In this document: piece after piece, positions 1 through 64,000 of the stretch
How the letters are laid out: each line of letters begins with the position of its first letter
How positions within the stretch are numbered: position 1 is the first letter of the stretch
NCBI GenBank assembly: GCA_052034855.1
Contig: JBPOIE010000023.1
Coordinates: 13,534 to 77,533, forward strand
Source: Bdellovibrionota bacterium
GTDB taxonomy: Bacteria > Bdellovibrionota > Bdellovibrionia > Bdellovibrionales > Bdellovibrionaceae
Direction: 5' to 3'
DNA: 64,000 nucleotides
Program-made: the position numbers and the translations under genes
The notes under the pieces: generated by a model
Databases searched by the model: none
What the model was told of the DNA's origin: nothing
What the model saw: the letters and a program-made list of their open reading frames with translations, nothing else

Positions 1-57
1 CAAAGGTTCCTGAAATCTCTGCAATCACAAAGCAATTAAGCTTTTGTAAATAACGAT

Positions 58-567
58 CTATTTTGAAACTTCGATAGCCTTCGGAGCCACTCGAATTCCA
101 TGGGCTGGCACATCTTTCATGACAACTGCATTTGCTCCAATTTTTACATCGTCACCAATGTAAATAGGACCTAAAATCTTAGCACCTGTACCAATCAAAA
201 CACGATTTCCGATTGTAGGGTGACGCTTGACGGGGTCAAATTTTAACCCACCTAGCGTGACTCCATGAAAAATAATACAATCATCGCCAATAACTGCAGT
301 TTCCCCAATGACACAGCCAACACCATGATCAATCACAAGACGCCGTCCAATCACTGCGCCAGGATGAATTTCTATACCTGTCGTGCTCCGCGCGATGTCA
401 GCAATCAAACGTGCCAAAAAAAACAAACCGATCGAGTACAGTGCATGCGAAATACGATGAAAAAATAGCGCACGAGGCCCTGGATACAAAAAAAATATTT
501 CCGCATATGATTTGGCGGCAGGATCATAATTTCGATAAGCCTTTAAAAAATCTAACATTAAAGCCAC
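58..567 (-). CDS. cysE: Serine O-acetyltransferase (hexapeptide-repeat family)
   Basis: [28 protein letters not shown] and KRHPTIG motifs; left-handed beta-helix repeats. Confidence 0.85.
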
Positions 568-1544
568 TTTCCTTTGAGATCACTGATATAAAAAAATCTT
601 TCTAAATTATCATGATAACGTGACCAATTTTCACCGCTCATTCGTTCGTTTTTTACAAAAGTAGCTACTTGATCCATCTTAGAATCAAGTTCATCAATCA
701 TTGCCACCATCAGAGCTTCCGGAAACATGGGAAGCTTGGGTGAGCCATATTCGATTTTTCCATGATGGCTCAAAACAATGTGCTTTAATATCATTTTAAG
801 CTCATCAGGGAAACCCAATATCTTCTGTGTCTTTTTTTCAATCAACTCACTACTTAAATAGATATGTCCTAGCAATTGTCCTTTATTTGTATAACTCACT
901 TGATTGTTTTGATTAATTTCCAACTCCCAGATTTTTCCAAGATCATGAAATAATGCACCAAATATCAAAAGATCTTTATTCAGATCCTTGTAATGACTGC
1001 CCATAAAATCCATCAACTTACAAATCGAAACAATATGACTCAAAAGTCCGCCGCGCTCGGCATGATGGATCGTTTTAGCTGCTGAACTGACAAGGAGTAA
1101 TTTTTTGATCTCGTCGTCACTTAAGCAATCCATACACAATTGTCGAATGTACATACTTTCAATTTTTTGAATATACTGATGAAGTTCTGCAAATAAGGCC
1201 TGTGAATCGACGACAACCATTTCCATGGCATAATCTTCTTTATTTAAACTTAAGGAACTGACATTCTCAATTTTATGTACAACAAGTTGCTTACGTTGAT
1301 TATAGACTTGAACAGCTCCCTTAATTTTTACTAAATCACCGATTTCAAAAATTCCATTAACGACTTCAACATTATCCCATATTCGACAATCGATTTGCCC
1401 CGTTTTATCTCCGGCAAGTAAACTTAAAAAAGATCTTCCATTTTTACCGACACCATAATTTTTATCTTTAACTAAAAATATACGTTCAGAAACAATATCT
1501 TTGTCTATCAATAACTTCAGCGAAACCGGTTGTGTCGACGTCAT
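558..1544 (-). CDS. yhaM: 3'-5' exoribonuclease YhaM family (OB fold + HD domain)
   Basis: N-terminal OB fold ([12 protein letters not shown]), [20 protein letters not shown] motif, [13 protein letters not shown]. Confidence 0.8.
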
Positions 1545-2195
1545 TTAATTCTCTTTTGTTGCTATATTTTTAGTAGGACACTTCAAGTTTTCGTAGGTCG
1601 AATCAGCCAGATAGAGATGTGACAAATACACTTGATTCCCTTTTCGAAACACAAAAACATAATAACCACCAGCTACATACAAATAGCGCTGTGAGGTTGT
1701 GTTTAAAATAATTTTGTTAGGTTGACTCAATTGTGAGAATTTTTTCTTAAGATCAACCCAGCTAGAACAGCCTATTCCAAAAGTTTCACCATCGATAACA
1801 GTTTTTGGATAATCACTAATATAATATAAACTTTCTAACTCAGGCAGTTTGGAAAACTGCTCTTCGGGGAAGTAGAAATAAAAACTGCCTTGGCCTTTGA
1901 TGATTGACTTCAAATCGATACGTCCACCACCATTGGCAAAAAGGAATTTATGTGACCCAGCAACAGCTTCCGACTTTGACTCCACAATCACCTCTAAGGG
2001 ATGAAACAAATAAACTGGTTCAGCTGATGAGGATTCGCTTCTAATTTTGTTATAGATCGTATCAAAAATGACCTTAGGTATCTGAATGTCCTGAGAAATA
2101 ACTTCTGATTTATGAACTTCACCTAAAAACGTAGGTTCGTGCGAAGTACAACTACTCAAAATCAAATAAATGATAACTAAGTAATTTTTATTCAA
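1545..2195 (-). CDS. Hypothetical lipoprotein
   Basis: 216-aa ORF with N-terminal hydrophobic stretch and lipobox LILSSC; abuts neighbours on the same strand. Confidence 0.65.
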   Translation of the reverse strand: MNKNYLVIIYLILSSCTSHEPTFLGEVHKSEVISQDIQIPKVIFDTIYNKIRSESSSAEPVYLFHPLEVIVESKSEAVAGSHKFLFANGGGRIDLKSIIKGQGSFYFYFPEEQFSKLPELESLYYISDYPKTVIDGETFGIGCSSWVDLKKKFSQLSQPNKIILNTTSQRYLYVAGGYYVFVFRKGNQVYLSHLYLADSTYENLKCPTKNIATKEN

Positions 2196-3903
2196 GATAT
2201 CGACCTTTCAAATCAATATAAGGTATAAAATCTTCTGTATTCATTGTGTTGAGTTGTAGATAAGATTTAATTTTTTCCGGATCATCTTCATTCAGCTGAA
2301 TTAAATCTGTCCATATAGAAATCAGATTTTTTTCTTTCTTCAGACTAACGACGTTAACTTCAATATCTTTTCGTTTGCTTTCTTTTTTTAGCAAGATCAA
2401 TGAAAGATGACTTGAAATATTTAAAGTTTCTGGCAAAACAGTTTTTTCAATGGCAAAAATATCCGAAGATTTATTTTGAATATAATTGATAGCAATATCG
2501 ATATTTATTTTTTGTTTTTGAGAAAATTGATTCTGCGCCTGATTAAATAGCTTTTGTGCAGAGTATGCATCGTTTTTCTCGAGATGAATATATATATCTG
2601 TTAAAATAGAACTATGAGATCCAAGTTGGTTTTTAATTTTTTCATAAGCAGGTATAACTTTTTCAATTTTATATATCCCGGGATAAACAAGACCGGGTAT
2701 TTTGAACTTATGTGACAACATCACAGGTGTATTAACAAAATCTTCGATAAAATTACTCGCAGCAGTTAAATTAGATATTTTTGTAGCTAATATGATCTGA
2801 ATAAGAATCAATTCTTTTTTATATTCAATGCGTGTCGATAAGTAACGTTCAATTTTTTCAAGCAGTTCAATATCAGATATTTGTGGATCACGTAAGTGAT
2901 TTAGAGCATAACCGAAAAGGAATCGACCTTTATTTAATCTCGTGAATAAACTCAAGAACTGTTCAGCGGATTCACGGGGTTCGTTATCCAAGTATGAAAG
3001 GATAGCACTATTTTCTTTAATCACATCGGAATCAGGATCCAAATCTCGAGCAATAACTAGAAAGCCTTTGGCTTCATTCAGTTGGCTTAAGAGTACACTT
3101 TTATTAAATTGGATCAGTGCAATTTGAGATTTTTGAACTGCTGATAAAGTCGGGTTTGTTTGGACATTTTTAAGTGTATTATCAGCATTAATCACTCCGT
3201 CGGAATCTAGTTTTGTAAACAACGTCAAAATATCGGGTAGAACCTTATACTGCTGAACTTCGTTTAATTTTTGAAACGCTTCAACTGCTTTTGAATCAGC
3301 GCCTATCATAACCAGTCGTCTGACTTTAGTGATCAGTGCTCGTTCAACTTTATCTTGGCTCCACTTAGTATATAAATAGTAGCCTGAAGTGCTCAGCATC
3401 AGAATAACTGCAATAGTTAAGGTAATAAATAAACCTTGTTTTTTACTTTTTTGGACTTCGGTCCTAACAACAGGATCTTCAGAAAAAACAAACAGGGGGG
3501 TATTTTTTTTCTTTTCAATTTCCTGTGCTTTAACTTCGATTTCATTAAAAGGAATATCTTTTGTTTCAACTTGAACATCAGTAAATACAGGGCTCGCATG
3601 ACTTGTAAAATCGATATCCAGTGACTCTGCCGTTTTTGTCTGGGAAACAGTGTTTGTGTTTGTGACCGATGTCTGAAAAGTTCGCGTTTGTTCTGATTTT
3701 TTGTCCAACTCAAGACGAACTTGTTCAGTCAATGCTTTAAGCTCCTTAACTTCGCGGATATAAAGCCATCTATTATCCATATCTCGAATTTCATCTATTA
3801 ATGCGACCTGTCTTTGCAATAAAAGATTCTCTAATTGATCCATAGAGTAAGGGCCTACAATTTTATTGTCAGATTTAATAAGCCACTTTTTATCTACGCT
3901 CAT
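2188..3903 (-). CDS. Bitopic membrane protein with N-terminal GYF_2-like domain and helical C-terminal region
   Basis: W-x6-VGPYS-x2-L motif (KKWLIKSDNKIVGPYSMDQL); one TM segment (LFITLTIAVILML). Start moved from 3945 to ATG 3903, which has an AGGG SD and removes the overlap with purH. Confidence 0.6.
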   Translation of the reverse strand: MSVDKKWLIKSDNKIVGPYSMDQLENLLLQRQVALIDEIRDMDNRWLYIREVKELKALTEQVRLELDKKSEQTRTFQTSVTNTNTVSQTKTAESLDIDFTSHASPVFTDVQVETKDIPFNEIEVKAQEIEKKKNTPLFVFSEDPVVRTEVQKSKKQGLFITLTIAVILMLSTSGYYLYTKWSQDKVERALITKVRRLVMIGADSKAVEAFQKLNEVQQYKVLPDILTLFTKLDSDGVINADNTLKNVQTNPTLSAVQKSQIALIQFNKSVLLSQLNEAKGFLVIARDLDPDSDVIKENSAILSYLDNEPRESAEQFLSLFTRLNKGRFLFGYALNHLRDPQISDIELLEKIERYLSTRIEYKKELILIQIILATKISNLTAASNFIEDFVNTPVMLSHKFKIPGLVYPGIYKIEKVIPAYEKIKNQLGSHSSILTDIYIHLEKNDAYSAQKLFNQAQNQFSQKQKINIDIAINYIQNKSSDIFAIEKTVLPETLNISSHLSLILLKKESKRKDIEVNVVSLKKEKNLISIWTDLIQLNEDDPEKIKSYLQLNTMNTEDFIPYIDLKGRYLE

Positions 3904-3922
3904 ATCCCTAGAACCTTCTTCA

Positions 3923-5461
3923 TTAGTGTTTAAAGTGTCTAACACCAGATAAAATCATATTCATCGAATGTGCTTTCACAAAATCAATAACCTCATTATC
4001 TTTAACAGAACCGCCGGGTTGAAATATCCAGCGAAAACCTTCTTTGTGAAGAACTTCGACAGAGTCAGCAAATGGAAAAAAGGCATCACTGACAACAACG
4101 GCTTGATCTAATGGAATTGCTTTGTTTTTTAAATATTTATGTACACGATCCAAGGCGATTCGAACACTATCAACTCTGTTGACTTGCCCCATTCCTAATC
4201 CGATCGTTTGACCGTTATAAACGACGGCGATCGCATTACTTTTTAAATAGGCACAAACCTTCTCGCCAAAAATAATATCTTTTGAAATTTGATCATTTGG
4301 CGTCTGACCGATGACCTTCCATTCTGAAGAAGAAAAGTCATCTTCGGACTGCGACAAAACTCCACCTTGAATTGATTTGTACTGCAATGAAGTAGTTTTT
4401 TTATTTAAGTCAGGCCATTTTAAAATTCTTAAATTTTTCTTTTTGGAAAAAACGAGTAATGCGTCTGGAGAGTACTCTGGTGCGATTACGCATTCTAAAA
4501 AGATTGAACTCAGAAATTCTGCGGTTTGCATATCCACTGATTTGTTAAATGCTAGAATTCCACCGAATACACTTTGTGGATCGGATTCTACCGCGTTCTG
4601 CGCAGCTTGATAAATTGATTCAGCAATAGCGACGCCACACGGATTATTGTGTTTCACAGCGACACAAGCAGGCTGTGAAAAATGTGCAACCAATCCCGAA
4701 GAGGCATCAAGGTCTAATAAATTATTATATGAAAGCTCTTTACCCTGAATAATTTCTGCGGTTGCCAGACTTTTGGATGCGAGTGGATTTTGAAACCAAT
4801 CGGCCTGTTGATGGGCGTTTTCACCATATCTGAGAGTTTGTTTTTTACGTAAAGGAAGATTCAAGTAGCTGAATTCTTTTTGATCGTCTACACTTGATAA
4901 TTTTTGAACGATCATAGCATCATAATACGAAGTTAAAGAGAAAACTTTCAGAGCTAATTTTTTTCGATCTTGCAATGTTAAACTTTGATCTTGAATTTTC
5001 TGCCCGACCCAAGTGTAGTCAGATGGATCACTGACAACGACGACATTTTGAAAATTCTTAGCAGCTGATCTTAAGAAACTAGGACCACCTATGTCTATAT
5101 TTTCGATTTGATCTTCGAAGGTCGAATTCTGATCAAGAGCTGTTTGTTCAAAAGGATATAAATTACCAACAACCAGATCAAACCATTGCACTTGAAACTT
5201 GTTCATTTGATCGACATGCGTCTGTAGTTCTTTACGCGCGAGAAGACCCATATGAATATTGGGATGAAGCGTTTTCACTCGCCCATCTAGGACCTCTGGA
5301 AAATTTGTCACGTGACTGACATCAATCGCATTGAATCCGGCTTCGAGCAAAAACTTTAATGTTCCACCCGTCGAAACAAGCTCAAGACCCTTTTGACAAA
5401 GAGGACGCAAAAATTCTATTAAACCTGATTTGTCTGATACACTGACTAAAGCTCTTTTCAT
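3923..5461 (-). CDS. purH: Bifunctional AICAR transformylase/IMP cyclohydrolase
   Basis: RALVSVSDKSG, GRVKTLHP, IDIGGP, LRYGENAHQ, KHNNPCG, SDAFFPF and QPGGS motifs. Confidence 0.97.
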   Translation of the reverse strand: MKRALVSVSDKSGLIEFLRPLCQKGLELVSTGGTLKFLLEAGFNAIDVSHVTNFPEVLDGRVKTLHPNIHMGLLARKELQTHVDQMNKFQVQWFDLVVGNLYPFEQTALDQNSTFEDQIENIDIGGPSFLRSAAKNFQNVVVVSDPSDYTWVGQKIQDQSLTLQDRKKLALKVFSLTSYYDAMIVQKLSSVDDQKEFSYLNLPLRKKQTLRYGENAHQQADWFQNPLASKSLATAEIIQGKELSYNNLLDLDASSGLVAHFSQPACVAVKHNNPCGVAIAESIYQAAQNAVESDPQSVFGGILAFNKSVDMQTAEFLSSIFLECVIAPEYSPDALLVFSKKKNLRILKWPDLNKKTTSLQYKSIQGGVLSQSEDDFSSSEWKVIGQTPNDQISKDIIFGEKVCAYLKSNAIAVVYNGQTIGLGMGQVNRVDSVRIALDRVHKYLKNKAIPLDQAVVVSDAFFPFADSVEVLHKEGFRWIFQPGGSVKDNEVIDFVKAHSMNMILSGVRHFKH

Positions 5462-5501
5462 GGCCTCGAACTTTCTATCTCAATTTAGCTCTCTGAAGTA
5501 C

Positions 5502-6878
5502 CTAAAATGGAGACTTTGTTAACAAAAGTTTTAAATCATCGTTTGTTAAGAAAATCCCAGCTCCTGCAAATACAGAACGAGCGTTATTTTTATCTAAAAT
5601 ATCTGAGTATCCACCTTTGACATAAAACCCATAAGGTAGACGCATATTTAAAGTCGTTCTTAATTGTAATTTTTCAAAATCATAAGCTTCGACACTAGCT
5701 ACAAATCTTTGTCTGTAAAAATTGTAATCGACGCCGAGTCCACCTGTATTCTCAATCAATCCACCTTTTAAAGTCAGATCATAAAAGTTTTTAGCATACA
5801 AAGCAGTGAACTTTGTTTTACTTTTGAAAGTTTTAACTTCATCAAGATCCGTAGTTGTGCCACCAACAGTTGTCTTGACATTAGTTTTCTCGACGACACC
5901 TGCAGGGTCTGTAATCAAACCTAAATAATAATAACGATCTAAACCTGGCTGGATTTGTATACCAATGGCTGTTTGTGCGGCACCAACTTCATTCAAATAA
6001 TGTCCGTTGAAATCAACTCCCGTTGAAACTTTGTTCGCCGTATCAACAAGTCCACTGATCCCTTCGATTGCACTTGAAACATCTTCAGCCGTTTTTTCAT
6101 CTGAAATCAATTTACCGATGGTACCTTCGCCGCGATTGACTTTATCCGTGATTTCTTCGATGTTTTTGAGGGATTTATCTATACGAACCATCGCCGTTTG
6201 CCATGTTTTTTTGAATCCCTTATCACTTTCATCGTTAACCAATTCGTCGAGTGTGCCTGTAATGTTATGAACTTGATCTACGATCTCATTAATTTTATCT
6301 TTATTTGCCGAAGTCATCTCTGATAAGTCTCCGGTTAATTTTTCAATATTCAAAACAATCCGACCAAGGATATGTTGATTTGTTCCATTATTCGTTACTG
6401 ATTCATTTAAATTTTTAGCCACATCTTTGAGTGATCCTGTGATATCTGAAACTTGGGCCATGACATCATCCAGTGATCCACCCTTTTTGACATTCAGAAT
6501 TTGACCGTCTTCCTCAAGAAGCGGATCAGAAGCTGAGCCTGGATAAACTTCGATATACTTGTCTCCCAAAATACCGTTGGCTCTTAATTCAACTGATGAC
6601 GAACGAGTTAAACTTATATCAGATTTAATCGTGACATCAACGCGGGCCTGGCCATCTTGCAAACGAACATCTTTGATCACGCCCACCGGAATACCGGCCG
6701 ATCGAATTGCAGAACCCTTCACTAAACCATTTGCATTAGGTAAAAGAAACCAAGCTTTTTTAGAACGACCCATATAACTTGGATCATCACTGACTTGCAT
6801 CGACATAAATGCAATCAATGAGGCAATTGAAAGAACCATGGCTCCGACTTTAAATTCTGCTGTACCTAAAAAACCCAT
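5502..6878 (-). CDS. mlaD: MCE/MlaD family protein with long helical region and predicted C-terminal beta-barrel
   Basis: N-terminal TM, MCE domain (GLVKGSAIRSAGIPVGVI..GILGDKYIEVYPG), coiled region with GEGTIGKLI, C-terminal amphipathic beta-strands; directly downstream of mlaF. Confidence 0.85.
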   Translation of the reverse strand: MGFLGTAEFKVGAMVLSIASLIAFMSMQVSDDPSYMGRSKKAWFLLPNANGLVKGSAIRSAGIPVGVIKDVRLQDGQARVDVTIKSDISLTRSSSVELRANGILGDKYIEVYPGSASDPLLEEDGQILNVKKGGSLDDVMAQVSDITGSLKDVAKNLNESVTNNGTNQHILGRIVLNIEKLTGDLSEMTSANKDKINEIVDQVHNITGTLDELVNDESDKGFKKTWQTAMVRIDKSLKNIEEITDKVNRGEGTIGKLISDEKTAEDVSSAIEGISGLVDTANKVSTGVDFNGHYLNEVGAAQTAIGIQIQPGLDRYYYLGLITDPAGVVEKTNVKTTVGGTTTDLDEVKTFKSKTKFTALYAKNFYDLTLKGGLIENTGGLGVDYNFYRQRFVASVEAYDFEKLQLRTTLNMRLPYGFYVKGGYSDILDKNNARSVFAGAGIFLTNDDLKLLLTKSPF

Positions 6879-6933
6879 GATGAAATTCCTATGTTGAAGT
6901 CTCTATATTTCTTTTTTTCCACAAACCAAAATA

Positions 6934-7716
6934 TTAAACTGTAGAATGTTTCATTCCTTTGCCAACAAAACGCTTCACAAGCTCGATATCCGATTTGAAA
7001 AAATCTTCAGCCGTTCCTGATAATAATACTTTACCTGCATCAAGCATCACAATAAAGTCGGCAATGCGAAATGCCGCAGCAAGATCATGAGATACCATAA
7101 CTGATGTTGTCCCCTGATGCATCTTGTGCGTTTCTAGTATTAAATTATCTACCATTTCTGTCAGAATGGGATCTAATCCTGTCGTCGGCTCATCATATAT
7201 TAAAATTTCTGGATCTAGGGCGAGGGCGCGAGCTAAACCAGTCCGTTTTTGCATACCACCCGATATTTGACTAGGTAACTTTTGATAATGCTTTTCATCA
7301 AGACCGACCATGTTTAACTTCTCGTAGGCAATCTGAATCACCTGATCTTTTTTCAATTGACGACGATGTTCTTCTAGCGGAAAACAAACGTTTTCTAAAA
7401 CTGTCATATCATCAAACAAAGCTGCACTTTGAAACAATACACCATAATTACAACGAAATTGAGTCAGTTGATTTTCATCCATTGTCGATAAATCTTTTCC
7501 CAAAATTTCAACTTTACCTGAAGTTGGTTTATAAAGACCTAAAATATGTTTTAACATCACCGACTTTCCAGTTCCTGAAAAACCGATAATAGCTGTTAAA
7601 CTTCCCCGAGGAATTTTTAAATCAATTCCTTTGAGAATATAATCTTTGCCGCCATCAAAACTTTTTTTAATATCTGTCAGCTGAATTGCGAATTCGCCTT
7701 TATAAGAGCTTCCCAT
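6934..7716 (-). CDS. mlaF: Mla/Mce ABC transporter ATP-binding subunit
   Basis: Walker A GFSGTGKS, FQSAALFD, signature ISGGMQKR, DEPTTGLDP; lies between mlaE and mlaD. Confidence 0.9.
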   Translation of the reverse strand: MGSSYKGEFAIQLTDIKKSFDGGKDYILKGIDLKIPRGSLTAIIGFSGTGKSVMLKHILGLYKPTSGKVEILGKDLSTMDENQLTQFRCNYGVLFQSAALFDDMTVLENVCFPLEEHRRQLKKDQVIQIAYEKLNMVGLDEKHYQKLPSQISGGMQKRTGLARALALDPEILIYDEPTTGLDPILTEMVDNLILETHKMHQGTTSVMVSHDLAAAFRIADFIVMLDAGKVLLSGTAEDFFKSDIELVKRFVGKGMKHSTV

Positions 7717-7722
7717 CTGTGA

Positions 7723-8562
7723 TTACCCTCTTCCAATTCCAGCCATCAAATAATAAATTCGAATCAAGTTCATTAAGAAATAATCGATAATAATGATACT
7801 CACCATACTGATCACGACTCCGCGGTTTGTCGCTTCTCCGACACCTTTTGCCCCGCCCGTCGTATTAAAACCTTTAAAGGTGCAGATGACTGAAAACATC
7901 AAACCAAAAATTGCACCTTTAAATAGTCCTTCATTGATATGATAAACTTCAACTGTCTGCGCAATTTTTTCATAAAAAATAGCTTCATCCAATCCAATAA
8001 TTTTAATACACAAAAACCAACATCCAACCATGGCCATAAAATCAAATAAAGCTGTTAACAAAGGCATACACAAAATGGCCGCTATAATTCTTGGAGCAAT
8101 TAAATATTGTTTGGTGTTGATTCCCATGACATCCAAAGCATCCATTTGTTCATTCACTCGCATCGTCCCCAATCGCGCAGCCATAGCCCCACCCGCGCGT
8201 GCTGCAACGATGAGCCCTGTCAACACGGGACCCAACTCGCGTGTAATTCCCAAAGCAACAGTCGGTGCGACGAGATTAACTGCATTGACGAGTTTAAATC
8301 CTAAATAAACTTGGAACGAAAGAGCAAGACCGGTAAATATACTGGTTAATGCAATAATTCCAACAGACTGATTCCCAATAAATTCCATGTGCTTTAAGAC
8401 TTCACCATAACGATAAGGTTGGGCAAAGAGCAGTTTTAAACTTTCATAACCAAATAAAGTCATTTCACCTAAGAGTAAAATAAAACTTTTTATTTTACTG
8501 ACTAAACCTAAAAAAAATCGATCTATCATTCCAGCTGTTTTAATAATAATTGGCGAACTCAT
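7723..8562 (-). CDS. mlaE: MlaE family ABC permease
   Basis: RELGPVLTGLIVAARAG, EQMDALDVMG, GGAKGVGEATNRGVV. Confidence 0.92.
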   Translation of the reverse strand: MSSPIIIKTAGMIDRFFLGLVSKIKSFILLLGEMTLFGYESLKLLFAQPYRYGEVLKHMEFIGNQSVGIIALTSIFTGLALSFQVYLGFKLVNAVNLVAPTVALGITRELGPVLTGLIVAARAGGAMAARLGTMRVNEQMDALDVMGINTKQYLIAPRIIAAILCMPLLTALFDFMAMVGCWFLCIKIIGLDEAIFYEKIAQTVEVYHINEGLFKGAIFGLMFSVICTFKGFNTTGGAKGVGEATNRGVVISMVSIIIIDYFLMNLIRIYYLMAGIGRG

Positions 8563-9728
8563 GATTCAATTCCACCTTTAAAAAGACGAGGGACACGCTC
8601 ACCGACAGCCGTTAAAATTTCCCAAGTGATCGTTTGTGCAGATTTCGCAGCAGTCTCTGCTGAAATAAAATTTCCCATTTCGTCAAAACCAAATAAAACA
8701 ACCTCTTCTTCGTCATATTTTTTGAGTTGTCCATTTTGCAAAGCCTCGGTCACGTCCAACATCAAAAAATCCATGCAAATTCGCCCCACAATCGGAACCA
8801 GCTTTCCTGCAAATAGCGCCTGATGATTGTTCGATAATAAGCGATGAATACCATCGGCATAACCAATAGGAACAACTGCAATTTTTGAAGGTCTTCGTGC
8901 AATCCACTGCGCACCGTAAGAAACAGACTGTCCAATGGCGACATCTCGAATGTTATTCACAACAGATTTTAAACTCATGACAGGTTTAAATTGAATTTCG
9001 TTAAAAACGGAGTGTGGTTGATAGCCATATAATATAAGTCCTGGCCTAAATCCCCATTCTTGCTTTTTCAAATAATGATCCGGTTGATTTTGAACTTTAG
9101 CGAGACTGCATATTCCGCCAGAATTTAACAAATGAGAAAAGACATTTAAGGGTTTAAAGAAAGACTGAACGTCTTCCATTAGCTTCGTCTGCCGAAAAGA
9201 ATTTCCATCTGAGATATATGCATCTTCACCATTAAAATAATGACTCAAAATGGCCTTCAGTTTTAACTTTTTAGAAATTTTAAAATAAGAATAAAGCTTT
9301 TCACTCTCAGAAGGATCAAATCCCAAACGATTCATCCCCGTATTAAACTTCAAATGAATTGGGACAGGATCATCGGCCAAGGACTCGAGACAATGGATTT
9401 GATCCCACGTACTAACAACGGGAGTCATCCTATGATCTAAAATTTTTTGCGCTCCGTATTTGTCAAATCCTCGAAAAACAAGCACATTCGCTTTAATCCC
9501 TGAAGTTCTAAGCAATACACCTTCTTCAATCAGGCAAACACCCAGATTCTCTACCCCGCAATGTTCAAGATGTTTAGAAATCTGAACATCACCGTGCCCG
9601 TAGCCATTGGCTTTAACCATGGGACACAAAAATCGTTCGTTTCCTGCGATTTTTTTAATTTCGAAAAAATTATATGCCAGATGATCCAAATTTATTTCAG
9701 CGAACGTCCGTCTAAACAGCTCCGTCAT
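8559..9728 (-). CDS. alr: Alanine racemase
   Basis: PLP lysine motif VKANGYGHG, HLKFNTGMNRLG, VSYGA (catalytic Tyr), GYADG, GRICMD. Confidence 0.95.
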   Translation of the reverse strand: MTELFRRTFAEINLDHLAYNFFEIKKIAGNERFLCPMVKANGYGHGDVQISKHLEHCGVENLGVCLIEEGVLLRTSGIKANVLVFRGFDKYGAQKILDHRMTPVVSTWDQIHCLESLADDPVPIHLKFNTGMNRLGFDPSESEKLYSYFKISKKLKLKAILSHYFNGEDAYISDGNSFRQTKLMEDVQSFFKPLNVFSHLLNSGGICSLAKVQNQPDHYLKKQEWGFRPGLILYGYQPHSVFNEIQFKPVMSLKSVVNNIRDVAIGQSVSYGAQWIARRPSKIAVVPIGYADGIHRLLSNNHQALFAGKLVPIVGRICMDFLMLDVTEALQNGQLKKYDEEEVVLFGFDEMGNFISAETAAKSAQTITWEILTAVGERVPRLFKGGIES

Positions 9729-11182
9729 ACCGGCACCGTAAAATCTGGTCTGTGATCACTTTGTGCTTTGTAAATACAAATTTTATTTCCACCTTTTTCA
9801 GAAATAAATTGCATCGCACTCGTCGCTGATTCATTTAGATGCTGAAGCGAATTCGCTAAAGTTGGGTACTCGCTAATCCCCTGACTGATGGTGATCTGAA
9901 GTCCTCCCTGAGTAAACTTTTCAACTTCAAGTGATTGCCTGAGACGTTCAGCTCTCAATGCAGCACCTTTTCTGTGGCAATTTGTCAGCACAAGTGAGAA
10001 TTCATTCTCTGCAGTTCGGCAAATAAAATCAGGTAATCGACTTGTAGCTTTAATCTGTAGAGCTACTTTTTTTATAATTTCATCTGCTACAGCTCGACCT
10101 TGGCTGGCTTCAATTTCTAGAAATTTATCTATTTTAATTTTAACAACTGAAAGAGGCGACAATGTTCTTTTCGATCGATCAATTTCTTTATCTAAGATTC
10201 TTTTATAAAAAAGTTCGTTATAAAAACCGGTTAAGCTATCTTCAACATCCAAAAATTTAGGTTGAGATTCATAAACTAAATTTGAATACACAAGACTCAT
10301 TAATGAAAAGTCTTCGGCAACTTCTGCGGAAATATCCTGTGGTGATACAAGAACACCTTCAACGGCCTGCTTTATGATGAGCGGTAAAAACTTAATTTTA
10401 TCGACAGCAAGTTTAACCTTTAAATAACTCAACAATCCTTCTGGCATCGAGCCACTCAATAATTGCGTAGAAAAATTTTTCTCTCGACTTGGAATTTTGT
10501 AAGATAACCCTTCAGACCAATCTTCTGGGCAGTTTGCACTGGAAACACAAATCAGTGTTTGGATAGTTGGTACGAGTTTCAAATAAATCCATGTTTGGGT
10601 CGGTGTTGCTTGATAAAATTGATCCAGAAGTTGCTCTTTTGATTCGGCCAAGCGATATGTTGATATCCGGCTCTGATATGGACGAACAACAGGACTTTGA
10701 ATTTCATTTTCAACTTTTTCCAACAAATGTAAATGGTCGTCTTTTTCTTTTTGGTAAGCTTCAAAAATCTGTTCGTTTTGATAAGTCCTGTACAATTTTT
10801 CACAAACCAAATCAACACTCATTAACAATAGCGCTGAGACGCTTTCGACAGTCCGGTCTAAAACCATGGTCAAATTATACTTTTGATAATTTTTAAAGGA
10901 CATCAAGTTCGCTGTGGGCGATAAAAAAACAAATTGAACTTCAGAAGAAATTTTTAAAAGACTGTCGATATATTCATGGAGGGGTAAAATCAGAGTTTCA
11001 ACATCAATTACGACAATATGACTCGGTGACAAATTCATCCGTAACAATAATTCAGAATGATCGGTAAAAAAATAAGCCTCGTACTTTGCTTCTGACAAAG
11101 CCAATTTACAAATAGCCCCAAGATTCGCATCCTGCGATATTATTGAAACATTAAAATCATTTGAAAAGTCACGAATATTCAC
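9725..11182 (-). CDS. Degenerate GGDEF protein, probable c-di-GMP receptor (CdgA-like)
   Basis: DSLTGFYN start of a GGDEF domain; RLPD I-site five residues before AENEF, which replaces GGDEF; receiver-like N-terminus. Confidence 0.75.
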   Translation of the reverse strand: MNIRDFSNDFNVSIISQDANLGAICKLALSEAKYEAYFFTDHSELLLRMNLSPSHIVVIDVETLILPLHEYIDSLLKISSEVQFVFLSPTANLMSFKNYQKYNLTMVLDRTVESVSALLLMSVDLVCEKLYRTYQNEQIFEAYQKEKDDHLHLLEKVENEIQSPVVRPYQSRISTYRLAESKEQLLDQFYQATPTQTWIYLKLVPTIQTLICVSSANCPEDWSEGLSYKIPSREKNFSTQLLSGSMPEGLLSYLKVKLAVDKIKFLPLIIKQAVEGVLVSPQDISAEVAEDFSLMSLVYSNLVYESQPKFLDVEDSLTGFYNELFYKRILDKEIDRSKRTLSPLSVVKIKIDKFLEIEASQGRAVADEIIKKVALQIKATSRLPDFICRTAENEFSLVLTNCHRKGAALRAERLRQSLEVEKFTQGGLQITISQGISEYPTLANSLQHLNESATSAMQFISEKGGNKICIYKAQSDHRPDFTVPV

Positions 11183-12990
11183 GATTTTTGCGGCCCTCGA
11201 ATTCGAACTTTAAATTGATCAATGGCTTTATCATTTCGACTCACTTGAATTTGCGGGTCTTCAACAATATCCAACCGAGGATCTAATTTAAACTGTGTGG
11301 TTGTAAATTCCTTTTCAAGATCAATCATTGGTTTAGTTTTTTCCAAATCAGACTCTGTATCATGATCCAAATCTAAAATTTGATCCAAGTCTAAATCTTG
11401 ATGAGTTTCCGTCGCCATATTCTCTCCTGCAATATTTTCAACCTCAGGCCCTGTCATTACAATTTGCACCAATGCACCTCCAGAAGGCACATTGACTAAA
11501 GTGATATTTCCACCGTAGCGCTGTGCAATTGATAGAGATTCAGATAGACCCAGTCCTTGGTGTTTTGATTTTTCTTTTGTTGTGTAATAGGGCTGCCAAA
11601 CTCTTTCTAGATTATCGTGTTTTAAGCCCATGCCAGAATCTTGAATTTCTACAAATGATTTTCCATCTCTATCAAATGTTCTAATTTCAATTTTTTTAAC
11701 CACGACTTCTTTGACAGCTTCGATCGCATTTTTCAAAACATTACCCAATAACTTCTTAAACCTCATCACATCGACTTCGAATTCCAATGTCGCTTTGAAA
11801 TCTTGCTGGAGACGAATACCTTGAGAAGTCATCAGCTGCTCAAGGTCAGACAGCACATCACTCAGTAAAGAGTTTAGCGACACGCGCGCGTGGTGCTCGG
11901 CAACGATCGGATCAAAAGAAAAATTTGTTGGCAGAGACATTTCTTGAGAACTTTGAACAAGCGTCTGAATAACTGGTGGATCTATAGGCTTTGGCAAAGG
12001 CGCTGCTACGGATGCCTGCGCTTTGCGAACCACCGCAACTGGCTCGGGCGCGGCGATGTCGTTCGCACTGAGTAATTGAGAACTTTCAATATTTTCACTC
12101 AGAGACTTTCTATATAATTCCTCTCGCTGAGTGGCTTTTTGCTGCTGAAGAGTTTTTTCAATAGGACGAAAAGCATAAAATAAAATTCCGACAAGAAGAC
12201 ATGCGAAACCCAAAATCAACCCGAGCAACATGAATGGTATATTGATGATCGAAATGACAGCACTCTTTGCCGTATATGAAATTATTTTTAAATTTGTTGA
12301 GCGAAGCTCCTCTGAATTTATAAAATATCTCTCGGGATTTATATTATTTTCAGCTGTCACTGTTGCAACATAGTCAGACTCTGAATGCCCCGCCACCGTA
12401 TTTAAGTCCGTCATCAAGACATGTGTCACTTTTCGAGAGCGATTGAGGTCAAACATTTTTTGAAAATAGCTTGCATCCGCAACAACTGTAACTGCTTCGG
12501 CTGACGAAGTCAGAGTCGCCCCATCTTGCAAGTAAGTCATCGCCAAATATTTATCTCCAGACTTTGTCTGAAATAGCTCAACATGAATAGGCTTCTTTGA
12601 ATATTTTTTTAAATTGAGAGCTTTTTGTAAAAACTCTTTCGTCCACCGTTCAGACTTAGAACCACTTTTGGTAAAAATAGATTTAACCGAAATTTCACCA
12701 TTTTTTGAAATATGAGTTTGAGCCAATACGGTCATAGACTCAAGCTGAACCCAATTGATTTTAGCTTCATCAATTTGATACATGTAGCCCGAAAGAATAT
12801 TCTTCAATTGACTCATCTGAGTTGATACTGAAGATTTCAAATTTGAATTTTGTTGCGACATTTGAGTTTTGACAATCTGAGATTTTTCAGTTTTGTAATA
12901 GTCATTCAGCTTAAAAATTACAAGCAGAACAAATACAAACAATATGATTGTCGTCGCATACACATTTCTTGTGACAAACTTTGTCTTCAT
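11179..12990 (-). CDS. Membrane sensor with HATPase_c domain but no recognisable H-box (pseudo histidine kinase)
   Basis: Two TM segments flanking a periplasmic domain; N box NVLKNAIEA, G1 IQDSGMGL, F box WQPYYTTK, G2 QGLGLS. A Pro/Ala-rich linker sits where the DHp is expected. Confidence 0.75.
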   Translation of the reverse strand: MKTKFVTRNVYATTIILFVFVLLVIFKLNDYYKTEKSQIVKTQMSQQNSNLKSSVSTQMSQLKNILSGYMYQIDEAKINWVQLESMTVLAQTHISKNGEISVKSIFTKSGSKSERWTKEFLQKALNLKKYSKKPIHVELFQTKSGDKYLAMTYLQDGATLTSSAEAVTVVADASYFQKMFDLNRSRKVTHVLMTDLNTVAGHSESDYVATVTAENNINPERYFINSEELRSTNLKIISYTAKSAVISIINIPFMLLGLILGFACLLVGILFYAFRPIEKTLQQQKATQREELYRKSLSENIESSQLLSANDIAAPEPVAVVRKAQASVAAPLPKPIDPPVIQTLVQSSQEMSLPTNFSFDPIVAEHHARVSLNSLLSDVLSDLEQLMTSQGIRLQQDFKATLEFEVDVMRFKKLLGNVLKNAIEAVKEVVVKKIEIRTFDRDGKSFVEIQDSGMGLKHDNLERVWQPYYTTKEKSKHQGLGLSESLSIAQRYGGNITLVNVPSGGALVQIVMTGPEVENIAGENMATETHQDLDLDQILDLDHDTESDLEKTKPMIDLEKEFTTTQFKLDPRLDIVEDPQIQVSRNDKAIDQFKVRIRGPQKS

Positions 12991-13102
12991 TTTCGAGTGG
13001 CATCCTTGCTACCTTCTATTTTAGAAGTGTTTTTGAACAGGAATCAACTTGTGAATTGATTTTTTTTGGACATTTTGTATTTTTCAAACTAACCTCTGCA
13101 GT

Positions 13103-14767
13103 ATGGGCACAAATACATCATCTTCATCCTCAGAACAGCCGGTAAATCCCCCACAAGATTTCGACATTTTAATTATCGGTTCAGGTGTTGCAGCACTGAG
13201 TATGGCCCTAAAGATTTCCAATGAAAAAACCGTTTGCTTACTCACCAAAGAATCAATTCCAGATACGAACAGCGCAATGGCTCAAGGTGGAATTGCCTCG
13301 GTTTCAGAAGCCAGTGACAGTTTCGAAAGCCACATCAAAGACACTTTGATCGCTGGAGCCGGTCTCTGCAAAATAGAGGCGGTGCGTAATATAGTCGAAC
13401 AAGCCCCTGATCGCATTCAAGATTTACTTCAATGGGGCGTGGAATTTGACTCAGATTTAACCCGTGAAGGTGGTCACTCCCATCGCCGCATTTTACACTT
13501 CGAGGACCAAACCGGCGCCGAAATTCATAAAAAATTATGGTTGTCTGTCCAGAAAAAACAAAACATTCAGGTGTTTGAAAATCACTTTGCGATCGATCTG
13601 ATCGTTAACAAACAAGTCGATCCTAACTTGATCGGTCCGACCGCCGCGCTGGGTGTTTATGCTCTAGATAAAAAAAATGATCGTGTCGAAATATTTACGG
13701 CACGAACCACAATACTCGCAACGGGTGGCGCTGGAAAAGTTTATCTCTACACCTCCAATTGGAGTGGAGCCACGGGCGACGGAATTGCGATGGCCTACAG
13801 ATCCGGCTGCCGAGTTTCAAATTTAGAATTCATGCAATTTCACCCCACTTGTTTGTATCACAAGGACTCTAGAAATTTCCTCATCACCGAAGCCATTCGT
13901 GGCGAAGGCGGTGAACTGATCAACTCTCAAGGCGAAGCCTTTATGAAAAAACATCATCATTTAGGTTCCCTCGCCCCCCGCGATATCGTCGCTCGAGGTA
14001 TCGATGCCGAAATGAAAAAAACGGGTGCGGATTGTGTCTATTTAGACATTACTCACAAGCCCATCGAATTTATCAAAACTCATTTTCCCACGATTTACTC
14101 AAAATGCCTCGAGTATGGAATCGATATGTCAAAACAACCGATCCCCGTTGTGCCCGCCGCTCATTATCTGTGCGGCGGAATCGTCACAGACACCAATGGA
14201 AAAACAGATATCGCAGGGCTTTTTGCCATTGGCGAAGTCGCAAATACCGGACTTCATGGTGCCAATCGACTGGCTTCAAATTCCCTCCTTGAATGTTTAG
14301 CCATGTCACACAACGCCAGCCTTGAAATCGAAAAAAACTGGTCATTGCATTTAACAAATAAATTGCTAAACCAAACACCCAAGCCTTGGAAAAAACCAGA
14401 AAATACCAATTCAGACGAAATGATTGTGATCAGTCACATGTGGGAAGAAATCCGGCGACTGATGTGGAATTATGTTGGCATTGTGCGCTCCACCAAAAGA
14501 CTTGAACGCGCTCAACATCGGCTGCAAAATATCACCCAAGAAGTTAAAGAGTACTATTCAAATATGAAAATCCATTCGGATATCATTGAATTGCGCAATA
14601 TTTCAATTGTTGCAGACCTTACCGTTCAATGCGCTTTGAAACGCAAAGAATCACGAGGCATCCATTATTCATTAGACTTTCCTCCAGTGAATGAAGATTT
14701 TGAATCTGATCTTGTTGATCAATGCACAACCGCCCATGATAGTATTTTACTCAGAGGTCTATCTTAG
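13103..14767 (+). CDS. nadB: L-aspartate oxidase
   Basis: IIGSGVAAL FAD motif, AQGGIA, REGGHS, LATGGAG, FMQFHPT, PAAHYLCGG, GLHGANRLASNSLLE, ESRGIHY. Confidence 0.95.
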   Translation: MGTNTSSSSSEQPVNPPQDFDILIIGSGVAALSMALKISNEKTVCLLTKESIPDTNSAMAQGGIASVSEASDSFESHIKDTLIAGAGLCKIEAVRNIVEQAPDRIQDLLQWGVEFDSDLTREGGHSHRRILHFEDQTGAEIHKKLWLSVQKKQNIQVFENHFAIDLIVNKQVDPNLIGPTAALGVYALDKKNDRVEIFTARTTILATGGAGKVYLYTSNWSGATGDGIAMAYRSGCRVSNLEFMQFHPTCLYHKDSRNFLITEAIRGEGGELINSQGEAFMKKHHHLGSLAPRDIVARGIDAEMKKTGADCVYLDITHKPIEFIKTHFPTIYSKCLEYGIDMSKQPIPVVPAAHYLCGGIVTDTNGKTDIAGLFAIGEVANTGLHGANRLASNSLLECLAMSHNASLEIEKNWSLHLTNKLLNQTPKPWKKPENTNSDEMIVISHMWEEIRRLMWNYVGIVRSTKRLERAQHRLQNITQEVKEYYSNMKIHSDIIELRNISIVADLTVQCALKRKESRGIHYSLDFPPVNEDFESDLVDQCTTAHDSILLRGLS

Positions 14768-14794
14768 GCCTAAACTCATGGCGTAGGATAATTT

Positions 14795-15184
14795 ATGTTT
14801 GAAGCCCTCAAAAAATCTGTATTTGGAATTGTAAGCTACTTTATTGTTTGTGGGGGATTGTTCTTCATTTCATTTTCAGTTTATACAAAGAAATTCCCAC
14901 CCGATCTGAAACAACTTCGGACTGGCCTTGAAAGCATCACAAAATTACCGGATTCACTCGGGGTTATTCAAAAACAACAAGAAGAACTCTTAAAAATTGA
15001 TCTCGTTGGCATCCCAAATCAAATGAATTCAACAAACGAACTCGTCAACGTCTTAAATCAAAAAATTATAATTTTTGAGACTCAAAATAATTATATGCTT
15101 CAAAAAATTTCAAGCCTTGAACAAAATCAACTCCAGCTTTTACAAAGAATTGAAAATCTAGAGCGATCTAAACACAATCACTAG
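14795..15184 (+). CDS. Small membrane-anchored coiled-coil protein, unknown function
   Basis: N-terminal TM (IVSYFIVCGGLFFISFSV) followed by Q/L/E heptad-rich tail; AGGA SD. Confidence 0.6.
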   Translation: MFEALKKSVFGIVSYFIVCGGLFFISFSVYTKKFPPDLKQLRTGLESITKLPDSLGVIQKQQEELLKIDLVGIPNQMNSTNELVNVLNQKIIIFETQNNYMLQKISSLEQNQLQLLQRIENLERSKHNH

Positions 15185-15456
15185 TCTTCTTCTTCGCCGT
15201 CTGGTACCGTGCCGCTTTTTTTGCCTTCGCACGCTTTAAGTTCATCTTTTAATAAATCTGAACAGGCGGAGTGGCAAAGATCTATACAACGAAGTCTTAA
15301 GCGATTTGCATACTCGCCTTTTCGCTCAATATAATCCATGCAGCGTTTTTTATCACAACTGGAAGCGGGACAAGCATCTTTCTCTCCGCAAGCAAAAGTC
15401 GAAATAGGTCCAGCAAATGCAGCAAATACTATGAACAATTTTAAAAATGTCTTCAT
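15181..15456 (-). CDS. Small secreted protein with 8 cysteines
   Basis: Signal peptide MKTFLKLFIVFAAFAGPISTFA, 8 Cys in about 69 residues, AGGAG SD at 15462-15466. Confidence 0.7.
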   Translation of the reverse strand: MKTFLKLFIVFAAFAGPISTFACGEKDACPASSCDKKRCMDYIERKGEYANRLRLRCIDLCHSACSDLLKDELKACEGKKSGTVPDGEEED

Positions 15457-15475
15457 CGAAACTCCTGTTGATTTC

Positions 15476-15502
15476 TTATCGGCAATCTCAACTAGACCTT
15501 AA
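15476..15502 (-). promoter_or_regulatory. Putative sigma28 (FliA) promoter for the Cys-rich protein gene
   Basis: Minus strand reads TTAA-GGTCTAGTTGAGATT-GCCGATAA: a perfect -10 GCCGATAA with a 15-nt spacer. Confidence 0.6.
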
Positions 15503-15580
15503 GAAGTTTAAATATTCTGCGATACTGTCTCGGAATGATTCGAAAGTTGACTTCAATTGGTCGTTCGCTATTCTTTAATT

Positions 15581-16462
15581 ATGTCCAAATATATTCGCTC
15601 AGAAACGTTTTTTAAAGGCTATGATCAATCCAAACTTTTTCTACAGACATGGTCGCACTCAGAAGCCATAGGAACAATTTTATTTTCACATGGACAGGCT
15701 GAACATTCAGATTGTTATCATCGATTGATTCACGGTCTTGATAAAATCAAAGATGCCCCAAAATGGAATTTTGTCGGCTGGGATATGCGTGGACATGGTC
15801 AGTCTGATGGGCTACGCGGCTTTGCCAAAGATTTTGATGAGTACGTTTTAGATTACGACTGTTTTTACCGCGAATCTTTAAAAATTGATTTCGTTCAAAA
15901 TAAAAAAATTGTTTTACTGGGACATTCCATGGGCGGATTGGTTCAAACCTGTGCTTTGAGCTCAAAAAAATATTCAACGATAAATCCACACGTCGTCGGT
16001 CAAGTTTTAAGCTCACCCCTCTTCGGTGTGGCCGTGACTGTTCCCCAATGGAAAGACATGGGCGCTAATTTCATCAATCAACTTTTACCTAAACTGACAA
16101 TGGGTAATGAATTAAACAATGAAATGTTGACGCGAGACCTTGATGTGATTCGTGAGTACGAAAAGGACACTTACCGCCACAATAAAATATCTGCAGGTGT
16201 CTACTTAGGTTTTAAACGCGAGTTTCAAAATATTCTCAGTCATGCTCAAACGATCACACTTCCAACCCTTTTGATTATGTCAGACTCCGATCCTGTGAAT
16301 TCAAGCCCTGATGCTCTCAAATTTTTCGACTCAATTGCTTCAACAAATAAATCTTTAAAAATTTTCGACGGCGCCAAGCATGAACTTTTCAACGACATCT
16401 GTCGCGAAGATGCTTTTAAAACCGTCAGTGAATTTCTTCAACAATTTGGTGGTCAATCATGA
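15581..16462 (+). CDS. Alpha/beta hydrolase, lysophospholipase/monoglyceride lipase family
   Basis: HGQAEH, DMRGHGQSDG, nucleophile elbow GHSMGG, C-terminal GAKHELFND. ATG 15581 preferred over TTG 15557. Confidence 0.85.
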   Translation: MSKYIRSETFFKGYDQSKLFLQTWSHSEAIGTILFSHGQAEHSDCYHRLIHGLDKIKDAPKWNFVGWDMRGHGQSDGLRGFAKDFDEYVLDYDCFYRESLKIDFVQNKKIVLLGHSMGGLVQTCALSSKKYSTINPHVVGQVLSSPLFGVAVTVPQWKDMGANFINQLLPKLTMGNELNNEMLTRDLDVIREYEKDTYRHNKISAGVYLGFKREFQNILSHAQTITLPTLLIMSDSDPVNSSPDALKFFDSIASTNKSLKIFDGAKHELFNDICREDAFKTVSEFLQQFGGQS

Positions 16463-17043
16463 AATTAATGTCACTTTTACTTATCACTCTTATCATCAGC
16501 TCCTGCGCAACTCAATTACCAGTCGCTGAAGGAATTAAAGAAATTTCGGTTTCTGATTATCAAGCGCTGACAGAAAAAAAGACTCAAAAAGTTGAAGTCT
16601 ACAGCGGGCTTTACAATCAAATGACTGTTTCCGCGACTCGCATGGATGGCGAAATGACAGAAGCCTACTTGTCGCATTCCGCAAGGCTATTACAATGGAG
16701 CGCAGCTCAACATCAAACTGAAAAAGCAAAAATAATTTCGCAAGGAACAGAAAAGACTGAATTTTTTGTCAGCTTTTACACTCCTGAACGAAAACACAAT
16801 GATTTATCTAGCAACAAATCAATGTGGAAAATATATTTAGATATCAATGGCCAACGTTACGAAGGCACTGCTAAGAAAATAAAATCTCAGCATATTGAAA
16901 TCGAAACGATGTATCCAAGCCACAACCGTTTTTCGAATCCTTACACTGTGACATTCCCGATCGCTGCTGCAATTGCTGATGGCAAACCGGCTGTGATGAC
17001 AATCACGGGAACATTGGCCTCAACTCAATTGAAATTTGAGTAA
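16459..17043 (+). CDS. Hypothetical lipoprotein
   Basis: Lipobox IISSC; ATGA overlap with the hydrolase stop codon. Confidence 0.7.
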   Translation: MKLMSLLLITLIISSCATQLPVAEGIKEISVSDYQALTEKKTQKVEVYSGLYNQMTVSATRMDGEMTEAYLSHSARLLQWSAAQHQTEKAKIISQGTEKTEFFVSFYTPERKHNDLSSNKSMWKIYLDINGQRYEGTAKKIKSQHIEIETMYPSHNRFSNPYTVTFPIAAAIADGKPAVMTITGTLASTQLKFE

Positions 17044-17062
17044 ATTTACAATCTCGTTAACT

Positions 17063-17138
17063 TGGTGTTCTCACCCCGACTTGAACGGGGATCGACCGTT
17101 TAGGAAACGGTAGCTCTATCCAGTTGAGCTATGAGAAC
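17063..17138 (-). tRNA. tRNA-Arg (anticodon CCU)
   Basis: 76-nt cloverleaf: acceptor GTTCTCA/TGAGAAC, D arm GCTC/GAGC, anticodon arm ACCGT-TTCCTAA-ACGGT, T arm CCCCG-TTCAAGT-CGGGG, encoded CCA. Confidence 0.96.
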
Positions 17139-17158
17139 ACTTAATCTAATAATAAAAA

Positions 17159-17188
17159 ATTATAATCCTTCTTGCCCTGCGTTTTCAA
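17159..17188 (-). promoter_or_regulatory. Putative sigma70 promoter of tRNA-Arg, embedded in the RND gene 3' end
   Basis: Minus strand reads TTGAAA-N18-TATAAT about 20 nt upstream of the tRNA 5' end; the TATAAT contains the RND stop codon. Confidence 0.55.
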
Positions 17189-20100
17189 ACGCAAGCTTAA
17201 CAGCCAATTGATTTTTTTGCTGTGTTTTGAATTTATCAAACACGACATAAATCGCAGGAATCACCACCAAAGTCAAAAACGTTGAAACCAAGACCCCAGA
17301 AATTAAAGTGATGGCCATCGACCGTGTCAACTCAGCTCCTTCTCCTGTAGCGATCGCCGTAGGAATCGCTCCGGCCACGGTTGCAAATGACGTCATTAAA
17401 ATCGGTCGAAGTCTGACGGCGCCGGCTAATTTCATAGCCTCCGTCGCTGAGATACTTTGTTGATCACGCACTTGATTGGCAAACTCAACGAGTAAAATTG
17501 AATTTTTTTTCACGATACCCATTAATAATAACACACCGATCATCGAGTAAATATTCAAAGTCTGACCTGTGATCAGTAATCCCATAAAGGCCCCACCAAT
17601 TGAAAATGGTAATGCCATCAAAATTGTGACAGGATCCAAAAATGAATTAAATTGCGAAGCTAAAATCATGTAAGCCACCACAAGTCCCAATACCAACGCA
17701 ATCACTAATCCTGAAAAGGCCTCTGTTTGCGATTGTGAGCTTCCATTATTTTCAATAATATAACCAGGTTTTAAAACCTTCTGTTTACTTTCCTCGATAA
17801 AGGCTTTTGCTTTTTCAGCCTTCACACCTTTTTCAATATTGGCATATAACGAAATTGTTCGCTGACGATTCGAGCGATTGATTTGTTGGAGCGTTTTTTG
17901 TTTTTCAAATTGAACGATACTTGAAAGAGGTAAAAAATTTCCTTTAACGTTTGAAACTAAAATATTTTCCAAAGATTTTGTTTGATCTGTCGTTTTTTCA
18001 AGATCGACGCGAATATCGTAACGTTTTCCACCGTCAGCATACTGACCTGCAACAACGCCAGAGATCATCGCATTGATTGTCTGTGCAACTGTACTAATTG
18101 TGATACCACTGGACGCTGATTTTTCACGATTAGGAATAATTTGAATTTCCGGAAGCCCCGTTAACATATTTGAATCCACATCGACCATCAAACCACTGGA
18201 TTTCATAGTCTCCATCATTTGCTCAGCTTGATCTGATAATGCATTCCAGTCAGGTCCTTTCATCGCAAACTCAATCGGAAAACCACGCCCTCCACCACCG
18301 AAACCACGTGATGTAGGATCTTGCAAACTGATACGGCCATTGCCGATCAGTTTTTTGATTTCATCACGTGCTGATTTTGAAAATTCATCCTGGCTGTTCG
18401 GACGCTCTTTTTTAGGTTTCAAAGAAATAAACATCATCGCCGTATTTGCGTCAGATCCACCGCCGAACCCACCACCAATGCTGCTGAAAACTTGCAATAC
18501 ATTTGGATTTTGCATCAACCATTTTTCAACAAGAACAGCTTTTTCATTTGTTTCAGTAAATGCCGTTCCTGTTTTCATTTGCATCCGAGCCATCAAAAGA
18601 CCTGACTCTTGTGCTGGTGTAAATTCCTTGGGAATAAACCGCATCAAACCAAAACTTGCAAACATCACAACAAAAGCCAAAACAACAGTTAATGCGATAT
18701 GATTTAAACACCAATTTAATTGTCGAGAATAAAATTTTTGAAACTGATTAAACACGCGATCAAACCAAAGACCAACTTTTGTTGTTCGTTCACTGTGACT
18801 GACGAAACTTGCACAACGCATCGGAGTAATTGTTAAAGACTCGATCAATGATAAAAACACTGCGAATGAAATTGTGATCCCGAATTGTAAAAAGAATTTA
18901 CCGATAATTCCTTTCATAAATACCACAGGTAAGAAAATCGCAATAACTGCAGCTGTAGCAGCCAAAGCAGCAAATGTGATTTCTCGGGAGCCAATAATTG
19001 CAGACTCGATTTGATTACGACCTTTTTCCTTGTAGCGGAAAATATTTTCTAGAACCATGATCGCATCATCAACAACGATACCAATCGCTAGCGTCAGACC
19101 CAACAAAGTAAATGTATTTAAAGTAAAACCTAAAAAATAAAGAGCTATGAAAGTTCCTAGTATAGATGTCGGAATCGACAACAATACATTGACTGTTGCA
19201 GAAAAACTGCCTAAAAACACCCAACAGACAAACGCCGTTAATAAAACTGCCAACAACAAATGTTTGTTCAGTTCTGCAATTGATCGTTCAATAAAAAGTG
19301 TGGAGTCAAAATTAACCTTAAACTCAAAGCCCGGCGGTAGATTTTTTTGTAACTGTGCCATGCGGTCTTTTACGGCTCTGGCCACGGCCACTGCATTTGT
19401 ACCACGTTGTTTCTTCACTCCCATGCCGACCGAAATCTGACCGTTAAATCGCGAGATCTGTTTACTATCTGCAAGATCTAATTCAACTTTAGCAACATCC
19501 GTTAAACGCACGCGCTGACTGGGATCCGCAACAGATTGCCCAGCACGTCTTGAAATAATAATTTTTTGAAAATCCGCCAGAGTACTGGCTTCACCTTTAA
19601 CACGCACGTTGTAAACCAACTTCGCGTTATCGACTTGTCCCCCCGGAAGCTCGGCATGTTCAGATTTAATCGCTTCGATCACATCCAAAATTGTGACATT
19701 GAATTTTTTTAATTTCTCGGGTTGTACTTGAACGCGTAAAACAGGATCTGAGAAACCACCTAAGGTGACATCGCCGACGCCCGTCACTGTCGTGATTTGA
19801 TCTTTTAAATACTCTTGTGTGTATTTCATCAACTCACGTCGAGCATTTTTTTGTTCATTGACAGATAGTTTTGGATCAGACGCAGCCTTTGAGACAACAC
19901 CTAACCATAAAATTGGCTGGTCATCTGGATTTGATTTACTAATGACTGGCGGATCAATGTCTTTCGGTAATCTGCGCTGGGCTTGTGAAACTTTGGTTTG
20001 AACTTCTTGTAAAGCGGCATCGATGCTGCGATCCAGATCAAATTCAATACTGACATTTCCTCGTCCACTGCGGCTGCTGGAGTCTAAACTTTTAATGCCT

Positions 20101-20324
20101 TCCACAGTTGTTAAAACGTCTTCGAGAGGTTCTACAACATTCGTTTCAATAATTTCAGGAGATGCACCAGATAAGCCAACAGAAACATTCACTGTTGGAA
20201 AATCCACGTCTGGAAATTGACTAATTCCTAATCTTGAAAAACTAATTGCGCCAAAGATCATGAAAAAGCCCATGATCATCCATGCCATAACCGGATTTTT
20301 GATTGAAACATCTGAAATACGCAT
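17160..20324 (-). CDS. RND efflux transporter, AcrB/AcrD/AcrF family
   Basis: 1054 aa; QFPDVDFPTV, proton-relay GIVVDDAIMVLEN and GIVKKNSILLVEF, RLRPILMTS; GGAG SD. Confidence 0.95.
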   Translation of the reverse strand: MRISDVSIKNPVMAWMIMGFFMIFGAISFSRLGISQFPDVDFPTVNVSVGLSGASPEIIETNVVEPLEDVLTTVEGIKSLDSSSRSGRGNVSIEFDLDRSIDAALQEVQTKVSQAQRRLPKDIDPPVISKSNPDDQPILWLGVVSKAASDPKLSVNEQKNARRELMKYTQEYLKDQITTVTGVGDVTLGGFSDPVLRVQVQPEKLKKFNVTILDVIEAIKSEHAELPGGQVDNAKLVYNVRVKGEASTLADFQKIIISRRAGQSVADPSQRVRLTDVAKVELDLADSKQISRFNGQISVGMGVKKQRGTNAVAVARAVKDRMAQLQKNLPPGFEFKVNFDSTLFIERSIAELNKHLLLAVLLTAFVCWVFLGSFSATVNVLLSIPTSILGTFIALYFLGFTLNTFTLLGLTLAIGIVVDDAIMVLENIFRYKEKGRNQIESAIIGSREITFAALAATAAVIAIFLPVVFMKGIIGKFFLQFGITISFAVFLSLIESLTITPMRCASFVSHSERTTKVGLWFDRVFNQFQKFYSRQLNWCLNHIALTVVLAFVVMFASFGLMRFIPKEFTPAQESGLLMARMQMKTGTAFTETNEKAVLVEKWLMQNPNVLQVFSSIGGGFGGGSDANTAMMFISLKPKKERPNSQDEFSKSARDEIKKLIGNGRISLQDPTSRGFGGGGRGFPIEFAMKGPDWNALSDQAEQMMETMKSSGLMVDVDSNMLTGLPEIQIIPNREKSASSGITISTVAQTINAMISGVVAGQYADGGKRYDIRVDLEKTTDQTKSLENILVSNVKGNFLPLSSIVQFEKQKTLQQINRSNRQRTISLYANIEKGVKAEKAKAFIEESKQKVLKPGYIIENNGSSQSQTEAFSGLVIALVLGLVVAYMILASQFNSFLDPVTILMALPFSIGGAFMGLLITGQTLNIYSMIGVLLLMGIVKKNSILLVEFANQVRDQQSISATEAMKLAGAVRLRPILMTSFATVAGAIPTAIATGEGAELTRSMAITLISGVLVSTFLTLVVIPAIYVVFDKFKTQQKNQLAVKLAFENAGQEGL

Positions 20325-20350
20325 TTAGTCTCCTAATGAAGAATTGATAG

Positions 20351-21784
20351 GTGTACAGAATGAAAGCTTATATTTTTTTTATCTCGTTTGCAATTTTATC
20401 AATAACACGCACAGCGCTAGCAAACACGACGACCAACTCTGTTGTTTTAAATTCGCAAAGTGTTTTGGACATCTATAAAAAACAAAGCATAAAACCAAAA
20501 GAACTTGAAAACACTTTATACAGCAGCCAGCTGATTTATGAAACTTTAGATTTGAAATACAAGTTTATCACATCGATCGATGTGTCACGTGCCACAGATC
20601 ACACAGACTCAACATCAACAGGTTTACAACAAAATAACGACACAAATAAATACTCGTGGCTGACGACAAAACGGTATTTAACAGGAACAACTCTTGGATT
20701 AGAATTAACGCATTTGGATAACGCACTTGGAACGATGTCATCCACAACGGGACGAACAGATACAAATCAAAATTACTTTACAGTCAGCGTTGATCAGCCG
20801 ATTTATCCGAATTTTATGGGCTCACAAGAACAGTCCACGTATGCTTCAGCGGCACAGGATTACGAACTAAAAAAAATCCAAACTGATTTTGACCAGCTAA
20901 CAGCGCAAAAAGATCTGCTGAAACTTTTCTGGAAAACAAAAGCCTTGGCTCAATCTGTTGAAGAAAATACCAAGCTGATTAACGAGTACGATCGACTGGC
21001 CAAAAAAGTTCAACAAAAACAATCGAATCAGTTTGCGTCCGCAGGTGAACTCGAACAAGCACTTTCTGAGTACGAAATACGAAAACAATCTCTGAAAGCA
21101 GATCAATCCTCTTTATCGCAAGCTCTCCTTGATTTAAAAACCAGTCTGAACTTGCCAACAGAGACTGAAATTAAATTTGATCTTAAATCCCCCGCATTTA
21201 CGGCCCCCGTATTTAAAACAACGACGACGACGGAATTGAAAAAATATAAGTATCAACAACTGAAATTACAATCCGTTGAAAACTTATCGACAGCAGTGAC
21301 AAATTCAAATCTGCCGCAATTCAGTGTCTATGGTAAATACACGCAATCTGGATTTGATCCGTCAAATTCAACGGCGCTGGACGAAGCAAAAGATGCAAAT
21401 TATCAAAAGTACGTCATCGGCGTAAAAATGGACTACACTTTCGATAACGAGAAATCAAAATTAGATGAAAAAATTAAAAAATTAAATCTGGATATCGAGC
21501 AATCGAAAACAAATCGTGCACCGCAAGATTTAATGGCGCAAATTGAATTAGCCCAAAAAGATTTATCAGCCAGTTTTGAAAATATCACTTCGAACAAAAA
21601 AATTCTTGAGTACCGCAAAAAAGCCGTCATCGATATTTCAAAAAACTATTTTCAAGGTCGCACTGACATCAGTTTTTTGATTGATGCTTATAACAAAAAG
21701 AATTTGGCCGAGATTAATTTGATTTCTTCGTATGGCGATTACGAAACAAAGAAAATTGATTACGAGATTTTGACTCTGCAATAA
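20351..21784 (+). CDS. TolC family outer membrane efflux channel
   Basis: Signal peptide, alternating beta-hairpin and long helical segments (PQFSVYGKY..YVIGVKMDYTF), YFQGRTDISFLIDA tail. Start GTG 20351 or ATG 20360. Confidence 0.75.
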   Translation: MYRMKAYIFFISFAILSITRTALANTTTNSVVLNSQSVLDIYKKQSIKPKELENTLYSSQLIYETLDLKYKFITSIDVSRATDHTDSTSTGLQQNNDTNKYSWLTTKRYLTGTTLGLELTHLDNALGTMSSTTGRTDTNQNYFTVSVDQPIYPNFMGSQEQSTYASAAQDYELKKIQTDFDQLTAQKDLLKLFWKTKALAQSVEENTKLINEYDRLAKKVQQKQSNQFASAGELEQALSEYEIRKQSLKADQSSLSQALLDLKTSLNLPTETEIKFDLKSPAFTAPVFKTTTTTELKKYKYQQLKLQSVENLSTAVTNSNLPQFSVYGKYTQSGFDPSNSTALDEAKDANYQKYVIGVKMDYTFDNEKSKLDEKIKKLNLDIEQSKTNRAPQDLMAQIELAQKDLSASFENITSNKKILEYRKKAVIDISKNYFQGRTDISFLIDAYNKKNLAEINLISSYGDYETKKIDYEILTLQ

Positions 21785-21793
21785 GGCTAAAAA

Positions 21794-22570
21794 CTATCTG
21801 CCTTTAAATGCCTTCGAAACTCCAAAGTTAAACAGACTCTTAAAATGTGTCGCTGTTTTAAAAGCGATCCCTGTTGTTCCTACAGGCTCTAAATGCGTTT
21901 GATCTGATTCGATCGCAGATATAATTCTTAAGGCATATTCATCAGGACTGATCGAATCTTTAGGGACTTCGATATTTTTTGAATACAATTTATCGATTTC
22001 ATCGAACATGCGGGTTTTGATTCCTGGAGTGAACAAACAAAGTGTAGAAACCCCTGTTCCTTTTAGTTCTTGCTCTAAGCAATCTGTAAATGCCCATACT
22101 GCAGCTTTCGAAGCTGCATAGGTTGATGCACTTGGAAAATGCATCACGGCCGAAACACTCGAATGATTGATAATTTTTCCGTGTTTCTGCTGAACCATTT
22201 TCGGAACCACAGTATGAGTTAATTGGATTAACGCATTCACGTTCACTTGTAACATTTGATAAATATCATCAATTTTTTGTTCATCCAATAATCCGCCGGT
22301 TAACAGCCCTGCATTATTAAACAAAATATCAATTTTATGATTTTGAATTTTTTGAATCAAACTTTCAACACCAGAGCGTGTTGATAAATCAGATTCTATG
22401 ATTTCAACCGATAAGGCTCCCAATGATTTTAACTCTTGAATCAAGTTGTCATCATTTTTTCGGATCGCTAATAAAAGATGTGTTTTTCTTTTCGCACAGG
22501 CCTTGGCAAAACCTAAACCAATACCACGATTCGCACCTGTGATTAAAATATTTTGATTTTCTATTTTCAT
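21794..22570 (-). CDS. Short-chain dehydrogenase/reductase
   Basis: TGANRGIG, NNAG, catalytic YAASK. Confidence 0.92.
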   Translation of the reverse strand: MKIENQNILITGANRGIGLGFAKACAKRKTHLLLAIRKNDDNLIQELKSLGALSVEIIESDLSTRSGVESLIQKIQNHKIDILFNNAGLLTGGLLDEQKIDDIYQMLQVNVNALIQLTHTVVPKMVQQKHGKIINHSSVSAVMHFPSASTYAASKAAVWAFTDCLEQELKGTGVSTLCLFTPGIKTRMFDEIDKLYSKNIEVPKDSISPDEYALRIISAIESDQTHLEPVGTTGIAFKTATHFKSLFNFGVSKAFKGR

Positions 22571-23307
22571 GATTTTCCCCAGGCCTTTAAAAGCTCTGAT
22601 TCTTCTGAACTGGAAGTCACTTTTTTAAATTTTACGCCAGGACGGCCCTTAACGGCCGCTTCGCATTCCTTCCAGGTTGTGTATTTTGTAACTTGATTAT
22701 TGATCAGACTTAAGTACCAGGTTTCTTTTTTTTCTGTTGAGCTACTTCCTACAGATTTCATGTCAGGAAGCGCTTCTTCTGTCGGAAGTTGTGTAATATC
22801 AAATAAATAATTTGCGACAGATCCTGAATACAATTCAACAGATTGACGTTTTGAAAGGGCAACACCGATTTCATCACAGCGCTCATTGCCGTGAATTCCC
22901 TTGTGACCGCGGATAAAGCTCCATTTTATTTTTATTGGATAGGCTTTTGAAATTTGAAAGAGCAAACGATCCATCACTTGCCACAGATCTTGATTGGTCA
23001 CATCTTTTCCGTCGGCTGTTTTCCAACCTCGTTTTTTCCAACCAAATAACCATTGTGTAGAGCCGCGAATGACATAAACCGAATCTGTAAAAATCTGAAG
23101 AGAGGCTACCGCTTGATAACGTTCTAAACAAAACTGCAAACCAGAAATCACAGCTTGCATTTCCATACGATTATTCGTGGTTTGCGGATAAAACTCACCT
23201 AACTCTGTCACCGTATTAAAATCAGTTACGATACTGCCGTATCCTCCGGGACCAGGATTTCCAGAGCACGCACCGTCTGTATAGATTAAAATGTTTTCTG
23301 AATTCAT
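22567..23307 (-). CDS. rnhA: Ribonuclease HI with C-terminal hybrid-binding (caulimovirus viroplasmin-like) domain
   Basis: YTDGACSGNPGPGG, TNNRMEM, TDSVYV, GHKGIHGNERCD; tail YTTWKECEAAVKGRPGVKFKKV resembles the hybrid-binding domain. Confidence 0.9.
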   Translation of the reverse strand: MNSENILIYTDGACSGNPGPGGYGSIVTDFNTVTELGEFYPQTTNNRMEMQAVISGLQFCLERYQAVASLQIFTDSVYVIRGSTQWLFGWKKRGWKTADGKDVTNQDLWQVMDRLLFQISKAYPIKIKWSFIRGHKGIHGNERCDEIGVALSKRQSVELYSGSVANYLFDITQLPTEEALPDMKSVGSSSTEKKETWYLSLINNQVTKYTTWKECEAAVKGRPGVKFKKVTSSSEESELLKAWGKS

Positions 23308-23480
23308 AAGTTTTAAGTATGTTTCAAACTGTCAAACTGATCAACACCTAGGAAATATATTCATAAAACTATGTTATTTGATAAAAAAACAGTCTCTCAT
23401 ATTATGTTCTTGCGTCAAAATAGTCTTTTAAAATTAAGAGTTTAGCCCTGATCTGGTGTCAACTTAGATCATTTTACATG

Positions 23481-23496
23481 TGGTACAGGAATCGCA
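23481..23496 (+). promoter_or_regulatory. Putative sigma54 -24/-12 promoter (module 1)
   Basis: TGGTACAGGAATCGCA versus consensus TGGCACG-N4-TTGCW; GG and GC at exact spacing. Confidence 0.55.
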
Positions 23497-23511
23497 ATAG
23501 CCTTTTAAGTG

Positions 23512-23526
23512 GTCTCAGATTGAGAC
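23512..23526 (+). promoter_or_regulatory. Palindromic operator-like site GTCTCA-N3-TGAGAC (copy 1)
   Basis: Perfect inverted repeat 15 nt before the barrel start codon; variants at 27900 and 47311. Confidence 0.55.
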
Positions 23527-23541
23527 AGAAAGGCACCATCA

Positions 23542-24420
23542 ATGCTTAACGTGCAAAAAAACTTTAGGATTTTGGTTTTATGCTTAGCATCTTCGATAAC
23601 TGCTCTTGCAGCAGAGCCTTCGACGACAGCTGTCAGTACATCGCCACTGCCTCAGACCACATCAACGACGACGATAGCTACTCCAGTTTTAAATAACGAG
23701 ACCGCAAAGAAGTTCAGCTTAATCACCGGCCTTGAATATTCACAAAAAGTCGAAGTCGAAGAAAACACGGAACGCGAATCCAGCACAGATTTATCATTTA
23801 TGGCTACATATAAAATTAATGATCTTTATAATGTGTCGGCAAAAACAGCTTTAACACAAGAGAATAATGGCCCTAAAAATTCTTCGATATCTGATTCAAC
23901 AGTCGGTTTTACCGTTAAGGGTGTTAAAATCAACGATCAGTGGATCACGACACATGCGATGTCTTCGATTTTACCAACAAGCGAAACTAGTCAAGACCGT
24001 GATCGATTAAGAGCTGCGATTGCGATCACGAACGGAGTTTCGTATTCAGGCGATTTACTGAAAGCGAAGTACAGTTTAGGTCTGTCAAAAAACTTTCATG
24101 AGTTCGATCAAAATGCAGAAGGCACTTTCTTAAACGAATACCGTATCACAAACTTGATTAGTCTTATTGTAACAGTGTCGGACAAGTTTTCAGTATCAGT
24201 GTCTGGACTTTACCGCATCAGCTACACATACGACAAAATAGATCGTTACGGTTTTGGTACTTTTGGTGATCTAAACTATGCTTTTAAAGAAGATCTATTT
24301 ACAAATCTTGGCGTTTCAACAGAAGGCAACGCTTTGAAATCGAATGGTGTTGATTCCAATATCAACATTTATGACGACACAGCCTCTGTCGTTAGAGCTG
24401 GATTAACTTATGTTTATTAA
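23542..24420 (+). CDS. Predicted outer-membrane beta-barrel protein (module 1)
   Basis: Signal peptide ending ALA, Thr-rich linker, amphipathic beta-strands, C-terminal aromatic (AGLTYVY); C-terminus homologous to 27964..28935. Confidence 0.65.
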   Translation: MLNVQKNFRILVLCLASSITALAAEPSTTAVSTSPLPQTTSTTTIATPVLNNETAKKFSLITGLEYSQKVEVEENTERESSTDLSFMATYKINDLYNVSAKTALTQENNGPKNSSISDSTVGFTVKGVKINDQWITTHAMSSILPTSETSQDRDRLRAAIAITNGVSYSGDLLKAKYSLGLSKNFHEFDQNAEGTFLNEYRITNLISLIVTVSDKFSVSVSGLYRISYTYDKIDRYGFGTFGDLNYAFKEDLFTNLGVSTEGNALKSNGVDSNINIYDDTASVVRAGLTYVY

Positions 24421-24481
24421 AATTAAGAATTTAAAGAATAAGAAATTACAAAAAACGAACACTAAAAAGATTGAGGGGAAA

Positions 24482-27400
24482 ATGGTAACAAATTTTAACA
24501 AACAAAAAATAGTTCTCAGCCTGATGGCCGTAGGTCTTCTTGGGTTGGCCAGTTGTACGAAAAAAGTAGCGTACGAAGAAGTTGCAAAAATTCAGGAAAA
24601 AGAGAAAATTCTCTCGAAGTCTGTGATTGATACCAAATCAGAGTTTTTAATGGCAGCTTCTCAACAGCAGTCAAGCCGATCAGCAATTGATGCTTTTCCT
24701 TTCTTAGCAGGCGACAATAAACGCGTTAAAATCGAGATCGATAAAGATGTCATGCGTATTGTAGAGACCGAAAAAGACGAACGTTTTAAATCGAACGAAA
24801 CGAATACAAAACTTGTTTTAGAAATTCCTATTGAACATGTTCAGTACCGTTGCGCTAAAGATAAATATGGAAATTGTACGAATAAAGAAGAAGAAGCTGA
24901 CGATATTCCTTGGGATTCAAAAGATACAATGAAAATTAATTTTGGCGCAGCAAAATCGGGTCAACTTGATTTATTGCCTATAATGTCAAGTCAAACTGTC
25001 GGTGAAAACTGTTACGAAGAAGTCAGTTCTCGTTTAACAAAAGCTGATGTTGAAAAAGATGCGATCAACTTTCAAGTTCTACGAACGTTTAAAACTCGTT
25101 TGGAGTGTGTGACTGGTGAAGGAGCTTCATCATTCGCAGAAATCATTACTGATGCGACGATCAGCGCTGTGTACCACTATTCTTTAGTGAAAGTGGATTC
25201 AATTTTATCAAAAGACTATAAAACGATTTCATACCCTGTTTCATCTAAAGATGAGCAGACGTTTGGTTTTTTCAGCACGAGCCGTACTCAATTAGATACT
25301 GACAATAATAATACGGACAAAAGCACAATTCAAATCATGAATCGTTGGAATCCGAATCGTAAAGAAATCGTTTATTTTTTAAGTGATGAATTTGCGAAAC
25401 CTGAAAATAAAATGATCAAAGATTTAACTTATAAAACAGTTGATAATCTAAATAAAGGTCTTGAAATTTCTGGCGTTAATTTCAGAATTAATCTGAAAGA
25501 GCCCGCTGGAAAAATCCCAGGTGATATCCGTAACAGTATGATCGTTTTGGTTGAAGATCCAGTTGCTGCAAGTGTGATCGGATACGGTCCACAAACTGAA
25601 GATCCTAAAACAGGCGAGATCATTTCTGCACGAACTGTGATGTTTTTAGGAACAATTAAAAAATTCGTTCAATACACGTACAATGATATTCTTTTACAAA
25701 AGAAAAATGCCAAACTTGAAGCAGCCAAAGTTGCTAAAACTTTGATGCCGTCTTTATCATTATCTCCAAATATCGTTGCTATCACAGAAGCCAAAAAGAA
25801 AACAGGCCGTGCATTTAGTTTAGCGAAATTAAATGAATCAGTTTCTGCTCAGGTAGGAAAGGGCGCAAAATCAAAGGAATCAATCAAATCAGCTCCTTCG
25901 ATTGGTTTAGGTTTACAAAAATCTAAAATCGAAAAAGCTTTAAAGAATTACACAGCTCAACGTAACGAGGAATTTTCAGGAACTGATTTAAAATCAAAAG
26001 TGAAATACCTTCATTTAGCAAAAAACTGTGCTTTTTCTCCGAACAAAGAATCTATTGCTGGAGAAATCAGTCAAAAGTTAGCAGATCAATTTCCTGATGA
26101 TGCCAAAGACTGGCATGATCTTTCAGCTGAAGAAAAAGAACAGGTGATCGCCATCATTTTACCTGAAATTTGGGTACCTACTTTAATTCATGAAATGGGT
26201 CACAATTTAGGCTTACGTCATAATTTCCAAGGTTCTGAAGATAAAGCGAACTTTTACTCGACAGACGAACTTGCACAAAACGGAATTGAACATAAAGTGG
26301 TTTCATCATCAGTGATGGAATATATCGAGGACCTCAAGGCATTACCAATTTTAGGTAAATACGATATCGCAGCCTTAAAGTTTGGATATTTGCGTGAAGT
26401 TGAAGTTAAGAAAGCAGATGGCACAACTGAAATGGTGAAAATTCCTAATACTTTAGAAAAATTGTCAGCTGACTTTAAAGCAAACAGCTTAGAATTAAAA
26501 GACTACGGTTTTTGTACTGATGAGCACACTGGGATTAATGCTGGTTGTAAACGTTTCGACTTAGGAACTTCGTACACAGAAATCACTCAGAACTTAATCA
26601 AAGGCTACGAAGATGCTTACGAGCACCGAAACTTGCGTGATGGCCGTGCAAACATGAGCTTATTTGATGACTTAAGATATGCTTCACGTATCGGTGGAAT
26701 CTTTACTGAATTACGTATCATGATGGAAGTTCGTGAACGTATTAAGTACCGTTTTGGTCTTGATGATGCGGCTCCTGAATGGGACAGTATCGAATTTTTA
26801 AAAGATTTGAAAACAGCGACTTTATTAGGTGGTCAGTTTATGGCGAACGTGTTGTTAGTTCCGGATACAACATGTGCTGTGGCTTTAGCTTCTAAACCGA
26901 ATCAAATTATTGCGGTTGTGAACTTAAATCAAATTGATCCAGAAGCGATGTCATGTGCGAAAGCTCAATTAAATCCAAACTATTTAGTTGTTGGACAAGC
27001 TGGTAAATCATTTAACTCTAAAAAAGATCCTGAAAGCACAAATAACTATGCTGATCAAATTGATATGCGTGGTATTTGGATTGATAAATTAATGGCGACA
27101 CGAACTTTAATGAGCCGTCAAATCGGAATCCACAGCATGGATTTAAATGTTGATAGTTTCTTAAACGTTCCTGAATTACGTACTGGAATCTTAGACGCTG
27201 TTGGCGGATTATTAACAGATAACGTGGTTGCAAAAGTTCCATTTACTTTGAACGACGGATCTGTGGCTGAATTTGAAATTGGATATGACCTTTCAACAAC
27301 TCAAGTGATTGAAAAATCAATTCACCCAATGATTGCTCGTCGCTTTGGAATCAACGAAACTGGATCTACGCAATTACAACAAGTTGTTGCTGGTACATTG

Positions 27401-27808
27401 GCACGCAATGCCTACGATAAATCTGGTGCACACTCTGAAGATAACGTTTTATCTGATCTGGTTTCAGTTCACAGATTGAATGAAGTTTCAGATATTCAAC
27501 CAGGTGCAAAAGATCAGTTCGTGATGATCGACAATGCAAAATATATTGCGACAAAATCAAATGCATATGCTTTTGATGCTATTCAAAACATGACAATCTC
27601 GACGCAACTTGAAAAAGTAGCTCCAGAGAAAATCGGCGAAATTTTGGATGCTAAATTAGGTGGTCAGTTAACAACTCCGACAGACGCAACTGCCGAAGAA
27701 AAAGCGGTCTGGGCGATGTCAGCTGAGACTTTAGATGCTTACCTCAATCAAATGATCAAGCCGTCTAAATTCTATGAGCAATTACTACGAGTTTTACCCG
27801 GCGCTTAG
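24482..27808 (+). CDS. Large lipoprotein zinc metalloprotease, Met-zincin (EcxA/DUF4953-like)
   Basis: Lipobox LGLASC, HEMGHNLGLRH (HExxHxxGxxH), Met-turn SSVMEY. ATG 24482 has a GAGGGG SD and is preferred over 24410. Confidence 0.85.
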   Translation: MVTNFNKQKIVLSLMAVGLLGLASCTKKVAYEEVAKIQEKEKILSKSVIDTKSEFLMAASQQQSSRSAIDAFPFLAGDNKRVKIEIDKDVMRIVETEKDERFKSNETNTKLVLEIPIEHVQYRCAKDKYGNCTNKEEEADDIPWDSKDTMKINFGAAKSGQLDLLPIMSSQTVGENCYEEVSSRLTKADVEKDAINFQVLRTFKTRLECVTGEGASSFAEIITDATISAVYHYSLVKVDSILSKDYKTISYPVSSKDEQTFGFFSTSRTQLDTDNNNTDKSTIQIMNRWNPNRKEIVYFLSDEFAKPENKMIKDLTYKTVDNLNKGLEISGVNFRINLKEPAGKIPGDIRNSMIVLVEDPVAASVIGYGPQTEDPKTGEIISARTVMFLGTIKKFVQYTYNDILLQKKNAKLEAAKVAKTLMPSLSLSPNIVAITEAKKKTGRAFSLAKLNESVSAQVGKGAKSKESIKSAPSIGLGLQKSKIEKALKNYTAQRNEEFSGTDLKSKVKYLHLAKNCAFSPNKESIAGEISQKLADQFPDDAKDWHDLSAEEKEQVIAIILPEIWVPTLIHEMGHNLGLRHNFQGSEDKANFYSTDELAQNGIEHKVVSSSVMEYIEDLKALPILGKYDIAALKFGYLREVEVKKADGTTEMVKIPNTLEKLSADFKANSLELKDYGFCTDEHTGINAGCKRFDLGTSYTEITQNLIKGYEDAYEHRNLRDGRANMSLFDDLRYASRIGGIFTELRIMMEVRERIKYRFGLDDAAPEWDSIEFLKDLKTATLLGGQFMANVLLVPDTTCAVALASKPNQIIAVVNLNQIDPEAMSCAKAQLNPNYLVVGQAGKSFNSKKDPESTNNYADQIDMRGIWIDKLMATRTLMSRQIGIHSMDLNVDSFLNVPELRTGILDAVGGLLTDNVVAKVPFTLNDGSVAEFEIGYDLSTTQVIEKSIHPMIARRFGINETGSTQLQQVVAGTLARNAYDKSGAHSEDNVLSDLVSVHRLNEVSDIQPGAKDQFVMIDNAKYIATKSNAYAFDAIQNMTISTQLEKVAPEKIGEILDAKLGGQLTTPTDATAEEKAVWAMSAETLDAYLNQMIKPSKFYEQLLRVLPGA

Positions 27809-27835
27809 TTCTTAGATAAATTCTTGTTCTGATTC

Positions 27836-27868
27836 AAAGGGATCTCTGGAAACAGAGATCCCTTTTTT
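27836..27868 (+). terminator. Intrinsic terminator after protease 1
   Basis: AAAGGGATCTCTG-GAAA-CAGAGATCCCTTT followed by a T run. Confidence 0.9.
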
Positions 27869-27895
27869 CATTTAAAAATTCCAAAGCTCAAATAC

Positions 27896-27918
27896 GAGTG
27901 TCTTACTTTGAGACACTC
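27896..27918 (+). promoter_or_regulatory. Palindromic operator-like site (copy 2, extended)
   Basis: GAGT-GTCTTA-CTT-TGAGAC-ACTC: the same core as 23512 with one mismatch, plus 4 extra palindromic bp. Confidence 0.55.
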
Positions 27919-27935
27919 AGTTTGAAGAATCTTCA

Positions 27936-27951
27936 TGGCATGCTGATCGCA
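27936..27951 (+). promoter_or_regulatory. Putative sigma54 -24/-12 promoter (module 2)
   Basis: TGGCATGCTGATCGCA; same TCGCA -12 variant as module 1. Confidence 0.55.
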
Positions 27952-27963
27952 AATTACTAGCTT

Positions 27964-28935
27964 ATGATGAAGATAAAACAGCTTAAAGAAAACATATTAG
28001 GTTTAAAAACAAAAAGTCTGCAAAAAGTGACGTTTTTGGCAGTTTTTAATTTAACCTTAGTCAGTACAGCTTTTGGTACAAATCGTTCATTGGCTGCGGT
28101 AGTTGATCCTATTAAAGCTCAGCTTAAACAACAGCAAACTTATGATTATAAAATTCCTAATTTCATCAAAACAAAACCTGATTATACATTCAAAGCAACT
28201 GTTGAGGTTTCAAGAAGTACAAGTCTTTATGATTTTAAAGATGGTTCTCGTTCGGATAGTTTAGATCTTTTATTCTACCCTATTTTAAAAACGCCAGTTG
28301 GAACATTTAGCCTTAAAGAAACTTATTCTAAAAATTTAAATAATGAAGCTGATACGGCCAATGGTTTTTCCGATGCGACGATTTCATATGGTTTTGGCGC
28401 TAAAGACTGGGAGTGGTCGCCACCTTATGTTTTAACAATGTCGCCGTCAATTTCAGTCGTGGTTCCAATTTCAGATCTTTCAGTTAAAAAGAATCAATTA
28501 CAAACTGCTGTTGCAGGTGGATTAACTTTTGGAATTCGCCCTGATGGTTTAGCTGCAGAAAAAGCAGGATCTTGGAATGTGGCAATGGCCGTGACTGCGG
28601 GTCGCAGTTTTCACACATACGAAGAAGATATTAATGGTTCAGTACTCAATAAATACTCATCGAATCAAACTTTAAGCTTAGGTTATTCGATTTCAAATTG
28701 GAGTTTTGGCTTATATTATACAAATCGTTCACGTTGGACCTATCAAGGGAATATTAAACAATCCTTTGTTCTCAGCCAAGTAATATCATATTCATTCAAC
28801 GACAATTTTTACGCAACAGTAGGCCATAGTAACGATGCCGGATCGGTTTTAAAAGCCAACGGTTTTGAATCAAATATTCAAATCGTCGATGAGAACAATT
28901 CGGGAGTTTATTTAACTCTCGGAAGTACATTTTAA
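27964..28935 (+). CDS. Predicted outer-membrane beta-barrel protein (module 2)
   Basis: Signal-like N-terminus, amphipathic strands, terminal Phe (LTLGSTF). GSVLKANGFESNIQIVDE aligns with GNALKSNGVDSNINIYDD of barrel 1. Confidence 0.65.
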   Translation: MMKIKQLKENILGLKTKSLQKVTFLAVFNLTLVSTAFGTNRSLAAVVDPIKAQLKQQQTYDYKIPNFIKTKPDYTFKATVEVSRSTSLYDFKDGSRSDSLDLLFYPILKTPVGTFSLKETYSKNLNNEADTANGFSDATISYGFGAKDWEWSPPYVLTMSPSISVVVPISDLSVKKNQLQTAVAGGLTFGIRPDGLAAEKAGSWNVAMAVTAGRSFHTYEEDINGSVLNKYSSNQTLSLGYSISNWSFGLYYTNRSRWTYQGNIKQSFVLSQVISYSFNDNFYATVGHSNDAGSVLKANGFESNIQIVDENNSGVYLTLGSTF

Positions 28936-28987
28936 TTTAATTGAATTTATTTAAAGAACGAATTTAAAAAAGAAGAGGGAGACACAG

Positions 28988-31900
28988 ATGAACAAAACGA
29001 GCATAACAACAAAGGGATTACTGCTGATGAAGGTTTTAGTCACACTGGCTATTGTCAGTTCGTGTACGAAAAACAGAGTTGCAGAACTACCTGAAGATAC
29101 GGCACCTAACGTCTATGAAATAGCCATGTTTGGATCGCCTGATGAGAACTCTTCATTTGTAGCTTCAAAAGACGAAGTTTCTGCAGCTTCAGATAATGAG
29201 CTCAGAGTCTTAGATTTAAATCAAGCTGGCAAATTATCAGCGGATGAGGTTTCTGTCCCAGCACGCGTCAAGTTCATGTTCGATAAACTCCCAATGACGA
29301 GTCAAACGACGAAACAGTTTAAAATTACATTTTCTGTCGATAAAAATAATATCACTGCATACAAAGTTGCAAGCTCTGCAAAAGACTTAAATGCCATCGA
29401 AAGAAGTTTAGCCATTTCTGCACGCGAGGCCAAATTATTAGTTAAATTATCTCGTGCACAAAAAACTGAATTAAAGGCATTAGCAAGTGAGCAAAAAGTT
29501 GCTGCTGTTGAAAGAGAAAAAATTAAAGCTGGTCAAGCTGTCGGTGCATTATTAGTCCCAATGTTTAAATATGAAATTGCAGGTTATGGCGTTTTAGAAA
29601 GAACTAAAAACGAACTCAAAGAAGAAACTGCTGTTTTACGTCTGAAAGAAACTGACTGGTCAAAAGCAACTCATATCCAAATCAATTCACGTACTGATTC
29701 ACGTAAAGTGGTAGGAATGGATGCGAGTCAAGCCAAGGCAATGAATCAATTATTTAAAGAAGATAAAATTGATAAACGCTTAACAACAGCTGGTGAATTA
29801 GCGACTGATTTAAAAGTTGGTTTAAAATTTTTAGATGCAAAAACTCAAGTGATGACAAAGTTATCTGCGGGATCACTTCTCATTTATGAAGTCAGCGATG
29901 TTTCAAAATTAACTGATGAACAAGCACGTATCTATAAAGCTGGTGGATCATCAGGACGCGTTGTTTCTTGTTCTGATATCGAAGTGAAAGACGTTGTTAA
30001 ATCAACAAGCGCAACTTGCGTTGTCGTTCTTGTTGCTGACGTTCCTGTCGCTTATAAAAAATTAGAACTTTCTTTAACTGATGTGAATGGCACAACGTCA
30101 TCAAACGTTGAATCAAAAGATGTTCCAAAATCACAAAGCGTAGGACTTGTTGAAATTTTAGAGAACACGAAAGCAAATCAACGTGAAGTAACTGGGCTTC
30201 TAGATCCAGACAGTTCAATTAAAATTTCTGATCTGCAAGGTGAATTCATGTTCCGTCGTACTTTTGAAGATGCTGCGACGACATTCTTAGGTCGCACGGG
30301 AACTTCGGGTGATATGGCTTTAGTCAAATTTGAACTTGAAAACGACCGCTTGGTTGTCAGAAATCAGTTGTCTTTATTAGCTTACACAGGTCAAGGCGCT
30401 AAAGACCGTGAAGAAATTATGTCGATTCCAGTCAAGTACTACTACTCGACTCGTCAAGATGCTCACGGAAGTGACTTAGTTTTAGGTTCATTGATTGAAA
30501 CCACAAAAGATAAAGCGAACTACATCAAATTAGATTGGACTCAAAACGCTATTCCAGACTCTTCGTCTCCATTAGCATTTTTCGATGCTGGCAGTTGCTT
30601 CATGGCGACGTCTTCTAAAAAAGTGACTCATACTGATATGCGTTTAGCAAATGAAGGTGTCCTTAATTTCTCAATCAGCAGTTCCCACACCGTGAACCCT
30701 AATTGCGCAACAATGAAGGATGTGAACTCAGCTTATTGGGCTGGTTCAATGCAATTGAATTTTAACGTCTTAGAACGTATTTCATTTGTTAAACGCACGA
30801 ATACTGATACAGATAAACAATTTTCTCAAAATATTTCGTTCATGGCTCAAGAAGCTTTCAACTTTGGTGTATTCACATTAGCTGACAAAGTGAATGAAAA
30901 TGGATCTTTTTCGAATCGTGATGGCAGTGAAAAATACATGCCTATGATTCACGATTTACGTAACGGTAAAACAATGAAGTGGTACCTAGGTGGTATCAAC
31001 GATAAAACAGCGACTGATCCAGAACGACGTCAATTATTAATCGAAGCGACTCAACAAGTCGTTGCTGAATGGAATAAAACATTCGCTATTTCGATGAAGG
31101 GAACTTCACTTGAGCGTAGCGGTGATTACATCGAATTAGTGATCGAAGACGCTGGAAAAGAAACAGGTCGTCTTGGTGATTTAAATCGCAACTATATCTG
31201 GTTGAATGAAATTCCTGCTGATAACGGATTACTAGGTGTCGCGCAACCTGCTGCGAACCCACGTTCGGGAGTTATTGAATCTGCAAACGTGATCGTTTAC
31301 ACAGGAAATACTTTTGAACAAACTCAAATCTTGTTAAAAATGACGGAATTGTCTCGTAAATACGAGAAAATGATCGAAGAGTTAAAGAAACAAGCCATTG
31401 CAGAAGCAATAAAGAAGAAAGAAGTTGTTTCTACTCAAACTGAATCAGTGAAAGCAGAAAACAAAGATGCGAACAAAAAAACAGTTCAAAAAATTTCTCA
31501 ATTAGGTCATAAGAACAAAGCTTACCTCGCTAACTTGGTAAAGTACTTCGAATTAGAAAATAAAAATGTTAAAAAAGCCATCCAAGGTATGGCTATGGGT
31601 CAAAGTGCTGAGCAATTAAAGCGAGTTTTAAATAAAGATACTTTTAAATCGAGTATCAAATCAGAAAAAATTCAATTGCCAACGAATTCAATGACTTTGT
31701 CTAAAAAAATGACTGACCTTGCGATGAATAAAAAATTAACTCAAAATGAGCGTGAGTTTGAATTGAAATTAAATGATTTATTCTTAAGCCACGGTTCTTT
31801 ATCAGATGACGTGAAAGCAATTATCAACAAACGCCAACAAATGTTAGCTTTATCAGTTCAATTTGATAAGTCGACACAAAATCGCCCAGGTTGTTTCAGA

Positions 31901-34114
31901 TATTCTCGTAATGACATCAATGACGAAGCTTTAGCGTTAGATGCTGATCCTCGTAAAAATTTGATGTTGAACTTTAAACAAGCTGTGATGAGCACGTTGT
32001 CTCATGAATTAGGTCATGCATTTGGCTTAATGCATAACTTCACGGCTTCAACGGATAAAGCGAATTACGAATTTAAAGGTGAAGAAACTGGTCGAAATTA
32101 TTCATCGATCATGGATTACATCAGTGATATCGATCAACAGTACGCTGGTCCTGGTCCTTATGATGCTCATGCGATTCGTGCAGCTTACACAGGTTATGTT
32201 GAATTGAGTGATGAAGTTTTAAAAAATGAAAAACAAATGGGTGCAATTAAGACAGCAAAAATCAATTTGATCAATGGTTCGATGATTCATATCAATGATT
32301 TAGTTCGATTGATGGGTGCAAATTCATTTGTTCACTTTACTAAAGAAACTTTAAACAAAGCTGGAATCGTTAAACATTATGCTCAATGTAGCGACGGAGG
32401 AACTTTAACTTCAATTATGTGTAATCGCTTTGATACTGGTGGATCGGCAAAAGAAATCGTTCAAAATATGATTGCTGATTATACTCGTTCATATGCAAAC
32501 AGAAACTATGTTTATGACAAGATTTTATTTGGATGGCCGCAAAAAATCCAAGTGATCTCTCGAAACATTCAAACATTTTCACAGATTCGCGCATTCCTTG
32601 ATGAAACAATTATGACGGCGATTTACGGATCTGGACGTCCTGACAACGTGAACGAAGCGATTATGCAGGATCAAGTGATGGCATCTATGGAAGGTTATAA
32701 ATTTTTCCATGAAGTCATTCGAACTCCAGAAACGTCTTCGAGCTTTTCTGATGTTAATAATCGTTTCTTTGCTGTCCCTTACCAATACGAAGCAATGACT
32801 ACGGATGCATCTGGAGCTCAGACAAAAACAGTGAAAGATGATGTTAAAATTGTAGAAGCACGTTCACTGTATGACGTCGGAATGTCTCGCGATAAAATTG
32901 ATACAATCGGTATCGGCTATGATAAAATTTTTGCGATGAATTTTTTAATGCAAACAACGACGGCTTTTGGAACTGACGATAGCCAACAAGGTTTTATCTC
33001 TTACAAAGATTTCGAACAGTTTTTCTTAGGTGTGACGGATCCAAAAGATTCACTGACAGTGAATACAATGGCTGAAATCTTAACTGAGAACTTGCAAGTA
33101 GCATTCTTTGCTCCGAACGGTCAATTAGTGAATATGAATGCCCCGGTGGAAGTGAATAAATCATTAGGTGATCAAACGGCTCTTGCTGCAATCGTTGGAT
33201 TATCTGAGTCAAAATGGAAAGCATTTGATTCATTTGCTGAAAGTTTCAAAATGGCTCGCGCGACAGTGAAAAACGCACCGAAAGATCGTTTAAATATCAC
33301 TCGTCTTGGCCAAGATCGTTCAAAGTCAGATACAACTGTTTACTTTGCAACTCAGAATGGTGTTGCTGCAAACGTAATTATCCAACAAGCTGCGATGGGT
33401 GATACATTATTATCAAACCAAAAAGATCTGTTTCAGTTATTATCAGATTCAATGACGGCTGACACAGGCTTTATGGACAAGATCAATGCGGCACGAGATG
33501 CAGCATGTACAACAAATGATGATGGCTCACTGAAAGATGAAGCTGGTTGTAATGCGGCATATGCGAAACCGGTGGCTGACTATATTAAAGAAGATGCTAC
33601 TCTTGTTGCGCCGAAACAAAAAGCCGACAATGTTGCTAAAAAACTTGTGAACAAAATTCGACAGTTGAACGCTCAAGGTGCGATCATGCCAAAAGAGCTA
33701 GATAAACCTGAAGCTAAAACAAATTTTGTGATGCAAGTTGAAACGGTTCGTTCGTTCATGAATGATCAAATGACATTGTTATTGTCATTGAAGAAAGAAC
33801 TTGAAAAAGCACCGGCTGAAAACTTAAATCAAACGATCCAAACGGTATTACAAATCATTGGTCAAGTTCGTCAGCAAAATGATCAATTGTCAGCAATGCC
33901 ATTGGTCGCATACACACAATCATTTTTAATTGAGGCTTCAAAAACAGTGAAAATCAAATTGGCATCTGGTGACGAGTTAACTGGTGAAGTTTTGATGACT
34001 CGTATGATGAATGGATCAAAAATCCAGAACTCTCACGAAAAGATCGTTGATGTCATCGACAAATTAACTCAGTTTTCACGATTTGTTGATCCTGACTTAA
34101 TTGTTACAAAGTAA
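28988..34114 (+). CDS. Giant (1708 aa) lipoprotein zinc metalloprotease, Met-zincin
   Basis: Lipobox AIVSSC, HELGHAFGLMH, Met-turn SSIMDY; NPRSGVIESANV parallels DPKTGEIISART of protease 1; GAGGGAG SD. Confidence 0.85.
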   Translation: MNKTSITTKGLLLMKVLVTLAIVSSCTKNRVAELPEDTAPNVYEIAMFGSPDENSSFVASKDEVSAASDNELRVLDLNQAGKLSADEVSVPARVKFMFDKLPMTSQTTKQFKITFSVDKNNITAYKVASSAKDLNAIERSLAISAREAKLLVKLSRAQKTELKALASEQKVAAVEREKIKAGQAVGALLVPMFKYEIAGYGVLERTKNELKEETAVLRLKETDWSKATHIQINSRTDSRKVVGMDASQAKAMNQLFKEDKIDKRLTTAGELATDLKVGLKFLDAKTQVMTKLSAGSLLIYEVSDVSKLTDEQARIYKAGGSSGRVVSCSDIEVKDVVKSTSATCVVVLVADVPVAYKKLELSLTDVNGTTSSNVESKDVPKSQSVGLVEILENTKANQREVTGLLDPDSSIKISDLQGEFMFRRTFEDAATTFLGRTGTSGDMALVKFELENDRLVVRNQLSLLAYTGQGAKDREEIMSIPVKYYYSTRQDAHGSDLVLGSLIETTKDKANYIKLDWTQNAIPDSSSPLAFFDAGSCFMATSSKKVTHTDMRLANEGVLNFSISSSHTVNPNCATMKDVNSAYWAGSMQLNFNVLERISFVKRTNTDTDKQFSQNISFMAQEAFNFGVFTLADKVNENGSFSNRDGSEKYMPMIHDLRNGKTMKWYLGGINDKTATDPERRQLLIEATQQVVAEWNKTFAISMKGTSLERSGDYIELVIEDAGKETGRLGDLNRNYIWLNEIPADNGLLGVAQPAANPRSGVIESANVIVYTGNTFEQTQILLKMTELSRKYEKMIEELKKQAIAEAIKKKEVVSTQTESVKAENKDANKKTVQKISQLGHKNKAYLANLVKYFELENKNVKKAIQGMAMGQSAEQLKRVLNKDTFKSSIKSEKIQLPTNSMTLSKKMTDLAMNKKLTQNEREFELKLNDLFLSHGSLSDDVKAIINKRQQMLALSVQFDKSTQNRPGCFRYSRNDINDEALALDADPRKNLMLNFKQAVMSTLSHELGHAFGLMHNFTASTDKANYEFKGEETGRNYSSIMDYISDIDQQYAGPGPYDAHAIRAAYTGYVELSDEVLKNEKQMGAIKTAKINLINGSMIHINDLVRLMGANSFVHFTKETLNKAGIVKHYAQCSDGGTLTSIMCNRFDTGGSAKEIVQNMIADYTRSYANRNYVYDKILFGWPQKIQVISRNIQTFSQIRAFLDETIMTAIYGSGRPDNVNEAIMQDQVMASMEGYKFFHEVIRTPETSSSFSDVNNRFFAVPYQYEAMTTDASGAQTKTVKDDVKIVEARSLYDVGMSRDKIDTIGIGYDKIFAMNFLMQTTTAFGTDDSQQGFISYKDFEQFFLGVTDPKDSLTVNTMAEILTENLQVAFFAPNGQLVNMNAPVEVNKSLGDQTALAAIVGLSESKWKAFDSFAESFKMARATVKNAPKDRLNITRLGQDRSKSDTTVYFATQNGVAANVIIQQAAMGDTLLSNQKDLFQLLSDSMTADTGFMDKINAARDAACTTNDDGSLKDEAGCNAAYAKPVADYIKEDATLVAPKQKADNVAKKLVNKIRQLNAQGAIMPKELDKPEAKTNFVMQVETVRSFMNDQMTLLLSLKKELEKAPAENLNQTIQTVLQIIGQVRQQNDQLSAMPLVAYTQSFLIEASKTVKIKLASGDELTGEVLMTRMMNGSKIQNSHEKIVDVIDKLTQFSRFVDPDLIVTK

Positions 34115-34137
34115 TTTTAAGCTCAAGTAAAACTTTG

Positions 34138-34169
34138 AAAGGGTTTCTGGAAACAGAAACCCTTTTTTT
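34138..34169. terminator. Bidirectional intrinsic terminator between protease 2 and addA
   Basis: AAAGGGTTTCTG-GAAA-CAGAAACCCTTT with a T7 run, between convergent genes. Confidence 0.9.
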
Positions 34170-37100
34170 ATTTTAAATCCAACTCTTTGAAGTCCACAAT
34201 TTTCTGAAACACTTTTTCTTCAACTGGATAGAGAACACCTAAAACCACTTGATGATCGACATTAATGAATTTCATTTCTTTCAAGCAACTGGCGTAAAAT
34301 CGTAATTGCTCAAAAGCACTTTCGACATGATCCGACGTCCCCGTTTTATAATCTAAGACGTAGACTTTATTTGCTAAAATTCCCCACGCATCAATCTGAC
34401 CTTGGATCATCTTTGATTGATCATTGTTTTTAACTTGCAGACCAAATCCCCATTCGACATGACCTTGCTCTAAAATTTCAGACAAAGGAATTTCAGTTTG
34501 AGCGATCAAATAATCTAAATACCGACTGGTTTTTTCTGTCGTCCATGATTTGACGTCTTGGAGTGAGTTGTACTTCAAAGATTCAAACAACTTGTGTAAA
34601 TCTGTCCCCGTTTTTGCTTTCATGAGATTTTGGACAAATTGATTTGAGATAACAGTTTGCTTAGAATATTTAGCTTTAGCAATTCTTTCAGTCACAGACT
34701 CTGCTGAGTCTTCTACCGATGATAAAATTTGGAAGGGCTCTTTTATCTCAGATTTGAACTTATCTCTTAATGGCAAGACGACGGGTTCAGAATCGTCACG
34801 TAAAGACAGAACAGTATAGTCTGCGCTAGGAAATTCTCCGATCTCAGGCCATTTTGACTTTGCAAACCACGTCGTTGATAAATTCTTTTTCTTGTCTTCG
34901 GCGATTAAGGAAATCGAAGTCATTGCTCGTGTCATTGCCACATACAGCAAGCGTTCGCTTTCGGCATGTTCACGTTGATTAAATTGTTGTCTGATTGATT
35001 GTGACCAAAAACTATTTTTTATTTGAGAATCTTCTGCTGAAAAAACTCCTAAATTATACAGTCCGCGATCTTCATCTTTAGCCAGTGGCATGATCGTTGT
35101 GACATTTGGTTGATCCTTCATTCCGATGACGATCACGTGCGGGAATTGTAAACCTTTGGCATTATGAATAGTCATCAAATTCACTCGCTCTGGAGAAGTC
35201 ACTGGCTGAGCTTCCGAAAGGTTACTTCCTAGATCAGATTGTAAACTTGAAAACTGGTTCGTTAGATATTCATTCAGGTGAAAACTTTTATGATTCATTT
35301 GATCACGTAGGTTCTGAATGAATTTCCAAATGTTCGCTTCTTTTTTCCCCGTCGCGTCCAAGTACTCGCAAGATTCAAGCATTTTCGAATTAGAAATGAA
35401 GTCTTTCGTCGTCTGCAAAATGCCCTGATCATTCATTTGAGATAAATATTTTTGCAATACGAAAATGTCAGGATGATTTGAGGTCTTTAATTGCACCCAA
35501 AGATGAGGTTCTTTTGAATTCTGACGAAATCCGACTAGTTCCGGGTCAGTCATCAAAAACCAAGGGCTACGTAAAAGTTGAATTAAATTTTCAGTGTCAT
35601 AAGGATTCACTAAAAATCTGACAAATGAAACCAAATCTAAAATTTCGCGCCGATCATCAAAGCCTGCTGCCACCATCAACTGGACCGGAACGTTATATTT
35701 CCCCGCCTCTTGCGCCAGATTCATCAATGATGAATTCTTTTTACTTAAGACACAAATATCTGAGGCTTGGGCACCGAGCTGAATCAGTTTTTGTATATGA
35801 ACTAGCGCAGCTAAAGTTTCATTTTGTGATTGAATGTAATAGGCCTCAGAAAATTGTTTGTCCGTCTGACTGTCCTCAGGCTTGTGGTCCATGGGTTCAA
35901 AGGCTGTCGAAAAATCAGTAAAAAATTGATTCATGAACTTCATCAGACTTGGACGCGAACGATAATTCGTATTTAAGCGAAGGTTTTCGTAATTTCCTTG
36001 AAGAGCTTGTGATTGCTTAGATAAAAAGACTTCGGAACGAGCGCCGCGAAACAGATAAATACTTTGCTGAGGATCACCAACGATAAAATGAGGACGATTC
36101 CCAATAAATTGATTCAATATTTGCAATTGCAAAGGAGACGTATCCTGGAATTCATCAATCATAAAATAATCAAACTCTTCAGAAAAAAGACGCGCTTTTT
36201 CCGGAGATTTTTTCAGAATTTGTAGGCTCAATGTTTCTAAATCAGAAATTGTGATTTCATTTTTAAAACGACGTGCCGCCTTGATTTTTTCCGAAAACTG
36301 GATCTGCAAACGATGAAATAGTTCATTGATACGGTGATTTTCAGAGATATATTCATCCGTATCCAGTTGATTTAATATGGCTTTAGCACCCGAAATATAT
36401 TTTTGCATTTCTTCATGCAGTTCAGGATCAAATGCTGGTTTTTCTGTACTAAATCTCTGTTTTGACGGCAACTCATCAGAAATCTGAAGCGCAAGCTCTA
36501 AATTTTTTTGTATTAACGCTTGTCGAATCAATCCGAGCTGCTGGAAATACTCAAACCAACCTTTTCCAGTCGGTGTTGGAAGTTCGGTCAATGTCTCTAT
36601 TAAAGAAATAATTCGAGCAAATTCTTTTTGTCTTCGTTGAGTCAGATCCTCGGCCGTAACAAAAGAAATTGCACTGTGCTGATTTGAAAATTCAAAAGTT
36701 TTATCCAAATGATCTAACAAATTTTGAAAGGAATAATGTTCTAAAAGCTCAACAAAATCGGTATTAGATTTAAAAATAGATTTTAATTCTTTAAAATTTT
36801 GTTTTCTAATTTGTTCTTTATCTAAAACTTTAAAATCCGAAGAAAGACCCACATCATCTTGGTATTGATTCAAAAATAAACCTAAAACTCCGTGAATCGT
36901 CGAAATATGAACAAATGATTTCTTATTGATATACGCAAACAAATCTTGATCATTCAATTCAAGGGCTTTGACCAAAAGTCGTTCTTTGATTTCTTGAGTC
37001 GATTTACGAGTGAAAGTTGTTAATACAACTTTCGGGTATCGCTGATACTGAGATTTGAACTTTTGAACAAAATCGATAAAAGTTGAAATAAGCCGAGTCG

Positions 37101-37176
37101 TTTTACCAGCTCCTGCACCGGCTCTTATAAAGAGATTAGGATAGTTGAATTTTAGTTCAGGTGGGGGGCTCGACAT
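34168..37176 (-). CDS. addA: AddA-type helicase/nuclease
   Basis: Walker A AGAGAGKT, IDEFQDTS, VGDPQQSIYLFRGA, MTIHNAKGLQF, LYVAMTRA, nuclease GQID..LDYKTG. ATG 37176 has a GGAGG SD. Confidence 0.88.
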   Translation of the reverse strand: MSSPPPELKFNYPNLFIRAGAGAGKTTRLISTFIDFVQKFKSQYQRYPKVVLTTFTRKSTQEIKERLLVKALELNDQDLFAYINKKSFVHISTIHGVLGLFLNQYQDDVGLSSDFKVLDKEQIRKQNFKELKSIFKSNTDFVELLEHYSFQNLLDHLDKTFEFSNQHSAISFVTAEDLTQRRQKEFARIISLIETLTELPTPTGKGWFEYFQQLGLIRQALIQKNLELALQISDELPSKQRFSTEKPAFDPELHEEMQKYISGAKAILNQLDTDEYISENHRINELFHRLQIQFSEKIKAARRFKNEITISDLETLSLQILKKSPEKARLFSEEFDYFMIDEFQDTSPLQLQILNQFIGNRPHFIVGDPQQSIYLFRGARSEVFLSKQSQALQGNYENLRLNTNYRSRPSLMKFMNQFFTDFSTAFEPMDHKPEDSQTDKQFSEAYYIQSQNETLAALVHIQKLIQLGAQASDICVLSKKNSSLMNLAQEAGKYNVPVQLMVAAGFDDRREILDLVSFVRFLVNPYDTENLIQLLRSPWFLMTDPELVGFRQNSKEPHLWVQLKTSNHPDIFVLQKYLSQMNDQGILQTTKDFISNSKMLESCEYLDATGKKEANIWKFIQNLRDQMNHKSFHLNEYLTNQFSSLQSDLGSNLSEAQPVTSPERVNLMTIHNAKGLQFPHVIVIGMKDQPNVTTIMPLAKDEDRGLYNLGVFSAEDSQIKNSFWSQSIRQQFNQREHAESERLLYVAMTRAMTSISLIAEDKKKNLSTTWFAKSKWPEIGEFPSADYTVLSLRDDSEPVVLPLRDKFKSEIKEPFQILSSVEDSAESVTERIAKAKYSKQTVISNQFVQNLMKAKTGTDLHKLFESLKYNSLQDVKSWTTEKTSRYLDYLIAQTEIPLSEILEQGHVEWGFGLQVKNNDQSKMIQGQIDAWGILANKVYVLDYKTGTSDHVESAFEQLRFYASCLKEMKFINVDHQVVLGVLYPVEEKVFQKIVDFKELDLK

Positions 37177-39836
37177 AAGCGCCTCCAATCACAAGATGTG
37201 CAAATATCCTTATCAGCTGGACTTGCGGTGAAATCAAATGTTTTTAATTTCTGAAAGATTTCATTTAATACGGATTTAAAGTCTGACAGCAATGAGTCCA
37301 ATTGAGGTGTTTCGCATTTCATATTTTTTTTGACTTCAACTTGATCGTCGAACTGCACGTTGCCAACAACATAAAGACCCTTATTTACTTTTAACTTCTG
37401 GTAAAAATAGTAAACAGCCCCGCGAATATGAGAAATTTCAGATTTATCAGCCACGGCCAATAAATAAAACAGCATCTGGTATTCTTTTTCCGAAATCCAT
37501 TTATCATGATGATAATTATTTGCCGAATCGGTGCGTTTATAATCATAGATAATTTGATCGTTTGTTTTCGGATCCAAATCAATCCGATCTATCCGACCTT
37601 TGATTTGGAAATCTGCTAACGGCAAAACAAAATCAAGCTCAAGAATATGTTGAAGCGAATCTCCGCCAAGGCGTCCTTTTTCATATTCAGAGAATCGCAA
37701 TCCAATTTGGACGAATTTATTTTTTTGGATATTCCAAAATAAATCGTCATTCGGAAATAGATTTAAGGATCTTCGTATTTCCTCGAGATAAACTGCAATT
37801 TGATCGGGGCTCACAGTCTGATACAATTTATCCGCAATCAGATACTCAAACAGATCATGGGCTAAAGTTCCTTTTTGCATGTGATCTAAATCGACTGAAA
37901 CAACGGAATAATCACGCAGCTTGAATCCTTTCGAGGCGAGTAATTTAAAACCACACTTGGCATAATTGATGACATCAGTTCCTGAAATATCTGCGTTTAA
38001 GAAATTCGACACTGTATTTAATTTTGGAACTTTTTCAAAATAAACTTTAGCTCTTGGCTCCGGCTGAAACGCGGACTGCATCTGATCAAGACGAGTTTGT
38101 GGGTGAAAATAATGATCTGGTTTGTGATTATTTTCTAAAATAAAAATCGATGTATTTAAAGGTTCACCGCCCATGCTGACATGTGCACACGTAAAATACT
38201 GTTGTTCGCATTTTGAATTCGACAGCCAACGCAGATTAAACTCGTCATGACTTTCTTCGGGATATTGCAAAGGGAAATCAAATGTGTTTTTTAAAATTTC
38301 AATATCAGGTAATGGAATCAGATTTTTTGAACTACTTTGAAAGGCCGAGTCATCAAGGCCAAACCAAATACGATGTGTGATTTGATTTAAATAGACGGCA
38401 CCAAGATCTCGAATTTGAACCCCTTCAGAGTGAGGATTTTTAATTTTGATTTCTTTTCGACCTAACAAAGTCTTAAACAAATCAAACCAATCTGAAAAAT
38501 TAAACTTGTAATCTTTCGTTTTACTAATGAAATCTTTAACAATAATTTCGAGCATACTTTGAAAATCGGAAGTGTCATTTTTTAAAGATGACTTTCGTTG
38601 TTCTGAAACAATCTCGATCACTTTAGCCAAAAACTCATCGCGAGTGAGCGGTGTCTTAAGGTCAATTTTGCGATAGTACATTTTTTTAATTTGTTCATCT
38701 CGAGCGAGATCCTCAACATCAGTCAACTCAATGTACAAAGCTTTGAATTTTTCAAAATTTTTGACTTTCTCTTGAGAAACCGGGTCTTCAAATTTTTGTA
38801 CATAGCTGACTTCCAAATCCTCCCAACCCAATGCACTTGAATAGGATTGAATTTGAGCTATTAAATTTTGAAATCCTTGTGTTGCAATCAAACTGGTCAC
38901 TACCGATTTATCGACGGGAACACCTTCGATTTCTAAATGGGTTGAAAGACTTGGCCAATATTTTTCTACTTGTGGCGAGAGAAGCGCAATTTGATCTGGC
39001 CTAACACCCTGGTCTAACCACTGACGTACAGTTTGTGTCATCCATTTGACTTCGGCCAACTGAGTGGAAAGACGTAAGAACTGGCTTGGCTGAAGTGATT
39101 CACTGGCTATAGATGGACTTAATTTTTTATGCGTGCCTGCACCGTGATTCACTTTATAAGTATTTAATAAAAAATGATATTTTGCAGACCATGATGGACT
39201 CGGAACGATAATATAGATATCACATTTTTTTGAGAGACGGTTAAAAACACCCATTTCGACGGATGTCATTTCTGAACCTAAATCAAGAATCAGTGGTTTT
39301 GCATCGTTGATTTTTTCTAAGTCTAAACTTTGTAAAAACGATGAAATCCACCGGGCATCAATCATGTTTTGCTGCAAAATTAAATGCAGTGTGTATTTCG
39401 ATTTTAAATACCACTTATACCATTTGTGATTTTCAGTATTCAAATTATTGTCTTTGAACCACTCCATCAAACTTTCGTGATTTGAACTTAACAGTAGCGG
39501 TGCAAGTTGTTGAATAAAATAATGCAAAGTCGGAACTTCATGGATTTGCAAATCTAGATATGCATCCGTCATCGCTAAATGTTGAATATAGGTTTTTAAA
39601 AAATCAGAACTGGCCACCTGCATTTGTGGAGCAAGTCGTCGCAACCATATTTGCCAAAAATCACTGATACGTAAAACTTGATCATCGACGTAAAACTGAT
39701 TTTTGAGAAGACTCAAACGCTGAAGATCTTGTTTCGATTTTAAATCAGATACAATCCATCGATACGCATCGATCGGATATTCCGAAATGATATTCTGAAT
39801 TTGATTTGGATGCTCTACATGCAGGAAGGATAACAT
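37152..39836 (-). CDS. addB: AddB-type PD-(D/E)xK nuclease subunit with Fe-S staple
   Basis: C-terminal IKGRIDRID..IYDYK; cysteines in YAKC and CTSCDWRRLC; overlaps the addA start. Confidence 0.82.
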   Translation of the reverse strand: MLSFLHVEHPNQIQNIISEYPIDAYRWIVSDLKSKQDLQRLSLLKNQFYVDDQVLRISDFWQIWLRRLAPQMQVASSDFLKTYIQHLAMTDAYLDLQIHEVPTLHYFIQQLAPLLLSSNHESLMEWFKDNNLNTENHKWYKWYLKSKYTLHLILQQNMIDARWISSFLQSLDLEKINDAKPLILDLGSEMTSVEMGVFNRLSKKCDIYIIVPSPSWSAKYHFLLNTYKVNHGAGTHKKLSPSIASESLQPSQFLRLSTQLAEVKWMTQTVRQWLDQGVRPDQIALLSPQVEKYWPSLSTHLEIEGVPVDKSVVTSLIATQGFQNLIAQIQSYSSALGWEDLEVSYVQKFEDPVSQEKVKNFEKFKALYIELTDVEDLARDEQIKKMYYRKIDLKTPLTRDEFLAKVIEIVSEQRKSSLKNDTSDFQSMLEIIVKDFISKTKDYKFNFSDWFDLFKTLLGRKEIKIKNPHSEGVQIRDLGAVYLNQITHRIWFGLDDSAFQSSSKNLIPLPDIEILKNTFDFPLQYPEESHDEFNLRWLSNSKCEQQYFTCAHVSMGGEPLNTSIFILENNHKPDHYFHPQTRLDQMQSAFQPEPRAKVYFEKVPKLNTVSNFLNADISGTDVINYAKCGFKLLASKGFKLRDYSVVSVDLDHMQKGTLAHDLFEYLIADKLYQTVSPDQIAVYLEEIRRSLNLFPNDDLFWNIQKNKFVQIGLRFSEYEKGRLGGDSLQHILELDFVLPLADFQIKGRIDRIDLDPKTNDQIIYDYKRTDSANNYHHDKWISEKEYQMLFYLLAVADKSEISHIRGAVYYFYQKLKVNKGLYVVGNVQFDDQVEVKKNMKCETPQLDSLLSDFKSVLNEIFQKLKTFDFTASPADKDICTSCDWRRLCRAPHLN

Positions 39837-39850
39837 GCCTTAAGCATAGA

Positions 39851-40954
39851 CTATCTTCGCTGCATCAGTCTTCTTTTTTTACCATCTTTTGTCAGCTTAA
39901 ACGCTTGGTCAAAATCCATATTTAAACTGATACTGGCTTGATAGCGATCACTTTTCGATTGACCTGAAGAATTTCCTAACTCTAAGGCATAAGCTGCTGC
40001 TTCAACTTTTAAAAATGAAAAATCCAAAGCTGCCCCGTAAGTCAAATATCCCTGATAAAATCCCGCGCGCAAATCCACCAGCCCGTAAGAAACTTCAGTC
40101 CCCAGATGAATTTTTTTAGATAAGTCCACACTATTGGTCCCAATAAACTTGTATTCAAACGCATGAGTCCAATTACCTAAAGCAAATGGGTGTTGGATCG
40201 AAGCTCCGAAAATAACATTATCATCTTGTCGATTCGGACCCTGTCCAGCTGTAGGTTCAAATCGTGTAAAACCCACGTCTTTCCAGACGAGAGCTAAAGT
40301 TGGATTTAACGAACCGTTGAGAGTTGTTAAAAATGACAAATCCAATGCATTGCCCGAACCTTTAGATAAAATGTTCGTGTCCATAAATTGATTGAGATCA
40401 GTTCCGATCAGATCTGTAATTAAAAAGTCTTCTTCGGTTGCCCAACGTTTAACGTGTCGTCCTGCAATTCCAAAAGATGTTTTAGGACCAATCGGAATAG
40501 CACCAGCGATCGTGTAACCGTAGTCACTGACAAAATCAAAATTAAAAGTTGGAAATACAGGGTCATCAAAGCGTAAATGGATAAAATTTGAAGAATAGAC
40601 TCCGAATCCAAAATTTGGAAAAGCCATTCCTGATTTCGCCGACGCATCTGAAAATAAAGTGTTCCCATAAAATGAAGATAAATCTGAGGAAGATAAAGTT
40701 GAACTTTGACTTGGAACTTTTCCTGCGCTGACTCCGGCGGCTGCACTAATTTCACCTATCGTGAAGCTATAACCCTCATTCAAAGTTAAGGCCGCTGGAT
40801 TTATAAAAACGGCGTCCACACCGCGAACAGAAGTAATTGCCGTTCCACCCATACCTAAAGATCGTGTCGATTGCAATTGTTGGTACAAAACCCTTGCCTG
40901 TGCTGAAATGGATGCGCTCAAGAAACAAAAAATAATTAAATTTAAAATTCTCAT
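39851..40954 (-). CDS. Outer-membrane beta-barrel, PorV/TraF_2/FadL-like (RxxGMGG hatch motif)
   Basis: Signal peptide AQA, RSLGMGGT..AVFINPAAL, C-terminal IHLGTEV..LRAGFYQGY; ATGA overlap with the upstream lipoprotein. Confidence 0.65.
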   Translation of the reverse strand: MRILNLIIFCFLSASISAQARVLYQQLQSTRSLGMGGTAITSVRGVDAVFINPAALTLNEGYSFTIGEISAAAGVSAGKVPSQSSTLSSSDLSSFYGNTLFSDASAKSGMAFPNFGFGVYSSNFIHLRFDDPVFPTFNFDFVSDYGYTIAGAIPIGPKTSFGIAGRHVKRWATEEDFLITDLIGTDLNQFMDTNILSKGSGNALDLSFLTTLNGSLNPTLALVWKDVGFTRFEPTAGQGPNRQDDNVIFGASIQHPFALGNWTHAFEYKFIGTNSVDLSKKIHLGTEVSYGLVDLRAGFYQGYLTYGAALDFSFLKVEAAAYALELGNSSGQSKSDRYQASISLNMDFDQAFKLTKDGKKRRLMQRR

Positions 40955-41754
40955 GGGCATGCCACCGGAATTAACAAATCATTTCCACCTGTAGCAAAGA
41001 GACCAATTCCGTATTCTGTTGTGTTCACCAAATCACGAACAGTATCGCGAATCATTGGGGTAATATTAGAAGCATCTGTGATTTGGCAAGACGCTCCAGC
41101 GACAGAGGTACATGTATCGATCACGTCATCTAGCGATGATGAAGATGATCCACCAATTAAAGTTGAGGACACTGCCGAAAAGTTTTCCGACATAAAACCG
41201 AAACCCAAAACCACATCATCGATCTGGTCATCAGTCATTCCACTGCAAATATTGACGTCTGCAGTTCCATCACCCAGAGCGGGCGCAAGATCTGCATAAC
41301 CTCTGAGGGCTGTACCAATCAAAACCATTCCTACAATTGAAGTAAATGCATTTTGATTCAATGTTCGTGTTGATGATGTTCCAATCAACTGCATCGTGTC
41401 TAGGGCATTCCGACAGTACTGAGGGGCCACCTCTTTCCCGATAAACGGCGCCATTAAAACAGCAAAGGCACTCCCTGTAGTTGAGGCGGCTAAACTGTCT
41501 GTGTATTCAATAAAATTAAGTCCACATTTACCCGCATAACTACTGGCTAAAACTTCGCGGGCTTTCACCGTGAGTTGACCCTCAGCAGATACCTTTGTCG
41601 TCAAAATTAAAATCGCGGAATCAAAATCTTCATTATTCAAATACTCTTGAGCCTCTAAAATATAATCATCATCACCCGTTTTAGAGCTCAGTTCTTGAAA
41701 TAAATTACCGCTACAAGAGGTGAGAAAAAAAATAATGGTTATCAACTTCTTCAT
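40951..41754 (-). CDS. Hypothetical lipoprotein, helical and Cys-containing
   Basis: Lipobox FLTSC, TPR-like helix pair near the N-terminus, several Cys; sits between two paralogous barrels. Confidence 0.65.
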   Translation of the reverse strand: MKKLITIIFFLTSCSGNLFQELSSKTGDDDYILEAQEYLNNEDFDSAILILTTKVSAEGQLTVKAREVLASSYAGKCGLNFIEYTDSLAASTTGSAFAVLMAPFIGKEVAPQYCRNALDTMQLIGTSSTRTLNQNAFTSIVGMVLIGTALRGYADLAPALGDGTADVNICSGMTDDQIDDVVLGFGFMSENFSAVSSTLIGGSSSSSLDDVIDTCTSVAGASCQITDASNITPMIRDTVRDLVNTTEYGIGLFATGGNDLLIPVACP

Positions 41755-41768
41755 TTTTAGAACCTCTC

Positions 41769-42869
41769 TTAATATCTAACTGTAAATTTCATATTAAACC
41801 TGCGATCTTCACGAGCTGTCGTGACACCTGCTACAGTTGTTCCAATTTCTTCACCATAGCTGGCCACTTGCCAACTGAGTTTTTCTGATGCCACTTCAAA
41901 TCCTGCTGTCCAATAACGTTGATTCATACCAGCTCTGAAAAATAAAATATCTCGGTAATTTGTTTCAAACCCAAAGTGAGCTCGTTTCATCGAATCATCA
42001 TCTTGTCTTGAATTGGCCACGTCGTTATATTGCAATGACCACACAGTTCGAAATGAATTTGAGTGTATTGGAAAAAGTGAAATCCCGACATCTACAGACT
42101 GCTTCACGGTTGCTGGCTGTGTCGCCGTTCTTAACCTGAGACCATCTTTAGCATCAAACTTTGTATCACCGATATCATGAGCAATAACCGCCAACGACGG
42201 AAGTAATTTGATCGGAACTTGAATCATCATCGAGGCATCATAACTGATTCCAGTTCCTTCGGAACCAATGGTTTCCAAATCAAATGGGCCCGTTGTTGGC
42301 AATGTTGTATTATTCACTTCGATACGATTGAAGGCTTTTGCATTTACACCGATTTTTAAAATACCACTAAATAGTCTCAGGTTCGTTCCAATCACCGCAC
42401 CTAAATCACTTTGATAAACTGTGTTCATCGTCGTTCCAGTAATTTCAGTTTCTGCATGCAATTGATTTCTGTAGATCAAGCCGAAACCAATATTTCGACG
42501 AACAATCGAAGGCGTTAATTGAAAACGAGCATGATAATATTTTTCACGCTGAGTATCGAGGACTGTTTTAATGGATTCAATATCAAATGCTTTTCCAGAA
42601 ATTGTTGAAGCCACATCTGAACTGAAATTAGTTGTCATTTCAACTTCAGGGTCGAAAGCTGTTCCATAAAGATCCCGCAAACTACCTAAATTGGCTGGAT
42701 TACGAAATAAAGCCGTTTCATCACTAGATACGGCGAGCCCCGCTCCGCCCATACCTTGCGCGCGTGTATTCTTGTAGAATTCCATCCACTCTTGCGCAGA
42801 GGCCATAGAACAAAACAACATGGGTATTATGATTGCGACACTTCGTGTGCCTTGTAAAATCCGTTTCAT
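41769..42869 (-). CDS. Outer-membrane beta-barrel, PorV/TraF_2/FadL-like, paralogue of 39851..40954
   Basis: RAQGMGGAG..ALFRNPANL, AHFGFE..FRAGMNQRY, terminal Tyr. ATG 42869 avoids the overlap with coaE. Confidence 0.65.
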   Translation of the reverse strand: MKRILQGTRSVAIIIPMLFCSMASAQEWMEFYKNTRAQGMGGAGLAVSSDETALFRNPANLGSLRDLYGTAFDPEVEMTTNFSSDVASTISGKAFDIESIKTVLDTQREKYYHARFQLTPSIVRRNIGFGLIYRNQLHAETEITGTTMNTVYQSDLGAVIGTNLRLFSGILKIGVNAKAFNRIEVNNTTLPTTGPFDLETIGSEGTGISYDASMMIQVPIKLLPSLAVIAHDIGDTKFDAKDGLRLRTATQPATVKQSVDVGISLFPIHSNSFRTVWSLQYNDVANSRQDDDSMKRAHFGFETNYRDILFFRAGMNQRYWTAGFEVASEKLSWQVASYGEEIGTTVAGVTTAREDRRFNMKFTVRY

Positions 42870-42876
42870 GTTTAGT

Positions 42877-42903
42877 TTATCGGAACATTTTGAGATGAAC
42901 TTA
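42877..42903 (-). promoter_or_regulatory. Putative sigma28 promoter upstream of the barrel-lipoprotein-barrel genes
   Basis: Minus strand reads TAAG-N15-TCCGATAA. Confidence 0.45.
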
Positions 42904-43488
42904 AGTGTTTTTGAGCCAATTCGAGACAATCTGGATCAGACTTTTTTCAGATCCAGAATTATCAATACAGTACTTTGACTGTGATATTTTTGTCGCAAGT
43001 GGTAACTGATTTTGAATTCTTTGCAAGGCTTCTGCCTGGCTTAAAGTATTGCGATTGATCAGACGTTGCAGCTGAATGTGTGGTTCACACCACACTGTCG
43101 TCACAGCATCAAACTGAGTTTGCATTTTTTTTTCAAATAGGAGTGGAACATCATAAACACAAAGTTTGAAACCTTGTTTTTTATAATCTGTTTTTAAATT
43201 TTGAACTTTTTCTTGGATCAATGGATGTAGAATACTTTCAAGTTGATGCTTTTTCTCGGGACTTGAAAATATGATTTCTGCCAGTTTTTTACGATCTATA
43301 TCTGTGTTCTCTTTTAAAATATCAGAACCAAAATGAGACACGACGGCCAAGTAACCGGCCTCCCCCATACGAGTGACTTGATGTGAGATTTGATCGGCAT
43401 CGATCACAGGACAACCTAGACTTTCGATCAGTCTTGACACTGTTGATTTACCAGTTGCTATACCTCCGGTCAGTCCTATCCACTTCAT
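42901..43488 (-). CDS. coaE: Dephospho-CoA kinase
   Basis: IGLTGGIATGKS, IDADQISH, LESILHPLI, DVPLLFE, IDNSGS. Confidence 0.95.
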   Translation of the reverse strand: MKWIGLTGGIATGKSTVSRLIESLGCPVIDADQISHQVTRMGEAGYLAVVSHFGSDILKENTDIDRKKLAEIIFSSPEKKHQLESILHPLIQEKVQNLKTDYKKQGFKLCVYDVPLLFEKKMQTQFDAVTTVWCEPHIQLQRLINRNTLSQAEALQRIQNQLPLATKISQSKYCIDNSGSEKSLIQIVSNWLKNT

Positions 43489-43565
43489 ATCTCTCTTTTT
43501 TCTCCAAATTCGAATGAATAATACACTTAATTTCGTTTAACAAAGCAGTTTGCTGATTTTAGCCT

Positions 43566-43592
43566 TAAGAATCGATTTATATTAGCCGATCA
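43566..43592 (+). promoter_or_regulatory. Putative sigma28 promoter of the kinase gene
   Basis: TAAG-N15-GCCGATCA. It overlaps the first ATG, implying translation from ATG 43601. Confidence 0.45.
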
Positions 43593-45562
43593 TGAAATCA
43601 ATGTCCAACATTGAGCAATTCGGAAAATACATTTTACTCGAAAAAATAGCTGCTGGCGGTATGGCCGAAGTTTATTTAGCAAAATCAAATGGCGCAAATG
43701 GCGTTAGTAAGTTCGTAGCAGTAAAGCGGATTTTACCGCAGTACTCTGACAACGATGAATTTATTGACATGTTTAAAGAAGAAGCCAAAGTCGCGATTAA
43801 TTTAAATCATTCAAATATTGTTTCTATTTATGATTTTGGTATCGAAAAAGGCCAATTTTTCTTGGTTATGGAATACGTTGAAGGCCGAAACCTTCGACAA
43901 ATTCTAAATGAACTCAAAAAAGCCAACAAAAGTATTAATATTGAACAAGCCGTTTATATTGTTAAAGAAGCTGCGGCGGGTTTAGACCATGCTCACCGCT
44001 GCACGGATTCGAAATCAGGAAAGCCGCTCAACATAACTCATCGAGATATGAGTCCACAAAATATTATGATCTCCTTTGAGGGAGAATCAAAAGTGATCGA
44101 CTTTGGTATCGCTAAGGCAGAAAAAGAATCTGAAGCAACTAAAGCTGGAACATTAAAAGGTAAGTTTGCCTATATGAGTCCAGAACAATCTGAAGGGCTA
44201 CCGATCGATCCTCGCACTGATGTTTTTGCATTAGGAATTATACTTTGGGAGCTATTGGCCAACGATCGTTTATTTACTGGCAGCAATGAAGCCGCGATTT
44301 TAAGAAAAGTTCGTGAATGCCAAATTCCACCGATTCGAAAAATAAATCCTCTTGTTCCACCTGAACTTGAGCGAATTGTTATGAAAGCTTTAGCAAAAGA
44401 TAAAAATGTTCGTTATCAAACTGCAGCCAATTTACAAAAAGACCTTAATCGATTTTTAAATATGCAGTATCCCGATTTTGCGTCTCAGGATTTCAGTTCG
44501 TTTATCAAAGACTGCTTTAAACATGCTTTTGCCGAAGGCCGTGAAAAACTGGTCCAATATGGAAAAATTGAAAATGCGGCAGATTTCTTAGCAATGACTG
44601 AAACGCAATCTCAGCACACTCAAAATAATTCAAGTAAACCCACGCCGCCAGAAATTAAAGATTTACCACCAACACCGAAAGTGGCACAAACTGTACAGCC
44701 ACCTCCAATTCCTGTCATCGAAGCTGCTCTGGCGCCAAAAGGACTGAATTCTAATCCACAAGTTAAAATTTCACTCGATGGAATTCGAAACGTTGGAATC
44801 AACAAAAGTCATACGCCAAAGCCGCAAGCTTTAAATTCAAACTTTGAGAACGGACCTTCTACTCGCGTCACTCATATCACTCAGCTCTCAAAAGTGATGC
44901 CGCCAAATAATAAATCACAGTCAAGCAGTGGCGGCGACATGGCAATGAAGCTTTTCTTTGTCGTAGCGCTCGGTTTAGCAAGTTTTTGGGGTTATACAAA
45001 TTATTTAAAGCCCCAACAAAATGAGACCAATCTTGCAAACAATACTAAAAAAACACAAATATCTCCAGATGGTAATTCTGGAAAAATAGACATGGGTTCA
45101 ACAGCACGAGTTTCAATCTCAGTGACAAGCCAACCCTTAGGTGCTCGAATTTTTATTGATGGAAAAGACACAGGACAATTAACTCCATCGATTGTTCCAG
45201 TCGTCGCAAACAAAGAAGTTGTGATAACAATGGTCAAAGATGGATTTCAACGTTACGAAACAAATAAGCAATTTGCACAAACAGCGTCATTTGCAGCAAC
45301 ACTACTGCCACAAACGAGTGGCGGTTATTTGAATATCTATGTCGTCAATGGTGGTGTTAAACCTGCTATTTTTGTCAATGGCCAGCGCCTTGCGGAAGAG
45401 CTCCCCATTAAAAAATATCGCGTCAATGCAAATGCCGAAATCGTCGTTTATGCAGAAAATGCGATCACTCGACTGAGTGATCAAGTCAAAGTAAAACTTG
45501 CAGCAGATGAAATCAGAGATATAGAATTGATTCTAGGTCGAAAACACTCAGAAAAAAAATAA
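43592..45562 (+). CDS. Membrane Hanks-type Ser/Thr protein kinase with extracytoplasmic PEGA-like domains
   Basis: IAAGGMAEV, VAVK, HRDMSPQN, DFG, YMSPEQ, DVFALG; one TM; VTSQPLGARIFIDG PEGA-like motif. Confidence 0.93.
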   Translation: MKSMSNIEQFGKYILLEKIAAGGMAEVYLAKSNGANGVSKFVAVKRILPQYSDNDEFIDMFKEEAKVAINLNHSNIVSIYDFGIEKGQFFLVMEYVEGRNLRQILNELKKANKSINIEQAVYIVKEAAAGLDHAHRCTDSKSGKPLNITHRDMSPQNIMISFEGESKVIDFGIAKAEKESEATKAGTLKGKFAYMSPEQSEGLPIDPRTDVFALGIILWELLANDRLFTGSNEAAILRKVRECQIPPIRKINPLVPPELERIVMKALAKDKNVRYQTAANLQKDLNRFLNMQYPDFASQDFSSFIKDCFKHAFAEGREKLVQYGKIENAADFLAMTETQSQHTQNNSSKPTPPEIKDLPPTPKVAQTVQPPPIPVIEAALAPKGLNSNPQVKISLDGIRNVGINKSHTPKPQALNSNFENGPSTRVTHITQLSKVMPPNNKSQSSSGGDMAMKLFFVVALGLASFWGYTNYLKPQQNETNLANNTKKTQISPDGNSGKIDMGSTARVSISVTSQPLGARIFIDGKDTGQLTPSIVPVVANKEVVITMVKDGFQRYETNKQFAQTASFAATLLPQTSGGYLNIYVVNGGVKPAIFVNGQRLAEELPIKKYRVNANAEIVVYAENAITRLSDQVKVKLAADEIRDIELILGRKHSEKK

Positions 45563-47271
45563 TGACTGAAAAAAAATTGGAAAACCTTAAATCTTGGTTG
45601 AACCGTTTACGGTTAAGAAATCAGACTGCTGCCATCAGCTACAAAGACTCTCAAACGAAGCAATGGATTCATTTCACACCCGTGCAGTACTTAAAAAAAA
45701 TAATTTCATTACAAAAAATTCTGGAACAATATTCAGAAACAGGAAGCCTTAAAAATAAAACAGTGGCTTTAATTTCTAATACTCGTTGGGAGTGGGCTGC
45801 ACTTGATATTGCGGCAATTGCTGGAGGGGCTTTATTAGCACCGCTCTATGCAAATCTAAATGACGAGGATGTGACTTATATTTTGAATCACTGCGAAGCA
45901 GATATTGTTGTTCTCGAGACTAAAAAGCATCTTGAACAATTTCATCGTATTGAAAACCAACTGATTAAAAAATTAAATCCAATTATTATTGATGAATTAA
46001 ACATCGACACTGACTCTCTCACTGAAAAACAAATTGACGCCTTTATTGAGAGGGCAGGTCTGGTTCAGCCTGAAGACCCGATCACAATTATTTATACTTC
46101 TGGAACCACAGGACAACCCAAAGGTGTCTTAATGCAATTGCAAGCATTGATGTCTGAGGTCAGTGAAACATTTGCTTTGTTTCGCATAACAGAAGCAGAC
46201 ACCTCTCTTTCGTTTCTCCCCTACGCTCATGTCATGGGCCGCATCGAACACTGGGGAAGTTGTGCTATTGGATATCGTCTTGCATTTGCAGAGTCCATAG
46301 AAACACTTAGAAATGATCTCATGACGATTCAACCCGATTTTCTTATTGCAGTACCACGAATTTTTGAAAAAATATATGCAGGAATTTTGAATAAAGTTGA
46401 AACAAAACCTCTCAATAAAAAATTATTTGATCAAGCTTTGCTCGTATCAGAAAAAATAAATTATTATCGACAAACAAAACAGACACCTCCTCTGTCTTTG
46501 ATTTTAAAATTCGAAGTGCTCTCGAAAGTGGTTTTTGCTCCTGTTCGGAAAGCATTCGGTGGCAAGCTGAGATTTGCGATCAGCGGTGGAGCCCCACTCG
46601 GAGCCGAACTGGGTCAATTTTTTGCGAATATGGGAATCAAAGTTCTTGAAGGCTATGGTTTGACAGAAACTTTCGCAGCCATCACGGTGAATACAGAATC
46701 ACAATGGAGATTAGGCACCGTAGGGCGACCAATCGGAGATGTTGATATTCGTTTTGATGAGGACGGTGAAATTCTAGTTAAATCCAAAAAGATTCTTAAA
46801 GAGTATTACAAAAATCCCGAAGCCACAGCAGAAGTATTCAAAGATGACTACTTTCGTACCGGCGACATCGGAGAATTTACTTCAGATGGATTTCTTAAAA
46901 TTACAGATCGTAAAAAAGATCTGATCAAAACGGCTGGTGGCAAATACGTGGCACCGCAAAAACTTGAAGGACTTCTCAAGCAAGATCCATTGATTGCCCA
47001 GGTTTTAATTATTGGAGATCAAAGAAAATTTATTTCTGCTTTAATCTCAGTTGAAATTTCCTCTGAAAACATGGAAGTCACATTCGATAAGGTCAAAAAA
47101 CAAGTTCAAAAAGTAAACTCATCTTTGGCCAGTTATGATGCGATCAAAAAATTTGAAATTGTTTTTGAATCTTGGACTGTCGACAACGGTAGCCTGACTC
47201 CCTCAATGAAGATCAAACGCAAGGTGCTTGAAAAAAGATATGCGGATTTGATCGAAAAACTGTACTCTTAA
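45562..47271 (+). CDS. fadD: Long-chain fatty acid-CoA ligase (AMP-forming)
   Basis: YTSGTTGQPKG, EGYGLTET, YFRTGDIG, ITDRKKDLIKTAGGKYVAP, LTPSMKIKR; TAATG overlap with the kinase. Confidence 0.85.
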   Translation: MTEKKLENLKSWLNRLRLRNQTAAISYKDSQTKQWIHFTPVQYLKKIISLQKILEQYSETGSLKNKTVALISNTRWEWAALDIAAIAGGALLAPLYANLNDEDVTYILNHCEADIVVLETKKHLEQFHRIENQLIKKLNPIIIDELNIDTDSLTEKQIDAFIERAGLVQPEDPITIIYTSGTTGQPKGVLMQLQALMSEVSETFALFRITEADTSLSFLPYAHVMGRIEHWGSCAIGYRLAFAESIETLRNDLMTIQPDFLIAVPRIFEKIYAGILNKVETKPLNKKLFDQALLVSEKINYYRQTKQTPPLSLILKFEVLSKVVFAPVRKAFGGKLRFAISGGAPLGAELGQFFANMGIKVLEGYGLTETFAAITVNTESQWRLGTVGRPIGDVDIRFDEDGEILVKSKKILKEYYKNPEATAEVFKDDYFRTGDIGEFTSDGFLKITDRKKDLIKTAGGKYVAPQKLEGLLKQDPLIAQVLIIGDQRKFISALISVEISSENMEVTFDKVKKQVQKVNSSLASYDAIKKFEIVFESWTVDNGSLTPSMKIKRKVLEKRYADLIEKLYS

Positions 47272-47310
47272 TTTCTTAAAAATCACTGTTTTTGCCACTT
47301 GTTGTCCACT

Positions 47311-47325
47311 GTCTAACTTCGAGAC
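47311..47325 (+). promoter_or_regulatory. Palindromic operator-like site (copy 3)
   Basis: GTCTAA-CTT-CGAGAC followed by ACTCA; shares the CTT spacer and the GAGACACTCA arm with copy 2. Confidence 0.45.
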
Positions 47326-47354
47326 ACTCAAAACTCATATATTCCGGCCTATTG

Positions 47355-47370
47355 TGGAATGGTTCATGCT
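47355..47370 (+). promoter_or_regulatory. Putative sigma54 -24/-12 promoter of the Cys-rich lipoprotein
   Basis: TGGAATGGTTCATGCT with GG-N10-GC spacing; weaker match than the other two. Confidence 0.4.
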
Positions 47371-47410
47371 GTTCTTTTCAATGAATCGTTTTTAGCGACA
47401 GGAGTAGAAC

Positions 47411-48007
47411 ATGAAAAATATAATCCTTACTGCCATGGCACTGTTGACCTTGGCTGGCTTTGGTTGTGCCAAAGGTGGTAGCTCGGACGACCAACAAACA
47501 ACAACTGTTATGACGACCGACTGTGTAACATACCCTCAGAATTGCAATACCAATTACTACAATAATCAGTATGGTTTTCAACCGTATCAGTCCTATAATG
47601 GCAGTTACTTTTATAACAACGGTTACTACGGCACAGGATCTGGATCGATGTATTACAACGCCAATGGCAACAGCCTTTGCAACTGTCCACAAGGGACAGT
47701 TCCGACCTATAATTCGTTTGCAGGAATGGGTTGCGTTAATTCAAATTTAATGGGCAATACGAGTGCTTATGCCTATTACGGTTGGAGCACTGGGCCTAAT
47801 AACAACCAATGGATGAATATTCCGCAAATTTCGAACTATGTCGGCTATCCCGGTCAGTCTTGCTATAACGGCGTCGTTCAATCTTGCTTGACGGATCAGC
47901 AAAATACGTGCGGAACGGGCTTTACATGTCGCGCAAGCTCTGCTCAGTCTCGTATCGGACTTTGTGTGTCTAATTCAGCGTCATCGTCAGGGCAAATCTT
48001 TCGATAA
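47411..48007 (+). CDS. Cys-, Tyr-, Asn- and Gly-rich lipoprotein, unknown function
   Basis: Lipobox AGFGC, AGGAG SD, 10 further Cys, low-complexity YYNN/YYG segments. Confidence 0.8.
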   Translation: MKNIILTAMALLTLAGFGCAKGGSSDDQQTTTVMTTDCVTYPQNCNTNYYNNQYGFQPYQSYNGSYFYNNGYYGTGSGSMYYNANGNSLCNCPQGTVPTYNSFAGMGCVNSNLMGNTSAYAYYGWSTGPNNNQWMNIPQISNYVGYPGQSCYNGVVQSCLTDQQNTCGTGFTCRASSAQSRIGLCVSNSASSSGQIFR

Positions 48008-48043
48008 ATTTTATTGATATTTTCTTTTAAAAATCGACACCTA

Positions 48044-48090
48044 AAGACTCCTTTGATAGCGTTAAAAGACGCCACCAAAGGAGTTTTTTT
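48044..48090 (+). terminator. Hairpin plus T-tract that overlaps the SD of the M3 peptidase gene
   Basis: ACTCCTTTG (48047-48055) pairs with CAAAGGAGT (48076-48084); inner GCGT/ACGC stem; T7 directly before ATG 48091. Confidence 0.55.
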
Positions 48091-50145
48091 ATGTCTCATT
48101 CAGTAAATCCTCTACTTCAAAAATTTGATCTTAAAGATCAAGCTGTCCCATTCCACTTGATTCAAACTGCGCATTACATCCCTGCGGTTCACGAGGCCAT
48201 CATGGCGTCAAAAGCGAAACTCGAAGTGATCAAAAGCCAGAAAGACATTACCTTTGAAAATTCGATTTTAGCTTTAGAGCAAATCTCTGAAACTGTGGAT
48301 CGCATTTCAGGAATTTACTTTAATTTATTCTCTGCGGAAGCGAATGACGAACATCAAAAACTAGCGCAAGAAATTTCTCCGATTTTGTCGGCGTTTTCTT
48401 CGGACATTTCTTTGGACTCAGACATTTTTGCGAAAATCAAATTTGTGTATGACAACCGCACACAACTAAAACTGATCGGCGAAGATTTAAAACTGACAGA
48501 AAAAATGTACAAAGACTTTGTTCGTAACGGTGCTTTGCTCAGCCCCTCTGACAAAGAAAAATTACGTGCCTTGGATCAAGAACTTTCAGTTTTGAGCCCG
48601 CAATTTTCGGAAAATGTTTTAAAAGCCACAAACGCTTTTGAATTATGGATCAACGATGAAAAAGAACTGGCAGGACTTCCGGACAGCGCCATCGAAGCAG
48701 CCAAAATTGCGGCTGAACAAAAAAATAAAGACGGAGCCTCTAAGGGGCAGTGGTTATTTACTCTGCACGGTCCATCCCTGATTCCTTTTATGACGTATTG
48801 TTCAACTCGTGCTCTCCGTGAAAAAATGTGGCGTGCAAGTTCGACAAAATCTTTTGGCGGAGAATTTAATAATTCTGAAATCGTTTTAAAAATCGTTCGC
48901 TTGAAACATCAGCGCGCACAAATCATGGGTTTTAAAAATCATGCGGATTATGTTCTTGAAGAACGGATGGCACAAAAACCAGAAACTGTTTTTGCATTTA
49001 TCGAAAAACTTTTAGAGCCTTCAAAAAAGGCTGCCGCTCGTGATCTCGATGAAGTTCGTGCTTTCAAAAAAGAACTTGAAGGCAGTGACGATATCCGCCC
49101 ATGGGATTTTGCGTATTACTCTGAAAAACTGAAAGAGAAAAAATATGCTTTCAACGAAGAAGAACTTCGTCCGTATTTTAAATTAGAAAACGTCATCGAA
49201 GGTGTTTTTGAGCACGCCAGAAAACTATATGGAATTAGTTTTAAACCAGTCACTGGAATCCCCGTTTATCATCCTGATGTAAAAACATATGAAGTTTTTG
49301 ACGAAGAAAACAATAATGCTTATGTCGGTTTGTTTTATATGGATTTCTTCCCGCGCGAAACTAAAAAAGGGGGCGCATGGATGACGTCGTACCGCGAACA
49401 AGGCTTGTGGGGTTCAGACATCAAGCGTCCGCATGTCTCGATAGTTTGTAACTTTACAAAACCAACACCAACAACACCATCGTTATTAACATATGATGAA
49501 GTGACAACTTTATTTCACGAATTCGGCCATGCACTTCACGGTTTATTATCACAGTGTAAGTATAAAAGTTTATCTGGAACAAATGTGTACTGGGACTTTG
49601 TTGAACTTCCATCGCAAATCATGGAAAACTGGGCCAAAGAAAAAGAAGGTCTTGATCTGTTTGCTAAACACTATCAAACAAATGAACCAATCCCTGCAGA
49701 ACTTGTTGAAAAAATCAAGCGCTCTCAAAAATTTCAAACGGGCTGGATGAGTCTTCGTCAGTTGTCTTTTGCATGGCTGGATATGAGTTGGTATACGACA
49801 GACCCTGCGACAATTCAAAATGTTGATGCTTTTGAAACAATGATTGGTGATAAGACACGTCTACTTCCAAAAGAAGCCGGCACAAACATGTCGTGCAGTT
49901 TTAGTCATATTTTCGGTGGCGGATATTCTGCGGGATACTACTCATACAAATGGGCCGAGGTTTTAGATGCTGATGCTTTTGAATTTTTTAAAGAGAAAGG
50001 TCTTTTCAATAAAGACGTCGCAACAAAATTTAAAAATTCAGTTCTCAGCCAAGGTGGAACAAAACATCCGATGGATCTGTACAAAGAATTCCGTGGACGT
50101 GAACCCGATGCTAATTCACTCCTTAAACGCGATGGACTCATTTAA
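48091..50145 (+). CDS. M3 family metallopeptidase (Dcp/oligopeptidase A)
   Basis: TLFHEFGHALH, WDFVELPSQIMENW, HIFGGGYSAGYYSYKWAEVL. Confidence 0.95.
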   Translation: MSHSVNPLLQKFDLKDQAVPFHLIQTAHYIPAVHEAIMASKAKLEVIKSQKDITFENSILALEQISETVDRISGIYFNLFSAEANDEHQKLAQEISPILSAFSSDISLDSDIFAKIKFVYDNRTQLKLIGEDLKLTEKMYKDFVRNGALLSPSDKEKLRALDQELSVLSPQFSENVLKATNAFELWINDEKELAGLPDSAIEAAKIAAEQKNKDGASKGQWLFTLHGPSLIPFMTYCSTRALREKMWRASSTKSFGGEFNNSEIVLKIVRLKHQRAQIMGFKNHADYVLEERMAQKPETVFAFIEKLLEPSKKAAARDLDEVRAFKKELEGSDDIRPWDFAYYSEKLKEKKYAFNEEELRPYFKLENVIEGVFEHARKLYGISFKPVTGIPVYHPDVKTYEVFDEENNNAYVGLFYMDFFPRETKKGGAWMTSYREQGLWGSDIKRPHVSIVCNFTKPTPTTPSLLTYDEVTTLFHEFGHALHGLLSQCKYKSLSGTNVYWDFVELPSQIMENWAKEKEGLDLFAKHYQTNEPIPAELVEKIKRSQKFQTGWMSLRQLSFAWLDMSWYTTDPATIQNVDAFETMIGDKTRLLPKEAGTNMSCSFSHIFGGGYSAGYYSYKWAEVLDADAFEFFKEKGLFNKDVATKFKNSVLSQGGTKHPMDLYKEFRGREPDANSLLKRDGLI

Positions 50146-51041
50146 TGGCTGAAAAAAAACTAAACCTTAAAAATCAGAAAAAAATCGCTATCGTTTACCG
50201 CATCCATTCCGATGCGGCCGTTAAAATGGCCAAAAAAGTTTCTGAAAAATTAAAAGCCCGCAAATACCAAGTCTTCACTGCTCCTGAGCAAAAATTGATT
50301 CCAGGCACATTGACTGTCGTTAGTTCTAAAGAACTTCAAGAGATGAGTCTGATCATCGTACTGGGTGGTGATGGAACTTATTTACGTGCGGTGCGCCTAC
50401 TGAAAGGCCACCCTGTTCCGATCTTAGGATTTAATATGGGTTCACTGGGGTTTTTAACGGCTCATCCTGAAAGCGAAGTTTTTGCTGTCATTGATGAAAC
50501 GTTAAAAAACAATATGGTCATTCATCAACGCACACGTATTCACACTATGGTTAAATTAAAAACAGGAAAACGTGTTTCGTTTGATGCTTTAAATGACGTT
50601 GTGATTGAGCGTGGATCGTTTTCTCAATTGATCAGTACCTCTGTTTATTTTGATGATGCTTTTGTGAATGATATCAAAGCGGACGGTTTAATTATTTCAA
50701 CACCGACGGGTTCAACGGCATATAATTTGGCCGCAGGTGGGCCGATCCTGCACCCTGAGGTCGCAGCATTAGTTGTGACTCCTGTGGCTCCGCACTCGTT
50801 AACATCACGCCCTTTGATTTTTCCTGATCATCAGAAACTGACGATGAAATTGGAAAAACAAACCAGCACAGCGCATTTAATTATTGATGGTCAAAAGGTT
50901 TTGGAACTATCGCCTGAGGACGAAGTCACAATTACAAAATGTGACAAAAATCATTTGATGATACGGAAACCAAAACACAACTTTTTTGCCTTACTGAAAG
51001 AAAAACTCAGATTCGGAGATCGCTATGTTACAGGAGCTTAG
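50145..51041 (+). CDS. nadK: NAD kinase
   Basis: LGGDGT, GSLGFL, ALNDVVI, DGLIISTPTGSTAYNLAAGGP. Confidence 0.95.
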   Translation: MAEKKLNLKNQKKIAIVYRIHSDAAVKMAKKVSEKLKARKYQVFTAPEQKLIPGTLTVVSSKELQEMSLIIVLGGDGTYLRAVRLLKGHPVPILGFNMGSLGFLTAHPESEVFAVIDETLKNNMVIHQRTRIHTMVKLKTGKRVSFDALNDVVIERGSFSQLISTSVYFDDAFVNDIKADGLIISTPTGSTAYNLAAGGPILHPEVAALVVTPVAPHSLTSRPLIFPDHQKLTMKLEKQTSTAHLIIDGQKVLELSPEDEVTITKCDKNHLMIRKPKHNFFALLKEKLRFGDRYVTGA

Positions 51042-52731
51042 AGTATCGCAATTTGCCATCATCGATTCTTTGCAAATTGAATTTCAAAATGGACTTAATA
51101 TTTTATCTGGTGAAACAGGATCTGGAAAATCAGTGCTGCTCAAAAGCTTAGCCCTTTTAATGGGTGAAAAAGCCTCAGCAGATACAATTCGCACAGGGTG
51201 CTCGACAGCCACTGTCGAAGGTTCGTTTAATTTAAAAAAACGTCCTGACCTTGAGAAAAAATTAGAATCTTTAGGAATCGAAGTTGAATCACATCAGTTG
51301 ATTGTTCGTCGAATTATTTCTGCTGAAGACAAATCCAAGGTTTTTTTGAACGGCGTTTTAAGTCCGTTATCACAGCTTCGTGATTTTGTTGCGCCTTTGA
51401 TCGAAGTCACTGGTCCCAATGCTCCGTTGATTGAGATGACCGGACAGCATGACAATAGAAATCTTTTGTCAAAAAGTTATCACTTAGATCTATTAGATCA
51501 GTATGGTCACCTGTGGGATAAACGCGCAAATTATGAATCAAAATTTACAACGTGGTCAGAGCTGAAAACTAACATCAAAGACTTTGAAAAAAAATCCCAA
51601 GAAAAAGCACAACGCCTCGATTTTTTAAAATTTCAATTTCAAGAGTATGCCAATCTCGATTTAGACTTGGATCAAGATTTAAATCTTGAACAAGAAATCA
51701 AAACATTAAAAAACTCTTCAAAGCTTGTGGGTTTTGCCGATCTGTGTGATCAGGTGATATATCAAGATGATGATTCTGTTTCAGCGCGACTCAAATCTCT
51801 ACTGAAAAAATCGGTAGAAATGGCTTCACTTGATACAAATCTGGCCGATAAAATTTCAAATCTACAACAAGCCCAAGTTTTGATTGATGATGCTGTTTAT
51901 GCAATTCGATCTTATGTGCAAAAAATTGATGCCGACCCTGCGGCCCTCGAAGAAAAAGAATCCCGCCTGAGTCAAATCCGTAAATTGCAAAAAAAGCATG
52001 GTGAAGATTTAACGGCGATGGCGCAATTTTTTGAATCGATGAAGTCTGAAATTTCAAATCTTGAAAACTCTGATCAACATATCCTGACTTTAAAAAAACA
52101 AGCCAGCCTGTTAGAACTTGAACTAAAAAAATTGGCCGAAGAATTACATGCTTCACGACTTAAATTTGCAAAAAAACTAGCAGAAAATGTGAATACCGAA
52201 CTTGAAGATCTGAATATGAAAGGTGTGACTTTTGATATTCAAATCGATAAATTGACAGAACTTTCTATGACCGGCCTGAGTGATATTGAATTTTTATCAC
52301 AAACATCGCCGAAAGATCCCAAACGTCCCATCGCGAAAGTGGCTTCCGGCGGCGAATTGTCTCGTATTTTGTTAGCTCTCAAAAAATCAGTTGGTGCGAC
52401 TCATGGAAAAATGGATACTCCGCGCACGTACTTATTTGACGAAGTCGACACGGGTGTTTCTGGAACAACGGCTGAAAAAGTCGGTCGCAAATTAAAAGAA
52501 ATTGCTAAAGGCCAACAAGTGATTTGCGTGACTCATTTACCGCAAGTGGCCGCGTGTGGTGATGTGCATTTTTCAATTCAAAAATCGACTTTGAAAAATC
52601 AAGCGATTATGACAGTCACAGAATTACATAAAAAAGAACGCGTTGATGAAATCGCTAGATTGATTTCCGGCGAGAAAATTTCTAAGACCTCAATTGCGCA
52701 CGCCGAGCAGTTACTGAAGGAAAGTCATTAA
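51025..52731 (+). CDS. recN: DNA repair protein RecN
   Basis: LSGETGSGKS, IEMTGQHD, VASGGELSR, FDEVDTGVSG, VICVTHLPQVAA. Confidence 0.95.
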   Translation: MLQELRVSQFAIIDSLQIEFQNGLNILSGETGSGKSVLLKSLALLMGEKASADTIRTGCSTATVEGSFNLKKRPDLEKKLESLGIEVESHQLIVRRIISAEDKSKVFLNGVLSPLSQLRDFVAPLIEVTGPNAPLIEMTGQHDNRNLLSKSYHLDLLDQYGHLWDKRANYESKFTTWSELKTNIKDFEKKSQEKAQRLDFLKFQFQEYANLDLDLDQDLNLEQEIKTLKNSSKLVGFADLCDQVIYQDDDSVSARLKSLLKKSVEMASLDTNLADKISNLQQAQVLIDDAVYAIRSYVQKIDADPAALEEKESRLSQIRKLQKKHGEDLTAMAQFFESMKSEISNLENSDQHILTLKKQASLLELELKKLAEELHASRLKFAKKLAENVNTELEDLNMKGVTFDIQIDKLTELSMTGLSDIEFLSQTSPKDPKRPIAKVASGGELSRILLALKKSVGATHGKMDTPRTYLFDEVDTGVSGTTAEKVGRKLKEIAKGQQVICVTHLPQVAACGDVHFSIQKSTLKNQAIMTVTELHKKERVDEIARLISGEKISKTSIAHAEQLLKESH

Positions 52732-53863
52732 AACTTTACCTGTTTATTTATTTTTAAGTCTGATTATTTTCACTGGTTTTTATGCACGCGCGGCCAGTGA
52801 AAATTTAGTTTACTTTGAAACTTATGAAGAAAATAAAACTGAGTTTTTAAAACTCGCAGGCAATAACTCACTTTCTGCATGGGAACTTCCGACAGAATCA
52901 AGTTTAACAACTGACCTTGCGCTGCTCAGGAAAAGCAAAACTCCTTCAGATGAAGTCATTGTAATTTCTTCGGGTCTGCATGGGATCGAAGGCTTTGTAG
53001 GTTCAAGTATCCAACGTGATTTAATGAAAAATTTTAAATTTAATTCAGATGTTTTGATGATTCATGCGATGAATCCATGGGGCATGAAAAACAAGCGCCG
53101 TGTTGATGAAAACAATATTGATCTTAATCGTAATTTTATCGAGGGTTCTGAAGCTTTTAAAATTGCAAATCCCGACTATCTTAAAATCAATTCATTTTTA
53201 AATCCGGCGGAATCTGTCAGTATCAACTTCTTTCAACGCTTTGGATTTTTTGCCAGATCCATTCAATTGATACTTCAATTTGGGATTGAACCGCTCAGAA
53301 AATCAATCCTCATTGGACAATACTCTGAGACCAAAGGACTTTATTACGGAGGATCTGCTGTCAGCTATTTGAAACACAAAGTTGATGAATTACTAAAAAC
53401 AATTTTGGTATCCTATAAAAAAGTTCTTTGGATTGATCTACATACTGGATACGGCGAAAATGGGAAACTTCATTTATTAGCCAATGACGAAAATTCAAAA
53501 GAAGGTCAACGATTGAAAGTTCGATTTAAAGATCAAAAAATAGATTTTGGAAATCAAAAGAATTTTTACAAATCCACGGGTGACTTAGCTGGGTACTTAA
53601 ATTCAAAATCTACAGACTCTCAAGAAATCACCGCCTTGGTTTTCGAATACGGAACCCTAGACAGTCAAAAAACACTGGGATCGATTGAATCTTTGCGTCG
53701 CATGGTTCTTGAGAACCAAGGTTTCCAAAATGGATATCTAAATGAAGAATCTCGATTCAAATCTTTTGAATTATTTCAGGACCAATTTTTTCCGCAGGAT
53801 TCTGTCTGGAAGAAATCTGTTCAAGAGCAGACTCGCTTCTTACTAGACTCAATCTTAAATTAA
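52727..53863 (+). CDS. Secreted M14-like zinc carboxypeptidase (DUF2817-like); probable ATT start
   Basis: The frame of ORF 53024 is open back to 52718. The extension encodes a signal peptide (KTLPVYLFLSLIIFTGFYARA) and the HGIE zinc motif; IDLNRNF, IDLHTG and FEYG follow downstream. Confidence 0.75.
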   Translation: MKTLPVYLFLSLIIFTGFYARAASENLVYFETYEENKTEFLKLAGNNSLSAWELPTESSLTTDLALLRKSKTPSDEVIVISSGLHGIEGFVGSSIQRDLMKNFKFNSDVLMIHAMNPWGMKNKRRVDENNIDLNRNFIEGSEAFKIANPDYLKINSFLNPAESVSINFFQRFGFFARSIQLILQFGIEPLRKSILIGQYSETKGLYYGGSAVSYLKHKVDELLKTILVSYKKVLWIDLHTGYGENGKLHLLANDENSKEGQRLKVRFKDQKIDFGNQKNFYKSTGDLAGYLNSKSTDSQEITALVFEYGTLDSQKTLGSIESLRRMVLENQGFQNGYLNEESRFKSFELFQDQFFPQDSVWKKSVQEQTRFLLDSILN

Positions 53864-53966
53864 TAGATTATCTTCTCGACGACAGTCTAGTCTGCGAGAG
53901 CTTTATTTGTACGCTTTTCAAAAATCAGTCAAAATAGAATCTCAATCAAACAACCAAGGATGGGTT

Positions 53967-54704
53967 ATGAATTTTAAATCCGTATCGATCATCGCAATCT
54001 CAGCACTACTGCTCATTGCAAATCCTGCAGAAGCTGCAAAAAAACGCGGTGGCAAAGGTGTTTTTGGCGGAGGATCTTTATCATTAGGTATCGGAATTGG
54101 TTTTGCGACTGCAGAACAATCTGGAATTAATGATATTATTAAAAATGCAAAAGCAAACAACCAAGCGACAACCAGCGAACTCAAATCTGCGATGGAATAC
54201 AGTCTACAACCGACGTTCACATTTTCAAATGGCTTAGTAGCGATTCAACTTCGTCCTTCGATATTTACTCAGTCAGAAAGTGGAACTGGATCTGCGGGAT
54301 CCTACAGCTATAGTCTGAGCGGCTTTACTGTTTTTCCTTTAGTTCGGATTATTCCTTTAAGTAATGACATCATCGATTTTTATATCCAAGCGGGTCTTGG
54401 CTACGGAAAAATGGACGGCGATATTACGAATGGTCCAACTAAAGTGGCTTTCTCGGGATCAAGTTTCGGTATGCAAGCCGGACTTGGAGCTAATTTTTGC
54501 TTCGTTCCAGATCACTGCGTTGGTGTTGAAGGCAACTACAGATACTTACCTGTTCAACGAAATATCACTTCAAGTACTTCTGGCGGTCTCTCAAATAATA
54601 TCACTCAGGCAACAAAAGATGCCGAGCTTGAAATTGATGGCAGCGATATGGCGACAACGTTCTCGGGAATTTCGGGAGCACTCAGCTACACATACAATTT
54701 CTAA
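53967..54704 (+). CDS. Outer-membrane beta-barrel protein (OmpA/OMP_b-brl-like)
   Basis: Signal peptide AEA, amphipathic strands (FYIQAGLGYG, VGVEGNYRY), terminal YNF; ATG 53967 has an AAGGA SD. Confidence 0.7.
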   Translation: MNFKSVSIIAISALLLIANPAEAAKKRGGKGVFGGGSLSLGIGIGFATAEQSGINDIIKNAKANNQATTSELKSAMEYSLQPTFTFSNGLVAIQLRPSIFTQSESGTGSAGSYSYSLSGFTVFPLVRIIPLSNDIIDFYIQAGLGYGKMDGDITNGPTKVAFSGSSFGMQAGLGANFCFVPDHCVGVEGNYRYLPVQRNITSSTSGGLSNNITQATKDAELEIDGSDMATTFSGISGALSYTYNF

Positions 54705-54731
54705 TATTTTTAGTTTTAGATTATTTATAAA

Positions 54732-55487
54732 CTAAATTAAATCGAGAACATTCAACAATTGCACATCAGCCCCTTCAACTTTCAGAACGCGGGGCTGATC
54801 GAGCCAAGTTCCTAAGTTAATTGACCTGACTGAACCACTGTCTGTTTCAAAAGTAAAATCATCAACCACGTGCATGTGGCCTGTAATCAATAAATCAAAT
54901 TCTTTTTCTTTATAAACTTTTTGCGCATAAGCACGAATCCACTTACGAATTTGCTCAGCGTTTTTCACAGCATAATGAGATGTTTTTTTTCTGCTTTTAG
55001 CACTGAGAGATTCACCAAACCACTTCCAGAAAAAGCCTGGCAAAATATGACTGATCGGTTCAACATATGGCTTACGAACAGTTTCACGGTATTTAATGTA
55101 CGCTTTATCATGGGGATTAATATAATCCCCGTGTTCAAGGCGAACCTTGTACTCACCGATTTTAAAATAAGCTTCATTTTCAAAAACCGGAATTCCTAAT
55201 TTTTTTGTCCAGAAAACATCGATATGAAAATCGTGATTTCCCTCAAAGTAAAAGACTTTGCCGCCGCCATCTAAAAATTTCTGAATTTCAGAAATCAATT
55301 GTGCATAGTGATCTTGAAAGGCTTGACCATCAGAAATCCAAAAATCAAAAATATCACCCAGTAAAAACAATTGATGCTGGCTGGGGTTCTGATTCAGAAA
55401 AAACAAAAAGCGAAGTAGTATGTTACCACTTCGCTCGTTGATGTTCTTTAAATGAATGTCTGATAAAAACCAGTGTTGAACACTCAT
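54732..55487 (-). CDS. lpxH: UDP-2,3-diacylglucosamine hydrolase (calcineurin-like phosphoesterase)
   Basis: SDIHL, LGDIFDFW, GNHD, LEHGD, ITGHMH, NLGTW. Confidence 0.8.
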   Translation of the reverse strand: MSVQHWFLSDIHLKNINERSGNILLRFLFFLNQNPSQHQLFLLGDIFDFWISDGQAFQDHYAQLISEIQKFLDGGGKVFYFEGNHDFHIDVFWTKKLGIPVFENEAYFKIGEYKVRLEHGDYINPHDKAYIKYRETVRKPYVEPISHILPGFFWKWFGESLSAKSRKKTSHYAVKNAEQIRKWIRAYAQKVYKEKEFDLLITGHMHVVDDFTFETDSGSVRSINLGTWLDQPRVLKVEGADVQLLNVLDLI

Positions 55488-55500
55488 ATTTTAAATAAAA

Positions 55501-57159
55501 CTAGTTTTGTAATTCAAAACCTTGTTTTTTACGGATAAAAGCAGGCACTTCTAAAATATCGCGCGCCATTTTGCGAGCTTCTTCAAGTTGTAACTGACTT
55601 TGACGATCTTCATCCATCATTGTTAATTGTTCAGGATGAGTTTTCTCTTCAACAGTTGTTGTTTGAGACTCACGAAATGCTTTTGCCTTTGCTAATAACA
55701 AATCACGCGCAGTTTGTGCTGTTGTTGTTGCTTCAGCTTGTATTTCTTGAGTTTTCAAAGGCGATACGGCTGTTGAAAAATCTTGAGCTACTGGAGTTTC
55801 AAACTTAGCTTCTGGTGCTGCTGCAACAGTTGGGGTTGCAAAAACAGGAGCTGTATTTTCTTCAGCTGCAAAAGCTTGAACAGATTCTTGAACAGCTTGC
55901 ATCGGAGGTAAAACATGCGTTTGAGCCGGTGTTGCCACTGGTGGTGTTAATGCTTGAGCAGCCACAGTCGTTGCTGTTTGTTGAGCTTGTAATTGTTGAA
56001 GTTGCATCATCATTTGCATGATTTGCTCTTGAGTCATCTGCCCCGCCACATTCATGTTCGGAGCTTGAGTCGGTTGAGTTTGAAACACTGGAGCTTGTGG
56101 AGCTACGGCTTGTGTTTGCTGTGGTGGCAAATCAAAAGTTAATGTCGGACCTGACAAAAAATTCTGCATGCTTTGGAATCCAGATAAAGTGTCCTTTTTC
56201 TCTTCACGTGAGAAACCTGTCGCGATCACTGTCACTTGGATTTCGTCTTGTAAATTTGGATTAATCACAGCACCAAAAATAACTTCTGCGTCTTCGTTCG
56301 CAGCTTCTGTAATTAATGTTGAAGCTTCATTGACTTCATAAAGAGATAAATCAGATCCACCCGTTACATTAATAATGATGCCTGTTGCGCCATCGATTTT
56401 AACATTCTCTAATAAAGGTGAAGAAATCGCTTGAGTCGCTGCGATCACTGCACGGTTTTCACCTTTTGCAGATCCAGTCCCCATTAAAGCTAAACCTTTA
56501 TTCGACATCACTGTTCTAATATCTGCGAAATCTAAATTGATCAAACCACGAATGTTAATTAAATCAGAGATCCCTTTTACGGCTTGTAATAAAACTTCAT
56601 CTGCTTTTTTGAAAGTATCTAATAACGGAGTTTTTTCATCTGAAATCGTCAATAATTTCTGATTTGGAATAACGATCAATGCATCCACATTATCACGTAA
56701 TTCAGAAAGACCACCTTCAGCGTGCTTTGTGCGTTTTTTTCCTTCAAAAGAAAAAGGTTTTGTGACAACACCGATTGTTAAAGCACCTAATTCACGCGCA
56801 ATCTTTGCAACGATCGGAGCTCCGCCAGTTCCAGTTCCGCCGCCCATACCTGCTGTGACGAAAACCATGTCTGAACCTTTTAATTGTTCAACAATGTGAT
56901 TATAAGATTCAATCGCAGAACGACGGCCAACATCTGGATTAGCACCAGCGCCCAGACCTTTTGTTAAATCAACACCTAATTGAATTTTTTGGCCAGCTTT
57001 ACTAGAGTTCAAAGCCTGAATATCTGTATTGGCTACAACAAACTCGACGCCGCTCATGCCGCCTTCGATCATTGTTGTTACAGCATTACTTCCGCCACCA
57101 CCGACGCCAACAACTTTGATATTGGCTCCGATATTTACATTTTCTTCAAGTTCGAACAT
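55501..57159 (-). CDS. ftsZ: Cell division GTPase FtsZ with very long Q/A/P/T-rich linker
   Basis: [35 protein letters not shown]; C-terminal peptide [11 protein letters not shown]. Confidence 0.97.
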
Positions 57160-57219
57160 ATTTCCTCCGTAAAAATTTGTTAAAAAAACTAAATTAAAAT
57201 CCCTTTTAAATAATCAATG

Positions 57220-58605
57220 CTAAAATAAATCAGAAAAAAACTTTTTCATTTTCTGAGCAACATCACCTAGAGAGTCACCCATCGAGCCCGTCATACTTAA
57301 ACCACTCATTGAGGCTTCTCGTGATGAGTAAAGTTCTTTTTTGGTTTCGATAGCAAACAATAACAAGCCAATCGATGTCGCAAATTCACAACCTTTAACA
57401 ACATCTTTGAGGCCACCGACAAGAACCGGATAACCACGACGAATCGGAGAATCAAAAACAAATTCACCCATTTCGACAAGGCCATCTAATTGGCTGGCGC
57501 CACCCGTGATCACGATTCCAGAACCTAATAAAGGTTGCAAACCACTCACACGAATATTATTTGCAATCATATTTAAACATTCTTCAGAACGTGCCTCTAA
57601 TATATGAGCTAATTCTTTGCGCTGAACACTGCGCGCCTTACGTCCGCCCACGCCTTCAACTTCAATCGTCTCATCTTCACCGACAAGACTGGCTAGGGCG
57701 CAGCCGTGTTTTTTCTTCAAAGTTTCTGCGAAAATCTGAGGAGTTCTAAGCCCAACTGCTGCATCTTGTGTAAAGTGACTGCCGCCGATGGGAATGATTG
57801 ATGTGTGAGCTACGCTGCCATTTAAAATGTAAACTAATTTCGTTGCTCCGCCGCCAATATCAGCTAAGCAAACACCAAGATTTTTTTCATCAGTACTTAA
57901 TACAGAGCGCATCACAGCCACTTGATCTAAAACCAATCCTGCCACTTTCAATCCAGCTTTTTCAATACAACGAATTAAATTTGAAACTGCGGATTGGCTG
58001 GCCGTCACGATATGAACATTGGCTTCAAGACGAACACCTGACATACCAATAGGATCAGTAATTCCATCTTGGTGATCGATTTTAAACTCACGCGGAATCA
58101 CATGTAAAACTGTGCGATCTGCAGGGACCTGAATGGCCTTAGCTGCTTCGATCACGCGATCAATATCTGAAGATGTGACTTCTTTATTTTTAATAGCAAC
58201 CATTCCACGTGAATCAAAAGATTGAACATGAGATCCCGAAACAGAAACCCAAACTTCGTTCACACGTGAACCCGACATCAATTCGGCTTCTTCTTTCGCT
58301 TTACGAATACACTCTGTTGTTGATTCGATATTCACAACAACACCTTGTTTTAAACCAGAATTTGGACAGACACCGACTCCAACAACTTCGATTTTTTGCT
58401 CTTGGTTGACAGTCACAACATTTGAGATCACAAGCTTGACTGCGAAAGATCCAACATCAAGCGATGCGAGCATGGGACCTGTCACCACCGAATGAGAGTT
58501 TGAATGACTTGATGATGAGATCGGTGAAGAAATCGAAGCAGAAACCGCATTGGATTTTGAATGACTCATTTTATCTTCCTTGAAGCTCGTTGCATACGAA
58601 TGCAA
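57220..58605 (-). CDS. ftsA: Cell division protein FtsA
   Basis: ASLDVGS, GLKQGVVVNIE, LHVIPREF, DIGGGAT, TGGASQL; Ser/His-rich N-terminal extension. The start may be 58569. Confidence 0.95.
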   Translation of the reverse strand: MHSYATSFKEDKMSHSKSNAVSASISSPISSSSHSNSHSVVTGPMLASLDVGSFAVKLVISNVVTVNQEQKIEVVGVGVCPNSGLKQGVVVNIESTTECIRKAKEEAELMSGSRVNEVWVSVSGSHVQSFDSRGMVAIKNKEVTSSDIDRVIEAAKAIQVPADRTVLHVIPREFKIDHQDGITDPIGMSGVRLEANVHIVTASQSAVSNLIRCIEKAGLKVAGLVLDQVAVMRSVLSTDEKNLGVCLADIGGGATKLVYILNGSVAHTSIIPIGGSHFTQDAAVGLRTPQIFAETLKKKHGCALASLVGEDETIEVEGVGGRKARSVQRKELAHILEARSEECLNMIANNIRVSGLQPLLGSGIVITGGASQLDGLVEMGEFVFDSPIRRGYPVLVGGLKDVVKGCEFATSIGLLLFAIETKKELYSSREASMSGLSMTGSMGDSLGDVAQKMKKFFSDLF

Positions 58606-58630
58606 CAGTTTTAAGTTACAATTCAGTTAT

Positions 58631-58646
58631 GACCTTAGTTAAGGTC
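58631..58646. promoter_or_regulatory. Palindrome between ftsQ and ftsA
   Basis: GACCTTA-GT-TAAGGTC, a perfect 7-bp inverted repeat. Confidence 0.3.
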
Positions 58647-58688
58647 CCTTGACAAAAGTCGTCCCGACGAATGTCTTATATATAAAGC

Positions 58689-64000: not shown

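Follow-up and report, generated by a model that had tools for sequence, protein, structure and literature searches.

Paired genes for a predicted outer-membrane beta-barrel and a giant lipoprotein zinc protease are conserved in predatory Bdellovibrio-like bacteria

A gene pair encoding an outer-membrane (OM) beta-barrel and a lipoprotein zinc protease is conserved in predatory Bdellovibrio-like bacteria, and functional coupling of the two products is well supported. Judged from its sequence relatives, this two-gene module is specific to Bdellovibrionota. It was analyzed in a stretch of 64,000 nucleotides, hereafter referred to as the window, where it occurs twice in tandem at positions 23481–34169, each time as a barrel gene followed by the gene of a giant lipoprotein metzincin. 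At a probability of roughly 0.4, we propose that the barrel is a dedicated OM partner that would hold or expose the protease at the cell surface via a Cys-Thr-Lys (CTK) tether.

Each module contains, in this order, a σ54-type −24/−12 box, the barrel gene (B1 or B2), a strong Shine-Dalgarno (SD) sequence, the protease gene (P1 or P2) and a terminator with a GAAA loop; each also has a palindrome (Table 1). The duplicated layout from box to terminator had been recognized in an earlier note made from the sequence, and all of its ORFs, SDs, boxes and terminators were located in the window. The spacers between barrel and protease genes are AT-rich and measure 61 nt in module 1 and 52 nt in module 2; the protease SDs are GAGGGG (P1) and GAGGGAG (P2). 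The two palindromes, which the note had treated as a shared component of the layout, are indeed both present and both kept in close relatives. Their positions relative to the box are not equivalent, since GTCTCAgatTGAGAC follows the box, within the 5′UTR, and GAGTGTCT-N7-AGACACTC precedes it. The latter is kept in loci L005 and L006 and partly in L001 and L007. The former, with arms of only 6 bp, falls below the threshold of the palindrome search and was read from the sequence.

Table 1. Features of the two tandem modules (nucleotide positions in the window)
Feature	Position	Strand	Description
σ54-type −24/−12 box, module 1	23481..23496	+	TGGTACaggaaTCGCA (TGGTACAGGAATCGCA); kept before orthologous barrel genes
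Palindrome, module 1 5′UTR	23512..23526	+	GTCTCAgatTGAGAC; followed by SD-like AGAAAGG; kept in L001, L006, L007
B1	23542-24420	+	292 aa; OM beta-barrel, unclassified family; Sec signal peptide; C-terminus ...TYVY
P1	24482-27808	+	1108-aa lipoprotein metzincin, DUF4953
P1, alternative start	24410		in-frame upstream ATG, giving 1132 aa
P1 zinc site	26189-26221		HEMGHNLGLRH, residues 570-580
P1 Met-turn	26306-26323		SSVMEY, residues 609-614
Intrinsic terminator, module 1	27836..27871	+	13-pair stem and GAAA loop (27836-27865), then T-run
Palindrome, module 2	27896..27918	+	GAGTGTCT-N7-AGACACTC; upstream of box
σ54-type −24/−12 box, module 2	27936..27951	+	TGGCATgctgaTCGCA (TGGCATGCTGATCGCA); kept before orthologous barrel genes
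B2	27964-28935	+	323 aa; OM beta-barrel, B1 paralogue; C-terminus ...GSTF
P2	28988-34114	+	1708-aa lipoprotein metzincin, DUF4953
P2 zinc site	32003-32035		HELGHAFGLMH, residues 1006-1016
P2 Met-turn	32102-32119		SSIMDY, residues 1039-1044
Intrinsic terminator, module 2	34137..34172	+	13-pair stem and GAAA loop (34137-34166), then T-run

The upstream proteins had been taken for barrels of about 300 residues with an aromatic C-terminus. Their lengths and C-terminal residues agree with this description, and assignment to OM beta-barrels is further consistent with a signal peptide and with the AF2 model of B2 (pLDDT 73.9), which contains ~12 antiparallel strands preceded by a disordered N-terminal linker. 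DSSP delimits 13 elements in this model, of which the short ones at residues 138-143 and 147-152 are taken together as a single kinked strand; a count of 14 is also possible because loop 290-313 is modeled with low confidence. A Foldseek search with the model gave probability 1.0 to OmpF, FapF and Tsx, yet TM-scores of only 0.35–0.52. The barrel assignment of B1, whose N-terminal linker is Ser/Thr/Pro-rich, rests on its homology to the modeled B2 (28% identity, E 1e-13). Neither protein matched a Pfam or NCBIfam family, a profile of the barrel revealed no relative among PDB sequences, and the AF2 model of B2 has no periplasmic domain; the barrel is therefore not SLAM, TpsB or PorP. As the earlier note had stated, the TPR region of SLAM is missing. 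Neither DUF560 nor any other known translocon signature was detected. When 30 family members were searched against Pfam at E<=5, only sub-threshold matches to DUF2490, OMP_b-brl, DUF481 and LptD_2 appeared, which are insufficient for family assignment.

Loops of the barrel family are far more conserved than its strands. Among 202 sequences of less than 70% mutual identity, the top positions are 85–99% conserved and are located in predicted long loops, mainly the last one. The C-terminal motif G..LK.NG..SN, noticed earlier as common to B1 and B2, is the most conserved segment family-wide; in B2 a signature loop, GHSN.GS.LKANG.ESN...DEN.S, spans residues 287-313. In the model, the best-conserved segments are predicted to be on the extracellular side and not in periplasmic turns. 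The GHSN in this loop resembles the HxSNG of OMPLA; the reading of the barrel as an OM enzyme was rejected, because conservation of the motif's His does not extend to the B1 branch. N-terminal extensions of longer family members contain low-complexity sequence only.

Both downstream gene products pass the Pfam gathering threshold of PF16313 (DUF4953, “Met-zincin”; 24.2 bits), with 42.5 bits for P1 and 35.2 bits for P2, and their homologues are annotated as “zinc-dependent metalloprotease”. The intact HExxHxxGxxH and Met-turn reported earlier were confirmed in both proteins. P1 residues H570, E571, H574, G577, H580, M612 and Y614 recur without exception in 35 homologues, and nine cysteines are conserved in the P1-type proteases (35 sequences). 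P1 and P2 are thus predicted to be zinc endopeptidases of metzincin type, of 120–190 kDa. With 25% identity (E 2e-20) they are, like the barrels, highly diverged, just as the note had claimed for both pairs. The giants have a long helical insertion ahead of the active-site helix. The P1 and P2 sequences had no match in the PDB, and the P1 model had no significant whole-chain PDB neighbor by Foldseek; metzincin matches were weak, the best being fragilysin (E 0.024), and YceI/lipocalin-like matches of the N-domain were not significant. We therefore refrain from assigning P1 a cargo barrel domain like that of SLAM systems.

A lipobox of the form [LVI][ASTVI][GAS]C is present in P1 (LASC, Cys25), in P2 (VSSC, Cys26) and in every orthologue that includes its N-terminus; lipidation is predicted from it. 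In both proteases the Cys is followed by Thr-Lys. None of 35 P1-type sequences deviates from C25, T26 and K27, and Cys-Thr-Lys is found in all barrel-linked proteases, though their overall identity is only 25%; residue +4 is often Ser. In contrast, 21 other predicted lipoproteins encoded in the same loci have different +2/+3 residues, and two DUF4953 paralogues without a barrel have CSK and CTY instead. CTK appears to be a family-specific mature N-terminus and a candidate sorting motif.

For the proposed OM partner, these features suggest the following course of events. The protease would be exported by Sec, lipidated and delivered to the outer membrane, where the highly conserved extracellular-side loops of the barrel would engage the CTK tether. 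Held or exposed by the barrel at the cell surface, the protease could then act on prey proteins. We infer the physical interaction, the surface exposure, the role of CTK and the digestion of prey.

CTK may also be read in another way. In other Proteobacteria the +2/+3 residues of lipoproteins decide Lol sorting, and Lys at +3, often with Ser at +4, resembles an inner-membrane retention signal known from Pseudomonas lipoproteins; hence CTK could direct Lol sorting and not be a handle for the barrel. The protease would then work within the envelope, at the inner membrane or the inner leaflet of the OM, and the barrel would be its docking site, a regulator or latency factor, or a hand-over route to vesicles or prey. 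We consider this arrangement unlikely, although the invariant residues occupy the Lol-sorting positions, the N-terminal extension of the barrel, which is variable, of low complexity and periplasmic, could touch a periplasmic partner, the protease is large for passage through a small barrel, and an oxidising compartment outside the cytoplasm would fit the nine conserved cysteines. It is at odds with the predicted extracellular position of the best-conserved barrel segments, and the Lol rules of other Proteobacteria may not be those of Bdellovibrionota.

The barrel family comprises 1101 clusters at 50% identity, and all of its named members belong to Bdellovibrionota (Bdellovibrionia and Bacteriovoracia). 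Absence of linkage between barrel and protease genes in other genomes had been named beforehand as an outcome that would refute the proposed export or display system. In a sample of 42 genome loci mapped by BLAST and HMM, together with look-ups of distant representatives, linkage was found almost everywhere: 55 of the 56 assessable barrel genes outside the window have, no more than 1.8 kb away and in the same orientation, a gene for a DUF4953 giant, and in ~47 of the 56 the two genes overlap or lie within 100 bp. The sole barrel without a protease comes from one MAG (L036). In most Bdellovibrionales genomes the pair occupies a slot between SDR/RNase H and UvrD-like/PD-(D/E)XK nuclease genes. 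It is also kept in unrelated genomic contexts (L048, L049, L050, L052, L056 and L057) and where flanks are rearranged (L010, L044 and L045); the gene order is reversed in two loci (L050 and L031). In Bdellovibrio proper the pair is split, with the genes 0.9–1.8 kb apart and an opposite-strand gene between them, and no longer forms one operon. An independent tandem duplication of the pair is present in L056. As for the duplication in the window, the B1/P1 type occurs alone in L054 and L055, the B2/P2 type alone in L003 and others, and the lineage of the window has both, so the duplication is old and both copies were retained, as proposed earlier.

Only the two boxes of the modules match TGGYAY-N5-TYGCW in the 64 kb, where 0.44 matches are expected. 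They show the GG (−24) and GC (−12) dinucleotides, set a fixed distance apart in a TGGCAC-N5-TTGCW-like sequence, as expected for σ54-type promoters; the −12 element is TCGC in the lineage of the window, and Bdellovibrio has CTGC or xTGC there. Protease genes parted from their barrel gene by an insertion, as in Bdellovibrio proper, are preceded by a TGGCAC-N5-xTGCA of their own. The barrel and protease genes thus appear to be co-regulated by σ54-type promoters, presumably in a σ54-dependent manner. No gene for an enhancer-binding protein was found among 20 neighboring ORFs scanned (13103-23307 and 34168-53863).

Co-regulation of this kind is also the pattern of catabolic operons that combine an enzyme with a channel. 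The barrel could accordingly be a substrate-specific diffusion channel for peptides or amino acids freed by the co-expressed protease, with no contact between the two, and the pair would be a minimal “protein utilisation locus”. Its ~12 strands, the missing periplasmic domain and the presence of Tsx among the better structural matches are compatible with a channel, a specific pore would be in keeping with the conserved polar residues of loops and lumen, and barrel and protease rates do not covary. Still, one channel should suffice for both proteases, whereas each duplicated protease retains its own barrel, in the window as well as in the independent duplication of L056. Solitary barrels are almost absent (1/56), gene overlaps and gaps of 9–60 nt suggest stoichiometric co-expression, Pfam matches to the Tsx or KdgM families are lacking, and a channel gives no explanation for the CTK N-terminus peculiar to this protease family. 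A mere product channel therefore seems quite unlikely to us. That the genes are neighbors simply through inherited synteny within one clade, as their common slot in most Bdellovibrionales and the missing rate correlation might suggest, is highly improbable, since the pair persists in wholly different surroundings, with rearranged flanks and in inverted order, duplicates as a unit, and keeps σ54-type promoters on both genes after separation.

The dedicated OM partner is supported by the barrel fold, the near-obligate linkage across contexts, the shared promoters, CTK and the loop conservation. It is weakened by the split pair of Bdellovibrio proper, the solitary barrel of L036, and the low correlation of B2 and P2 distances: a mirror-tree comparison over 16 loci gave r 0.35, and a partial correlation of 0.04 when RNase H and UvrD were controlled for, which lends no support. 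The aberrantly diverged protease beside an ordinary barrel in L016, itself a point against the partnership, accounts in part for this low value. Moreover, going by the model, a monomeric 12-strand barrel without a periplasmic domain is too narrow for a folded protein of 120–190 kDa, and it shows no obvious module for cargo recognition. A bolder version, in which the barrels are the translocon or holdfast of an unrecognised Bdellovibrionota-specific pathway of lipoprotein display that reads CTK and exposes giant metzincins on the predator surface, strikes us as rather unlikely. If true, it would be a new, minimal secretion type with one barrel and one cargo, unrelated to SLAM, type V and type IX.

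To our knowledge, routes of lipoproteins to the bacterial surface are described for few systems (SLAM, the Bacteroidota export signal, spirochaetes), and little is known of the ways in which obligate predators put their hydrolytic enzymes to use. The present analysis defines an unannotated barrel family of more than 1000 clusters, which is almost always partnered with a family of giant proteases without structural relatives, together with Cys-Thr-Lys as a candidate sorting motif and a σ54-type control element that the genes share. A barrel that exposes lipoproteins would represent a new OM pathway; a peptide channel, a minimal protein-utilisation locus of predators. The pair may be undescribed, as had been surmised: a literature search yielded nothing on a barrel-protease pair, no paper mentioning DUF4953 and nothing relevant on a lipoprotein with a barrel in Bdellovibrio. 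Sequencing runs matching the window were wastewater and sludge metagenome DNA runs only, and a search with the locus of Bdellovibrio bacteriovorus found no RNA run. This species, which carries the orthologous pair (locus L041), is genetically tractable.

Among known systems, SLAM/type XI employs a DUF560 14-stranded barrel with periplasmic TPR for surface lipoproteins such as TbpB and fHbp. Here too the barrel gene adjoins a lipoprotein gene, and the proposed outcome is lipoprotein surface display. However, 30 barrel members gave no match to DUF560 (PF04575) even at E<=5, ~12 strands are predicted instead of 14, and the barrel N-terminus is a disordered low-complexity linker without a TPR Pfam match. 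The cargo is a 120–190 kDa protease without a recognisable C-terminal 8-stranded barrel domain, and the module is restricted to Bdellovibrionota. PorP/SprF barrels pair with giant type IX cargos (SprF-SprB in Flavobacterium) and likewise form many paralogous small barrels, each beside its own giant surface protein, that duplicate as a unit. The barrels analyzed here do not match PorP_SprF (PF11751), their cargo is a Sec/lipobox lipoprotein with no match to the T9SS C-terminal domain, and there is no sign of T9SS in the loci carrying the pair.

Type V systems resemble the pair in that a small barrel serves a single large passenger, in many cases a protease, with 12 strands in autotransporters (Va) and inverse autotransporters (Ve) and two adjacent genes in two-partner secretion (Vb, e.g. 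the LepB/LepA exoprotease). In contrast to Va and Ve, barrel and passenger are separate polypeptides here; in contrast to Vb, there is no Pfam match to ShlB, POTRA, Bac_surface_Ag or the TPS domain, and the barrel is too small for a 16-stranded TpsB of the Omp85 type. The passenger is, moreover, predicted to be lipidated, and there is no Autotransporter Pfam match. The 12-stranded channels Tsx, NanC and KdgM are similar in size and strand number (Foldseek TM 0.39/0.47 for Tsx), but differ in lacking a family-level sequence match, in the excess of loop over strand conservation here, and in that the barrel gene is tied to one protease. The proteases share with DUF4953 Met-zincins the Pfam match, HExxHxxGxxH and a Met-turn with Tyr, and are set apart by giant size, lipobox with CTK and the long helical insertion.

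Finally, lipoproteins are lodged in barrels in LptD-LptE and in RcsF-OmpA/C/F, and Bacteroidota lipoproteins have N-terminal export signals. The pair differs from LptD and OmpA in that its members are dedicated partners that duplicate together, and no sequence or specific structural relation is seen. It shares with these systems a short conserved peptide after the lipidated Cys and a barrel able to host a tether, a likeness that would explain why Cys-Thr-Lys is invariant and why the barrel loops are conserved.

The layout proposed for the window, repeated twice in a row, was recovered. Four plus-strand genes form two barrel-protease pairs, B1-P1 (module 1) and B2-P2 (module 2), and the strong Shine-Dalgarno (SD) sequences of the spacers (GAGGGG and GAGGGAG) and both GAAA-loop terminators are present as described. 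GC skew turns locally positive over the B1-P2 region, which fits plus-strand coding. DNA near-identical to positions 23300-29300 was confined to metagenome runs from wastewater and activated sludge (at most 98% of sampled words). From these matches, the window is assigned to an uncultured organism that lives in sludge and is related to L005 and L006, two Pseudobdellovibrionaceae/Bdellovibrionaceae MAGs whose loci are the closest to it.

Features of the two modules, their flanks and the P1 model
Feature	Position	Strand	Size
B1	23542-24420	+	292 aa
P1	24482-27808	+	1108 aa
B2	27964-28935	+	323 aa
P2	28988-34114	+	1708 aa
SDR/RNase H pair, divergently transcribed, left flank of B1-P2	21794-23307	-	
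UvrD-like helicase / PD-(D/E)XK nuclease pair, right flank of B1-P2	34168-39836	-	
P1 signal peptide and short disordered tether (AF2 model)	residues 1-36		
P1 N-domain, beta-rich (AF2 model)	residues 43-300		
P1 catalytic domain (AF2 model)	residues 300-640		
P1 insertion, helical, partly disordered, right before active-site helix (AF2 model)	residues 420-548		
P1 C-domain, large, helical/beta (AF2 model)	residues 640-1108		

Directly upstream of the SDR/RNase H pair, at 17160-21784, a minus-strand gene encodes a divergent AcrB-family transporter of 1054 aa and a plus-strand gene encodes an outer-membrane efflux protein of 477 aa; Bdellovibrio sp. qaytius (L054) has the same neighbors. The helicase-nuclease pair is followed downstream by three successive minus-strand ORFs of 369, 267 and 386 aa (39851-42929), which had no Pfam match at E≤1e-5. 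The window also encodes a Ser/Thr protein kinase of 656 aa with a C-terminal PEGA domain (43592-45562) and an M3 oligopeptidase (48091-50145); the barrel-protease module of locus L049 is likewise near an M3 peptidase.

Both proteases score above threshold with the Pfam model PF16313 (DUF4953, 'Met-zincin'), and the intact zinc site and Met-turn attributed to them could be read directly: HEMGHNLGLRH with SSVMEY in P1, HELGHAFGLMH with SSIMDY in P2. Each begins with a signal peptide and a lipobox (LASC in P1, VSSC in P2), and the two are paralogues (25% identity, E 2e-20). All 221 close homologues of P1 belong to PF16313; where named, they are called 'zinc-dependent metalloprotease' or 'Met-zincin'. 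The AlphaFold2 (AF2) model of P1 is confident (pLDDT 82.8, pTM 0.79). A Foldseek search with it against the PDB revealed no significant neighbor: the top match was fragilysin (E 0.024), followed by adamalysins, and YceI/lipocalin-like matches were insignificant. Judged by the model, the fold outside the catalytic core is essentially uncharted. The P1-type proteases share nine invariant cysteines, in keeping with an extracytoplasmic location. In one MAG (L033, 9700-14863) a P2-type protease is broken into three successive ORFs of 148, 1153 and 381 aa, through pseudogenization or through a frameshift in the assembly.

B1 and B2 are also paralogues (28% identity, E 1e-13) and have no matches in Pfam or NCBIfam. 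Their proposed beta-barrel nature agrees with the AF2 model of B2 (45-sequence alignment, mean pLDDT 73.9). In that model a signal peptide and a disordered linker (residues 38-69) precede some 12 long antiparallel strands, which begin at residue 75 and end with the C-terminal Phe. Foldseek matched it in the PDB solely to generic outer-membrane barrels; OmpF was found with E 2e-8 yet TM 0.37, and the top TM scores were those of FapF (0.46/0.52) and Tsx (0.39/0.47). The family profile matched no PDB sequence. When 30 members were compared with Pfam at E≤5, DUF2490, OMP_b-brl and DUF481 appeared, all below threshold, and there was no match to DUF560, Autotransporter, ShlB, Omp85, PorP_SprF, Tsx or KdgM. 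Long N-termini, where present, are of low complexity (Ala/Lys/Ser/Thr/Pro-rich) and contain no folded periplasmic domain.

Among 202 barrels with pairwise identity below 70%, conservation peaks in the predicted long, extracellular-side loops rather than in the strands. Conserved positions include P168-S-x-x-S173, R214-N-F-H217-x-Y and G225. Conservation is strongest in the last loop, G287-H-S-N-x-G-x-x-L-K-x-N-G-x-D-S-N...E-N-x-S313 (85-99% identity), which AF2 places with low confidence. Word-indexed homologues (133 for B2, 23 for B1) are all unnamed or 'hypothetical' and come from Bdellovibrio-like organisms; a full profile search yielded 1101 clusters at 50% identity, 413 of them at E≤1e-30. 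One distant member comes from a Bacteriovoracia MAG, so by sequence the family covers at least two classes of Bdellovibrionota. Two bins labeled as other taxa, L038 (Bacillota MAG) and L055 / P0374 (Moraxellaceae MAG), contain a typical Bdellovibrionales locus with SDR/RNase H or UvrD flanks and are probably contaminated or mislabeled.

The earlier note had staked its proposal on barrel homologues being linked to such proteases elsewhere, and this linkage held. Forty-two genome loci were mapped by BLAST and HMM, with look-ups of distant representatives. By manual count outside the window, which includes a few near-duplicate genomes, 55 of 56 barrel genes with enough flanking DNA have a same-strand gene for a DUF4953-type giant protease no more than 1.8 kb away. 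In about 47 of the 55 the protease is less than 100 bp away or overlaps, with called-gene gaps of -20 to +60 nt. Most Bdellovibrionales loci occupy the syntenic slot of the window and, taken alone, could owe their linkage to inheritance. This reading is disfavored because the pair is also found in wholly different surroundings (L048/L047 by TsaE, L049 by M3 peptidase and YkuD, L052 by riboflavin genes, and also L056 and L057), is kept where flanks are rearranged (L010, L044, L045), occurs in inverted order, the protease gene first, with overlapping genes in L050 (apparently also in L031, whose upstream side is cut by the contig start), and is independently duplicated in tandem in L056 (barrels of 287 and 292 aa, each followed by a protease, of 1369 and 1110 aa).

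Barrel and protease types match, with P1-like proteases downstream of B1-like barrels and P2-like proteases downstream of B2-like ones. The slot holds a B1/P1-type module alone in Bdellovibrio sp. qaytius and L055, B2/P2 alone in many genomes, and both in the lineage of the window (L001, L005, L006, L007, L020). These patterns agree with the old duplication suggested earlier and indicate an ancient duplication of the module followed by differential loss. Two exceptions stand out. The barrel in MAG L036 (3916-4890) is the only one found with no DUF4953 giant nearby; a UvrD-like gene follows it directly, so the protease was apparently lost or moved. Bdellovibrio proper (L033, L035, L037, L039, L041) has gaps of 0.9-1.8 kb between the two genes, in L041 occupied by an opposite-strand gene for a 275-aa protein with an apparent signal peptide (8700-9527, minus strand). 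The L016 protease (8738-13777) is about 37% identical to those of L017/L019, and the barrel about 57%; its zinc motif, HEMGHSLGLTH, is like the Bdellovibrio-proper type. This suggests that the protease diverged fast or was replaced while the barrel was retained.

The two sigma54-like boxes were confirmed as the sole TGGYAY-N5-TYGCW matches in 64 kb (0.44 expected). Both palindromes exist and are kept in close relatives, but they are not equivalent: that of module 1, with arms of 6 bp, is part of the 5'UTR and ends shortly before the SD, that of module 2, with arms of 8 bp, is located 5' of the -24 box. A -24/-12 element precedes 27 of 43 barrel genes under the strict pattern and most of the remainder with relaxed flanks and GG/GC fixed; in Bdellovibrio spp. 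it reads TGGCAC-N5-CTGCA. Separated protease genes have their own TGGCAC-N5-xTGCA (10/11 consensus positions), acquired or retained, with a GAGAGTCTCT-type palindrome downstream. This phylogenetic footprint points to a single putative sigma54-type regulon for both genes. No enhancer-binding protein gene was present among 20 neighboring ORFs scanned (13103-23307, 34168-53863). The -12 GC of module 2 (27949-27950) is only about 12 nt 5' of the B2 ATG (27964 or 27967), and no SD precedes this ATG (27951-27967); the B2 mRNA may be nearly leaderless, or the actual start may be elsewhere. At more distant loci some 70 nt separate the box from the start codon downstream.

In every barrel-linked protease with an available N-terminus the lipobox Cys is followed by Thr-Lys (CTK), as CTKK(V/I).(Y/F) in the P1 type and CTK.R.AEL in the P2 type. 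CTK is shared even by paralogues whose identity is no more than about 25%, and it is kept in different classes. The +2/+3 residues of 21 other predicted lipoproteins of the same loci are AT, AS, SQ, TD and others. Just two DUF4953 paralogues turned up that lack a barrel next to them; they read CSK and CTY, a contrast that with n=2 is only suggestive.

The barrel fold, the intact lipoprotein metzincin, near-obligate, context-robust linkage and co-duplication, together with the shared promoter type, the family-specific protease N-terminal motif and the extreme conservation of outward-facing barrel loops, support a functional pair. The earlier note saw in it a dedicated protease export/display system. 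Our preferred reading, to which we give a probability of about 0.4, makes the barrel a dedicated outer-membrane partner that would engage the conserved lipidated CTK tether of the neighboring protease and so hold or expose it at the cell surface. Against it count the absence of rate covariation between barrel and protease, the disrupted operon in Bdellovibrio proper, the one orphan barrel, and the physical difficulty of passing 120-190 kDa through a 12-strand barrel. In Pseudomonas, Lys+3/Ser+4 is an inner-membrane retention signal, and CTK could similarly be a Lol sorting signal within a periplasm-facing complex; with the conserved barrel segments on the outer side, we consider this unlikely. 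A peptide-uptake channel is an improbable role for the barrel, as each protease retains its own barrel and the CTK motif would be left unexplained. Mere synteny, for all the loci that share one slot, is highly improbable beside linkage that holds across contexts.

Both gene families are without functional description, and the searchable literature contained nothing on the barrel-protease pair. The module is real and occurs throughout the phylum, lacks annotation and lends itself to direct tests, while its mechanism is what we infer; that it represents a truly new lipoprotein-display pathway is doubtful. SLAM, PorP/SprF-SprB and lipoprotein-in-barrel complexes all resemble the pair in proposed logic. 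Their defining features were looked for in the pair and are absent, which places it outside these three families. The principle that a barrel can be dedicated to the cargo encoded beside it is already known.

Follow-up and report, generated by a model that had tools for sequence, protein, structure and literature searches.

In the 64-kb stretch of DNA analysed here (the window), three promoter regions in front of genes for exported proteins carry the same kind of palindrome close to a sigma-54-type -24/-12 box. This raises the question whether one dimeric protein controls the three loci and, if so, whether it is the enhancer-binding protein (EBP) needed by sigma-54 promoters or a separate regulator, as an earlier note on this DNA had proposed. 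The source organism is an uncultured Bdellovibrio-like predator known from a wastewater MAG.

Promoter elements and genes in the window

The three palindromes (GTCTCAGATTGAGAC, 23512-23526; GTCTTACTTTGAGAC, 27900-27914; GTCTAACTTCGAGAC, 47311-47325) and the three boxes were found where the earlier note had placed them. The palindrome itself, which had been written as GTCTCA-N3-TGAGAC, is present but longer than that. In full it is a 17-bp dyad, TGTCTnA-N3-TnAGACA or TGT-N11-ACA, with TGTC-N9-GACA as its core, and it is often followed by CTCA on the side that faces the promoter. Sites 2 and 3 have 19 of 21 nt in common (TGTCTWACTTYGAGACACTCA). Site 1 gives its best match on the minus strand, and one of its outer halves is imperfect (GGTC, not TGTC).

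The window contains exactly three GTCTNA-N4-GAGAC sites. The pattern GTCTNANNNNGAGAC yields four matches from these three sites because site 1 reads on both strands; in the shuffled window the mean number of matches was 0.07 and the maximum 2. All three dyads are intergenic, where the intergenic share of the window is 4.06% (P ~7e-5).

The boxes at sites 1, 2 and 3 read TGGTAC-N5-TCGCA, TGGCAT-N5-TCGCA and TGGAAT-N5-ATGCT, each with GG and GC exactly 10 bp apart; the reference pattern for sigma-54 was TGGCAC-N5-TTGCW. The first two boxes share the TCGCA variant of the -12 element, as had been pointed out before, and both are among the ten best sigma-54 matches in the window, three of which are intergenic with about 0.4 expected. 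The box at site 3 matches the consensus only moderately and is weaker than the other two. All boxes lie 14-47 nt upstream of start codons and are oriented with the downstream genes. The scanner detected no sigma-70-like promoter in the intergenic DNA at sites 2 and 3, and inspection revealed no conserved -10 element at a fixed distance, as a sigma-70 or ECF promoter in or beside the dyad would have. A candidate second promoter at AGGCACcatcaATGCT (23531) is not kept in the related loci L004 or L001, and this sequence is therefore probably ribosome-binding-site context. When RNA start sites were searched for, the sequence was found in DNA metagenomes only, the one RNA-labelled run giving a single 143-nt contig from within a gene.

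Each dyad is separated by 15-29 bp from its box, which faces the downstream gene. The geometry described in the earlier note also holds: the dyad follows the box at module 1 and precedes it at module 2 and the lipoprotein gene. Site 1 is located at approximately +6 to +20 relative to the predicted start, 15 nt upstream of the ATG. The start predicted for module 2 falls about 2-3 nt 5' of the ATG at 27964, so that its transcript may be leaderless. At sites 2 and 3 the dyad centre precedes the GG of the box by 30 and 38 bp, respectively, and the intergenic regions concerned (155 and 139 bp) hold no other conserved palindrome or element.

The genes behind the promoters form three groups. The module 1 gene pair is paralogous to the module 2 pair, and an intrinsic terminator stands between module 1 and the promoter of module 2. 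The two module 2 genes are probably co-transcribed since there is no box between them in the window. The lipoprotein and M3 oligopeptidase genes are syntenic in about 40 Bdellovibrionota genomes; no terminator was found between them and they may therefore constitute one operon.

Table 1. Promoter elements and genes at the three loci (positions in the window)
Feature	Position	Strand	Sequence or remark
Sigma-54-type -24/-12 box, module 1	23481-23496	+	TGGTACaggaaTCGCA; predicted start near 23506
Dyad site 1	23511-23527	-	GGTCTCAGATTGAGACA; minus strand TGTCTCAATCTGAGACC then ACTTA
Module 1, whole	23542-27808	+	
Signal-peptide protein, outer-membrane-barrel-like	23542-24420	+	292 aa
Met-zincin with DUF4953 domain	24410-27808	+	1132 aa
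Intrinsic terminator, module 1	27836-27869	+	GGGATCTCTG-gaaa-CAGAGATCCC then T run
Dyad site 2	27896-27920	+	GAGTGTCTTACTTTGAGACACTCAG; core TGTC-N9-GACA at 27899-27915
Sigma-54-type box, module 2	27936-27951	+	TGGCATgctgaTCGCA; GC only 14 nt 5' of first ATG
Module 2, whole	27964-34114	+	
Barrel-like protein	27964-28935	+	323 aa; paralogue of the module 1 protein
Met-zincin	28988-34114	+	1708 aa
Dyad site 3	47310-47330	+	TGTCTAACTTCGAGACACTCA
Sigma-54-type box, lipoprotein gene	47355-47370	+	TGGAATggttcATGCT
Lipoprotein and M3 oligopeptidase pair	47411-50145	+	
Cys-rich lipoprotein	47411-48007	+	198 aa
M3 oligopeptidase	48091-50145	+	

Conservation at orthologous promoters

Comparison with MAGs and isolates of the Pseudobdellovibrionaceae and Bdellovibrionaceae showed that both elements are kept at orthologous promoters. 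The module 1 box is part of a 21-nt conserved block (alignment A1). In L004, where the module 1 protein is 69% identical, this box is unchanged and the dyad is retained as GTCTCAGAACGAGACA, with the 10 nt between the two diverged; the box in L005 is near-identical (TGGTACggaacTCGCA). At module 2 the box is kept in L004 as TGGCATgttcaTCGCA and the dyad has decayed to a half-site (GTCTCATTATAAAACA); L001 has TGTTTTATACTGAGACACC at this place.

The lipoprotein promoter carries dyad and box in more than 15 relatives. Dyad site 3 is kept in L028 as TGTCTAATTCTGAGACACTCA, and in most relatives an equivalent TGTC-N9-GACA dyad precedes the orthologue of the lipoprotein gene. For example, the cultured relative Pseudobdellovibrio sp. 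HCB154 (NZ_CP176530) carries TGTCAAAGATTTTGACA there, centred 49 bp before the GG of AGGCATaccccTTGCT. The box is kept in L028 and L007 (TGGAATggtt[tc]gTGCT), and at its position other clades carry AGGCATaccccTTGCT, CGGTACagatcCTGCT or boxes like these, many relatives having TTGAA or TTGTA, not TTGC, as the -12 element. The orthologous promoter of B. bacteriovorus has a different palindrome (GGGCACC/GGGTGCCC). The 17-bp core TGTC-N9-GACA was found in every clade.

Near base-for-base conservation of the boxes between diverged flanks supports the idea that they would behave like real sigma-54 promoters. The window does not contain rpoN; B. bacteriovorus encodes it (bd0843; PMC3464611).

These alignments also bear on the possibility that the palindrome is a chance occurrence or a non-regulatory repeat, either a small dispersed repeat or a pair of type IIS sites (GTCTC/GAGAC) that persists outside genes alone. 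The motif is short, GTCTC is known to be recognized by a type IIS enzyme, and a loose GG-N10-GC box turns up about once per 300 nt per strand. However, the motif persists at orthologous positions while its flanks diverge, it keeps a fixed offset to the boxes and points the same way relative to the genes that follow, and it is enriched in one phylum (see below). Sequence similarity does not extend past 21 nt into the flanks, so the motif is no mobile repeat. This explanation is already strongly disfavoured and we consider it scarcely credible.

The palindrome could also act in RNA, as a hairpin in the 5' UTR or between cistrons that influences mRNA stability, termination or access to the ribosome binding site. 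Site 1 does lie inside the predicted 5' UTR, the fold at site 2 is stable (-13.4 kcal/mol, z = -4), and L001 has another palindrome, GACCATTT-N4-AAATGGTC, at exactly the same place before the conserved AGAAAGGCACCA, a change that looks compensatory. Yet sites 2 and 3 are upstream of their own promoters, site 2 after a genuine terminator, and a T tract follows none of the three palindromes. The fold at site 3 is no better than that of shuffled sequences (z = -0.06) and the one at site 1 is marginal (z = -1.4). Furthermore, conservation concerns the sequence (TGTC...GACA plus the asymmetric CTCA) and not merely the pairing. A terminator or structured 5' UTR is unsupported for sites 2 and 3, and a function in RNA appears very improbable.

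Spacing and distribution in the phylum

At orthologous promoters the dyad centre was 27, 38, 38, 41, 47, 49 (five times) or 59-60 bp (four times) away from the GG of the -24 element. The values cluster around 27, 38, 49 and 59 bp and are thus phased with the turn of the helix; site 2, at 30 bp, departs from the 27/38 phase by about 3 bp. The dyad lies upstream of the promoter at sites 2 and 3 and in most relatives, and downstream of it at site 1 and its L004 orthologue.

An extended motif with 16 specified bases was scanned against 185,579 species genomes (GTDB) and gave 68 matches, 19 of them in Bdellovibrionota. The matches were non-coding in 15 of 19 cases in this phylum, compared with 5 of 49 elsewhere (Fisher P = 9e-8). 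We examined the spacing for the 18 Bdellovibrionota matches that were intergenic or borderline. A box at +37/38 occurred in 5/18 of these dyads (P = 1e-7). One of the five, L121, is the L028 site, which is orthologous to site 3 of the window and has a spacing of 38 bp; without it the probability is 4e-6. The other four belong to unrelated genes in other genomes and have spacings of exactly 37 or 38 bp (L087, L113, L123, L141). No recognizable GG-N10-GC box was present near the Bdellovibrionota dyads of L103, L109, L116 and L124, and the L129 dyad abuts the ATG, 99 bp downstream of a TGGCAC-N5-TTGTA box.

The genes behind the scan matches encode signal-peptide proteins, lipoproteins, a zincin, a phospholipase D-like protein and Flp pilins, the last located downstream of the dyad in L103 and L124. 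The proposal of a shared cis-regulatory signature was thus borne out as a conserved, Bdellovibrionota-specific dyad on non-homologous genes, mostly for signal-peptide proteins. Because the same element is conserved on non-homologous genes, control of the three loci by a single dimeric DNA-binding protein is the interpretation that fits best, in agreement with the earlier note. The part of that proposal which found no support is that the dimeric protein should be separate from the EBP.

Candidates for the dyad-binding protein

The palindrome had been regarded as too close to the promoter for an EBP. Three observations counter this objection: the spacing is phased, the intergenic DNA at sites 2 and 3 holds no further conserved element, and the dyad matches the PilR consensus. 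Taken together, they favour the view that the activator itself binds the palindrome at close range. From the sequence comparisons we consider it reasonably probable that the three loci have sigma-54 promoters in which the dyad serves as a close-range site for an NtrC-family EBP, with PilR as the leading candidate.

The main competing explanation accepts the boxes as sigma-54 promoters but assigns the dyad to a separate dimeric factor that is not an EBP, such as a repressor, anti-activator or co-activator of the CRP/MrpC type or another helix-turn-helix protein, the true EBP acting from elsewhere or there being none. Its attraction is that dyads occur on both sides of promoters (+6 to +20 at site 1; at the ATG in L129), that some have no sigma-54 box, and that no EBP gene is consistently adjacent to them. 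The site recognized by Myxococcus MrpC, TGTC-N8-GACA, is also similar; the literature check gave no match for this consensus string. Operators of the CRP/FNR family are 16 bp long (TGTGA-N6-TCACA), whereas the dyad core measures 17 bp, with a spacing of N9, where CRP-family sites have N8 or N6. Moreover, a fixed spacing of 37/38 bp and steps of about 10.5 bp are what one expects for direct contact with the sigma-54 holoenzyme, the short intergenic regions offer no other candidate enhancer, and TGT-N11-ACA is a published type of EBP site (PilR, NifA-like). A non-EBP factor as the dyad-binding protein is accordingly rather unlikely.

For an EBP bound at the dyad, the case for PilR starts from its published sites, which are of the form TGT-N11-ACA with GTCT elements (PMC8035640, PMC6058289). 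Sites 2 and 3 match this consensus exactly and site 1 reads GGT-N11-ACA. The family encodes pilB-pilT1-pilC-pilS-pilR, an order seen in B. bacteriovorus (PMC4237445). A PilR orthologue of 78-100% identity was found in 80 genomes, including those of L028 (L221) and L007 (L227), and its recognition helix is invariant throughout. The invariant helix fits the invariant TGTC...GACA core. It also makes a test for co-variation between helix and half-site uninformative.

Two findings speak against PilR. B. bacteriovorus has the same PilR helix, yet another palindrome at the orthologous lipoprotein promoter, and L151 contains a second, unrelated response-regulator EBP 1.3 kb from its dyad. EBP genes are situated 1.3-8 kb from dyads in L151, L113/L155 and L087/L219, which may be due to chance, and none of the EBPs near dyads reached an equivalog cut-off in NCBIfam naming. 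The window and the orthologous loci contain no GAFTGA-type EBP gene, and among all fetched loci there was no type IVa pilin, only type II secretion pseudopilins. The few dyads found beside pilSR were mostly inside genes, so that conserved dyads at that position were dismissed as a candidate feature.

Proposed regulation

In the regulatory scheme that we favour, the three boxes would be RpoN (sigma-54) promoters and a single dimeric DNA-binding protein, most likely the NtrC-family EBP that these promoters need, would recognize the dyad; the Bdellovibrio PilR orthologue would be the leading candidate for this role. In front of module 2 and the lipoprotein gene this protein may always occupy the same helical face, at 30-38 bp upstream from the -24 GG (approximately -55 to -63), from where it could remodel the closed sigma-54 complex without long-range looping. 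Site 1 is downstream of its own promoter, which is atypical for an enhancer. Here the dyad, lying between the promoter and the ribosome binding site, would more probably serve as an operator or roadblock and less probably as a downstream enhancer. That sigma-54 reads these promoters, which protein binds the dyad and whether a given site activates or represses are all inferred from these arrangements.

A wider, tentative proposal is that PilS-PilR directly drives a sigma-54 regulon of secreted hydrolases, lipoproteins and Flp pilins, with the dyad acting as an operator when downstream. That the hydrolases of this regulon would comprise the Met-zincin modules, the phospholipase D-like enzyme and the M3 peptidase operon is likewise possible but doubtful. 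If such a regulon exists, sensing of the pilus or of prey contact would be tied to deployment of the predatory secretome, and if PilR is the binding protein, type IV pili, which are required for predation, would be connected to the secretion of hydrolytic enzymes.

The switch as such is of an ordinary bacterial type, mechanistically a standard sigma-54 promoter with an enhancer; what makes it interesting is that dyad and box are phased at an unusually short distance and that the dyad apparently occurs in two kinds of position. A literature search did not find this switch described for this bacterial group, and for RpoN targets in Bdellovibrio and relatives it returned only the mention that the rpoN gene exists. 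The conserved pairing of dyad and sigma-54 box before exported proteases, lipoproteins and pilins provides a concrete candidate regulon for the predatory secretome and a short list of candidate regulators.

Comparison with known systems

The arrangement most resembles PilR systems. Common to both are a TGT-N11-ACA site, built from GTCT/AGAC in the window dyad, the coupling to a -24/-12 promoter, regulons with pilins and surface or secreted proteins, and in this family a highly conserved PilR orthologue. The two differ in that PilR systems have several tandem sites whereas here there is one dyad per promoter, either very near it, centred around -55 to -63, or on its downstream side. The targets are also different and consist here of metalloprotease modules, the lipoprotein-M3 peptidase pair and Flp pilins.

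NtrC and NifA bind 16-17 bp dyads (TGCACC-N5-GGTGCA and TGT-N10-ACA, respectively) through a Fis-type helix-turn-helix dimer, and the promoters have an absolute need for the AAA+ activator. The length of the dyad and the dependence on the helix face for promoter-close sites are shared with the present case. The half-site sequence is different and the spacing is one base longer than in the NifA site. Classical NtrC and NifA sites are located 100-150 bp upstream and are often paired, with looping assisted by IHF.

A precedent for the variable position of the dyad is provided by Vibrio cholerae FlrC, Caulobacter FlbD (ftr elements) and Pseudomonas FleQ (box GTCA-N6-TGAC, 14 bp), which are EBPs with downstream sites or a repressor role. 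Unlike the dyad targets described here, the genes they control are flagellar or concerned with exopolysaccharide, but their use of upstream as well as downstream or start-overlapping sites parallels the contrast between sites 2 and 3 on the one hand and site 1 and L129 on the other.

Dyads and sigma-54-type boxes in the window

A search for GTCTNANNNNGAGAC in the whole 64-kb window gave only three matches (sites 1, 2 and 3, listed in the table), whereas dinucleotide-preserving shuffles contained a mean of 0.07. None of the three dyads falls inside a gene (P about 7e-5), although the window is densely coding and only 2,598 nt (4.06%) of it lies between genes. An earlier note had described these palindromes, each beside a GG-N10-GC box, and all three of each were found in place, as was the TCGCA -12 variant common to two boxes. 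The geometry was also confirmed: at module 1 the dyad lies 15 bp downstream of the box, and at the other two loci 21 and 29 bp upstream, with dyad centre to GG distances of 30 bp (site 2) and 38 bp (site 3).

Every GG-N10-GC in the window was scored against TGGCAC-N5-TTGCW. Ten boxes agreed with at least 5 of the 7 remaining consensus positions, three of them intergenic (23481, 27936 and 23531); the site 3 box scored 4/7. No sigma-70-like promoter was found in the 155-bp (site 2) and 139-bp (site 3) intergenic regions.

Features of the window
Feature	Position	Description
Dyad-like sequence	23330-23346	TGTCAAACTGATCAACA, module 1 intergenic region
Sigma-70-like promoter	23378-23405	upstream of module 1
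Site 1 box; dyad	23481; 23512	
Additional box	23531	overlaps module 1 start codon; probably spurious
Module 1	23542-27808	292 aa (signal peptide, C-terminal aromatic residue); 1132 aa (Met-zincin, DUF4953)
Site 2 dyad; box	27900; 27936	
Module 2	27964-34114	323 aa and 1708 aa, paralogous to module 1 pair
Region before large module 2 protease	28936-28987	no box; good ribosome-binding site only
Genes upstream of site 3	43592-47271	Ser/Thr protein kinase with PEGA domain; AMP-binding (acyl-CoA synthetase-like) enzyme
Site 3 dyad; box	47311; 47355	
Lipoprotein-M3 pair	47411-50145	198-aa Cys-rich lipoprotein, then M3 oligopeptidase; no terminator between
Phospholipase D-like gene	59559-61007	adjoins 290-aa ORF
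290-aa ORF	61109-61981	weak sub-threshold Pfam matches (endonuclease VII, HTH_38)

The dyad-like TGTCAAACTGATCAACA has one mismatch to TGTC-N9-GACA, resembles the dyad TGTCAAAAAGATCAACA of the related locus L018, and precedes the GG at 23482 by 144 bp, a distance equal to 38 bp and roughly 10 further turns of the helix. The related locus L004 keeps it weakly, as TGTTGAACTTTTGAACG; about one such intergenic match is expected by chance.

A C-terminal aromatic residue, as in the first module 1 protein, is a trait of outer-membrane barrels. Between the two modules lies a clean intrinsic terminator. At module 2 the GC of the box precedes ATG 27964 by only 14 nt (27949-27967), so the predicted transcript is nearly leaderless. 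In L004 (9604-9640) an ATG with a Shine-Dalgarno sequence follows 33 nt downstream, where the window reads ATA, and 27964 is therefore only a putative start codon for the 323-aa protein. In L004 (10587-10602, TGGCACgacgaTCGCA) and in the related locus L001 (5582-5597, TGGCACttcgaTCGCA), but not in the window, a separate strong box precedes the large module 2 protease, thus operon structure varies among relatives. The site 3 dyad begins 39 nt past the stop codon of the AMP-binding enzyme gene. The 290-aa ORF may be what is left of a homing endonuclease or other mobile element. Neither an rpoN gene nor a gene for an NtrC-family enhancer-binding protein (EBP) was found within the 64 kb. Among public genomes, MAGs of Pseudobdellovibrionaceae and Bdellovibrio are the nearest, and the window sequence is present in wastewater and activated-sludge metagenomes.

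Conservation at orthologous promoters

At module 1 of L004 (protease 69% identical) TGGTACaggaaTCGCAatagc and GTCTCAgaacGAGACAgaaaggcaccat are unchanged base for base, whereas the 10 nt between box and dyad and the remaining intergenic region have diverged. In L005 (45% identical) the box is kept but the dyad is not. At module 2, L004 retains the box as cATGGCATg.t.aTCGCAa and a decayed half of the dyad; L001 reads TGTTTTATACTGAGACACC at the dyad position.

Lipoprotein-M3 synteny was found in about 40 genomes, most of which have a 17-bp TGTC-N9-GACA dyad (for example TGTCTAATTCTGAGACA, TGTCAAAGATTTTGACA, TGTCAAAAAGTTCGACA and TGTCAAAATTCTAGACA) upstream of a -24/-12-like box (for example TGGAAT-N5-GTGCT, AGGCAT-N5-TTGCT, CGGTAC-N5-CTGCT and TGGCTC-N5-TTGAA). 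The outer TGTC/GACA is constant and the inner arm positions shift together from clade to clade. At these lipoprotein promoters the first G of GG stood at distances from the centre of the dyad of 27, 38, 38, 41, 47, 49 (five times) and 59-60 (four times), stepping by about one helical turn.

Many orthologous boxes, at lipoprotein and other promoters, have TTGAA, TTGAT or TTGTA instead of TTGC at -12 (L015, L018, L019, L020, L023, L027, L034, L035, L050 and L129), as in TGGCTC-N5-TTGAA and the AGGCAC-N5-TTGAA of B. bacteriovorus; this points either to tolerance of a looser -12 element in the lineage or to decay of these promoters. In cultured B. bacteriovorus (L034, L035) repeated GGGCACC/GGGTGCCC palindromes, NtrC-like (GCACC...GGTGC) and about 120-170 nt upstream of the lipoprotein ATG, replace the dyad, which suggests rewired regulation.

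Distribution across species genomes

Because sites 2 and 3 agree at 19 of 21 nt, TGTCTNANNNNGAGACACTCA was scanned in all 185,579 species genomes. Bdellovibrionota, about 1% of these species by our own unmeasured estimate, contributed 19 of the 68 matches. Their matches lay outside any open frame of at least 150 codons in 15 of 19 cases, versus 5 of 49 in other phyla (Fisher P = 9e-8). The box search covered the 18 Bdellovibrionota loci with an intergenic or borderline dyad; L095, with its dyad inside a 341-codon ORF, was left out. In five, a GG-N10-GC box in forward orientation stood at exactly 37 or 38 bp from the centre of the dyad (L087 TGGCATtcaatCTGCT, L113 AGGCCGagtccTTGCA, L121 TGGAATggtttGTGCT, L123 TGGACCctcccTTGCT and L141 CGGAATacgtaTTGCT), with P = 1e-7 from the measured box frequency, or 4e-6 without the single site 3 orthologue.

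The genes following these dyads encode signal-peptide proteins and lipoproteins, including a HEFGH zincin (L129), a phospholipase D-like protein (L113) and Flp pilins (L103, L124). The motif is enriched in promoter regions of genes for exported proteins, the opposite of the outcome that the earlier note gave as refuting its proposal, and comparative evidence supports its proposed co-regulation of the three loci. The Flp-type pilin genes (..DESGQGxxEY..) follow perfect dyads in two Bdellovibrionales MAGs (L103, about 7494; L124, 270 nt past the dyad); no recognisable GG-N10-GC box was found between dyad and pilin gene in either.

The protein proposed to bind the dyad

Sigma-54 promoters are inactive without an AAA+ activator. 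Since such an activator is obligatory and the dyad is the sole conserved element near these boxes, on a fixed helical face, the dyad is most simply read as the site of the activator itself. The earlier note had assumed a regulator separate from the EBP; the same conservation and phasing indicate that the regulator is probably the EBP itself, and binding of the dyad by some member of this family appears moderately likely. An RNA hairpin was rejected: at sites 2 and 3 the dyad precedes the promoter, T tracts are absent, and folding was no better than shuffled at site 3 (z = -0.06) and marginal at site 1 (z = -1.4).

Site 1 differs in placement, with the dyad at about +6 to +20 from the predicted start in both the window and L004. 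It is inverted, the CTCA-like extension facing the promoter, and an imperfect GGTC forms one of its outer halves. The L129 dyad lies directly against the start codon, with a TGGCAC-N5-TTGTA box 99 bp upstream of the dyad. Downstream enhancers have precedents in FlrC and the FlbD ftr elements, but this function is less likely at site 1; an operator is favoured, because a protein bound there would overlap the footprint of the open complex. Such an operator might provide negative autoregulation of the regulon or order module 1 relative to module 2, and could also act on the sigma-70-like promoter. L001 (178-199) has a different perfect palindrome, GACCATTT-N4-AAATGGTC, exactly at the site 1 position before a conserved AGAAAGGCACCA and ATG. 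A constraint on structure or at the RNA level, or a regulator swap, may lie behind this, and the spot may have an additional role at the RNA level.

PilR and comparison with known systems

Two EBP genes were found near dyads. The one at L113 is the Bdellovibrio PilR orthologue, which in B. bacteriovorus (s4) follows pilB, pilT1, pilC and a histidine kinase gene, an order already published (PMC4237445). This PilR is unusually conserved, with 78-100% identity across 80 genomes (L155-L234) of Bdellovibrionaceae and Pseudobdellovibrionaceae and an invariant recognition helix, I[ST]FRSMRYR[IV]EKY. Several of the genomes also encode a phospholipase D-like lipoprotein a few kb downstream of pilSR. 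B. bacteriovorus also encodes RpoN (bd0843; PMC3464611). Against PilR, the helix is identical in B. bacteriovorus, yet the lipoprotein promoter there carries GGGCACC/GGGTGCCC, and a second, unrelated response-regulator EBP is encoded 1.3 kb from the dyad in L151. Binding by PilR is therefore only a tentative assignment, and somewhat doubtful.

No published RpoN regulon for this lineage was found in the literature, and the finding gains interest if the PilSR link is true. The dyad has the form TGT-N11-ACA made of GTCT/AGAC, and its resemblance to the published PilR site, TGT-N11-ACA with GTCT elements (PMC8035640, PMC6058289), is one of sequence only. The overall architecture is probably of a known type, the sigma-54 promoter with a close-range enhancer.
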